The notes under the pieces were generated by a model. It did not search any database. It had not been told where the DNA came from and saw nothing but the letters and a program-made list of their open reading frames with translations. This document shows positions 1 through 64,000 of a stretch of 64,000 bases of DNA, one piece after another. The translations under genes and the position numbers were made by a program. How positions within the stretch are numbered: position 1 is the first letter of the stretch; the number at the start of each line of letters is the position of its first letter. Origin of the DNA: Leucoraja ocellata (lineage: Eukaryota); NCBI GenBank assembly GCA_036785375.1, contig JAWMAR010000146.1:1054001-1118000 (forward strand). Reading direction: 5' to 3'.

Positions 1-1124
1 CATGGTATTGGGGGTAGGGTGTTGACGTGTATAGAAAGTTGTTTAGCAGACAGGAAGCAAAGAGTAGGATTGAACGGGTCCTTTTCAGAATGCTAGGCAG
101 TGGCGAGTGGAGTGCCGCAAGGCTCGGTGTTGGGGCCGCAACTGTTTACCCTATTATTAATGATTTGGAAGAGGGAATTAGGAGCAACACTAGCAAGTTT
201 GCGGATGACACAAAGCTGGGTGGCAGTGTGAACTGTGAAGAGGATGTTAGGAGATTGCAGGGTGACCTGGACAGGTTTAGTTAGTGGGCAGATGTGTGGC
301 AGATGCAGTATAATATAAATAAATGTGAGGTTATCCACTTTGGCAGCAAAAACAAGGGGGCAGATTATTATCTCAATGGGGTTAGGTTAGGTAAGGGGGA
401 GGTACAGCGGGACCTGTGTGTCCTTGTACACCAGTCACTGAAAGTTGGCGTGCAGGTACAGCAGGCAGTGACGAAAGCTAATGGAATGTTGGCCTTCAAG
501 ATTGATTTCAGTATAGGAATAAAGAGGTTCTTCTGCAGTTGTATAGGGCTCTGGTGAGACCACATCTGGAGTATTGTGTACAGTTTTGGTCTCCTAATTT
601 GAGGAAGGACATCCTTGTGATTGAGGCAGTGCAGCGTAGGTTCACGAGATTGATCCCTGGAATGGCGGGACTGTCATATGAGGAAAGATTGAAAAGACTA
701 GGCTTGTATTCACTGGAGTTTAGAAGGATGAGGGGAGATCTTATAGAAACATATACTATTATAAAATGACTGGACAAGCTAGATGCCGGAAAAATGTTCC
801 CAATTTTGGGCGAGTCCAGAACCAGGGGCCACAGTCTTAGAATAAAGGGGAGGCCATTTAAAACTGAGGTGAGAAAAAACTTTTTCACCCAGAGAGTTGT
901 GAATGTGTGGAATTCCCTGCCACAGAGGGCAGTGGAGGCCAAATCACTGGATGGATTTAAGGGAGAGTTAGGTACAGCTCTAGGGGCTAGTGGAGTCAAG
1001 GGATATGGGGGGAAGGCAGGCACGGGTTATTGATTGGGGACGATCAGCCATGATCACAATGAATGGCGGTGCTGGCTCGAAGGGCCGAATGGCCTCCTCC
1101 TGCACCTATTTTCTATGTTTCTAT
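1..1124 (+). mobile_element. CR1 LINE (HER1-like) 3' portion, frameshifted
   Basis: RT motifs [11 protein letters not shown] and [15 protein letters not shown]; 3' UTR ggctcgaagggccgaatggcc; (TTTCTATG)n tail. Confidence 0.95.
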
Positions 1125-1269
1125 TTATTTTTTACAACACGAACCTGCAAGGTAATAATGCTACTTGCCAGTTTGGCCTTTACTGCGTTGCCTATCCCTG
1201 AAAGGATGGCAAATTAAGTTCCAGGGTGCTGGCAGCTCTATTTTAGCCGTGAGCTGAAAGTATTTTGCA

Positions 1270-1990
1270 TGTGTTGAAGGAATCCTCAAACTCCCTGCCT
1301 CTGTGCAGGCGATATCCTCAAATGTCTGAATTTAACTGCCTGTATGAGTGCAGTGCACTCACTCAGTTATCCTCACTCTTGTGAGCAGCCTGATAACCTC
1401 AATCTTTGATGTTGAGGCAGTGCTTCCTTGGCCAATATGGCTTTTGAACAGCGAGTTGGTTTTCCCTGAACCATAGTCGACAAACTGCTCCTTTTTGCAT
1501 CTTTCAGATGTTGCTGTGCAGCGCCAAGCTGCTCTATTTTGGAGCTTTTACAGAGGTTTGAATGCAGACCTTACCTGCCAGCGTCTGTCCAACATCTCTC
1601 CACCCCACGCTTCCAAACTGTTCCCTTTCGGAGCTCTAAACGGAGGTTGCTGTGCAGGTCCCACCTGCCAGCGTCTCAGATCCCAGTGCGGCAGGCTGCT
1701 CCATATCGTAGCCTTGGTGGATTACTGTGCAGGTTGCACCTGCCAGTTACTCCGAGACCAGGCCGGGCCACCTGGACCCTTCCGGAGCTTTAGCGGTAGT
1801 TGCTGTATAGGTCGCGCCTGTCAGCCTCTCCGAGCCCGCTGCACCGTTCCTGCAAGGAAAAAAAATCACCTTACCTGACGGTGCATTTCCGAATGCATCC
1901 ATTTCTCGCGCCATGCAACAACGTATATTGACGCGCATGCGGGCTGGTGTGTTCTTCACGTAGTCTCATCACGAGACTTCGATATAAAAT
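1270..1990 (-). mobile_element. CpG-rich repeat, tentatively the 5' end of a DIRS-like retrotransposon, with internal ~75-90 bp degenerate tandem units
   Basis: Terminus attttatatcgaagtctcgtgatgagactacgtgaag...cgcatgcgcgtca resembles my recollection of chondrichthyan DIRS ends. Four or five units carry gctgtgcagg...acctgccag (1510-1830). Confidence 0.4.
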
Positions 1991-2440
1991 TCCTCTTCCC
2001 ATTCCCACACTGACCCTTATGTCCTAGGCCTCCATCATTGTCAGAGTGAGGTCAAACACGTATGGGAGGAACAGCATCTCATATTTCACTTGGGCAAATT
2101 ACAACCCAGTGGTATGAATGATGATTTCTCTAACTTCAAATAACCCTTACATTTCCTTTCCCTCCCCCACCCAAGTCATACCAGCTTCAATCACCTTGGT
2201 GAGTCTCATTGTTAGTACTCGTTCCCACCTAGGCCACAGCTATCAATGGCCTGTTTCCTTTGTCATTGTTACTTTTTTACATATCTTTCATTCATTTGTT
2301 CTATATCTCTCTATATTACTGTCTATATTTCTCATTTCCCTTTTCCCTGACTGAAGAAGGGTTTCGAACTGAAAAGTCACCTATTCCTTTTCTCCAGAGA
2401 TGCTGCCTGATCTGCTGAGTTACTCCAGGTTTTTGTTGCT
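1990..2440 (+). mobile_element. Penelope-like element 3' end (GIY-YIG C-terminus plus terminal repeat with hammerhead-like core)
   Basis: Translates SSHSHTDPYVLGLHHCQSEVKHVWEEQHLIFHLGKLQPSGMNDDFSNFK*. CTGAAGA-stem-GAAA at 2351-2374. Confidence 0.85.
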
Positions 2441-2509
2441 GTGTTATATATGACAGACACCCTCTGCCCGTGAATACAGGTGAAGTGGATAAACAGTGGT
2501 AAGACAAAG

Positions 2510-3000
2510 TCAGTTCAATCTAACCCCTATGAGGCCGCATTTAGAGGATTGTGTTCAGTTTTGGTCAGCCTGATATAGGAAGGATGTTGTTAAGCTGGAA
2601 AGAGAGCAGAGATTTACGAGAATGTTGCCACAACTTGAGGGCCGGAGCTACAGGGAGTGGCAGGGCAGGCTAGGATTTTATTCCTTGGAGTACAATAAGC
2701 TGAGGGGTGATCTTATTCAGGCATATAAGATTATGAGGGGAATAGATAGGGTGAGTGCGCAGAGTCTTTTACCCAGAATAAGGGAATCAAGAAACGGATG
2801 CTTAGGGTGAGCTCCCAGAGGAGGTCGTTGAGCCTGGTACTTTAACAATATTTATAAGACATAAGTACTTACATGATACAAAAGGTTTATGGTGATGTGG
2901 GCCTAATGCCCTTGGTGCGATTAGTTTAGATGGAACATCTTGTTCGGCATGGGCAAGTTGGGCTGATGAGGACCTGACATATGCTGCGTGACTCTATGAC
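2510..3000 (+). mobile_element. Older CR1 LINE 3' fragment
   Basis: LGFYSLE..KLRGDLIQAYKIMRGIDRV; tail actctatgac. Confidence 0.9.
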
Positions 3001-3249
3001 TAACCAGTAGTTGCTTCAAGTACCTGTAAATGGCAGCAACAATATAATATATACCCTGCATAATTAACAGGTCAATCCAGTTAAGAGATTGGCTGAAATA
3101 GCCCGGTTAATTTCGGTCAGAAATTCAAATTGCAATGTTTCTTCTGTTTAATATCAATTTCAAGCTTTGAATTTTATCCAATAGTACTTCAATCAGTCAA
3201 GGTCACATTTGAAACTCTGTTGAAACTGGATCATTTATCAGCTCAGAAT

Positions 3250-3323
3250 TGAACAAAGAGACAGAACACCGATGGTTGTAGCATAGCTCATTTTTATTTT
3301 TAAATTGTTTTTTTTTCTTTATT
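3250..3323 (-). terminator. Distal polyadenylation site of NFIB
   Basis: AATAAA at 3323-3318 and 3298-3293, CA dinucleotides ~15-20 nt downstream, then a GU/U-rich element tcggtgttctgtctctttgttc. Confidence 0.7.
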
Positions 3324-4959
3324 TGCATAGGAAACATATCCACTTCCAGTAATTGACTGCAGTATGAGCAGCTGCTAGCAGTATAGGCTGGATATAACAG
3401 TTACAATCACATAAGTCAAGCTGAATTTACACCAGTTTAAAACTTGTGAAGGTTTAGACTCTATAATGGGCAGACTGAAGAGTTCTCAGTGGCTTAAACC
3501 ATCCTGAACTCCGGGACTCAAACACGCTGAACAAGAGTACTATACTACCCATGGCCAATTCAATTATCTTTTTCTTTTGTTTCTTTTGGCAACTATAGCA
3601 ATACGTACGGGACTAAAACATCACAAGTTTCAAAATGGAACAACCCTGGTGCGTGGCTAGCAAGCACTTACTGACTACTTGTTACCTACTACTGTACTAA
3701 ACGTAGCATCATGTATCTATGGAAACACACAGTCCTACAAAAGTTGTTCTCAAGAGAAAGATCTCAAAAGGTTCTTACAAGTGGGCTCCCTTCCCTTCCT
3801 CTCAGAATTCCCATCTGCAGATTGACTGGGAACCACACTCGCAATGAAAAGAATATCTGTACAATGCGCAGTGTCAAGACTTAAATGGTATTTGGGCTGC
3901 TACACACATCAATGCAATATATATATGTGTAACCACCTTTGTGAATATGGAGCAGGTAAACAAGCTCTTGGAAGCTGACAGCTAGGCAGGATTTACCCTT
4001 ACATTCTGCAAGTTGGATCATTTTGCAGAAAACAAGTTGTCTGAATGAATTGATTTACAACTGAACTCAACAGAGACTGCAAGATTAAACAGGCACTGCT
4101 TGTTTGACATTTTTGGTAAACGTATGCTGGTATTTTTTTTATTCAAATCCTCGTTTTGCATTAACATAATTCAATATAATATCCCAAGGTCTCCATATAT
4201 GGAACATACAACGCTGTAGTGACCAGGGTTATAACAAAGTTCCTTCAGTTGATAATACACATCAGTCCCTGCAGCACAGTTTTGATAATAAAAATGCATC
4301 ATGCTATTTCTTTAGAAACACAACAGTTCTGTGATGAAAGTGGTTTCAGTGTCAGTGGACCTGACTGCTGCCTCTTAAACACAAAGACTTTGCAGCCTCT
4401 TTCATTTGTGAGAAATGTCTAGCTTTGTTGCAGCAGATAGGACAGATCCTACAGCATTGAACTTTTCAGTCCAGCCAGGCAGCACAAGGGAAGTAATTTA
4501 ATTCTGCCATGTTCTGACTAGTCATCCCTATAGCTTTAGGAGGAAGAAGGGATGCTAAGATCTGCTGTTTAGCTGACTACCTTAGAAGAGAGAATATTAG
4601 AGTCAGGGCGTGGTCTATCTAACTATCTATTATGCATGTTCTAATTATACATGCACTTATTGAAACTATTCCTCAGAAGGTCCCACCCAATAGTACAGTA
4701 TATCTAACAAGATCGGTCATAACTATCCATATGAGTTTAAAACTTCTCAAAACCACATACCTATCACAAAACAATGCTTTCTTTAACATCTACATTTGAT
4801 TCTTATCATTTCAAGAAGGATAACCTTACTTCAAAAGCACTGCCCTACTTTAGTTACATAGAACGCCTCAGTATTAGCAGTAGATCATCAATGTGCAAGT
4901 TTAATTTAGGAACTGCTGATGTACACATAACAAGTAAATAATAAATCAAAACTCAAACT

Positions 4960-5210
4960 AGTGCTAAAGGTGCTGGAAATCTGAAACAAATGAAACAGTA
5001 AATGCTGAAACATTCAGATAATCATTAGAACTCTGGCAAAGGACTGGTTTTGGTATAATCGTTTCCCAGACTACCAGATAAGATTCATCTCCAGTACAGA
5101 TATATATCTTCTCCAGAAATCTGGCAAAGGTTTATCCCCAAAATGTCGCCATCTTTCCTTCTCCATGTACACTGCCTGATTTGCTAAAAGTGTCAGCAAT
5201 GTTAATTTTA
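4960..5210. repeat. Highly degenerate Penelope-derived inverted repeat within the 3' UTR
   Basis: Weak match to the gctggaaatctgaaac...ctccacagatgctgcctga family seen elsewhere in the window. Confidence 0.45.
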
Positions 5211-5844
5211 ATTAGAAGTAAATAATATCATGGGCTGAAAGAAAAATGCTGTGGCCAGCTTACACTGCCAAATGTAATTAGCCAATAATTTATAATGGAG
5301 TCCATTATTGCTGGGGGTTTTTTCATCTGGAATCTTAATCCAGTCCATTTCCATTAAATCGGCAGAAGGATCTTTGCAATAGTTCATAATCAGGAAAAAA
5401 AATCATATTAAGACTGTAATGAAAAGAAGGTCAAATGGCTCAAAACTCATGGATGATTGGATTGAAAACACTGATTTTATCAGAGTGGTTAGGCAACTTT
5501 TGAGTGCGGTGACAGAGTCACCACTGATACTGAGACCATTTTTTACAAATTTAAACATACAGTAAATTCTTAAAATACAGATATTTCCAGAGACTCAAAC
5601 CTAGAGAAAGTTTTTTCAAAACTTTTTTTTCTATTAAATACATCCTGTAAGAAAAAAAGCTGCAACAAAAAGGTGAAAATTGACCATTTCCAACATGTCC
5701 CCTTTAACTACTAACAAAGTGGCAAAAGCACTGTGGGATGGAAACAGTACAATAAGTTGCTGCTATGGCATATGCGCCAAACCCACCACCCACCCTCCCC
5801 CAACACTGCCCGCGAGAGGGAACTGGTGCAAATGCTATTTTGCA

Positions 5845-5887
5845 GGTCTGAACAAAGCAACATCAGTGGTCCAGACCTACCTTTATT
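5845..5887 (-). terminator. Candidate proximal alternative polyadenylation site
   Basis: AATAAA at 5887-5882, followed by a CA and GU-rich tgatgttgctttgttc. Confidence 0.4.
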
Positions 5888-7960
5888 CAGTTAAAAACCA
5901 CTGACATTGGCTGTCCTGCTGCATATTCCTGTAAAGTCTGATCAGCTGCCACCTGCATGCTTGGGAAGAATAAAATTCAAAACAAAAGAAAATGAAAACA
6001 AAATGCTCAAGAGCAATTTTCTGCTTGAAAGGTATGTGGAGAATTAGTTTTAAAAGTGCAAATATGAAAGAGTTAATCAGCACCCTTTCTTAATCCATTT
6101 CCTTACTTGTTTTCTTTCTGAACTTGCATGTGCTACACATTAAAGATAAGCAGGAATAAATGTTGCTATCAAATTGGAAGAAGTTCCACAAAGCATGCAG
6201 CTGGTTATTATCAGCAGCAGACTTTAACAGGAAAAGTTAAACCTTGTCTGGTATCTATCTTGGGACCTAACTGCCAGCAACATTGCATTGTCCTTTCAAA
6301 AACAGAATACTGTACACTGTATATGGGATATCTTTCTATCATCTTTGTATGGTGCCAGTGCAATGCAGTGGTGTGCAACAAAAACAAAATCCTTACCAGT
6401 GCCGTAGCCAAGAGGCCCCAGGAAGACTCCCTGAGTACTCCAGTGTGGTTTCAACACTGTACAAGATCAATCAGGAATTCTCCCTGGGTTCATTCATTGG
6501 GTGGGTTGCCAGTACTGGATTTGTTGTCAAACCCCTTGTGCACTTTCTCTCTAATCATAAATACCAACATTTAAACTCACACAAACTTTTACTGTAGGCC
6601 ATACACACTAATAAAAAGACAGTATTCCTTCCAACATTATGAAATGCTTCTGCAAACCAACCTTTTCAACACTAAATACAACAAAATAACCTTCATAAAA
6701 TATAACTTTTCTCCATTTAAAACTGGATTAAAAATTAGGAACCTACACTTTTTAAGTATAGGATTACACAAGTTCAGCATATGGACAGTCTTTTTTGTAA
6801 TATATAAATTAGGCAACTGGAGAGTTTTAACTCAAGTCCAGCTTCCAGACAGGATTTTTTTTCTCTTAAAAATGGTATAATAAACTGGTCTTTCAAAAGC
6901 CAGTGTAATTATTTCTTCCCCCAATTAACTCATTTAAAAAATGTTAGCATTACAAAAACGGGTAATTACTTTAAAATGTTCTTAACAAAACTATACAGTG
7001 TACAAATTACAGTCTGCAAGGCAGGTGGTTCATTTTCAAGACCCCTCTTTGTTTCCCCTCACATTACACAACCATAACAAATCTACTAACACTTATTCAC
7101 TGAGATGCCATGCTTTGAATCATACTCCCACAGCTATTGCTATAGATATTTGTTTTTGCCAGATTTTTTTTCAATACAAGTCTCCTTTGCTATTATTTTT
7201 TCCCCAATCTATTGCGCCTTAACGTTTACAGCACGCTGGGGAAATGGCCAAGGCTGCAAAGCACTTGAAGCAAAAGGCAGAAACAGTGCACATGGAACGG
7301 GGTGACTTTAGTTTGTCAGAATTGGCATCCTGGCGAAGGAGGAGAGCAGACTTGACTTGAGTTACAAAGCCCTCTGATCCCTTAAGGTTGACTTTCAAAC
7401 TCCTCCCTTTCATTAACCCCCTCTTCTTATGAAGATAAACGGAACAGGAAGGTTATTCGGGCATAGAATTTTGGCAACACGTGGTAACAATGCGATAATC
7501 AGGTACAGTGGAAATGATTGGGGAATTCCCCTGTGAATCAAGTCTCGAGTTCTTACTGCTGTAGGTGACTGAGACTGATTTTAGGCACATAATTTATAGA
7601 AAACTATCCTCCACTCACTGCAATTTCCTGGAGAAATAACCCTGCTTTTATAAGGAAATGTTGCTGTAATTTCCCTTTCCACTACTCTTGAAATTGATTT
7701 TGTTTTCTGAGTAAATTGACTTTGTTACTTTAAGAACAAATCAGTTGCCCTGTCGTTCTGCCCAATCTCCAACACATAGTTTGATGTAGAGTCAATAATT
7801 GCTCAGAATCAGAGACTATTAAAAAAAAATTAACCTGGGTTCTCAAGTTTCCTCAGAACACTCAGGTTTTGTTATTGCATTTAAGCAATATATAGACTTG
7901 CATCTAATAATCTTCCACTTATGATCAATCGAGTTAATTAAAATCAAATTGGTCAAAAAT

Positions 7961-8110
7961 TATATTTGAAATTGAATTGAGATTACATGTTGATTTGATA
8001 TTTTTGCTAATGTAAAAAAAAAGGTTTAATTTGTTTTAAAGTATATTTGAAACTAAATTGAGTTTACATGTTGAATTGAGATTATAGCTAAACTAAAAAA
8101 AATGGTTTTA
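7961..8110. repeat. ~81-bp degenerate tandem duplication
   Basis: tatatttgaaa...aattgag.ttacatgttga.ttga...gctaa..taaaaaaaa.ggttt occurs at 7961 and 8042. Confidence 0.85.
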
Positions 8111-10652
8111 TGCCAAATTGATACTGAACAATTCGGATTTGATGTCATTAATAAAATATACGATAAAATAAATCGCTTTGGGAAGCCAAAATGTTAAGTG
8201 CTATGAGAATGGAAAAGATTCATTTTGTTTTAATTGAGCAGAACATTAGAGAAATGAAAGGAAGATCATTTCTCCTCTAAATCACTGCTACAACTAGTTG
8301 CTAGCTGAATAGAGTAAGTCACCTCTAAAGCAAAGAGGAAAACCAGCTTTGTTGAGTCATCAACGTTGGACATTGAATGGAAGATTTAAGACCTGCAGCT
8401 CTGCTTCTTGAATTAAAGGCCAGCAGAGTGATAGATCTCTGCCAAAGTCCATTTTTTCACAAGAGAAAATCCTGGCTCTTAATTAATATTGAAGCTCAAG
8501 TCAAGCCTGTCTCCAGTGAAAAAGACAACATTTTTTTCTAATATATATTTTTTTTAATTCAATGAGTTCATCTTGCACCCCAGGTGGAAAGTCAATAGAA
8601 GGACCAAGTTGAAAGCTTGTCACAGCAGACAGAACAGTTACTTTGCAGCCTTCGTCTGGCAAATGGCATTTTGCTTCACAGCCGTGCTGTAGAATTCTCT
8701 TTTAGAAAAATTTCCCCCTCCCCTAAGCATCCTCCCCTAACCATCTTTTAAGGACCTATCATACTGCATAGAAAGCAGCACCAACTTTGGTCAATTAAAA
8801 TGGAAAAAAAGCTAACATCACCTAATCTGCATACTAATGTGATAATCAATATAGCTAAAAGCTTTACCTATATAGACAAAACTTGGTATTGCATAATTCT
8901 TATGTTCAAAAATTCCCAAACAAGTAATTGATAGATGAAAAACATGAAAGATTAATAGAAAAAACTTGCCAAAAATACTGAAAAATATTACTGGCTGATT
9001 AAAAATTTTAAGCACCAACTATACACAGCCATGATATGCTTTATAAATGAGATAACAAAGTCAAAGTATTTGATTATTGACAATTAGTGATGTCACACTG
9101 TCCTCTGGAGTACAAAATAATTTTTTTTCATACAAATGGTAAATTTCATAGGATGAGCTATAATATATGCAGCAAACGTGTGCAGTGATGTCACTGTTTT
9201 ATCTTAAAGGCAAGGCACGTAATGTGGACTATATAACTTCGTGCAAATCAAGGATAGGTCTATTAGAGTTATAGAGAAACGGAAGAGGCAAAATTGACTT
9301 GCCATGCACACTGGTGTCCTGCCACTAGCACTATCAGGCAGATAGCAAGGCTAAAGAAAAGCACCATGCAATACTCAGCACCCTGTGATTAAAAATAGCG
9401 TTTACACTGTAGAGTGCGGAAAATCTTAGCGGCTGCATCCCTGTTGCCATTGTAAACTGCGGTGCTCTTCACCAATACCTCCATGAGACACCAATTCACC
9501 TTGGCGCCCGTGTCTTCGGAAACTGCTAATGCCATGCTTTTTTTTCCTGACACACCTGATACATATATATTACATTTTTTTTTAATTCCACAGAGGTATT
9601 GGATTACTAGGAATCAAGTGCAGAATTTTCAATTCCATTCAATTGCTTTCCTAAGCAAGCTAGTCACAGCAGGATGTGTCCATATTTCATTATTTTCTTT
9701 CCTTAATTAATGCACATTCGAAGGGGACGTTAAGAACGGTTCAGAATTATTTAAAGGTTATATTGCATCCCCTCTTTAGAGTCCTAGGGCATAAGGACTT
9801 ACATTAATCCCCTTAATCAGATATGTTAAATTGCACTTGCCTCTTAAGTGTTCTTTAAAATAATTACTGACATTTTGGGGGCAACATAAATATATCAGTG
9901 AGCTTCATTCTTGTGTTCAGATACTTGTAAAGCATCTGAAAATTTGAGGGACAGTTACTGCTTCAAACTACACTATGGTGCTTTTCCAAATGCAGACTTG
10001 CATCAAAATTTGTTCTGTTCAGATCTGTATACTAAGCATTAACAGTGAAAGGAAAAAATGGTTCAGTGACCAGAAACAGCTTGGGGAGCCAATCATCAAA
10101 ATGTTAATTCATTAAAACTGCATCCAAGTCTTATTTTTGTTTGTTTTGTTTTCTGCAGTAGCATAGTGTGCATAGACTAATTGTGTGCTTTGTGGGCTTT
10201 TTGTCCCCTCAGACAACGATTTTGTAGAAAACACAAAATTACATGTACATTCCTCATCCAGCCTTCACCTCACAAATTCAAATCTCATCAACCAGGAGGA
10301 CTGGGCTGTAGTTTAACTACACTTGGACTGAGTGAAAAATTAAAGATACCTGAACCCCACTAATTGCCTATACATGCAAACTCGTAAACATCTAAAAGCT
10401 AATAAGTGTATAATGTTTATCAGATCTGAAAATTAAACAATTGTCCCCTAGTGGATTCCATTGTTCAATAAAGGCTGGTTGTTTAGACATAATCTGTCAC
10501 CTAACCATCAAATACTAAAATCACCCTCTTGGTATCACAGATGAAATACCATTTATGCAGATTTTAAGCTTGCAAGAAATTGGTGATTGTGAGTCTGTGT
10601 TTCTGAAGACTTTGCTTTACAATCCGGAGATGTGGTTTGATCTTCCGTGTCC

Positions 10653-10782
10653 TCAGTTTGTTGTTTCTGCTTGGAGGAAGGGTTCACTGATGAAGTTTAA
10701 ACTGTAATTCTGAACATTCGTTGGCAGGATGGTCGCCCCATTTGACACTTGGAATGGGACCAAGCTAGCCCAAGTACCAGGA
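10653..10782 (-). CDS. NFIB: NFIB terminal exon, alternative frame: (S)PGTWASLVPFQVSNGATILPTNVQNYSLNFISEPFLQAETTN-stop
   Basis: The +1 frame is open for 42 codons to TGA at 10655-10653 and is entered when the 89-nt exon is included. It resembles the recalled human NFIB tail PGTWASLVPFQVSNRTPILPANVQNYGLNIIGEPFLQAETSN, which identifies the paralog as NFIB. Confidence 0.9.
10765..10782 (-). CDS. NFIB: NFIB terminal exon, canonical frame: SWYLG-stop
   Basis: Strong acceptor gttttcttttctctgcAG (AG at 10784-10783), then TCC TGG TAC TTG GGC TAG. SWYLG is the known C-terminus of NFIB/NFIA. Confidence 0.93.
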   Translation of the reverse strand, partial: SWYLG

Positions 10783-11427
10783 CTGCAGAGAAAAGAAAAC
10801 AGACGTAAATAAATATAACTTGATTCAGGACTGTAGATCTAAGAATTATCACTTGATTTTGCGAAGTCACGTTAAAAACTCAACTGATAAACCAAATGTT
10901 ACGGCACAATGAAAAAAAATACCAATGTCAGCAATGACAGTTTGAGGCTACACAAATCTCTGATAATCTGGCATGGAGTTGTTTGCAAATCCTGACGATT
11001 TGGCATATGACTTTCTCATTTATCCAGAGTGTAACTCGGAGATCCACATTGCCAGGGGGAAAGGGCTGTGGTCGGAGGGGTCTAGGGTAGGGACTAGACT
11101 GTGGGCGGAGGTGCGGCAAGAGCAGGCGTTGGGGTCTAGAACATCAGAGGTCAAGAGCGTGAGTAAGATAGAGGTGAGGACCATAATGTTTGTACAGTTT
11201 CTGTTCCCTTAAACTCATTGGAGTCAATGGAAAATCAATTATACTACTATCGAACATATAAAAAAGAATGAAATAGCAGTGTGTTCGTATATTTACACGA
11301 GTAACATCCAATAGTCCAGAGAATTTTCAATTAGAAACATTTGCTAGTCTGGCACTACCAAAGTCCTGGGGGTGTTGGCTTATCGGAGTTTTATTGTAGT
11401 CTAATTACAATGTCATTTCAATAGACC

Positions 11428-11530
11428 TCAGTTCTGATGAACGGTTGTTGCTGTGACATACTAACTCTAATTCTCCCTCTGCAGATGCTGCCTGACTGTA
11501 AAACATTCCCAGCATTTTCTGCCATTAAAT
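11428..11530 (+). repeat. Penelope terminal-repeat fragment
   Basis: agttCTGATGA...aactct...gcagatgctgcctga...ccagcattttctg. Confidence 0.6.
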
Positions 11531-12069
11531 CTGTAAGAATAGCTTTCCAAAGGAAGTGACAAACTTCTATAATGAGACATAAGAAACAGCTGACATCATG
11601 TGGCACCTACCTTGCAGGGTTTATAAAAATAAATTACTGGTACCAATTTTGAGATTCTTATATCCTGGAATCATGAATGGTTTGCAACAAAGTATCATTT
11701 GTCCATTATAACTGTGTCAGGCGTTTGAACTCAGAACACAAATCTTAGCACTAAACTCACTGTCTTGCTCTCCTTCAATAATACTGTATCATTTGTTACT
11801 TAAATATATCTCCAAGTCTTCTGTAAATAACATTGTGGTCCATAGCTTAGTTCCTTGTAACAAAGCATTCCCTTCATGCAAATTTCTCCTATCTCTCTTC
11901 ACTTCCGCTAATGAGGATTTGAAATGAAACAACCCTCTTCACTGATTCCCGCCAGTGGCAATAATCATTTTCTACTGTCTCTATTATTTAAAACATCTGT
12001 TTTCTGTATCTTTCTTTCTTCCACTACACATATACTCAGTTCATTAAATCCCGCCACATAACTGTCTTT

Positions 12070-12357
12070 TCCCCAAGGTGGAGGATTCTAAAACTAGAGG
12101 GCATGGGCTTATAGTAAGAGGTTCATTAGGGACCCTCACTTAGAGGGTAGTGTTATTTAGTATGAGCAACCAAAGGAAGCTGTAGAAGTAGTTACAATTA
12201 CAACTTTTAAAACATATTTGGCCAGATCTATGGATTGGAAGGGTTTGGAATTCTATGGGCCAAATGCAGGCAAATGTAGCCCTGTATGCTATCTTGGTCG
12301 GCATGGACTAGGTGGGCTGAAGGATATGTTACCTGCTGCATAGGTCTATGACTCTAT
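12070..12357 (+). mobile_element. Old CR1 3' fragment
   Basis: aaaactagagggcat (KTRGH), CR1 3' UTR and (ctatgact) tail. Confidence 0.8.
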
Positions 12358-13084
12358 GTGCCTACTCACTATTGGAGGTTAGATCTGCACAGGTTTAACT
12401 ATTCCATTCTTTTCAACACTGAGGAATGGTTGTGATGGAGAGAGGCAAGTTTAAAAAAATAATTACATTTATTGAAATGCATTTAATTGCTTCTGGTTTA
12501 CTTTAATTATATTATTTTAATGGTATTTTTTAATTAAGTATGTCTTCAATATTTAAAAAAAAAAGCCATGTGACAAATATGACAGCAGGTTCAGGTGAGA
12601 ACCCTGGCTTAATTGACTGACAAAGCATTTTATTATTCACTAATATTTTATATACTGTAAGAGGTCTTATTCTATCCTTTAATATTGTCTGCTGGGCATT
12701 TTTGAAATTGCTTTTTATTCCCACTAATTGACTTCTTCAACTTACAGTAACCCTCACAATTATTATTAACATTATTAGTTCGAACTTCATTATATCACTC
12801 CTTTTCAGCATCTTTAGTTTTCCGCAATTGCAGATTTTTTGCTGCATCTCCGTTTCAGTTTGGAGCAAGTTTTATTATACTATACAACATGTGCAAGATG
12901 TGCAATTTATTTTTTGATTAATTAAAAATGATTTGTAGCGTTCATACTACTCCTTAACTCACTAAATTTAGAGCAGAAGATATTCTCAGCATTACAAACA
13001 GAAACAGTAGACGGATCTTGACAGCATTTTTAACAGTCTCTGGATATTTCCAATTCAATGGAATATTTTAAAATCAATGGAGTG

Positions 13085-13270
13085 ATGAAAATGCCGCAGG
13101 TACCCAGCAAGTCAGGCAGCTTCTATAAAGGAAGAAACAGTGTCAACATTTCAGTTCTTATGAAGTGTCATTGAGCTGAAATGTTGGCTGTTTTTCTATT
13201 CACAGTTGCTGCTTGCCATGCTGATTATTTCCGGCTGTTTCTGTTTGTGATTCAAATTTCTAAAACCTTT
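13085..13270. repeat. Penelope-derived inverted repeat pair
   Basis: cagcaagtcaggcagc...caacatttcag / ctgaaatgttg...gctgcttgccatgctg. Confidence 0.7.
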
Positions 13271-13509
13271 AGTTTTGTTTTATTCAAATATTTTTTGAAG
13301 TCTAAGGGGCGTGTGTTTATTCTAGCAGAATAAGTTTTATGCATAGCCGAGATCAATAAGGAATTCAAAATCGATGCATTGGAAGGATATTCAGAATTAA
13401 GTTTTTATGTTTTAACAAATACACTGATTATTGAGATGATCAAAATATTCAATATTCATCCATCTGGAAGCTTTTTGTCATAGAGAATATCAGGAAAAAT
13501 ATGTTCCAG

Positions 13510-13850
13510 ATGGAGTACAGTGGCATGGCCATCAGATTCCTAGACCAATAACCCAAGGTCTTGACTAATAGTTTGGAAAAATGGGTTCAAATCCCATTTA
13601 AATACCTATTGTCTGTCATGGTGACATCAAACTTATTGGATTCCACTTCAGAAAGAACTGGTTCATTAATGTCTCTTGCAAGAGAAAATTTGTGAAACTT
13701 ATCTGATCTAGGTTTCAACCAGAACAATATCAATGTGGTTGACCTTCTGAAATGGCCCAATAAGCCATTCAGTTCAAGGGCAATTATGGACAAGCAATAA
13801 ATGCTGGCTTTGCCAGTAACATCAGCATTCCTGTGAAGGTATAAATAAAT
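13510..13850 (+). mobile_element. Old tRNA-derived SINE (unclassified) with a LINE-derived tail
   Basis: B-box-like ggttcaaatccc at ~13584; core ctggttcattaatgtc; tail gggcaattatggacaagcaataaatgctggc. Confidence 0.7.
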
Positions 13851-13858
13851 AGACACCT

Positions 13859-14440
13859 ATAGACAATAGATAATAGATGCAGGAGTAGGTCATTCAGCCC
13901 TCGAGCCAGCAGCGCCATTCAATGTGATCGTGGCTGATCATCCCCAATCAGTACCCCGTTCTGGCCTTCTCCCCTATCCCGACTCCGTTTATCTTTAAAA
14001 GCCCTATCTAGCTCTCTCTTGAATGTATGCAGAGAACCGGCCTACATCGCCCTCTGAGGCAGAGAATTCCACAGACTCACAACCCTCTGTGAGAAAAAGT
14101 GTTTCCTTGTCTCTGTTCTAAATGGCTTACTCCTTATTCGTAAATTGTGGCCTCGGGTTTTGGACTCCCCCAACATCGGGAACATGTTTCCTGCCTCTAG
14201 CATGTCCAAACCCTTAATAATCTTATATGTTTCAATAAGATCCTCTCTCATCCTTCTAAACTCCAGAGTGTACAAGCCCAGCCACTCCAGTCTCTCAGCA
14301 TATGACAGTCCCGCCATCCCGGGAATTAACCTTGTAAACCTACGCTGCACTCCCTCAATAGTAAGAATGTACTTCCTCAAATTAGGGGACCAAACTGTAC
14401 ACAATACTCCAGGTGTGGTCTCACTAGGGCCCTGTATAAT
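13859..14440 (-). mobile_element. CR1 LINE, 5'-truncated
   Basis: ORF 14042-14404 (WSPNLRK...TRGHNLRI); (TTGTCTA)-type tail. Confidence 0.95.
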
Positions 14441-14864
14441 AAGCTGTAAAACTCTTTAACCAAATATTAACGGTGTAATGGTAATGCATTTTTGGTTAAT
14501 GAGTAACAAGACAAGAAACAGATGGAATAATAATTTACTTTAGGAGATGCTGGGGGTATATTTCATACTATAATGAAATGATTTCCAAAAATTGACAGCG
14601 GTGTATATCTATACTTAGTGGATGACCAAACTCTGGCCTGAAGCAGAGAGGTTCCTTGGAAAAGTGTCAAACATAGTTTACAAAGTGATTAGCTCTGTTA
14701 AACACCTAGCTAGTTTTAAAATTTACTCAACCTTAAATTAAATGTTTAGAGAGTAACTCTTGAGACATGAGACATTTACATTTCTGAATACTGTCAGAGT
14801 GCTCTTGGAGAGTGTTTATTCAACCAGACACCATGTGCAGTCATGCATAGGATATTTGAAGGTA

Positions 14865-15637
14865 AACATAGAAACATAGAAATTAGGTGCAGGAGTAGGC
14901 CATTCGGCCCTTCGAGCCTGCACCGCCATTCAATATGATCATGGCTGATCATCCAACTCAGTATCCCGTACCTGCCTTCTCTCCATACCCCCTGATCCCC
15001 TTAGCCACAAGGGCCACATCTAACTCCCTCTTAAATATAGCCAATGAACTGGCCTCAACTACCCTCTGTGGCAGAGAGTTCCAGAGATTCACCACTCTGT
15101 GTGAAAAAAGTTCTTCTCATCTCGGTTTTAAAGGATTTCCCCCTTATCCTTAAGCTGTGACCCCTTGTCCTGGACTTCCCTAATATCGGGAACAATCTTC
15201 CTGCATCTAGCCTGTCCAACCCCTTAAGAATTTGTAAGTTTCTATAAGATCCCCTCTCAATCTCCTAAATTCTAGAGAGTATAAACCAAGTCTATCCAGT
15301 CTTTCTTCATAAGACAGTCCTGACATCCCAGGAATCAGTCTGGTGAACTGTCTCTGCACTCCCTCTATGGCAATAATGCCCTTCGTCAGATTTGGAGACC
15401 AAAACTGTACGCAATACTACAGGTGTGGTCTCACCAAGACCCTGTACAACTGCAGTAGAACCTCCCTGCTCCTATACTCAAATCCTTTTGCAATGAAAGC
15501 TAACATACCATTCGCTTTCTTTACTGCCTGCTGCACCTGCATGCCTACCTTCAATGACTGGTGTACCATGACACCCAGGTCTCACTGCATCTCCCCCTTT
15601 CCCAATCGGCCACCATTTAGATAATAGTCTGCTTTCT
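14865..15637 (-). mobile_element. Young CR1 LINE, 5'-truncated, TSD AGGTA
   Basis: (TTTCTATG)n tail; aggta at 14860-14864 and 15638-15642. Confidence 0.95.
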
Positions 15638-15703
15638 AGGTACTAGGAGAACTTGTTATTCTGGCCAAATTGGAGAGGCCAGGCCACTAAAATTGAGTAA
15701 AGG

Positions 15704-16386
15704 TGTTAATCCTGGCTAAATTGGACCAGCTAGGAATTCAAAATGGGGTTAAGTTTCAAGGTTGCTGGGAGATTTGGTCAAATTGGAATTCCTCTGCAAA
15801 CCTTGTCAATCTGGTGCAAAATGCATAGAATGGATTGGATGGCTGCAAACCAGACATACACCTTGTAAATAGTTGTAAATAATGTTGCAGAGTTTGACTT
15901 TGCCAAGTGTTGATTGGATGAGGTGTTGAGCCTTGTCTGGGTTTTCTGCTAATCAGGGTAAATGTTTCCAAGTTGACTGCATCTCGAAGTCCGTTGCGAA
16001 TACAATGTTTTGAACTATTATATCATTGGGTTAGGGAAATGCCTGTTATGTATGGGGTTAATCGATATCTGTAATTGGGTTATTGAGAGACCACCCCCAT
16101 GTCTTTCGGCCCTTCGATGTCCCGGGACATATAAAAGTCCGCGATCACGAGGCTCAGCGTCGATCTTCTGGAAGAGCGCTCCGCACCGCGTAAACTTCTG
16201 GAGTGCCTCTGTCCGAGCGAGGCCTAGAGGGCTTCAACAGGCAGCACGAGGATCATACCCACGGTGGGATAGGTACGGTGTGTGAACTATGACGCGCTTT
16301 TGGTAAAATAAAATGTAGTTGTTTCAAGTGCTTGATTCAGTGTTATTACTGAAACTGGGGGGAAGCTTAGAAACGAGCAATTAGCA
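15704..16386 (+). mobile_element. Solo LTR (683 bp; ERV or Gypsy type)
   Basis: Ends TGTTAAT...ATTAGCA; 4-bp TSD AAGG (15700-15703 and 16387-16390); TATAAAA at 16130-16136; CpG-rich R-like region; AATAAA at 16307-16312. Confidence 0.85.
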
Positions 16387-16429
16387 AAGGCTTCTGGGCT
16401 GCTAGGCCATTTGGCCATGTTAAAATTTT

Positions 16430-16700
16430 ATTTGGGTGTCTTATTGCTCTTTATTGGCATGACTGTATGGCAAATCATATTCCTCGCATGTTGCAAAACA
16501 TACTTGGCTAGTAAAGTACTATGATGATTATTATGAGTATGAAATTTAATTAGGACAATATTATACATGGAGAAATGCAGCCAAATTGGTGAACAGTTGT
16601 GTGGAGCAAGTGGGTGCGAATGTGGGATTACATAGAACTAGTGTGAATTGGCGATCGATAGTCGGTGGGGTGAAGGGCCTGTTTCTTTGCTATGTCTTAC
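16430..16700 (+). mobile_element. Short LINE 3' remnants (Rex-type tail, then CR1-type tail)
   Basis: ggcatgactgtatggcaaat...(atg/att)n tail; gtgaagggcctgtttctttgctat. Confidence 0.55.
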
Positions 16701-17999
16701 AATTAATAAATCTTCTATGCAACTACATGTTACAAGTTACATTGTTCCTTTCTTAATATGAAATGGATTATCAAATTATGTGCTGCTTTTGATATTCAGT
16801 CAACAAATATAGATCAATGATCATTAAACATCCAATGGAATACCATGCTTACAATCTCTACTGTCTACAAGTGGCACTGTTGTAATCCTGAGCTCCAACA
16901 CATAGATCAGGTACTTGGGAACACCAATACCTTCAACTCACACATATTCCTGGCTTGGGCCCAGGTGAAACATCTTTTGCTGATGCTGAATTATAATTCT
17001 GAAAGTGTCTACTCATACCAGTATGGTAATATGTTTAACATATGAACTACAGGAGGACTGAGTAAACACAAGGGCAAATTAGGGTACTTAAAAATGTTAA
17101 CCTTGACTGTAATGTTCACATCAAAATGTAAGCATTAGATGAGGTAACAAGAGGCCTTGAATATCACTATATAGCGACTATGTAATTTTTTTGGAGAAAT
17201 CTCAAGGCAAAAATGTGCTTGGATATGACTCTAATATTGATTGTCATGAGATGGATTAAACATAAATTAAATTGGATGCATAATTACATGATAAAAGATT
17301 TAACTTTGTTTTTGGATACATAAAGTCATGTCTTCCACAAAATGTGTTTCTGCATGTTTGCCAGCATTTCAAACCATGTCACACAATCTTGGTAATGAAT
17401 CTATTGATGCTTTTGTGACAGCCTATATTTGAATAAGGGTTTTAATATGCCCTTGAACAACATTAGTTGAAACAATCAATGCTAGAATGTTAGATAATAC
17501 GCAAAAGCATTGCTTTGCAGATATAGTACAAGACTATTTTAAAAATTTCATAAGAATTTTACTTGATTCTGTTGCTGGATAGGCTTTCCCAAAAAACGAA
17601 CCAAATTCAAAAATGGAAATTTTGTAATGCAGGGCAATTAAAATGATTAAAATTGATGAGCAAAACACCAGGCACATTTTAGCGACATTAAAAATTGACA
17701 GTGTTAAACACCAGACTGCAACTTTGAAGGATAAGTGGGCTATAAATATTATAAAAGATCATTAACAGATAATGCTTTTGAAGAAAATTATTCATATTGG
17801 CCTTCATTAAATGAGACTGTGGACACATACCAGATGCAATCAGTTTTGGCTCAGCATCCACAAAATACATTGAGGTCATAAAACATATGTCTGGAGGAAA
17901 CTTGAAGGAAAAATTACTTCTGGACACATGAATCGGATGGCATAAACCACAGTATTCTCAGATTGATAAATGCACATATTATACACAATAAAATGGGAG

Positions 18000-18342
18000 C
18001 AATAACAGGCCACTTGGCCCCTGTCTCACAATACCTGCCCTGCTGTTTGTGATCATCATGGCTGGTATAGCCCAGGACCTAATCCTCTTCTAAAGCACTT
18101 CCACATAGTCTATAACTCTCTGGTCATTCGAAAGTTTATCTACCTCCTGTTTTAACATGTCTGTTGATCTAGTCTCCACATCCCTTTAGGTATAGAGGTA
18201 TACAGGAATCACCACGCTCCATGAGAAGAAATTCCTATCCACCTCAGTTTTAAATTATTGCACCTTATGCCCCCTAATACAAGTCTCACGCACAGGTGGA
18301 AATATTTCAAAATCTACCTTGCCAGACCTTCTATGTTTCAAT
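18000..18342 (-). mobile_element. Old CR1 3' fragment
   Basis: Degenerate match to reverse-strand CR1 (gagaagaaattcct..cacctcagttttaaat). Confidence 0.7.
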
Positions 18343-18345
18343 AAC

Positions 18346-18875
18346 GGCGGCATGGTGGCATAGCTGTAGAGCTACTGCCTTAAAGCCCTGTCCCACTGTA
18401 CGAGTATATTCAAGACCTCTCCCGAGCTCGTGGAACCACATAGAATGAACGTAGCGGGTACGTCGGAGCTCGGGGACGTCTCTTAGCGGCTCGTAACGCT
18501 AACGGCAGGTACTTGGGAAACGCGGTAAGCTCGGGAAAACTCGTGAAGATTTTCAACTTGTTGAAAAATGTCCACGAGAACCCCGAGTTCCTGCGAACGG
18601 CCATTACCGTAAATCTCGGAGTTCGAATCAGGGAAAACTCGGGAGAACTCTTGAATGAACTCGTACAGTGGGACAGGGCGATTACAGAGACCTCGGTTCG
18701 AACCTGACGACGGGTGCTGTCTGTACCAAGTTTGTACATTCTCCCCGTGACCACGTGGGTTTACTCCGAGATCTTCGGTTTCCACCCACACTCCAAAGAC
18801 ATACAGGTTTGTAGGTTAATTGGTAAATTGTCCCTAGTGTGTGTAAGATAGTGTTAGTGTGTGCTGATTGCTGGC
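18346..18875 (+). mobile_element. HE1/V-SINE interrupted by a MITE
   Basis: A-box region ggtggcatagctgtag; B-box ggttcgaacc at 18695-18704; V-domain gtttgtacattctccccgtgaccacgtgggttt. Confidence 0.9.
18383..18681. mobile_element. PIF/Harbinger-type MITE (299 bp)
   Basis: TIR gccctgtcccactgtacgag / ctcgtacagtgggacagggc, extending imperfectly to ~40 bp; TTA TSD at 18380-18382 and 18682-18684. Confidence 0.9.
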
Positions 18876-20309
18876 TTCCTCCTCTAAGCTATTAATAGTA
18901 AATCATTGAAGATGATGTGCTTATCGTTAAGGCAATCTTCTAATCATGTCACTGATGCTTGAGGCACCCAAGTAGCAATAGATTAGAAGATGTACTAGAT
19001 AATAACTCACAGGGTGGACACTAACACAAAAGTATTTCTTACTCCAATATTTATAAAAATTGTAGGATTACCCGAACCACCATTGGGAGGAATATATCCA
19101 AAGGTCATTTGTGGGATGTCAGAAATGTTACTTTAAAGGAGATGAGCTCAGAATGAATAGTTAATATTGATGTAGGTGCAACCGGTCATACTTCAACAAT
19201 CCAGATTTCACACATCACAAAATCCAGCCTCACTTATTTAGATATTTAAAAAAAATAACATTTGATAATGTTCTGCCAGTTGTGTTTTTATATATTATAA
19301 AGATACTCAGCAAACTTAAATTTGGTAACCATACTGAAAACAAACTATAAAGCAACGTGACTATAAATCGAATTAGGTTATGATTCTATGATAATTTAAG
19401 GAAAACATTTAATATGTTTTCCTTATATTCATGCACATCCATGACATGTTTAACAGAACAGATTGAGTATTAGGATATTTGTTGTCACTTCAGAAGGAAC
19501 CAATCCTTTTTTGTATCTCTAGTTGACATAACCCAAATTATAATGTACTACATTAAAACATTTTAATATCATAAAAATACATGCATTATTGATGAACCTA
19601 CCTAAAAATCAAAAATAATTGCCTGCATTGATCAAATCGTAATTTAAAGGATTTAAAAAAAAATCAATAACAGTTCTATTGCACAAGTAAATTTACCCAC
19701 ATTGTTCAAGTTTAAAGTCGACTGACTTACTGACAAATTTCAGGAAATAGAACACTGCAGTGATTCTTCTTCAGATTCAATGCACATATTTGATTAGATA
19801 TACAAATTTCCACTATGGGTTTAAAATGGGGAAAACAAAGACATTTCATAACTTCTGAAAACTAAGAATCTAAAAGATAAAATGTAAGTTTGAAATAAAT
19901 TAATGTCAAGTTCTAGGATTGCCATTCTAAACTGAAGAACCAAGGGCATGTTATCCACGGGTCTAACGTTTCTATTCTCCAATGACTAATAATACAATGT
20001 TATTTCTTGCGCTGAAATATTGTAAATGTGGTTTGAATAACTAAAGTTCTAATCTATTGGGAATCCTTGACTGTACACTGGCAGTTCTCACCTCCATCTG
20101 GGGAAAATTAGGTAGTGGTTGGACATTGACTGGTTTGCTATTCTGAAATAAATCGTGGCGTTTTCAAAGAACTAAAATACGCCGATTTATATCTTCTGAA
20201 ATAAGACGTTTTAAATTCAACCAGATATGCATTATTTACTTACTTCCTGATTGTGAAGGAGAATGGATATTGCCAAAAATTGTTAGTCTATCTCATTAAC
20301 ATTCATATT

Positions 20310-20440
20310 GTATAGGAAGGGACTGCAGATACCGGTTTAAACTGAAGATAGACGCAAAATGCTGGAATAGCTCAGCGGGACAGGCAGCATCTCTGGAGAG
20401 ATGGAATGGGTGATATTATGGGTCAAGACCTTCAGACTAT
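20310..20440 (-). repeat. Penelope terminal-repeat fragment
   Basis: caaaatgctggaatagctcagcgggacaggcagcatctctggag. Confidence 0.8.
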
Positions 20441-20814
20441 TGTGATTGCTCAAGATACAATACTTAATGGTATCCAACTCTAAATCTCTGACCAATAATC
20501 TATTTTTGACAAAAACCTGATTGTATAAAATTTGATTATGTTTCCCAGCCATAATTTTTTAATTTTTAAAATAATTTAAAAGATTTTTATCATCATCCAG
20601 TTTCTATCTTAATCATATGTGTATGTTCTAACTTTTATTTAATGTTCTGCAAAAGCAATTACAAAAAATAATTAGACGTTTCGCTTTTTCCCTAATCCAC
20701 AGTCTATGAAAATTCTTCACGGTAATTGGCAGGTCAGTGGGTTCGTTGGAATTGTTACTGCTGAGTAGCAAGAAAGCCCTTGAAATAGCACCGAAGATCA
20801 ACTGATGTTGAAAA

Positions 20815-20910
20815 AAGGGTAGACACAAAATGCTGGAGAAACTCAGCGGGTCAGGTAGCATCTCTGGAGAGAAGGAATGGGTGACATTTTGGGTCTAGAC
20901 CCTTCTTCAG
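20815..20910 (-). repeat. Penelope terminal-repeat fragment with a hammerhead-like core
   Basis: Minus strand CTGAAGA-a-gggtc-ta-gaccc-AAAA-tgtc. Confidence 0.8.
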
Positions 20911-21239
20911 AAAGGGGTAACCCATACCAGGAAAACACTAGATACCTATGGGAGCTTCCTTCAGTGTGAGCAGTGTGATTTGCTACTGCGACCCTGACTG
21001 CTAAATCTATAAGTAAATGATTAAAAAATGATTGTGATGACATAATGAAAACAAAATGACCAAAGCACAATAAATCGTCAACATTTATGATGGATGGGGA
21101 TTATGATTCGTATACAGCAGTGAACTGTTGCTAGATTTGAAAATGTAAAACTGTTTGTTTGGAATGTCTCGCATTATTTATGGCAGTGATCAGCTAAAAT
21201 AGATGCAAATTTGTTTTCAAAAGCAAGACTAAATAGTTA

Positions 21240-21415
21240 ACTGTGGGACAAGCAGCATCTCTGGAGAAAAGGAATGGGGATGTTTTGGGTCAGACTCTCT
21301 GGGCCTGAAACGTTACCAATTCCTTTTCTCCAGAGATGCTGCTTGTCCTGCTGAGTCACTCCAGCATTTTGTATCTACCTTCTGTGTAAACCAGCATCTG
21401 CAATTCCTTCCTACA
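21240..21415. repeat. Penelope-derived hairpin (inverted terminal repeats)
   Basis: ggacaagcagcatctctggagaaaaggaat / attccttttctccagagatgctgcttgtcc form a perfect 30-bp inverted repeat. Confidence 0.9.
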
Positions 21416-21539
21416 TTAAATCATTAATCATAATTGCTTTTGTATCAGTGTAGACTTAGAGATTAAATGTTTACGTCGTATAAGAAGTCTACAAAGTCTG
21501 TAGAGATTTAAATTAGCTTCTGTAACTGATTACACATTT

Positions 21540-21715
21540 GAATCTTTATAATTACGACTTTTAAAAGATATTTGACAGATTTATGGAAAGAAAGGGTTTT
21601 GAGGGTTATGAGCCAAATGCAGGAAAATGTAATTAGCCCAATATGCTAACTTGGTTGGCATGGACAAGCTGGGTGGAAGGTCTGCTTCCTTGCTGAACAG
21701 CTCTATGACTCTAAC
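21540..21715 (+). mobile_element. Old CR1 3' end
   Basis: FKRYLDRFM-like coding sequence and ctctatgactcta tail. Confidence 0.75.
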
Positions 21716-21759
21716 TCGAATGTCAGACACCTAGAAAACAAGAGTTGTGTATTGGCATA

Positions 21760-21950
21760 GATTGGTTTGGCTTGGTATTGATATTGGTTTATTACTGTCA
21801 TGTATCCAAAGATACAGTGAAAAGCTATATTAGCATGTTATTCTGCCAAGTCATACTATAAATGAGTACAATCAATTCATACATAAGTACAACAGGTATC
21901 GCAGAGAGAAAAACTTGAGTGCAGAATATAGTGTCACAGCATTATAGCAT
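21760..21950 (-). mobile_element. Rex1/Babar-type LINE 3' tail
   Basis: tttattactgtcatgtatcc..gatacagtgaaaagct is the reverse of the Rex tail seen at 43130-43169. Confidence 0.55.
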
Positions 21951-22563
21951 CTGTTAGTTAGTCTGTTACTAAGCCTGTTGTTTCAATGGAGGAGACAATT
22001 GCCGGTGGAAATCTGTAAACAGTTTGTTGGGGTGTGGGAGGTAAATGCATTTGCTCAAAGTGGAAACATTTGCAGCATTTATTATGCACAGATCACACAT
22101 TAATGCCATTTCATCAATGTTTCAACACAATTGCAACCACATTCTGCTGAAATCCCACCCATCGTGAAGCTAGTCCAGACACCGCTGGGCATGATTTGCC
22201 TTCACAAGGCTGACATCATGACAACATCAGTGTGCCTTAGCGACAGGAGCTGAAGCTATAATATGCAACTGTGACCTTCATTTATAACTCCAAGTAAAAT
22301 GCACAGCAAACCCCAAGGAGATGTGAAGTAAAAGGGTCCCTACTGGGACAATGATACGTGGCTGTCTGCTTCTGCCTGCCATCATTTTCAATGCCCCTGC
22401 ATATTTCACACATCAATGCGCAGTCTCACTGTACCACAACAGAGGTACATGCAGTGATCTTTGCAGGGTGCATGCCTTGCTATGGCTTGAGGTCACTGAA
22501 AGCAGAGGACAAGATCTTAAAAGACGAGTGGGAAACGCCTGTACCATACCCCTCTCTTCCCTG

Positions 22564-22581
22564 CACACACACACACACACA
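22564..22581. repeat. (CA)n microsatellite
   Basis: Direct reading of the sequence. Confidence 0.9.
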
Positions 22582-25059
22582 GAAGGGCTGTAAAATAAGG
22601 ATAGAAAATGTTGGAAACACTCATCAAATCAGGCAGCATCTACGAAAAGAAAGTTCCACAGTGGAACTGAATGCTTCCTGTAGTTCCGCTCTTTATTTCA
22701 GATATCCAGCATCTGGAGCCTTTTAATTTTCATTCTCTGAAGAGGTATATTTTCCGTCATCTCCATGCAGCATCTTCCATGGCTGCTCTCATTGCCATGG
22801 AAACCATTGTTTCCCATGACTCACTGCAGTAACTGCAACTCTGGAAGAAAGTTGCCACCAGATACTAGGTGATATTTTGATTTGTATGCATCGCTGTGAC
22901 AACTGGCCTATCTAATCCATAAAGGTAGTTATTTTTTCCAATTTTGTGATTTTTGTTCAGGGGCTTGCATTTATGCAATTAATGTTAAACTAGGCACCTA
23001 TTTGACTTACTCAATAAGTGTAAACTCCAATTGGTAGACTTAAGACTTGAACCACTAACTTGCAGTGATTTTTCCTCGTCTTTGCATGAGGGCATTAAAA
23101 AACAATATTGCTAATGTCTCAAAATATTTGGAACTTCAAAACTCTCACCAAGAATAACAAACTATTCTTTGTATTTCTCAGCTTTTTACATGGGAACTCG
23201 AAAAAGCATGTGCAATGACTCTTGGGAATTGATAATGTTCGCAACTGCACAGTTACTCCCAGAAAGAGAAAACAAAACAAGCAGAATGTGATTTCTGAGA
23301 AGTGGAGATTGATGTAACACTGTACAGATGAGATGGTTGCGTGTGACCAATCCTCCAATAGACCATAGCTTTAAAAAAAATCAGCTCTAGTGCCCTGGCC
23401 CTGGAACTGGAACTGGAACAGACCCAAAACTCAGCTCTTGACACATGACAGACCCAACTGATGGAAGCCTTATCCCAGAAAATTCTGACACTTCTCTATT
23501 TTTTTTTTTGGTTGATATCTTTTTCATGTGTGTTACAAATCTTATATCTAGACTTATCAACCAAGCAGATGGTGTCAATGATTAGCAGGATATTTTTGTT
23601 GTTACATGATTTGACTGCCTGGTTTTGCAGAGGTACACATTTTAAGATGTCGTTTGAAACATGTTTTACATTTATCTACTGATAAATCCAAATGTATAGG
23701 AGAATATCCCTGATCAACTGATCAGATAATGTTTCCTAAGGAATACCATTATGGAAATATGTACATGTTTAAAGTGTTATCGTTGCACATTCATTGCGAT
23801 TTCCACTGCTTGATTATTCAGAAAACATATGATTTCAAAATATCTCAAGTTGCAGATACTGCATATCTCTCACTCTTCTGATTAAGAATTTATTCATTAA
23901 TCAAGCAAGCAGGCTAAGGAGACCACTATGTAAAAATTCAGTCTCACAAAAGGTTGTAGGAATGAATCTCCAAGTGAGAAATCTTAGCTTAAATAAAACT
24001 GAAGAGCCCAGGTTTTACGAATCCAATTGCCAGAGTTTGAAAACTGCATGTAGTTTGCAGTCAATAGTTCAGACATTGTGGCATGCACAAATAGCTCACT
24101 TCAAGACAATGATAAATGCTACAGGCAAAGGAATTACTGTGAGTACTCTAAAGATTATTAAATAATTTACAACATCCTATAAGCTTCAATGTTCTTGAAT
24201 TTTTGATTTAAAGCTATGTCTCCATTAGATTCCAATGACTAAACCTGGTTTAAATTGAGCAAAATTATGAAGATAAGCTCAAAATATTATTAGATTAATG
24301 TCTTCCTATAAAAAATATTTGACTGGTAAATAGCTTGACATGTTACCTTTCAAGCATTATTTAAATACTAATTGATGTAATCCAAACCACATGAAATTGT
24401 TGATGAAGAATAATGTCCATTTGGCTGTTAGAATGAAATAACCATTGCATGAATATCCAAAATCTTCTTCTTCCACTCTTTTTCTGATTCCCAACCAGCA
24501 GCTCCACTGTATTACTTGGCATCTGACCAAGTTTCTGATGGAATTGCTCCTGAGCTGGTGACTAAGGAACTTGATCTAACTGTTCTTAGATAGCCTTTTC
24601 TCCCCCCTTGAGGAAATGATTTTCTTCACTCAACGTTCTTCCCACCAAAACAACATAAAAAGTCACAAATTACACTCCATGCCTAATTCCTGGTATCTGT
24701 CATTCAGCCAAGGAAATATTAAGCCATCAGTTTTCTGGCATCAATGCTACTGATGATAAATGATTTTTAATATGTTTCTTGTATCTCTTCTTAAATCAAC
24801 TCACACATTAGATGGACTTAGATTTTCTGGCAATATGACTACGAATATAATGACAAGCATTCGTAAACTTTGGGTATTGGTGACTTTCAATGAGAATATC
24901 CTCAATCACATTTCCAATGCAGAAATTCAGTAATATTTTGCTTCTAAAATAACCGCATCATAATACTGAGAGTAAATAAAATAACATTAATTTCAGTATA
25001 ATGTAATCAATTCGATCAGAGCACTTTGCAGCAAACATTGTAAATTTGAAAATGATAAC

Positions 25060-25190
25060 AAAATATACAATAAGTACTCAGCAAGTCAGGCAGCAATTGT
25101 GGGGAGAGAAAAGTGTTAACTTGTCGTGGTTTTCTCGCTACAGATGCTGCATAACTTGCTGAAAATTTCCAGCAATTTTTGTTTCTTATT
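25060..25190. repeat. Penelope-derived inverted repeat
   Basis: tactcagcaagtcaggcagca / tgctgcataacttgctga. Confidence 0.7.
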
Positions 25191-25356
25191 TTAAAGGGGG
25201 AAACATATCTTCTGCAATTTTGTGCAACTCCTTAGGGTTGGGTTGCTTCTTCAGCTACACTTGCTGAGCTTTGGGACTGGCGAGCCTCTGCCCAGGGCTA
25301 CCTACTGCTTCAATTGTCATCACTGATTTACCTTTGTACTAACCTTTGTTGTGAGT

Positions 25357-25693
25357 TTTGCTCCCGATGTTGGGGAAGTCCAGGACAAGGGGTCACAGCT
25401 TAAGGATAAGGGGGAAATCCTTTAAAACTGAGATGAGAAGAACTTTTTTCACAAAGAGAGTGATGAATCTCTGGAACTCTCTGCCACAGAGGGTAGTCAA
25501 GGCCAGATCATTGGCTATATTTAAGAGGGAGTTAGATGTGGCCCTTGTGGCTAAGGTAATCAGAGGGTATGGAGAGAAGGCAGGTACAGGATACTGAGTT
25601 GGATGATCAGCCATGATCATATTGAATGGCGGTGCAGGCTCGAAGGGCCGAATGGCCTACTCCTGCATCTATTTTCTATGTTTCTATGTTTCT
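25357..25693 (+). mobile_element. Young CR1 3' end
   Basis: PMLGKSRTRGHSLRI...GTGY*; (TTTCTATG)n tail. Confidence 0.95.
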
Positions 25694-26424
25694 AACAACT
25701 AATTTATCCTATTATTCTATATAATGGAACCAGAGTCCTTGGAGTAAGTCCAGCAAGCCTGAGGATGAGAGATCTGCGGAGGTTGTCACTGAGCTATCAG
25801 ACTCTACGAGGACTCCAACAGCAGAGTGCTAGAATATCTCATGTTTGGTCATGCTCAACTAAATGTTGTGCTCTATTAGAGCTTATGCTTGGGAATTGTC
25901 TGGTGATGTGCACATTGGCTGGCAGATCAGAACAGATCTCCTCATTTTGATCAGTTAGGATCAGGAGGGCAATATTTTGAAACCCTGCTCTCTTTATAAA
26001 ACTATCCCAACATAAAATGCAGCATCTCCCCTGAACAAAAATGTTCCTCAATGCTTAGAGAACACAACTCTGATTGTTGAGTTCGCAGTCTAACCATGTA
26101 GTTTCACTAATCCAGACGTTACATGTTACCTTACAAAACCCATACCATCACTCAGGAAAGACCCTCTCTAGAAGCAGTGCATCTATCATTCCCTGGAAAC
26201 AACTCCTTCAGTGCAACATGCATTGTTGAATCACTTCAGTTACCAACACTTTTTCCCTATTAATAAGGTAGTTGTTCTGCAGAGGTGTTTATTTTTTTGT
26301 AAAACGTGGCACAAATGGATAATTATGCAGAAAAAAAGATGAATATCCCCTTAAAACATATAATGGGAATATTTGGTTTATTTAGTCATTGCTTGTACAC
26401 AAAGCAGTCCCATTTCCCATCTTG

Positions 26425-26555
26425 TTCAAGAAGGAACTGCAGATGCTGGAAAATCGAAGGTACACAAAAATGCTGGAGAAACTCAGCGGGTGCAGCAGCA
26501 TCTATGACTGGAAAATCGAAGGTACACAAAAATGCCGGAGAAAGCTGGAAAATCT
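26425..26555 (-). repeat. Penelope terminal-repeat fragment with an internal tandem duplication
   Basis: ctggaaaatcgaaggtacacaaaaatgc.ggagaaa occurs twice, plus a third ctggaaaatc. Confidence 0.8.
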
Positions 26556-26629
26556 TACCATTTCCCACCTTACTTGATTGTAACCTATTCTCTCTCACAC
26601 ACTCATCGCCGTTCCTATGATTCGCCTCC

Positions 26630-26815
26630 TACCCAGCAACACCAGAGGTAATGTACAGCTGCCAATTAACCCACCAACCTGCACATCTTTGGGATGTGAA
26701 AGAAAACTGAAGTTTCCGTGGAAACCTTTGCTGCCACAAAGAGAACATGTAAACTCCACACAGACAGCATCCAGGGACCAAATCAAACTTGGATTGTTGG
26801 TGTTGTGTTGCTGTG
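26630..26815 (-). mobile_element. Old V-SINE
   Basis: Reverse V-domain: acctgcacatctttgggatgtg...agagaacatgtaaactccacacagacagc. Confidence 0.8.
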
Positions 26816-27557
26816 TGTCTGACTTCATATGAGTGCATTGGTAACTTTTAAATGCAAAGGAAGAGATTTAAAAAAAGGAATTTAAAACAGGCCTCATTTC
26901 ACTTTATAAAGATGCTCACTGTTTGCCAAGATTTACTTCTAATTGATAATTAAGGCTGTGCTCATGGATCTGAGCAGATGGTATAATTACAATCTGAATG
27001 TGAATTGAATAATCAACATGTTCTTGAAGTGTAAAGCAAGCCTATATAATATTACCTTTCTTTCTGCGATGACTATAATCAAGAGAATGAAAAGAAACAA
27101 CACATTATTTTGCAGAAAGTCTGACTTTCCTTTTTTATACATCCGAGAAATACATTTATGCTGCAAGCTCTCAAGAATATCAGTTTACAAACTTACGTGA
27201 ATAAGTATTTTTTAAAAACACAATGAATATTAAATTGCTTCCAAGTGGACTCTGTGTAAATTTGGCAAAGAATAAAAAAATAATAATCTGCTCAGTCTGA
27301 TGGATTAGCAATGTGGGAATGCTTATTTTCCCCCCAAAGTATCTCTTGCCATTTCCCTTCTTCCAGCAGTCTGTGAAAAATTAACAGTAAAACATGTTTA
27401 CATTAATGTTACTGACTTGAGGAGAAACATGACTACAAAAGGTAATTGTGCAGTGGAACTGCAATGGGACAATTCTGGACATGTTCTTGGAGCATTGAGG
27501 GTCAATCACCTATATTTAAAGAAGTGACAACACAGTACCTTGACAGGAAGGTGTTCG

Positions 27558-29063
27558 TTGACAGAAATATTTCAAATGTCATTAGAAACGGGAATGGTCC
27601 CCGAGGATTGGCGTACTGCGCATGTTGTTCCATTGTTTAAAAAGGGTTCTAAGAGTAAACCTAGCAATTATAGGCCTGTTAGTTTGACTTCAGTGGTGGG
27701 CAAATTAATGGAAAAGATACTTAGAGATAATATATATAAGCATCTGGATAAACAGGGTCTGATTAGGAACAGTCAGCATGGATTTGTGCCTGGAAGATCA
27801 TGTTTGACTAATTTTCTTGAATTTTTTGAAGAGGTTACTAGGGAAATTGACGAGGGTAAAGCAGTGGATGTTGTCTATATGGACTTTAGTAAGGCCTTTG
27901 ACAAGGTTCCTCATGGAAGGTTGGTTAAGAAGGTTCAACTGTTGGGTATAAATGCAGGAGTAGCTAGATGGATTCAACAGTGGCTGAATGGGAGAAGCCA
28001 GAGGGTAATGGTGGATGGTTGTTTGTCGGGTTGGAGGCAGGTGACTAGTGGGGTGCCTCAGGGATCGGTGTTGGGTCCTTTGATGTTTGTCATGTACATC
28101 AATGATCTGGATGAAGGTGTGGTAAATTGGATTAGTAAGTATGCAGATGATACCAAGATAGGCGGTGTTGTGGATATTGAAGAAGATTTCCAAAGTCTAC
28201 AGAGTGATTTAGGCCATTTGGAAGAATGGGCTGAAAGATGGCAGATGGAGTTTAATGCTGATAAATGTGAGGTGCTACACCTTGGCAGGACAAATCAAAA
28301 TAGGCCATACATGGTAAATGGTAGGGAATTGAAGAATACAGTTGAACAGAGGGATCTGGGAATAACCGTGCATAGTTCCTTGAAGGTGGAATCTCATATA
28401 GATAGGGTGGTAAAGAAAGCTTTTGGTATGCTAGCCTTTATAAATCAGAGCATTGAGTATAGAAGCTAGGATGTAATGTTAAAATTGTACAAGGCATTGG
28501 TGAGACCAAATCTGGAGTATGGTGTACAATTTTGGTCGCCCAATTATAGGAAGGATGTCAACAAAATAGAGAGAGTACAGAGGAGATTTACTAGAATGTT
28601 GCCTGGGTTTCAACAACTAAGTTACAGAGAAAGGTTGAATGTTAGGTCTTTATTCTCTGGAGCGCAGAAGGTTAAGGGGGGACTTGATAGAGGTCTTTAA
28701 AATGATGAGAGGGATAGACAGAGTTGATGTGGACCAGCTTTTCCCTTTGAGAATAGGGAAGATTCAAACAAGAGGACATGACTTCAAAATTATGAGACAG
28801 AAGTTTAGGGGTAACATGAGGGGGAACTTCTTTACTCAGAGAGTGGTAGCGGTGTGGAATAAGCTTCCAGTGGAAGTGGTGGAGGCAGGTTCGTTGGTAT
28901 CATTTAAAAATAAATTGGATAGGCATATGGATGAGAAGGGAATGGAGGGTTATGGTATGAGTGCAGGCAGGTGGGACTAAGGGAAAAAAGTTGTTCGGCA
29001 CGGACTTGTAGGGCCGAGATGGCCTGTTTCCGTGCTGTAATTGTTATATGTTATATATGTTAC
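27558..29063 (+). mobile_element. CR1 LINE (second subfamily), 5'-truncated, with a near-complete RT domain
   Basis: ORF 27540-28469 has [32 protein letters not shown] and YADD. One premature TAG at 28467-28469 and a frameshift near 28640; (GTTATAT)n tail. Confidence 0.97.
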
Positions 29064-29094
29064 TGGTCATTTAAAAACTTATCATCCTACTGCA

Positions 29095-29190
29095 GAGACG
29101 GGTTTCAACCCAAAATGTCACCCATTCCTTCTCTTCAGAGATGCTACCTGTGCCGCTGACTTACTCCAGCACTTTGTGTCTATCTTTGAC
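29095..29190 (+). repeat. Penelope terminal-repeat fragment
   Basis: gggtttcaacccaaaatgtcacccattccttctc. Confidence 0.8.
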
Positions 29191-30124
29191 CTAATAAACT
29201 TTTCAGCTAACTCTGGTCATAACAAATGTCAAACTAATAATCTGAACTACGGCAGAGTATTGTTCTGACTCTGGCAAGTTGAGGACTGGGAATGTGAATT
29301 TGGCGGAGCCTTATGGAAACTAATGTTAAAATGCAGCTCAGGAAGAATATAAGAAATGGGCTATTCGGTACCTGCCTTGTACCTACTCCATCATTCAATA
29401 GGATCATGGCTGTTCTTTTACTTCAGCACCCCTTAATAGGTACACCATCCCCGAGTATAAACACTTCTTGGGATCTTGTTATTTCTGGCAAGATCATAAT
29501 TTAATTCCCATTGTAACTAGCCTTGAGATGTTAGTGGTGAGCTGCCTTTGACTGTTACCGTCCTTCAGCTAAAAGTCCCCCACAATGCTGTTGGGAGGGA
29601 GTTCCACTTTGCTTTGTTTCCAAGTGGCTTAGCACCATAAAATCGTGGGGGTAGATCTCATCACTAGATTGGAGTTATGAATCAATCTTTTATTAAGAAA
29701 CCTAATTGTCTAAAATTGTATTAAAGCTGTAGTAAGCATATTCATGACTCCTGCATTAGACAAGGAATAGGTGATGTTTCAGATCGAGACTTTCTTCAGT
29801 TTACGTAAATCAGCTGAGGGTAATGACTGGCAATGATAAGGAAGTAAGAAACAGAATAGGAGTAAAGTTGTAGAAATACAAAAGAAAATTAAATGTGGTT
29901 GCACAATAATACAACAAGGAAGTGAGTAGTGACTCGGTCTTGCATTCTGTCATGATAGACCAGGTCATCCACTCCTGTGGATGAATTGGAAGGGACTTCC
30001 AAAATACCCGACTTTCAGAATTGAGCTGGAAGATGCCAACTGTAGCAGTCACAAAAGGAAGGGAAAAAAAGACGTAAGGAACTAAAAAAAAGAATAACGG
30101 AATTTTGCTTGTTGGGAAAAAAAA

Positions 30125-30670
30125 TTCAGAATCAGCCTGTTGACAAGGCCTGTATTTATTGCCCATACTGAAATGTCCTTGAAGAGGTGGCATTGAGCTG
30201 TCTGTTTGAACCATCTGGTGAAGGTGGTTGAGTTAGAAGTACAGAACTATTGAATTAGAAGTACTATGATTTAGACCAAATGGTGATAAAGGGATGGTAA
30301 TATATTTCCAAGTCAGGATTGCGCACAACGTGGAAGGGAACCAGCAAATGTTGGTGTCTTAGTATCCTACTGCGTTTGTCTTTCTCAATGGTTGAGGTCG
30401 TAGCTTTGGGAGGTGGCGTTGTGTGGCCCAGCGAGTAAATACAGTGTAGTTTATATATGGGGCACAATTCCATGACTGTGTGCTGGTGGTGGAGGGAATG
30501 AAAGGTTAGATGGGTTGAAAGGGTGTTAATCAATCTAGCTGATTTGTTCTGGATGATGTTGAGCTTCTTGAGTGCTGTTGCACTCATATGTGTAAGTAGA
30601 GAATTTCCATTACAAGCTTGTTGTAACTTTGCCTCTTGCACATTTTTCCACAAGATCTGACCTGGCATGG
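30125..30670 (-). mobile_element. Old CR1/L2-group LINE 3' end
   Basis: LKKLNIIQNKSARLI...HSLHHQHTV...IYKLHC; tail gggcaataaatacaggccttg. Further fragments near 29515-29605 and 44865-45010. Confidence 0.75.
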
Positions 30671-33389
30671 TTTGTTCTGCTGGATTTGTGCAATGACACT
30701 GTTGGAGTGCACTGCAAAAATAATTGTCAACAATTCAGGACCTCTGCATCCCTGTAATATTAATAAAAATGCAAGTATTCTTTTATAAACTTAGAAATGC
30801 TTAATCGCCTTCAATGCTTTCCTCAACAAGCAGATTGATCTTAGGAGCATGCTTCTAAACGCCTGTCCAGATCATGTTGATACGGCAATTCACTAGTCAC
30901 TACCTTTAACTTTGATTTGCCAACAGTTTTGTGCAATGATAAAATAAATTAAGATAGAGCTGAGATAATTATCCCTTAACTTGACTCTCTCTATAAAATG
31001 TAGATCAAGAAGTACCGGTGGAATAAAAAAAGATAAACCAGAAAATAGGAAATACCTTTTTTCATTCACTCAGTTGCCTCTATTGCAGACAGTAACTGGG
31101 GTATGATTCATATACATGTGACTATACGTCACCCATGAAGTTTGCTAGTTTCCAAATAATATTTAACTTACAGCATCAGCATATGTCACCATACTGCTAG
31201 TTTTTCATCACTACTCTTAGTAAACACAAAATTAAAATAATTACGATCAGGTGCTAAATACGTTAATTTGCCATAGAGTTTAATATATTCTTCTTGCTCC
31301 CTCTATGTTAATGCCACACAGGCATCTCCCGAGTGCTTTTTCTTTTACTCCTGATGCAACACTTCCAAAAGTGCCACCTGAATACTGAAAGCTTGCTAGT
31401 CATCTTTTCGGATTGTGTAGGCTTTTTTGATTGTCCTTTGATTGATCACTGATCTTGTAGGATTTCAATTGGCCAAAGTGAATCAACTGAGGAAGTTAAA
31501 CTAGTCTTTAAAACAGGTGATTTTGAAAAGTAATTCACTTTGATGAGCGTGATTTTATATAATGGGCAGGGGAAAAGCAACATCACCAATCAGTCTCTGG
31601 AGCACAGTTTGTTTATTGAAATTAGATCCCATCAACAACCTCACCCCTCCCCCCCACCACCAACCTGTTTGCTGTGAAGAGTGTTTTAAGCTGTTGCAGA
31701 TTGCATAGCTTTCTCTTTGTTTTGGTCTTGTTTTATTACCAATTTCAAATGATTTTTTTAAGCAAATGAGAGGAAATGGGAGAAATACACCAATGCTGGT
31801 GCTTCTGCGTGAACATAGTGGGTTCGGAAATACGGCTACAAAATTAATCAATGCACCTTTTTGGCTTCAACAAGATATTCCAGAGAAACAAAATCATACA
31901 CAATAAAAATTGATGCGAAGCAATGATGATATGTTTTTCTTCAATTATGAGTCAATCGGTCTCAACATTACGCATTTGAGAGAAACCAAAATGGTAGACA
32001 TGTCAAGTTAATTGTGGAACAGGTATTCTTCAATGGCGGCCGAGTCTATTAAAATCATACAGCTTTGCACAGAGGAGTGCAGGAACAAAAACTGGACAAC
32101 CACTGAGAATGAGACTTGTCTGAATAAGGAAACTATGATTTTGTTTTTAGAAGCAATAGCACAGATAGCAGTTGTTCTTGCAGGATAAAATGTGAAGAAT
32201 ACAAGGTTGAAGATGGGGAATCTAATCTCTGCTACCAGCTCACACATAACCTTAATTAATTATTTTTGGCAGCAACAGTTCAAGGTCCTTCTGAAGCCCT
32301 AACCAATAAAGCCAGTAACAGGGTTGGTAATTATAGGCCATATTTACATAGTAGTGATCGATCTTTGATTTTAGATGACCAAGAAGTGGCAACGTAACCC
32401 TCCAAATGACAGGAGTATAATCCCAATATCCCTTATACTGCATTATTTTCTCAGTTTCCACTAAACATTATATTTTACTATTAATAAGGAATACATTTGC
32501 AAATGTCAAGTCCAGTGGTTCTCCTGAAGTGAGCATCATCTGCATTCCTATATCTGCATTCCACACCAAGCAATGTGGTTTACTGATGTGCTTTGCCTGA
32601 GACTGGCTACTTTTTTTTTTATTATTTCTGGATTCTATTTTACAACCCTGTAGCAATTAAAATCAATGAAGGTAAACAGTTCAAAACATTGTTGGCAAAA
32701 AGCATGAGTAACAACCATTAAATAACTTGCTACACTTATCTGTTAAGAATGTATGTCACATATCATTGTTGGATGAAGGTTAATTCACATTTCAATGTGA
32801 GGAGAGCATCTTCACTTCTGGTCTGCTAAAACCTCTCCGGATGATGTTATGAACTTATCACAGCCAGGACACTCATTAACTACTCAAGCAACTAATGAAA
32901 ATGGTGTCATTACAGGTGCGACATTAGGTGGCTGTTTCCTCTGCTTGCACTAATGAAATGGTGTATTCCAAAAAGACTGTTGGAAATTCATGAGCACTCA
33001 TTGTTTGCAATGGCAAATGGAATATCACTGGCTCAAAGGATCTGCAGATCTAGAAACACCCTCAGCATAAGTTGGTCACATCTGAAAGTATTCCTCGTCC
33101 CAACGAAGACCGGAGATTACTCTCTTTGCTGACCAGAGAGCATAGCAAGATCTCTGTTTAGATCTTGGTGGTAGATTTATTCTCTTGCGAAGTGGGATGA
33201 CCAGAGCAGTGAAAAGAACCTGGTGCTATAATGTAAAATTTCTCCACTAACCTCTCTCGAAAATAGCCATTGAAATTGAAATAGGAATTGTTGAAAATAA
33301 GAGACAAATAACTTTAAGGTTGACTACTTTCCACTGGAGCTTCACTGGAGGGATAGAGGCCTAACAGATTATAATTAACCAATGCGAGG

Positions 33390-33975
33390 TAGTGTAGTGG
33401 AGGGGGGAGGGGAGTAAAGATCGAAAAGGTTGAAAGTAAGTGAGATTAAATGGCACGTTAAAAAAAATGTGGCAACAGGAAAAAGGTAAAAAGGATTGGT
33501 CGAGAAGGTGTAAATAGATATCAACACCGACAGCTTTATTCAAAACAATTGGGGTAAATGATATGATCTGAAATTGCTCGGTATAATATTGGGCACAGGT
33601 GGCTGTAGAATGTCTCATGAATAGATTGAGATTACAGGTAACCAGAAATTTGAGGTCATGCTTGCAGACTGAAAGGAAGTGATCAACAATTCTCATTAGC
33701 CTCCTGGGTGTGCAGATCAACATACAACAAATCGAAGGAGGTGTAAATACATTCTTAATTCATCTGGATGGAGTCTTCGGGATATTCCATAGTGGGAAGG
33801 GAGGAGGTGAAAAGATTGGTATTATATTTACTGCCATAATAAGGTAATGTTCTGTTGAAAGGTCACCAACCTGAAACATGAACTCTGTTGCCCTCCCCAG
33901 AGCTGCGGCCTGAACTACTGAGTTCATTACTCACATTTTCTGTATCAATTTCTGATTTCCAGTCTTTGCAGTTTT
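33390..33975 (-). mobile_element. Degenerate Penelope GIY-YIG region plus an adjacent oppositely oriented terminal repeat
   Basis: Decayed GIY-YIG-like coding at 33540-33830; gttCTGTTGA-aaggt..acct-GAAA-catgaac at 33849-33883 (+). Confidence 0.6.
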
Positions 33976-34399
33976 TATTTTTTTATTTTAGAGGAAATGT
34001 TGTAATTGACTAAAGGTTGAAGCAAGAGGTTGCAGTGGGAATAAACTTTTGTAACTGAAAAATGTGGGAGTCTTACGTTCTTTTATATTTCTGCTTGATT
34101 AAGCAAATAAACAGGTAGTTATAAATTAACTTTTCCTATTTCAAACCTCCGGGATTTCCTCAATTGGAAAGGTGCGCATAATATCCCTGATTGTCGACTG
34201 TCGATATCCTTAATTCTGGTGCATCACCACTTTTTGTGGGTTATATACATTTTGGAGATACATGTCCCTTTCGACAAAGAATGTATCATAGAAATAATAC
34301 TGGAAATCATGTCCATGGTCATCATTTATCTCATGCTCCCAGTTTCTTGGACTTCAATGTCTTAGACATTGATCATCATGTTTTTTTCTGTCCTCCATC

Positions 34400-35750
34400 T
34401 TCACTATCTCCTTCCTCTCTGTACTTCATTCAACTCCCATGACTCCACCCTGACAAATCCCTGAGGCCTCGTGGTCTGCACACTCTCAATGTGCCTCCCA
34501 CCAGAAGCCGTCTCTCCGGACCTTGTGACTTCTTCTGATCTTTCTTGTTCCACCTGATCATCCAAGTTACTGCACCTAGCTCAGGCGGGCCTGCAAACAC
34601 AGACTCATCAGCATCTCCCTGTGGAGAGTGGGATGTTCATTCTGCAGAAGAAACAATATCAGCCGATGCGTCATAGACATGTTATTTGGCAACAAGTCGT
34701 TTCCTCCAATATGCAAACTGATCACTCTCCCCATTTGATGTTGAATGACATAGACTGAGAAACTGCCAGATTCCATTGGAATGAAGCAGTATGACAAACT
34801 GTGCCGTGCCAATATGAACTGCATACCATGGGCAGAAACCAGCTCCTCAGCAAGTTCATGGAAACAACACTTGATCTCTGAATCTCAAATATCTGTTGCA
34901 AAGTGGCACACAGCCTAGACAAGAAAGACTTCCAATAGCTTTGAGTGGCTATTAACTAGCAGGAAGAAAAATTTGATTTCCAATCGACAAAATAAAAATC
35001 AGTATCCAGCTTCTGGAAGAAATGAGGTGAGACCTCCAATTCGGAACTTGGTCGATCTCAGGCCAGTACACTAAGACTCTGGTTATATGGGCCATTCCCA
35101 TGGATATCATTCAGTACGGTTATATCTTCAGAATCACCATTCTGTGGCTCCCTTTCAGGCAAACCTGGCACCTCCCAAATCATGTCACCTTCACCAGAAA
35201 TGTCTGATCTTCTCATTCACAGCGATCTCTCACTCCTGCCTGAAAACCAAATTAATTTATCTGTTTCAAAGAAGCCTCTTTTGGGATTTATTGATAAGCT
35301 CTACAGCAGTCACCAAATGGTCATCATCAACAAACTGCAATTTTCCCAATTCCAAATTAACCTTTGCCTCCTCATAAGGCAGACACCTCAATGCCCTCGG
35401 CATCGATGTGCAAATCTTAACACGATGCCCCATTGTTGCAATTATGCAGTTACTACTGTTGGAATGATAGACTTTAGCCCCAATGCTTTACAATTTGTAA
35501 CCGGAGTGAAATACCTTCCAATCTGAAGCTTCTAATATTGAGTAACCCGAAAATGATGACAGTGCCTCTCTCTCAAGCAGCACGTTATTGACAGCGAACG
35601 TTTCTCGCTGTCTTACTCTCGCTGCTGCTAAAGACGCAAGAAGAATTTGCAACGGCCTGATTCCATTGCATGAATAATAACAGCACCCAACCCATAACAT
35701 GAAAGCGTCACAACACTGCTGTAATGCATTCTGTAGTTCATACTAGACAA
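34400..35750. mobile_element. Ancient LINE fragments (unclassified)
   Basis: Higher-GC, decayed coding-like sequence; no intact motif read. Confidence 0.35.
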
Positions 35751-35764
35751 GGCTGATTTCACTG

Positions 35765-35980
35765 AGGCACAAGAGGCTGCAGATGCTGGAATCTGTTCGC
35801 AAAAAATGGCGAGTAACTGGAAGATCTCAGTGGGTCAGCCATCTGTGGGAGAAAATAGACAGCGGACCTTTTCAATGAGGGGTCGAAAATTTCGGATGAA
35901 TTCACACTTCAACTTGGAAAGTTGTTCGTCCATTTCCCTCCACAGGTGCTACCTGACTTGCTGAGCTATTCTAGCTGCAC
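35765..35980. repeat. Penelope-derived inverted repeat
   Basis: ctgcagatgctggaatct...ctcagtgggtcag / ccacaggtgctacctgacttgctgag. Confidence 0.75.
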
Positions 35981-36899
35981 TACTTCTCTTGGCTAACAAA
36001 GGATTTATTGCCATATTCTGTGGCTGGGAATAAGTGAAAGTACACAAGGTTATGGTTAAACTCAGTCAAATCTCACACAGTCCTCTAAATAAGTGGGTCT
36101 GATAAGATCTGGCAAGTATATCATTTTGCTGGTTGTTAGCCCACCGTTCTTCACCAGCAGAGGCACCACTGGCCTCTACAATAGCTGATGTCACTGTCTT
36201 AACCACCTACCACAATAATATAATAATAAATTTTATTGTCATTACACAGAGGTACAACGAGATTTGGTATGTAGCTTCCATCTGATGTACTAACTTAATT
36301 AGCTTAAAATTTAGACACCCAGAAAAACAAGATTTAAAAAATAAAAAAAATAAAAATATTGCTTTTCCCTGCTTGCATATTGCCATGTTTCTTTGGGCTG
36401 CGTCCTCTCCCATGACCTTGGCAAAATTGCTTCCCTTCAGGAACATTTTCACAAGTTGGATGTTCGCGCTTGCTCAAATTGCTCAAGCTCTCAGACATAT
36501 CCAACATATCCACTGCCTGCCTACTTCTTTATTTCCCTCACACAAGAACCCGTTTCCGCTGCTCCCTCTGGCAGAAACATCCAAACCTCAACATAGTGTC
36601 AATGGATTCCTTTGTGTTCTGCTTACATACACAAAGAAACAAAAGCTGAGTTAAAAACATAACAACCTTTATTAAAGGAAGTACATTTTAACTAGATAGT
36701 GGCATCTGATACTGCAATGTATCAAAGTCATGCCACACTGTATGCTCAGTTCTTAAGGGCTCTACAGAAATGTTTGGTGGCTGCAATATACTGGACATGG
36801 CAGAAATGGTGCCAACTCCAGCATATTTCTGATGGGTGGTTAGTGATAACAAGGTGACCACCATCATGGATTTTTTTGGAAGGACTAACAGCAGAACTG

Positions 36900-37445
36900 A
36901 GGGGAATAAAACAGGATCAGTCACGGGACCTACAGTTCCTTAAAACAGTCCAAGGAATTCACATTTGAGGAAAAAAGGAAACACTGATGTGGAAAGTGGC
37001 ATCAGCAGATAGGTTGTGATGGAGACGGAAAGCTGACTTGGGTCTGTGGAGAACACTGGTGGAACAAAATGCAGTTGATGTAGCTGTGGGAGTAATGCGA
37101 TTAAGTGGCCACTGAAAAACACATGAAATGGAAGAGAGGAGCCGGAGACGTACAGTGGGAAGGTGGGACTAGGGTGAAAAGTGCAAAGAAAGGTGCTGAA
37201 GTTTTCCCAGTTGAAACAGTCGTCAATGTGACTGTAAAATACCTAATGGGGGGGGGACACTGAAGTAGAAGTGGAACAATCACTGTGCTGCATTTTTATG
37301 CATCACCCACAACTGAGAGGTACTAGGTTCCCATCACTGCGTCCTTCATATGGATGATATGAACAGAGTCAAAGGAGAAGACATTCAATATAAGGCAGAA
37401 TGGGGCTGATTGGTCCTACGCTTAAGGCAATAGTGAAGGGCCTTC
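36900..37445 (-). mobile_element. Degenerate Penelope RT region
   Basis: Decayed coding (aggttcccat...catatggatg; ggagacggaaag...ggagaacactggt) typical of the Penelope RT C-terminal half. Confidence 0.5.
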
Positions 37446-37477
37446 AGTCTGCTTGGCTCGGACAAAACTCTGAACAT

Positions 37478-37682
37478 TAATAGCCCATTATCTGTTATTT
37501 GCACTTCATCAGTTTATTTATTCATGTGTGTATATATTTATACAATGGTATATGGACACACTGATCTGTTTTGTAGTCAATGCCTACTATGTTCTATTGT
37601 GCTGAAGCAAAGCAAGAATTTCATTGTCCTATCAGGGACACATGACAATAAACTCTCTTGAATCTTGAATAGAATCTTGAAT
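37478..37682 (+). mobile_element. Rex1/Babar-type LINE 3' UTR
   Basis: gaatttcattgtcc...catgacAATAAActctcttgaatcttgaat with a (CTTGAAT)n tail. Confidence 0.75.
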
Positions 37683-37709
37683 ACAGGGATATGGATCATG
37701 TGCAGGCAT

Positions 37710-38991
37710 TTGGAAAGCAATGACTGACAGGATCGGTCAAAGTCAGCATGTATTTATGAAGGGGAAATCATGCTTGACTAATCTTCTGGAATTTTTTGAG
37801 GATGTAACAAGTAGAATGAATAAAGGAGAGCCAGTGGATGTGGTGTATCTGGACTTTCAAAAAAGCCTTTGACAAGGTCCCACACAAGAGATTAGCATAT
37901 GGTATTGGGGGAAGGGTATTGACATGGATAGAGAACTGTTTGGCAGACAGGAAGCGAAGAGTAAGAATTAACGGGTAACTTTCAGAATGGCAGGCAGTGA
38001 CTAGTGGGGTGCCGAAGGCTTGTTGCTGGGACCCCAGTTATTTACAATATATATTTATGATTTAGACAAGGGGATTAAAGGTGACGTCTCCAGGTTTGGA
38101 GATGATACAAAGCTGGGTGGCAGTGTGAGCTGCGATGAGGCTGCAGGGTGACTTGGATAGGTTGAGTGAGTGGGCAGATGCAGTATAATGTGGATAAATG
38201 TGAGGTTATCCACTTTGGTGGCAAGAACAAAAAGGCAGATTATTATCTGAATAGTGTCAGATTAGGAAAAGGGGAGGTGCAACGGGACCTGGGTGTGCTT
38301 GTACATCAGTCATTGAAAGTAAGCATGTAGGTACAGCAGGCAGTGAAGAAAGCTAATGGCATGTTGGCCATCATAACGAGAGGATTTGAGTTTAGAAGCC
38401 ATGAGGTCCTTCTGCAGTTGTACAGGGCCCTGGTGAGACCACTACTTGGAGTATTGTGTGCAATTTTGGTCTCCTAATTTGAGGAAGGATATTATTGCTA
38501 TTGAGGGAGTGCAGCGCAGGTTCACCCGGGATGGCGGGACTGACAATATGATGAAAGAATGGGTTGAATGGGCTTGTATTCACTGGAATTTAGAAGGATG
38601 AGAGGGAATCTTATAGAAATATAAAATTCTTAAAGGATTGGACAGGCTAGATGCAGGAAAAAATTTCCCGATGTTGGGGGAGCCCAGAACCATGGGTCAC
38701 AGTTTAAGAATAAGGAGTAGGCCATTTAGGACTGAGATGAGGAAAAATTTATTCACCAGATAGTTGTGAATCTGTGGAATTCTCTGCCACGGAAGGCAGT
38801 GGAGGCCAATTCACTGGATGTTTTCAATAGAGAGTTTAGCTCTTAGGGCTAAAGGAATCAAGAGATATGGGGAAAAAGCAGGAACGGGGTACTGATTTTA
38901 TATGATCAGCCATGATCATATAGAATGGCAGTGCTGCCTCGAAGGGCTGAATGGCCTACTCCTGCACCTATTTTTCTATGTTTCTATGTTT
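37710..38991 (+). mobile_element. CR1 LINE, 5'-truncated, multiply frameshifted
   Basis: SCLTNLLEFFEDVT, DFQKAFDKVPH and CR1 3' UTR with a (TTTCTATG)n tail. Confidence 0.95.
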
Positions 38992-39404
38992 CAACAATGC
39001 ATACCAAAATGCAAAACAACGTTAATTGACTACAAATGTAAGGATCTTTTACTCTCACCTTTTTAAATTGCCATACCAGCTGCCAGTAACATTACAGATT
39101 ACACTGTTTAAAATATCTGCTTCCTATAATCTAATCATTGTGCTGTTTTGTTTGATTCAAATGTTGTAAATGGCTTTTAATGAAATGTGACAATTTCAGT
39201 CCTGTTCACTGATGCCAATAAAGTGTCATCTTCCTTCATTCTGGAGTGTTTTCTGCAAACTTCCTATATTCAGAACTGGAGGGCAAGTGGTTGTGTGTAG
39301 CAAGTATTACTGAGCATCTGATTTAGCATTATGTACATGTGCGGCACATTGGCAATAATGGAATTTGATGCAAGTTAATTGACATTCTCAAAATTATACT
39401 GGGA

Positions 39405-40780
39405 ACATAAGAGTTAGGAAAAAGACAATCGGAATAGGTCATACTTTTCACTAAGACCATGGTTGCCCTTATTAATCTCAACTCCAATTTCCAGCCAAAC
39501 TCCAGAAACTAGAATTCTTCCAACGGTCCAAAAATACATCAGTCTCAGCCTTGTTTCTGCCCAGCTGTTATCAGGCAACTGAACTATCCTACAAACAACC
39601 AGAGAGGTGGCCTTAGCTACTATTTTTATAATTGAAGACCCTGGACTATATTTAATCGGACTATACTAGACTTTATCTTGTACTAAGCGTTATTCTTTTC
39701 ATCATGTATCTGTACACTGTGGACGGCTCGATTGTAATCTTGTATAGACTTTCCGCTGACTGGTTAGCATGCGACAAAAAGATTTGTCCTGTACCTTGGT
39801 AGACGTGCCATTAAAGTAAACCAAACCAAACATAATTAATGAGTGAGCATACACAGCCCTAAGCAGAGTAACTTCTCAAGATTTATAACTCCCTGAGAGA
39901 AGGATTATTTTTCTCATCTCAGTCTTAAACAGGCCACTCTTTATCAATCAATGCTCTCTAGTTCTAGATTTCCCTGCAATGAAAATATCAAAGGATCTCT
40001 AAATTAATTTCTCAAAAGTTCATGTGATTGTCAGTAACAAGCTCACTCTGAATCTTAATTGTCTCACTTGGTCACTTCTCATTCCTCTAAATTCCATTCT
40101 ATTTAATCTTTTTTCATGAGACGACTTCTTATCCCCAGGATCAATCCAGTGAATCTTCTCTGCAACACCATCTGAGAAATGTATCCTTCCTTAAATAAGA
40201 CCAAATCAGCATGTAAAACTCCAAGCAGGATCTCATTGAAGTTCTGTGCAGTTGTAGCAAGACTTCTCTATTTTTTTACTCCAGGCCCCTAATAATAAAG
40301 AACAATGTTCCATTTGATTTCCTGACACTTGCAGCACCACTTCCTATACTTTCCTGTGATTTTTGCACAAGGACAACTTGACACCTATGAACACCTGCAT
40401 TCCCAGGCGATTTAAATAACATTTTGTTTTTCTAATCTTCCTACCAAAATTGATTACCTCATTTTTCCCCTGTAATATTCTCCATTTTCCATCATTTTGT
40501 CCCAACATTAAAATTAATATTCCTTTGCAAACTTTTTATGTCGTCTTCCCACCTTATTTTAGTAACCATCTTTAGAAACTCTAATGCAATATCCCCTAGT
40601 GAAGACAATAATATAAATTACAATTAGCTGTCCTCCCAAAACTGGTCCTTATGGTCACCAATTGTTACACCTTGGTATTGTTTGTCATGTGAAAAGATGG
40701 TCTTTACTGAACCTTTTATCTTGCGTGGCACCTTATTGAATTAGCTACCATTCATTGTTTCTACATCTATTGTGCTGCGT
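39405..40780 (-). mobile_element. Old CR1 LINE interrupted by a Rex-type 3' fragment (~39555-39830, +)
   Basis: Reverse CR1 motifs (atccccaggatcaatccagtgaatcttctctgca; cgtggcaccttattgaa). The insert ccagctgttatcaggcaactgaac matches 42481-42505. Confidence 0.75.
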
Positions 40781-41721
40781 CTAAACACACTACAACCATT
40801 GTTTCTCCTCACAGAGTTCTAATCGGTTTATCAAAAATAAATTCCCTTTCATAGAGCTTAACTGCTCACTTGATAGAAGGTGATGAATTATTTGCTTTTA
40901 CTCCCTTTTCTTGCCATTCTCTGACGAAGTCCCCAAGAAATTGTTTCAAGAAAATGTCCCAAATCCATAACTTCATTCTCACAGGTATATTTGCCAATTG
41001 GATTTACGTAATCGATCTGAAGGTCAACAGCGCCCATCATGAAAGTCCCCTTCATCTGTTAATTAACATAAATGCCTTTGGTTTTTAGGTAGATCTTGGA
41101 AAAGATTATGGGATTTACACTTCATAGTAGATTTTTATTCCAGATTATTTAATTAAATATTTAACTTCCCCAGCTCCTCAGTAAATTTTGAACTCCCCAG
41201 ATTATCCCCAGATAATTAATTAATGTTTCTGCATTAAAACTAATCACCATGTTGCTATTTCAATAAGTATCCAAGATTGACCAATATCACAGAAAAAGGA
41301 GCATAATCACTCTTAACCATCCAGAGCAACACAGATCATATACAATCACATATTCATTTTGACCTACCCTGTGTTTGTCACCACTGTCATTTAAAACCAT
41401 CCATTGCTCGTCCTGCTGAGTTTCTCCAGCCTTTTCAGTCATTATTCACGTCACTTTGTCCCGGTTATATAACATGAGCATTTATTCCTCCTTTTTCCCC
41501 CCAGCCTACATTACATTAATGGTCCCATGTGGCGTTGTCATTTTCTTAAATCCGACATCAATCAGGATTATCATGGGGGTGACAATGCTGTGCATTATAC
41601 AGTGGCTTTCTGCAGATCAGGTTTTCTATGGAGCTAAATGACCAGCTGGTACATTGGTCCACCATAGGTACTCTTTGCTTCTGGCTCAGTAAGATCACAA
41701 TTACAAATGGTTTGTCATGAC

Positions 41722-41954
41722 TCACAGAGAGTGTTGAGTCTGTGGAATTCTCAGCCTCAGAGGGCCGTGGAGGCAGGTTCTCTGGACGCTTTCAAGAGAG
41801 AGCTAGATAGGGTTCTTAAAAATAGCGGAGTCAGGGGATATGGGGAGAAGGCAGGAAAGGGGTACTGATATGGGATGATCAGCCATGATCACATTGAATG
41901 GCGGTGCTGGCTCGAAGGGCCGAATGGCCTACTCCTGCACCTATTGTCTATTGT
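41722..41954 (+). mobile_element. CR1 3' end
   Basis: SQRVLSLWNSQPQRAVEAGSLDAFKRELDR; (TTGTCTA) tail. Confidence 0.93.
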
Positions 41955-42673
41955 CATTGAGACGTACAGCACCGATACAGGCCTTTCTGCATACCATGCC
42001 CATGCTGATCTTTTTGCCCTACACTGATTCCATTTGCCCGCATTGGAGTCACATGCTTCAATGCCTTCCGAGGAGGCAACAGGGTTTGTGAGGAGGGGTG
42101 ATCTTCGATGATCTATTTCATCCACTCATTATCACCAATGACTCATCCTACGCTCCCTCTTCTGCATCAAAAAGCCCTCTGGGGTGGTTGCGTGTGTGGT
42201 CTCATGGATACTTCAAGTGTTGCTGCTAAGGGAAGATTTTCAATGGAACAGATCCGACTGGAGAATTTTGGGATTCTGCTGTGTTTGTATAAGGAACTGG
42301 TGGGCAACAACCAACCTCCCTTCCACCAGCTCCATTTATACCTCACGCTGCCTCGGCAAGGCCAGCAGCATAATCTAAGGTGAGTCGCACCCTGGCCGCT
42401 CCCCCTTCTCCCCTCTCACACCAGACAAAAGGTATAGAAATGTGGAAACACACACATCCAGATTGATGGACAGCTTCTAACCAGCTGTTATCAAGCAACT
42501 GAATCTTCCTACCACAACTTGAGAGCAGTGCCGAACTACTGTCTACCTCTTTGGTCACCCTTTGACTATCCTTGATCATACTTTGCTGGCTTTAGCTTGC
42601 ACTAAACGGTATTCCCTTGTCATATGTCTATGCACTGTAAATAATCATGTATTATCTTTCTGCTGACTGGATA

Positions 42674-43116
42674 CAGCCTTCTCCCCATATCCCCTGACTC
42701 CGCTATTTTTAAGAGCCCTATCTAGCTCTCTCTTGAAAGCATCTAGAGAACCTGCCTCCACCGCCCTCTGAGGTACAGGATACTGAGTTGGATGATCAGC
42801 CATGATCATACTGAATGGCGGTGCAGGCTCGAAGGGCCGAATGGCCTACTCCTACACCCAAGAGCGGAACTCGCTATCAAAACATGGAGGGGACGGGGGA
42901 CACAACTTTTTGGCGGCCACGCGCGCATGCGCACACTCACACACACGCGCGAGGCTTCGGAGGCTCAATCCAGTGCTAAAAGCGGAGATTTTAAAATCGC
43001 GATTTCAAAAACTTGAGGGGATGTCCCCCACCTCTCAAAACATGGGGGGGACGTGTCCCCTCTGCCCCACCCCCCCGGTTTTCCGCCCCTGTCTACACCT
43101 ATTTTCTATGTTTCTA
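42674..43116 (+). mobile_element. CR1 insertion with 5' inversion, TSD TGGATA
   Basis: 42676-42770 is reverse-strand CR1 and 42770 onward is forward CR1 3' UTR and tail. tggata at 42668-42673 and 43117-43122. Confidence 0.85.
42859..43091. mobile_element. hAT-type MITE (233 bp)
   Basis: TIR caagagcggaa / ttccgcccctg (9 of 11 match); 8-bp TSD cctacacc (42851-42858) / tctacacc (43092-43099). Confidence 0.85.
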
Positions 43117-43169
43117 TGGATAGCCCGCAACAAAAGCTTTTCACTGTACCTCGTTCACGTGACAGTAAC

Positions 43170-44147
43170 ATGTGGTGGGACTCATCAGCGGAGATGACGA
43201 ATCAATGTACAGGGAGGAAGTAAAACAACTAGTGGACTGGTGCGACAAAAATAATCTAGAATTAAATGTCGACAAAACGAAGGAGATTGTTGTCGACTTC
43301 AGGAGGGCGCAGCCAAAGCATACACCCCTCAACATCAGTGGCACTGCGGTGGAGAGAGTGGAGAGCATAATGTTCCTCAGTGTGCAAATTACAGACAGTC
43401 TCACCTGGTCCAGGAACACCACAGGGACCGTCAAACGGGCCCATCAGCGACTGCACTTCCTGAGGAAACTAAAACAGGCCTTACTCCCCACCAACATCCT
43501 CAGGACTTTCTACAGGGGTACGGTGGAGTCTGTACTCACGTACTGCATAAATACGTGGTACTCCACCTGCAACTGCTCGGACAGGAAGGCTCTGCAGAAG
43601 GTAGTGAGGGGCGCAGAGAGGATCATTGGCGTCTCCCTACCCTCGGTACAAGAACTGTTCCAGAGCCGCTGTCTGAAAAAAGCTCAGAGAATTGCTAAGG
43701 ACAAACTGCACCCCCTCCACATACACCTGGATCTCCTGCCATCAGGCAAGAGATATCGAAGCATCAAAGCCCGGACTACAAGACTGCTAAACAGCTTCCT
43801 ACCACAGGCTGTGAGGCTGCTAAACAGTCACTCTGTACTCACAGTCACTTGATTCTGCGGCTGGCACGGACACTTTAATAACTGGCACTGGCCACTCAAA
43901 TCAGCTGCCCCGGACATTTTTATGATTGGTTTATTGTATTTTAACGTTGTGTTTTACCTGCCTTTAACTATTTATTTATACTGTTCCATCAGGGACTGGA
44001 TTGTTTTTAGTGTTATTATGTGTGAAACGTTTTAAATTTCATGTGCGATGCTCCGCTATTCCCTGGGAAACGTCTTTTCATTTTGCACTGTACGACTGTT
44101 GCTTGCAAGATGACAATAAAGGTTGATTGATTGATTGATTGATTGAT
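43170..44147 (+). mobile_element. Young Rex1/Babar LINE (element B), 5'-truncated
   Basis: Uninterrupted 226-aa RT C-terminal ORF 43172-43852 (VVGLISGDDE...LELNVDKTKEIVVDFR...GKRYRSIKARTTRLLNSFLPQAVRLLN); AATAAA and (TTGA)n tail. Confidence 0.92.
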
Positions 44148-45269
44148 TAAACTAAACTGAAACTGTAAGCCAATGAGTATAGGGAAGAGGGGACAAGTAG
44201 TTCATGCATAGGGATGCAGAGGTTAAATGATGGGGCCTACCATAGTTAATGCTTATCATGAGTTTAGGCCTAGTTCTAATGCCCAAATATATTGCCCAAA
44301 TACATGCCACACCTTCCTTAGGAAGTTTGAGGGAATATTTGAAACTTAATTCACAACTTCCATGCATTCAGTGTTATGTTTCAATCATTATGTGTAAGTG
44401 TTATAACTTCCTCCTTTACAGTGATCATCTTCTCCTGTTCCAAATCGTGCTATGCAAACTATGAGGCGCACAGTAAATTGCATAATGGCACATTCCTGGA
44501 CTGACGGTACAATTGACCAGGAATTAGTTCACTCAATTACTTCATTTTAAACGATCACGGCCGTAACCAGAAATCAGCAGTTCTGAGAAATGGCTTCAAT
44601 CAGCAACCTATGAACACCCCACCTACTCGAAAAGAGGTTGTGTATCCAGACCTCTAACCTTTTAAAGGCTATCTGAATACATTTACATTTGCTCATTTGA
44701 ATTTCATGAAGATATTATAATTTCTCCAGAAATTGTATAACCTGTTGTTATCTTTCTGTTCTTGACTCCACGTGTTCATATATTGGGATGTGGGGAAAGC
44801 CGTAAATACCACATTTACAGCGAGCCCCCAGTGCATTGTGCAAAGAGTGGTGAGCCATCATTGTCAGTCAGAGTAGTCCACAGTTCTGGTAAGTGGGAAG
44901 TTGCAGGAATGATGAAAGAGCTGTGTTGCTTTTCCAAGTCAGAATGGTGTGTGGCTTGGATGAGACTGTGCAAGTGCTGGTGTATTCTATGTCCCTGCTT
45001 TTTATTACATCTAAAATCTTCACCTGCTCCAAACCTTTGAATCCTCCTTTGTGTCAGATGCTATGCTAAACTCCTGTATGTTGGCCTCCAAAAGTGGTTT
45101 CAGTTTTGGACACTGATAATTTGTAAATGGGTTCACAAGAAGTCATTTGCCCTCTCATGCCATTTAATAATTGCATAACTACACCATCTGTGTCAATTTC
45201 TGAAACAAATTACACACCCTGCACTTTTAGCAGGTATGGCTGTTATTTTACAGTGTAAAATACAGGGGT

Positions 45270-45436
45270 CCAACAACAAGACCCGGAGTGCGGCCTTGCA
45301 CCACCCGGCGCGGCGTTAATGGCTGCGGTACAATTACCATCGCACGCCGGGGGCTTTTACTCTGACATCGGGAGGGGAATGGGGAGTGCAGGGGAGGGAT
45401 AAGTTTTTGCCTTCCATCACAGCGAGGAGGAGATGC
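45270..45436 (+). repeat. CpG-rich repeat fragment abutting the 5' truncation of a CR1
   Basis: Abrupt GC/CpG-rich block; resembles a LINE UTR but is unclassified. Confidence 0.4.
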
Positions 45437-46597
45437 ATTCAACAAGGTCCCACATAAGAGATAAGTATACAGACTTAAAGCACACGGTATTGGGGGTTCA
45501 GTATTGATGTGGATAGAGAACTGGTTGGCAGACAGGAAGCAAAGAGTAGGAGTGAACGGGTCCTTTTCACAATGGCAGGCAGTGACTAGTGGGGTACCGC
45601 AAGGCTCAGTTCTGGGACCCCAGCTATTTACGATATATATTAATGATTTGGACAAGGGAATTGAAGGCAACATCTCCAAGTTTGCGGATGACACGAAGCT
45701 GGGGGGCAGTGTTAGCTGTGAGGAGGATGCTAGGAGGCTGCAAGGTGACTTGGATAGGCTGAGTGAGTAGGCAAATGCTTGGCAGATGCAGTATAATGTG
45801 GATAAATGTGAGGTTATCCACTTTGGTGGCAAAAATAGGAAAGTAGATTATTATCTAAATGGTTGCCGATTAGGAAAGGGGGAGACCTGGGTGCCATGGT
45901 ACACCAGTCATTAAAAGTAGGCATGCAGGTGCAGCAGGCAGTGAAGAAGGCGAATGGTATGTTAGCATTCATAGCAAAATGATTTGAGTATAGGAGCAGG
46001 GAGGTTCTACTGCAGGGAAGTTCTACTGCAGTTGTACAGGGTCTTAGTGAGACCACACCTGGAGTATTGCGTACAGTTTTGGTCTCCTAATCTGAGGAAA
46101 TTCTTGCCATAGAGGTAGTACAGAGAAGGTTCACCAGACTGATTCCTGGGATGTCAGGACTTTCATATGAAGAAAGACTGGATAGACTCGGCTTGTACTC
46201 GCTATAATTTAGAAGATTGAGGGGGGATCTTATAGAAACTTACAAAATTCTTAAGGGGTTGGACAGGCTAGATGCAGGAAGATTGTTCCCGATGTTGGGG
46301 AAGTCCAGAACAAGGGGTCACAGTTTAAGGATAAGGGGGAAATCTTTTAGGATCAAGATTAGGAAAACTTTTTTCACACAGAGAGTGGTGAATCTCTGGA
46401 ATTCTCTGCCGCAGAAGGTAGTTGAGGCCAGTTCATTGGCTATATTTAAGAGGGAGTTAGATGTGGCCCTTGTGGCTAAAGGGATCAGGGGGTATGGAGA
46501 GAAGGCAGCTACAGGATACTGAGTTGGATGATCAGCCATGATCATATTGAATGGCGGTGCAGGCTCGAAGGGCCGAATGGCCTACTCCTGCACCTAT
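45437..46597 (+). mobile_element. Young CR1 LINE, 5'-truncated
   Basis: [10 protein letters not shown] and [11 protein letters not shown]; C-terminal ORF 46217-46522; 16-bp internal duplication near 45999-46030. Confidence 0.96.
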
Positions 46598-46880
46598 TAA
46601 AGAAGAAAGAAGAAAATCACACCCTGAAGCACATAATTGCTCTGAAACAAAGTTGGCTACAAAAGATAGAAGTGGCAATTCCCACTTATGTGGCTGGTAC
46701 CAACTTATCAGAAAGTCCAGACAGCAAGAGTTTGACAAAATCCTTTCTTTTAATCATTATCGAATCATTCTTGGAAGCACTGTGGTTGTGGTCTGAAGGA
46801 TAAAACAATATTTCATCAGGAAATATTACCCAACAACATTCAATGATAATTATCTTATGTCACATAAGCAGAAATATACC

Positions 46881-47335
46881 CATATAACATATAACCATAT
46901 AACAATTACAGCACGGAAACAGGCCATCTCGGCCCTACAAGTCCGTGCCGAACAAATTTTTTTCCCCTTTAGTCCCACCTGCCTGCACTCATACCATAAC
47001 CCTCCATTCCCTTCTCATCCATATGCCTATCCAATTTATTTTTAAATGATACCAATGAACCTGCCTCCACCACATTCCACTGGAAGCTCATTCCACACCG
47101 CTACCACTCTCTGCGTAAAGAAGTTCCCCCTCATATTACCCCTAAACTTCTGTCCCTTAATTCTGAAGTCATGTCCTCTTGTTTGAATCTTCCCTATTCT
47201 CAAAGGGAAAAGCTTGTCCACATCAACTCTGTCTATCCCTCTCATCATTTTAAAGACCTCTATCAGGTCCCCCCTTAACCTTCTGCGCTCCAGAGAATAA
47301 AGACCTAACTTATTCAACCTATCTCTGTAACTTAG
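46881..47335 (-). mobile_element. CR1 3' end, same subfamily as 27558-29063
   Basis: LGLYSLERRRLRGDLIEVFKMMRGIDRVDVD; (GTTATAT)n tail. Confidence 0.95.
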
Positions 47336-50300
47336 CTTAACATAGCTTAGCTTAACTTATGCAACTTTAAATGTTCTTATTCACTCAGGAATCTATTATG
47401 GAAGAGGGGAAAGATATTTCATATCACATCGGAAAAAAGGCCAAAAAACCTTTGTGGGAAAATCAGTTGAGAAAGTAGTACTTCATGAGAAAGTTTTTTT
47501 TTTAATCTATTCTCTAGCAAAAGATAAAAATAAATCAAAACATGTCATTCATTATTCTTTTATATAAAGTGTAAAATGCCAATCTTGGGACAGCTAGGAT
47601 CTTAGCCACATTGTTAATTTTAAAGGCAGTGCTTCAAGTTCACATCTTTAAAATGAATCATGTGATCAAAGCCAACAGAAAATAAACTTACAAAAATGGG
47701 AGCAAAGAGCAAAATAAACCAGTTTATCAAAGATGTCAGAACAAAACTATACAATCCATGGTAAAGCCTCTTCTATTCATAATTCAACAGTGTTGTTCAG
47801 AGAACATAAGAACACTCTTTTCTGATACTGAATACTCAAGAACGTAAAGGTTCACTATTCAGTGTTTTCGCAGTCTCGACTGCAGCTAAAGCTTCTGTCG
47901 TTAAGTGAACATAAACAGTTTCTTTTTACTAATTCTCCAATGTAAGATAATTATTTATGCATGCAGGGTTTTCTTAAGTGTTTACTTTCAATCTCATTAT
48001 TGCATTATGTTTGCAAAGGGAAAGTGAAGTTTCCACTAATAAGCTTTTGTGATATTTGTGTTACTTATTTTCCCAGTCATATTCCTCAATTCTCAGAAAA
48101 TCATTTGATAACGGTGTGCTGTGTGGTGGGGGCCACTTGCACATTCTCATTTGTTTCCAGCTGGGACAACTATAATTTAATTTGCTTAAAGACTAAATTT
48201 GCTGGATTCTCAAGGTGGCCACTACTGCGACTGGAATCTTTAATGAGCGTGAAGGGTAATCTGCATCTCAATTGTTGTACCGCTAAATTTTTCCACTGAT
48301 ATTTTCTTCTGTAATCCATTTCCCAGGCAAAGTTAGTAACTGAAAGATTCCACCTTGAGAACAGTCTTCACACAGTGCCGGGCAACGTTGGTGTTGTGTT
48401 TCTGAATTATGTTGCATGCTCCTCCTATCTTCTCCCCCACACAGCCTCTGCCAAAGTCATCTGACAGGAAACTAAAGATTAAATTTGTCCGACCGAAGAG
48501 AACAAAGAGCCCACAGAGCAGTGAACCAGCTTACTGCAGAGTCCAAACTTTCTAATCCACCCCAAATCTTGGGATTTTCAGGAAAGTGTTAATGCAAAGT
48601 TGTTTCAATGCTCTACTATTTTGTCTGTGGATCATCTTTCGACACTTTAGCATTTACACCCAGCATTTCCATAAAGGTTAACTTGAAGCACCAAACATAA
48701 TCATGTGGAAAATAGACTTTATTGATTGCTATGGTCTATTGTTCCCCTTTTTTAAGTCCCTGTAGTTCAAGTTCAATCTGGAATTACATCATGTCTGGTT
48801 TCCCTTGGTTACCAGACAGCTTGCGACGTGACCATGATTAGAGAGAAACAAATATTCATCTTCATGTATCAACTCCTCTTCTACTCAAATATAAACTTCT
48901 TTTCCACAAGGACACCTGAAGTATGCACTGTAATCAATTTATAGATCATAGTCTAAATTATATTATCTAATGGCTTCCTAATGGATAATTAATCCATTTA
49001 CTTTCATATGCATATCTAGGATTCAGGAATCAAAATTCCTGAGAAGAGCAACTACAAAATTACACATACTTCTGTGAACATTTGATGGATTCAGCTACAT
49101 TAATCATGTAGGATATTTTCTAAGTACAGCGATTCTTGGCAGTATTTTTTTTTAAACAATCATTATTAATTAGTTTTTCTTCACACAAAGAATCAACAGT
49201 TTTTCCTGTCGCACTTTCTACGAAGTCAAAAGTTTTTGATAATGTTCTGCAAATCTAAATTGCAGTACTAAGGAAAATAAAGGCAGGGATAAGTGATTAA
49301 GTCTGCATTTCTGTTCCCAAAGACTTTGATTCAAGAGTACTAAGCAATCTTTTGAGTCTTTCACATCCAACTATTGAGTTCAACATGCTCCTCCAGAGCA
49401 CAGCCTAAAACAGCTGCTTCACTGTAAGTTTAACGTAAGTTACTGCAGTAACATAAACTTATGGCAGGAAGTGCTGACCCAGTGTATTTGCCAGGATAGT
49501 CAAACAGAAACATTTTTTTTTCAAGGAAAAGAAATATGAGTATTGATGCTACATGCAAAAGGATTAACTATTTGAGTACTGAATTTCATTTTTTCATTTG
49601 GCTGGGCAGATTTCTCCTTCCCATAACACAATATCTATGAGGTAACCAGTCACTGAACAGTCAGAAACCTAGAGTGTAACAACAGGCTATGAAACGTCTG
49701 ACAATAAAATTATACACTGGGTGTGCTGCCTAATCATATTTGTATCTATGATTTAGAAGAAACTTACATCTGGGCCTAGAATCTGCAAATACTCCTAACA
49801 CATTCTCACACATTTGGCTTCCTTTAAACAAAACTGCCTCACAGCTTAACTGTCACAGAACCATGCTAAAATGCACATTTTTTTTTAGAAATGTGATCGC
49901 ACCTGCAAACAAAAACAAACACATCTAATGCACAGTTAAATCACCTCAAGTTATTTGAAATATGCCTTTAAAAAACATACATTGCCATCATTGTATAACA
50001 TTGCACATACATTTTACACTAAATAGGCACAATAAACATAATCTGGCCTGTGATTCTATCTATCTTTTATAATTAGCAATCTAAATGAAAAACAAAGTTG
50101 TCCTAAATTTTCAAAATGCTGAATTAGTAACTGTTCTTTAAATATTAATTTGAATATACATGATTCTTAATAAACAAAAGAGAAAAATGCAAGAGCCAAT
50201 AGTGTTGTGCAAAGTATAGTCTTAATGAACATTTCTACACAAGTCTCCCTACTTTACTGGCTGGGGTCTAACTTTGCACACACTTAACAAAAAGTAATCA

Positions 50301-51249
50301 CGTCTCTTAAAAAAAAAATCGGAATTGCAACTTTTAAGACTGCAGTATCCCTCTTTGCTGCCCTGCATCTGTCCAATTACAGTATCGTTAAATGTCACCG
50401 TTGCTCAATAAGGAGCTTAATTTTGTTTTCACAAAGTTGCATTTTGCGCATTCTATTGCAAGTACCTGTATATTTAGAAATAGTCCAGTATTTTAACCAC
50501 ACAGTCATTCAGTGTTTGCCTTGAGACAATATTCTGAGATGTGATATGTTACTTCTTTTCTATATAATTCACCAAGTCACTTGGTTCATACACTAGCTTT
50601 GACTGGGTCAATGCACATTTTGCTCCCAGAACTACTGCTTTGCAATTGACTAAGTCCTGGGATATGCATGCATTTGCTTGCCTTTCCTCTCTAACCAGCA
50701 GCCCTAGGAGGTTGCTGGTACCCCCTGTGTTATAGGGCAGCTGAGATAAGAGGTTCTGCCAGTTGGGACTGGGACCTATGAGTCACAAACCTGAAGCTTC
50801 ACATACTGGTGTACCAGCGCACTGTGCCACTTCACTGCAGAGCAAAATAATTATTAACCAAAAATATATTTTTTCAAAATAAATTATAAATGAAAAATGA
50901 AACAAGCATTTCATTGTCCTGAGTATCAAACATTAAGGGGTTAAATTTTCTTCTGTAAAAACTTTCCTTTAACACAGCTCCAGTCTTCTTACAGTAATCT
51001 GAACAGATGTTTTACATTTAATTCTCTGAAGAGGATGGCAGCCATGTTTACATCGAGGAGTGTGGGAAAATACAAGCAGTTTAACATTTCCAAATCCACC
51101 ATACTGAAAATACTAGAAAACGCTGAAGTAGAAACTGACTCTTGATTTAAACCAAATGATAACAATCTTAATGCTGGACAACAAGAAGAGATAATGCAGC
51201 TTCATTTTTGATATGCATGTGTAGATTTTAGAAATAGTTAAAATATTAC

Positions 51250-51338
51250 CTTTGCCAAGCAATTCCCAATGTATCGTCACTGGCACTGGGGTATAAATGC
51301 CTGCCGTTTTGATTCATGGTCCAGTCACAAATCCTCAG
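51250..51338 (-). CDS. NFIB: NFIB alternative (cassette) coding exon, 89 nt, LRICDWTMNQNGRHLYPSASDDTLGIAWQ + 2 nt of a Ser codon
   Basis: Minus strand reads ttcaattgacAG|CTGAGGATTTGT...TGGCAAAG|GTaata, open in phase 0. The peptide closely matches the recalled human NFIB long-isoform segment LRICDWTMNQNGRHLYPSTSEDTLGITWQS. The final AG joins the first T of the terminal exon to give AGT (Ser) and an open frame. Confidence 0.93.
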
Positions 51339-52779
51339 CTGTCAATTGAAACCTATCAGTGAGATTGGGTGTCGAGCAGAACTAGACTCCAAGAATACAT
51401 GCAAAAAATTCACTTCCATTAAGAAAGGCATTAGTCTGATTAAGATGCAATACAGATTTCAATCAAGAAATATTAGAAAGTCCACCACATTGGTTCAACA
51501 TTCCAGACAGACAGACAGGGTAAAGGTTAACAAGTGAAAATGTTGACTTTGTTTGTTTAAGGGAACAATTTATGCAGCTGGCACTGGCAATTCATTTTGT
51601 CCACTCCAGAAACCCTGAATGTAGAGCTATGAAGAATTGGCGTAGGAGCCTAGTGATCTTGGATGGCTCCGCAGCAGATGGCTCCAGGAATTGTGTTTAG
51701 GAGTAACATTTGGGATCAATAATATTGTTTTTCTGTCCTATCTTTATAAATTATATGTGATGATGCCCTGGTTCAGATTCATCTTTAGTTACAGACACTC
51801 ATAGTTCTCCATAAAAAGATCACGTGGGAACATATCTGACAAAGAGTTTGGTTTCACATATCTAAAATTTCAGTATATTTACAAACCACACATTTAAATG
51901 CGTTCATAACTAATAATGCAAATAAAAGGTTATTTTTAACTTTATAAGATCAAAACATTGTTACATCTGCTTGAAGTGTATTATAATACTATAATTAGAA
52001 CTGCTGGTCGTTTATCAATCGTAGAAAAGTGGAATATTAGCAGATACTGAATGATGCTCATTGTACTCTCATGAAAACTATATTTGGTTTCTTGAACAAA
52101 TTTCAATACTTTGGCTGAGTTTTAAATTTAATTATCTGCAGGCAAGTTTCTGAAGAGGCTCTTTATCTCCATATCCAACAATTCATCGGTTCTTACCTGA
52201 TCTTTACTCAGTAATTTTATCCACTTAATATTAATATGGAGGAATATAACATATTTAAGATTCAGAGGGAGCAAAAGATTTATTTCTAGATTCTGATGCG
52301 TTTAATAATACCAGGAGATCTAAATAATTCCCATTTCAAAAGAAGTTCATGCCTTTGGAAAGCTTAAGCAGAAACCATGGTATAGTCAAAAAAAAAGCTC
52401 CACTAATTTTGTACCATTTTGAGTAGATTAGATTCATAGACTTGTTATGCCAAAAAAACCCATCAGATCTGTGGTGGATATTTACAAAGCATCTAGTCAG
52501 TCCTGTTTAACCACCTTTAGCTCTATTTTTGTGTAGACCATTAAATGTTTATTCAGTTTGCTTTTGAAAGCCACAGTCAAATCTGAATCAATGGTTCAAT
52601 GGCATTCAATTGTGATGTGTACCTAAGTACGGTGAAATTATTTTATTTGCATACAGTCAGTGACAATTCTAGTATACAGTAGGCACAATTATGCTAAGTA
52701 TAAGAGTGTAAGACTGTAGACCACACTGAGTCAGTACACAAGAGTCATCACATTTTAGATGCCATCTTGTACCATTTCA

Positions 52780-53520
52780 AGTCCACCACATTTTCTGGTT
52801 CTGCCTTCCAGTTTTTCCACACAACACTTTAGATCTTTTATCCTTCACTATAAATCTGTGAATTCTGGCCCCTCCACTGAAGGGAACAGTTATTCCAATT
52901 ATTACCTATTATTTTAACATTATTATTTTGTTCATCTCTACCAAATCTCCTCAAATGCTTTTTTGTGTCAAGAAACATAATCTCCGTTTTGCTAATCTAT
53001 TCTTAAACCTGCATCCCTCAAATTATTCTGGTAAATCTTAATGTCCACCTTGGCTAGGACCTGAGAATCAGTCATGTATGGTGAACAAAACTGGATGAAA
53101 TACTTTGATTGTGGCTTAAGATGTGTTTAGAAACACTCCATATAATCTCTACACTTTTGTGCTCTGTACTTATGTTTATAATCCCTAAGATCTCATTTGT
53201 TTTATTAACTGATTTCTCAACCTGCTTTCCTACCTTTAAAGATCTGTGGACGTAAAATCCCAGGTCCATGTATTCCGTTCTGCAATATACCCTTTGTTGA
53301 TTTGTTTTTTTACTCATTCTTTTTGCCAGAATGCATAATTTCATTCTTTCTCCACTGCCACCTGCCTCTTATCTGCACATTGTACTTGCCTGTTGTGTTC
53401 TCTCGAAACCTACCACCATCTTCTGCTATCTCTACACATGTCTATGTTTCGTGTCAACCACAAATCTTGAAATCTTAACTTGTGCACACGTCTTCATTGT
53501 TTATATCGATCAAAAACAAC
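52780..53520 (-). mobile_element. Old CR1 LINE fragment
   Basis: DLGFYVHRSLKVGKQVEKSVNKTNEILGIINISTEHKS in ORF 53072-53344. Confidence 0.8.
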
Positions 53521-53596
53521 AGTCCACTCTCTACCTATTTCCTGCCAGGAAGTCAACAGTCTTTTGTCCATTATGACTATGCTAACCATTCATTCT

Positions 53597-53902
53597 AGTT
53601 TAAGTTTAGTTTAGAGATACAGTGCAGAAACAGGCTCTTTGACCCACCGAGTCCGTGCAGACCAGCGATCCCCATACACTAATACTATCCTACACTAGGG
53701 ACAATTTACAATCTTTACCAAAGCCAAGTAACATACAAACCTACACATCTTTGGAGTGCGGGAGGAAACTGGAGCACCCCAGTGGAAACCCACGCGGTCA
53801 CAGAGAGAATGTACAAGCTCCGTACAGACAGCACCCAAGCCAGGATCAAACCCATATCTCTGGTGCTGTAATGCAGCAACTCTACTGCTGTGCCACCTTG
53901 CC
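53597..53902 (-). mobile_element. Full-length HE1/V-SINE
   Basis: 5' ggcaaggtggcacagcagtagagttgctgc; B-box gggtttgatcc; V-domain; CR1-like tail gcctgtttctgcactgtatctctaactaaac. Confidence 0.92.
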
Positions 53903-54415
53903 ACTCTAAATCTATATACTTGCACTTAGTCCATTGCCTACCATCCCTTGGTGATTCAAGTACTACATTTATTATGTCTCTGCTAAGATGTTATATCGAT
54001 GATGTACCTAGACTTCAGTTTTTCGAATCAGACTTATATGTGGTACTTTATCAAACACCTCTGAAAATCCATCTACCTCATCCCCTTCATCTTCAACAAA
54101 TTTATGCTAGTTTTCTTCACGAATTTGTGGCTGTTATTTTTTCTCTTTGATTATTACATCTAACAACTTTCCCACCATAAAGGTAAGCTGATCAAACTCT
54201 GGTTGCTGTGTATAATTCTTCACTCCATTTTTATGAGAGTGGATATATATGGCATTCTCCCCTTCCCTCTATCTAGAGAGGATTGGAAGATTAAGAACAG
54301 TCCTTCTGTGATATCCACTCCAACATTTCTCAACTGGATGTATCCTTTTCAGATATTCCCTTCAAGCACAGCCAGTCATCTCAGTGCATCCCCCTTATTA
54401 TTAGTCTTCACATTC

Positions 54416-54667
54416 ATTATCTTTCTTCTGCATGGTATGACAACATCTTTATTTTTGACAACGACCAATGCAATAGACTCATGGAGCATATCCTGGTGGA
54501 TTTGACCAGCTGCCCAAACTCCCCACAAAGGCACCTGCCTGCCCATATCTGGGAGGCATGGGCAGGGTGTAGGGAGATCTCACAAGCAGAGACTCCAAGC
54601 AGCTCATATCATAGGTCCTGCCTATTATCTTTCTTCTGCATGGTATGACAACATCTTTATTTTTGAC
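54416..54667. repeat. Exact 44-bp direct repeat flanking a 164-bp GC-richer insert
   Basis: attatctttcttctgcatggtatgacaacatctttatttttgac at 54416-54459 and 54624-54667. Confidence 0.9.
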
Positions 54668-56739
54668 CCCAATAATGACTTGGCAGTCGCTGTCTACAAG
54701 TAATGCTCAGGATGGCAGCTTGGGTAGCCTTGAGTGTGTGTGAGTCTAAAGCACAAGTCTAGTGTTCAACCATAAGACAATCATAGCCAAGCTCAGTTTT
54801 TTTAGATTTCACCTTCCCTGATCAATTTCACTCATTTGAATGGGATAGTTCCATGTATATATATATTATGAATTGGGAGGGAGGGCCATTCAAAAACAAA
54901 TTCATCTTTAGAATACCCATATTCTTTTTTCTGTCAACACAGGGTAGTGACAGGCTTAACACAACCACAGACTTGCATGAGCCAAAGGGATCAATAAACA
55001 ATAACATAAAGCCCTAACATACAGATAAAATACAACATTTGTACATCACATGCTAACGCTACAATGAAAACAAAAATGTAGCTAATGATTTTCTTTTGGA
55101 ATCAAATAAAATCCAGCATTTCCTCCCAAAAACCCTCTGAATTAATCCTTCAAATAAGTTACAATGTGATCTCTGTGAATGAGATTCTCATTTCTCAACA
55201 GAGAGAAAATGAGATCCAATTTCAAAAACTCTAGAAACGTGATCTAATCAATAATGTTGAGTTAATACAAGGAAGTGATAAGGGGAAATATATTTGCACA
55301 TTATACTTTCAATTAATTTCAAATTCCAATAATTAATAATATTATAATATGTAAGATATTTAAAGAAATGCTTAGGCAAATCTAGATCCACAATGTCAGC
55401 ATAATGACAATTTTCTTTCTGGTTAAAACCAATTTGAACATTTTGTCTCATTCACTGCATTTTTTTCTTTAATTAAAACTCCTTATCTATTACATGCAAG
55501 TGAAACTAATTACAAAATTATTAGAAACTAAATGGACTCCTACTCTTGACATTAGAATACTGATTTTGTACTGGGGTCACCCGCAAAATCTGCTGCTGTA
55601 ACTTCAAGTAGTTTTAATAATTTATCGCCAGTATATCTTGTACTTAACAAAAAAAAGAATTGAGTACGTTAAGTCCCCAATCCAAGTTTGGCTGCTTTAA
55701 GCACAATTTTCAAATATCTCCGTGTCTTTATCAGCATTTTAATCTGCTGTCTTTAATCTTTATACTCAAGCGTAAATCATACTACAGAACTCAGCTGCAT
55801 TTTACAAGGGCTTGAAAGAATTGTTTATTAGAATCACAATCACCAGTGTATTGAGGAACAGGAATGATTTGTGGCAATGGCAGGTGAGTTTCCCTGGAGG
55901 TTGCACAAAACAACATCTAAATTGTTCCGTGATTAAAGAGGCAGGCCACATGAAGTTGGACAAGACAGGCCAAAATAAAGTTGCCATTTATTTTCCATAT
56001 TCTACATGTTCTGCACTTGCAGCTCAGATCTATTTTTACTTTCTTCAGTTGACTGAGATTTTAAAATTACCAAGTTATCCAAGAGCCATGGCCATGCACT
56101 GGGCCAGATCTTTCAGCACTCCATGTGCCAATTTGCTTTTAACTTCATTCACAAATCTTGACCACCTATATTTAAGTGTGGATTAAACTGCTCTGTAAAT
56201 TGGATCACATGGTAGTCTGCAAGTTATACATGCAGAGTTGGCAAGATTTTAATCTGCAGGCAACTCTGAATTGACACCAATACTAATAAACTGGGAAGCT
56301 GTGGCTCTGCTAATACTACACACTGAACCCTGCTGACCCCTTGACAAACTATTGGCATTTACCCGTGGTAAATGCAAGCAGATTCTGGACCTTCAAACAC
56401 ATATGCTTGAATACGGAAGTCCCAAACTAGCAAACAGATTCTTCACAGTGAATTTGTTAGCACATTCTGTCACTGGACTCCACGTGGAAACCACCAACAA
56501 AACACAAATGTCACTGAGAGTCCCTTGCATGCTTCAACTGAAATGTTACAGCTCCTGGGAAGAAAGTTAACAATGAGGCGATACTCTTTCAATAATTATT
56601 GATGTGTGATTTGATACTTACATTATTTTAAAATGTTTTCCAGTAATTTTATATACAGTTTAGAAATGTTTTAATCACTTATTTCACATTTATTAGTTGC
56701 TGAATGGTTTTGGGCATTCAGAAGTTTTTGAAAAACTTT

Positions 56740-57990
56740 TTGATTGATAACAAAGTAGGAGCAGTGTTGTGAATTCGGACAACTCATGTGACTATATTAC
56801 ATTGGGTTTGGATGGGGCCTTGTTGATCTGAGTCATAGAGTTTTACAGGGTGGGAACTATCCAGAACACAGCCTACTTGATATGTGCTCCATTCATCACC
56901 TTCAATTCTCCCTCTCCACAAAAATGGCACAATATGGCTGCAGTGGATGATCAAATAGTGGGACAAGAGGAATGCGGGATATGAGAAGGTGTGATATGGG
57001 ATGTGAAGAACAGGTATGGATATGTCATCCTCTTCAGAGTTCCCCATAACACTGCTGGCTATAGGCTCATTGATGGTCACAATATATTTCAAGTGATGGA
57101 AATGGCTGTGCCCCTTGCCAGTCTGCAAGTGATAGAGGGATTGTGTTGGTGGGTACAGTGCAATGGGTCTGAGAGATTAGCCTGGTATTTGTTAAATTAC
57201 GGACAATGTGTGGAAATTGTGAATTGTGGGTATAATGCTTGGAGAAGTGTGGTAAGCAGGTGAGGATACGGTGCAGTATCTAAATGTCAGGTAAGATTGT
57301 CACCTTGATGAAATTTATTGGGAGGTGAAGGAAGCATGGAGGGAGGCATTTGTTTTGTGAGATAAGCTAGAGGCACATTGTTCCTGAAACAGACCTTAAG
57401 TGTGATCTCCTCCCATCGTTCACAACAGTTAGCTTCCTTTCTCTTTCTCCTCACCTCAGCCACTGAAGCACCTACAGCAGTTCACAAACTGGGATATCCA
57501 TTCTCATCAATGGCCTCCACCAACCTCCCCTTACATGGAGGATAACTTGCACTGAACATTGCAGGGTATAATACCTCCCTTTCAGAGATGCAGGAATGGC
57601 TCCATCAGAGAAGGCTTGAAACAACTGATGTTTTCCTCACACAAAATATGGTCCCATGTATGTCCACCGGAGCACCAAACTGTCTCATATCTGAAAAGGC
57701 TGGGAGAGCAAATTGCAAATGCAGCCAGTACCTAGATATAGGACATACAGTAGCTTTATATACATTGCGATCCCAATGCATGTATTCTAGTGGTGTTCAT
57801 TGATACTTCCATCTTTCCCTCTGGAGACTACAATGCTACCCTGTACATGAGAGAGTTAAATGGTAGTCAAAATTCCTGCCATACTTCTCCTGTACTCACA
57901 GGACACTGGTTCGGTCCATTTTTTGCACAAAGGAACATAATAGTAAACAACCAAGTGGAAGTCATCATTTAACATGCCACTCAGCTCGGG
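56740..57990. mobile_element. Cluster of ancient LINE/Penelope fragments
   Basis: Decayed coding-like sequence; Penelope-like YIG..GRAN region near 57560-57730. Confidence 0.35.
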
Positions 57991-60900
57991 CTGCCTCAGC
58001 TACTTTTTATTTGCCTCTTCCATTATGTCCAGCAAAATATGAAATAATAAATATGAAATAAATGATATGCACAATCATTTCTATGTGAATTGACAGAATT
58101 AAATAGCTCTAAAGCACTCCTTGTTTGATCCCCTAGCTTACTCAGTGCCACTTTCACATCAATGTACTGTAGGTACCATGACAAATGTGTAATTTTATGT
58201 ATTACCTATACTTGTTATTTAGAATGCATTATATTAGGTTTTCCAATGAGACCAAAGTATTTTAATGCTCTTGTGCTCTTAACACATTGAAAAGCTATAC
58301 ATCATTGAATACTTAACATAGGTATTCTCTACCATGGAGTCATTTCATTCTTTTTTTTTTAAGTACTACCAAGGGGTGTTATAATACTGAGCAACATTAA
58401 CGAGTCACTAAGCATGGATATACACATATTAAATGCACTTTTACATTGTAGTTAGTACCTGGTTAAGGAAAAATGCTGGATCATGATGGAACAAGGGATT
58501 TACTTATGCTCACTGCAATTCTGAATTGCATAGCAATACCAACATACTTAAAAATCATCTATTTTAATAATGACCATACAGTGTCACAGTCTCAAGAAAC
58601 ACTAAGTAAATTTGGGTGATTTGTTCTCAAGAAAGGACAACAAAAATTGATAGGTTTTGTTTGGAATGTTAGGCGGGACAGGAAATCAATAAACTTAAAC
58701 AAGCCTGAGTTTCCATGGGTTGTCAGTATTTTGACTGCAATTTCCTTTCTCATTTCCTTTAGATGAAGCATATGTGGAATGTGACCCAACTTCCTCACTC
58801 TATCTATACATTCAGCCTTCACCTTGGCAGTCCTGTGATTTGTCTTTATGTCAAACTGTCAATCATAGCCCAGGACACAATGAGAACATGGTGCCTTCAG
58901 GATCCTGAATGCATCACACTTCCTTACACTCCCATAAAGTTCCCTGCTGGGGGAAGAGCTATCTTACATTGGTGTGGTTTTCTATTCACCATATTATCAT
59001 TACAGCATCCTTTGAGAGGCCATCACGTCCATCAAGCACCACACTTTAAAGGAAAAATGCAACCCAACAATGCTAAACCATAGTGTAAATCAGATTATTC
59101 TTGATAGATATGTTCTTTTTCAGCCTTGAAGCATTCAAGCCAGAGGAACGTTCATGCTAATTTGTCAAATGGACGGACATGACTGATAAATCATATTACA
59201 ACCAAAAGTAATCATAGAAGTATAAGACTTAGTCTGGTTGATCATGCTCACTACAACTTGGCTCAACTCTACAACATATCTGTTGTGGTAGATTTGTGCT
59301 GTTACAGATGCTCTCTGTGGGATACATTGGAGGAGGAAGTTGGTGGTATGTCAATTTTGTACAACCAATTCTATTTTATTCTATCATCATTTTGTCAACC
59401 AAACAGAGTGAAATTTACCCAATCATTGCTTATCTTGAATATCACAAATTGCTGGACTTCACTTCAACTACAACCTATCAACTATCAGGTTTCACTAAGA
59501 CATTACGTATTGTATTCAGCAGCATAACAATTCCAGTTTGAAGGATAACTTATTTGAAAATGGTTTCCTTACCAAGCTGAAGGGTTGTCAGTCAAATTTT
59601 ATTTTGTGAATGCCAATTTTATGCGAATTAACAGAATTTGCTAAATACAAATGTAGATTACTAATGCTAAACATAGATTATACCTTAACATGCTGACTGG
59701 AGTGCCCATCTTAGGTTGATTCTGGTTTCATCCATACAGAATTTTGAAGATCAATTTAATGGAAGGACTATTGGACCACCCTCAGCTTTGGGGACTTTAT
59801 TTTGTCATTTGCAAAGTGAATAATACCAGAAAACTGGAACTGTTCCAAATGCATGAATTATATTCATATAAGACTTGCACTTAGGTACTAAAGACAATTT
59901 CAGCCCTCACAATACAAAGTAAAGGTTAGACTTATTCAGCAACACTTAGAAATCAGCCATGTGGAGGGAAAATGGATTTTGATGATTATCTTTAGAAATA
60001 TCAAAGCAATAAGGGGGAAAGAAGGGTTTCTATTTTAATGAATGCATTCACCCTGTGCTTGTAATATGTAGCTCCACGTATATACTAACACGACATTTCT
60101 AACAGACAACAGGTACATTGTTAACATCTTAAATTGTTCGATCAATTTTTTCAAAATGTTATGCTCAATTTGTAGCTAGAATACAGTAACTTCACTGTTT
60201 TACAAATGCTAGTTTGTGGTGTAAATGCAATTTGCTCACTTGATACCTTATGATTTTTAATGTGCTGCTATTCATTTCGAATCGTTACAATTGCTCATTA
60301 ACCTGACTGGCTAATTAACTATATATACAGACAGAGCAAGCAATGTACTGATTTTGCTTGTTGCTGTTCCGATGAGTGCAGCAGACCCATTTTGTATGCT
60401 CTAATTAGTTATAGATAGACACTGCAACAAGCTGCCACCAACTACCTCATGCTGCTTGATTAACGGCCATGCCACAGATGTCAGACAGAGACCATGACTG
60501 TAGATTCACATCAAGATTCAGACTTCCTTTATACTGACAGATGAAAGAAATCCAAGTAGTTAGAAAACTATAAGCCATGTCCTCTCTTTCTCCATGCATT
60601 CTGCCACGTTTGCATCACTTTGAAAAGAAACCTTCAGTTTCAGCAGAGGCTAATATACCTGCATACAAAAGCATTAAATTACCCCTAATGTTTGCCACAA
60701 GTTAATAGACTGACCCCACATACATTCACTTAGATGCCTAGATAGGGTACTCTCAAAATTTTATTTGTTCAATTGACTTTTTCCTGCCATATTATGTTTT
60801 GTAAAGCATTACTCTCCGGTATTAGTGGCTCTGTGATGCTTGGTGTTTTTAAACTTAGAAATTACAGGGTGAAAGATTAGCAAATACATCTATGCTCAAA

Positions 60901-63900
60901 GAGTATCTACGGATTTCAGAACAACATTATTTGATTAAAGCTGAACGATACATGGAATCTTGAGTTCTGCTTCTTGTAAACAAAATTACTTCATTCAAAT
61001 GAAATGACTGTGGAAGAAGTAATGAGTGGAGCCAGTTTATCCCACTACTGGCTTGACAGAGCTTTGCTGTCCACAATTCAACTGTAGAAAATGTTCAGGA
61101 TTTCCTTGGAACACAAGCCACTTAACAATGCCACAAAAGAGCATATGGTCAAATGATATCATACCGCAGAAATATAAATCACTATGCAGGCCGCAACAAC
61201 AAAGGGAAAAAGTTATACAACTGATGTTATTTATATTAAGGGTCACCACCTATTAAAATATCTGGTGTTAAAACTTGAACTTGGATTTCCCATCAATTTT
61301 TGTTTTCACTTTTCTTGGCTCATACGCTCATACTTATTTTGTTGATTTATTCTGACCTTAACTCTATTTATATTCAATTTATTTGTTTGCTGTGTAAGTG
61401 CAAAGTAATAAGTTTCTAACACTATAAAGTAGATAAGGAATAAAAGTTTTTTTCTAAATTCACATCTCTTGAACACTACATACAATCCAAGCTTCTATAC
61501 CCAATTAATTCATGTTCACGTTACCTTCAAGTTCATAAACTATAATTCTGAATAATATATATAAATAGTAACTATTGCAATTATTTATTCATAAAAGTGA
61601 TTTCTAGTTTTTCTTTTTTTGTTCTTTACTTATTTTAGTTTGCGCTGGCATAATAGATGATGATACATATTTAAAATGTACCACATTACAGTCTTTTCAA
61701 TTAAAACTCATTCTTGGCACAGTGCAATCTTATATTTCATGCTGGATCTGTTAATGTTACTTCAGGCATATTACAAAACCACCAACCACTTTATATTAGT
61801 AACTTACATTTATTTCTAAACTATACAGTCCAAATAATTTGATAAGAGCACTTGTTGTTTCAGTAATTTGTTCAAGGGGCATGAGCGTGTGTTGTTACTT
61901 GTGATGGGTTCAAGTTAATAAAAACATGGAAAATGCAGAACTGATTGGTGCTTGGTTTCGACAGCTTAAAAGTACAAACGATGCTTACTACTTAAGGTGA
62001 AATTATCAATGTGTAAATTATATTGTATTATGATTATTCCAAATCTAGACACAGTAGACATTTTCAGTATTGTATTTCAATAAATCATGGCTAATGCAAA
62101 GAATGAAAATTGTGTTGTAAGAAATAGATGAAGAGTATTTCAGTCTATTAAACAATCTTTAAACTTGAATTTGGATTGGTTCTAATAATGTTTCACTGAG
62201 GGTATGGAAAGGAGCATAGTATTTCCTTACATTTCTGTATTTATTGGTTATATGTTGTTTTGTTTTTACCATGTGTAATACAGACTTGCCCTAGACATGA
62301 CAAAACAGTAGTTCTCATCAGACACCTAATTTATTACAGTCTGAGGTCTTGCTTCCATGAATCAATTCTGCTGTGGTTGTGAAACATGATTTTGTTTTGG
62401 GGGTTAAACCTATCATAACACCAGAGCTCTCAATGACAAGGTTGCATTGCATTTGATGTTTAGAATCATTTTCTAGAAGAATTTGATTGTGCATAAAATC
62501 ACAGCAGATAAGAAGAGAACATGATCAAAAGAGCTACCAACATGTGAAGCTGCTTCTGATGATATTCACAAACCAGTTCAAAAAATGCTTATGCTTCCTA
62601 GAAAGCATAAGCAAAAGAAGCATGGTTCCGAAACAGGATGCATCCATCAATATAAAAATTAAGTTTCAAATCAGGGAGTTGTTGGTAGAGAATGGAGAAG
62701 AGTTGAGAGAAATTATGAATAAAATACACTCAACAAACTTAGATTACTGCTTCAGGGCTAATTTACAATCATTGCAGAATCATACCTGTGTGACTAATAG
62801 AGAGGTAGTGTGCCAGAATTACCTCATTTATTCAGCTAAACTTCTCTTTTAAAAAACATTGACCATGTGCAACTTTGGCTAAGTTTGGTCTCACCTCTCT
62901 TGCATCGGTGTTATCGGTAATATCCACTTGTGGAGATCAATATATCATACATGAAACTTTAGATACACTTTAGATAGTTTCATTTTGAAAAGCTAGCTGT
63001 TTTAAAGGCAATTTAACTAAAAATATTAAAAGGGAGATTTGAAAAGAATCACTACAAATAAATATGACAAAAAAGGATGGAGTAGCAAAACCACTAATTA
63101 TTACGTTGTGGTTTTTGTGGTGGTGTTCAGATATTTAAAAATGAGCACTTGAGGTTAATCTGGCAAAGATACATTGTTTGAGCAATAATGGACATACAGT
63201 ATGCATGCACTTTATTGCAAACGTAATGTTGAAGCCATCAAATTGTCATGGATGATGCTTTCTCAATTAACCATGGCAGTGCCCATCAAGTCTGCTATTC
63301 TATTCAATCATATTTTAAAGAGCATTTGCGCTGTAGACATTTAGCTAAATGTTGATTTATTGTGGAATGCTGTACTAAATAGTGTAATGCTTAAACCAAT
63401 CTTGCCTCTCAGTGCTAAAGTCAGATAAGAGCAGGTGCGAGCAGTGAAGGGGAGTTGTCTCAGCACTGCTTAGAATTAGTCCAATTTCACAAGCTATACC
63501 TAAATCTTATTTTCCAACCACTAGAGGTTTGTGACAAATTCCATCAAGGAACAAAGTAATTGATAGGAATTTCAAATAATCTAGAACAAATTCAAAGATG
63601 CCTGTTATAGGATCATTGCATTGTACAGCACAGAATTGAACCCTTCAGTTCACCACATCTATGACAACTGTAGTACCTATCTATACTAATTCCACTTGCC
63701 TGCATTGGATATCAGATATCTCCCAGTCTTCCAGCCCTCCACTATTATTTTACATGATGATCCTACAATCAAGGTTGTCTGAGGACACATTTTTGTGCAT
63801 TAAGTTGACAATGTAGGTGAAAGATGAAGGCTATGCCGTGCAGTGATTCAGTCATATGTCTTTTTCTCTAACTCTTCCAATAACACCAATGTTTACTCTG

Positions 63901-64000
63901 GAGGAGATGAGCGTTGAGGTCTTAAATTGTTTGAAAATTCTGTGCAATTATTGGCCATCGTTGATAAATCATCAGTATACCTGCTTACATTTACTTCTAT

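Follow-up and report, generated by a model that had tools for sequence, protein, structure and literature searches.

Introduction

The dual-coding regions of the NFIA, NFIB, NFIC and NFIX family are older than the duplication of these genes and have been kept in jawed vertebrates, as set out in a preprint whose text also describes dual coding of NFIA validated via a frame-changing exon (Tress et al., bioRxiv 10.64898/2026.05.28.727796). The dual coding described there is ancient and derived from splicing, as in the skate NFIB locus examined here; the main text of the preprint specifies no NFIB exon pair and makes no mention of ray-finned fishes or teleosts. In the portion drawn on here, a 2025 review counts what the NFI splice isoforms do, and how their C-terminal regions are structured, as open (PMC13637464).

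The switch between two NFIB tails is already known, since human and skate gene records list it. A long tail is carried by the human RefSeq isoforms 9, 16, 22 and 26 (NP_001356391.1, NP_001356398.1, NP_001356404.1 and NP_001356408.1), and a short tail ending in SWYLG by isoforms 2 and 27 (NP_001177667.1 and NP_001356409.1). The original prediction for this locus held that the long tail is usually treated as 3' UTR; that view does not stand, as no fewer than four human NP_ isoforms, together with many chondrichthyan models, have the tail as coding sequence. The human long tail holds four tryptic peptides.

The terminal exon shared by the two tails is also the NFIB part of MYB-NFIB fusions, as had been proposed: in the sections available from two reviews, the minimal NFIB part of these fusions is SWYLG from the last exon (PMC6721700, PMC7910556). 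In tumour T349, according to the passage describing it, MYB exons 1-8 are joined to NFIB exons 11-12, contributing 73 amino acids (PMC7016764), which agrees in size with the cassette plus last exon described below. The upstream partner in these fusions is MYB, and the parts of the sources cited here, including a further one on adenoid cystic carcinoma (PMC5595986), credit their effect mainly to enhancer hijacking and not to the tail.

Results

Exon anatomy of the skate NFIB C-terminus

We analysed a 64,000-nt stretch of a Leucoraja ocellata contig (JAWMAR010000146.1, positions 1,054,001 to 1,118,000; hereafter the window). Ray NFIB exons map in order on this contig, at 97% in the DNA-binding exon, and the naming of the locus as NFIB is supported both by CTF/NF-I exons lying in order on one contig and by best matches that are themselves named NFIB. 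The frame is set by upstream exons located past the end of the window, and the window holds a cassette exon and the terminal exon (Table 1).

The cassette contributes 29 codons and two bases of a junction serine. It had been predicted that skipping this exon gives the five-residue tail SWYLG, and that with the cassette included the terminal exon is read in the +1 frame, for a 72-residue tail. Both predictions were confirmed by the sequence: frame 0 reads SWYLG and a stop codon at the very start of the terminal exon, and the cassette has intact AG/GT ends and leads into a +1 frame that stays open to its TGA, so that the 72 residues are made up of the 29 cassette codons, the junction serine and 42 terminal-exon codons. 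In skate, the doubly coding part amounts to 18 nt only; the remaining 10653-10764 is coding in a single frame, being 3' UTR for the isoform with the other tail. The assembly contains a second copy of the locus, on a different contig (C584), in which the cassette and the terminal-exon coding pieces are letter-identical to the window and an 889-nt stretch around the cassette has five differences.

Table 1 Features of the NFIB locus in the window
Feature	Position	Strand	Description
NFIB cassette exon	51338-51250	minus	89 nt, length mod 3 = 2; AG/GT flanks
NFIB terminal exon start	10782	minus	Preceded by a pyrimidine tract and CAG
Frame 0 of terminal exon: SWYLG then TAG	10782-10765	minus	Sole part shared, in different frames, by the 5-aa and 72-aa tails
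+1 frame of terminal exon, 42 codons + stop	10653-10781	minus	Second half of the 72-aa tail; TGA at 10655-10653
Third frame of terminal exon, 27 codons + stop	10697-10780	minus	Reachable with both the 86-nt exon and the cassette skipped
Homologue of the ray-finned 32-aa frame-0 tail, closed in frame 0 in skate	10684-10764	minus	Comparison with bichir

The human isoforms have the same cassette, the same junction and the same two tails, and differ from skate by the drift of 11 residues only. Alignment of the 72-residue tail with human NP_001356391.1 gave 61 identical residues (85%, in line with the original prediction), with 26/29 in the cassette and 34/42 in the last exon. As in the cases treated by Tress et al., the skate locus has an alternative exon with canonical AG/GT ends and a length that is no multiple of three upstream of a shared terminal exon. 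Both NFIB frames are in use in all jawed vertebrates sampled, but their stops are not preserved throughout, the frame-0 stop being kept in cartilaginous fishes and tetrapods only.

Exon combinations and tail outcome

The neighbouring upstream exons measure 188 nt, 142 or 169 nt (from two donors) and 86 nt. Because the cassette is one of three neighbouring optional exons that each change the frame (142/169, 86 and 89 nt), the outcome for the tail depends on the combination of exons used. Among the 12 combinations that we tabulated, three lead to SWYLG, four to the long frame, two to the third frame and three to an early stop. The long frame is reached via the cassette in three cases and via the 86-nt exon alone in one, a route absent from all 423 proteins that we fetched. 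The early stops fall 75-85 nt before the last junction in three of the six combinations that contain the cassette; the other three, in which the cassette is entered in phase, are free of such a stop. The stop brought in by a poison exon is expected to precede the last junction by more than 50-55 nt if it is to trigger nonsense-mediated decay. By this measure, the earlier statement that the cassette is not a junction-dependent poison exon is right for the three in-phase combinations and would fail for the three out-of-phase ones, if these are made. The cassette would act as a tail switch on in-phase entry and as a decay trigger on out-of-phase entry.

In the 274 proteins that carry the cassette peptide, the cassette is entered from the 86-nt exon in 223, from the 188-nt exon in 49 and otherwise in two. 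Entry is in phase in 272 of these 274 models, a proportion to be read with the proviso that models of decayed transcripts would be missing from protein collections.

Conservation and selection on the long frame

The match of the long tail is not a chance one. At E <= 0.001, its 42-residue part was matched by 230 of 232 candidates; records with a name among the 120 listed matches were NFIB or nuclear factor 1, the others being unnamed gene models of jawed vertebrates. The tail of 27 orthologues was 84-86% identical to that of skate, higher than the identity in residues 191-430 (65%) and lower than that in the DNA-binding part (90%), with an upward bias from the choice of these proteins by their tail. 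In 238 of 241 proteins, any difference in the length of the cassette is a multiple of one codon, and the other three carry an extra piece; only in-frame products can be counted in such a comparison.

A scan of metagenomes provided a homologous DNA stretch, L012, that is amniote-like by its peptide (at least one locus among the 592 pattern matches listed). After the short stop, the window and L012 differ at 26 positions, of which 19 are third, six are first and one is a second position of the +1 frame (binomial p 4e-5). The corresponding pN was 0.10 and pS 0.71, for a pN/pS near 0.14, all from a single pair whose synonymous sites are near saturation. The likeness of the two sequences stops at the long stop codon. 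A codon-level check of the +1 frame over 10653-10764 had been proposed with the original prediction, and its outcome is the one expected of a coding frame. Judged from the one pair compared, the long frame is under protein-level selection beyond the overlap, and the differences follow the pattern of a protein-coding frame rather than that of a UTR element.

These results bear on two other accounts of the locus. The cassette might be mainly a dosage switch, useful because out-of-phase entry leads to an early stop and hence to nonsense-mediated decay, with the long tail as a by-product. The early stops in half of the cassette-containing combinations fit this account, as does a TGCATG hexamer 65 nt upstream of the cassette acceptor, which we take to be of the RBFOX type and which is often found near regulated exons. 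A by-product frame, however, would lack the third-position bias and the low pN/pS seen after the short stop, and the near-universal in-phase entry also speaks against this account, although decayed transcripts would escape protein collections; we consider it improbable. More improbable again is that 10653-10764 is conserved at the level of RNA or DNA, as a 3' UTR element or splice enhancer in which the open +1 frame is incidental. The first 99 nt of the terminal exon are nearly invariant at all codon positions in ray-finned fishes, from bichir to cichlid, as such an element would be. Against L012, in contrast, synonymous sites are near saturated while the protein is kept, the likeness ends just where the long frame does, and no stable RNA fold was found in the terminal exon (z +1.06). 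For the skate lineage, the window-L012 comparison already contradicts conservation of this kind.

Transcript evidence for the two forms

The skip form exists as a spliced molecule in skate. A transcript search over 10200-11000 recovered a spliced contig, from one of four runs, that joins the 3' end of the 86-nt exon to the terminal-exon acceptor, ~58 kb apart; the other three runs, two of raw RNA reads and one a contig set, were blank on the terminal exon. In all, 20 runs contained the 3' region, their RNA status not being on record (14 were guessed to be RNA). Of the two junctions that were to be compared, skipping was thus seen directly, and inclusion is known from the models of other species and from assembly products. 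The cassette and long tail are present together in 264 of the 423 fetched proteins, most of which are computed gene models, and the carriers include Amblyraja, Leucoraja, Rhinoraja, ray, shark and Callorhinchus models. The inclusion junction is also contained in three short Logan assembly products (P0057, P0065 and P0072). Models ending in SWYLG include those of Callorhinchus and Chiloscyllium. Together, the models from related skates, sharks and humans suggest that the cassette is included in L. ocellata as well.

Least probable of all is an account in which L. ocellata has kept the exon but lost its inclusion, so that the SWYLG form alone is made: the sole spliced contig seen does skip the cassette, but a single contig shows the dominant path only, the splice sites and frame are intact in both assembly copies, and the cassette and terminal-exon peptide pieces are identical to those of Amblyraja and Leucoraja models that include the cassette.

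Third frame, paralogues and domain searches

An ending in the third frame of the terminal exon was found in one of the 423 fetched proteins, a turtle model, with 15 of 27 residues identical to the window, as against ~86% in the +1 frame. We therefore set aside triple coding of the exon, and its third frame is probably not selected.

The skate genome contains two paralogous NFI terminal exons, L008 (on C6) and L009 (on C143). Like that of NFIB, both have an AG acceptor and begin with SWYLG and a stop; unlike that of NFIB, they lack the 42-codon +1 frame. L009 has a 24-codon third frame, presumably an alternative NFIA tail. An ancestral short tail to which gene-specific alternative frames were added fits these data, because both paralogous exons begin with SWYLG and a stop. 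Searches of the skate genome found no paralogous cassette, with no match better than E 6 beyond the locus and its second copy, and no paralogous copies of the tail. Neither paralogous nor jawless-fish copies of the tail were present among 23 matches in a 50%-identity library; one of the 23, P0385, is an unrelated repeat protein.

The Pfam CTF_NFI profile ends just before the cassette (at residue 509 of 581), and no Pfam family matched the cassette or the terminal-exon piece. The PDB held no solved structural relative of the tail, and the atlas matches of the tail scored below 0.9 and were to NFI clusters only.

A longer frame-0 tail in ray-finned fishes

According to the original prediction, both frames have been kept since the gnathostome ancestor. 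Both tails do occur in cartilaginous fishes and in tetrapods, but the SWYLG stop is gone in ray-finned fishes. A WYLG motif lies near the end of 108 of the 423 fetched proteins: 34 stop there, all of them from tetrapods and cartilaginous fishes, and 74, all from ray-finned fishes, read on in frame 0 to a total of 32 or 33 residues. Searches that used this tail as the query supplied many of the 74, but nine of nine such members also read on in the four clusters that had long-tail proteins as seeds (bichir, sturgeons, mormyrids and smelts).

Pairing the two tails in 11 taxa fixed the overlap except for four bases, and the two frames were mutually consistent in 11 of 11; all are gene models, the two cichlid tails belong to different but related species, and the comparison was made after one inserted codon had been taken out. 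Compared with bichir, the other 10 ray-finned taxa have 0-2 differences at the 27 wobble sites of the +1 frame, and 24-26 of their 26 frame-0 residues are unchanged. The corresponding wobble differences are 11 for skate versus bichir, 13 for L012 versus bichir and 15 for skate versus L012, with 10-13 of the 26 frame-0 residues kept; for the window and bichir, 13/26 residues match in frame 0 and 22/27 in the +1 frame. Random synonymous recoding of the +1 frame kept a mean of 8.8 of the 26 frame-0 residues, with a maximum of 18 in 20000 trials. Past the frame-0 stop, the teleost +1 frame drifts, and 6 to 10 of its 10 residues there match bichir.

We hypothesize, with a modest lean in its favour, that a single TAG-to-GAG change in the ray-finned ancestor removed the SWYLG stop common to the NFI family and overprinted a 32-residue tail on the frame of the 72-residue tail, that both have been selected since, freezing ~99 nt, and that in skates and tetrapods the overlap has stayed at its ancestral 18 nt. 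The near-frozen overlap would be explained equally well, in place of selection on two frames, by an RNA element with its origin in the ray-finned lineage. Under the overprinting hypothesis, the window likely shows the ancestral state. No description of the ray-finned overlap was found in the literature searched, which lay outside subscription journals, or in the preprint text available. The ray-finned frame-0 tail is the only part of this work that we did not find in print, and it lies outside the skate genome.

Discussion

We are confident, if short of certain, that the locus contains an ancient NFIB cassette whose in-phase inclusion would shift the last exon to the +1 frame and yield a selected 72-residue tail, likely an unfolded, motif-bearing extension that alters cofactor binding or turnover. 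In this model, the cassette would first be spliced in after an in-phase upstream exon. The shared last exon would then be read in the +1 frame in place of the SWYLG frame, and the resulting tail would form an unfolded extension that bears short binding motifs and changes the cofactor binding or turnover of NFIB. We infer this biochemical role because the tail sits behind the CTF/NF-I transcription modulation region and has a low-charge, aromatic and aliphatic make-up; on sequence grounds, the tail may serve as such a motif-bearing extension. Inclusion of the cassette may itself be regulated.

By itself, the switch adds little, as reference annotations and a genome-wide survey already include it. 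Its importance is modest: the dosage and isoforms of NFIB are relevant to adenoid cystic carcinoma and to the development of brain and lung, and strong selection on the 72-residue tail means that the tail merits an isoform-specific test. The ray-finned overprint, if true, would matter more than the switch. It would be a dated natural case in which a long overlapping frame arose within a transcription factor of vertebrates, and would offer a clean comparison, within the same exon, of lineages with and without a second long frame.

A second NFIB tail in ray-finned fish

The stop codon after SWYLG, which ends the NFIB tail in the skate when the 89-nt cassette exon is skipped, is absent from NFIB of ray-finned fish (proteins P0280, P0297, P0219, P0266 and their relatives). 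In these fish, the same skip frame (frame 0 of the last exon) instead encodes a 32–33-aa tail that overlaps the long frame, the +1 frame read when the cassette is included. This overlapping tail is nearly invariant from bichir to percomorphs. Salmonids and percomorphs have in common a one-codon insertion that leaves both frames intact.

Features of the skate locus, its paralogue and its homologues
Feature	Location	Strand	Basis or description
Ray-finned fish skip-frame tail	homologue of window 10684–10782	minus	P0280, P0297, P0219, P0266 and relatives
NFIB 3′ UTR	window about 8280–10652	minus	skip-form spliced transcript contig
L009, paralogous NFI terminal exon	G000:C143:4026760 onward		SWYLG and stop, plus third frame
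TGCATG hexamer	window 51398–51403	minus	65 nt upstream of cassette acceptor
Intronic stretch matching P0384 exon	window 48670–48768	minus	2.5 kb downstream of cassette

The skate locus and its paralogues

The spliced contig runs about 1.9 kb past window position 10200, which gives the NFIB 3′ UTR a minimum length of about 2.4 kb, counted from the long-frame stop. The skate assembly holds two near-identical NFIB loci (contigs C146 and C584), and on C258 another NFI DNA-binding exon is present in two copies on opposite strands, 118 kb apart; both doublings probably represent uncollapsed haplotypes or assembly duplication. Among the paralogous terminal exons, the third frame of L009 is open for 24 codons and is probably the alternative NFIA tail, and that of L008 (contig C6) spans 17 codons.

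Upstream of the cassette lie two single candidate motifs: the TGCATG hexamer, which is of RBFOX type, and a branch-point-like CTGAT 21 nt from the acceptor. The intronic stretch downstream matches P0384, an unnamed tetrapod-like NFIB gene model that uses the homologous sequence as an exon (33 residues matched, 70%, E 1.6e-11). The skate sequence has a stop in the frame that P0384 reads, and this stretch is likely a conserved non-coding element.

NFIB variants in other vertebrates

Gene models of rabbit, one frog, one carp and catfishes (P0105, P0172, P0176, P0196, P0217) insert an extra lineage-specific exon after the cassette and ahead of the last exon; in the fish models, this exon puts the last exon back in frame 0. 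The long tail is more diverged in 'NFIB-like' models of several birds (P0110, P0390, P0392, P0394–P0396), which suggests that these birds carry a second, relaxed copy.
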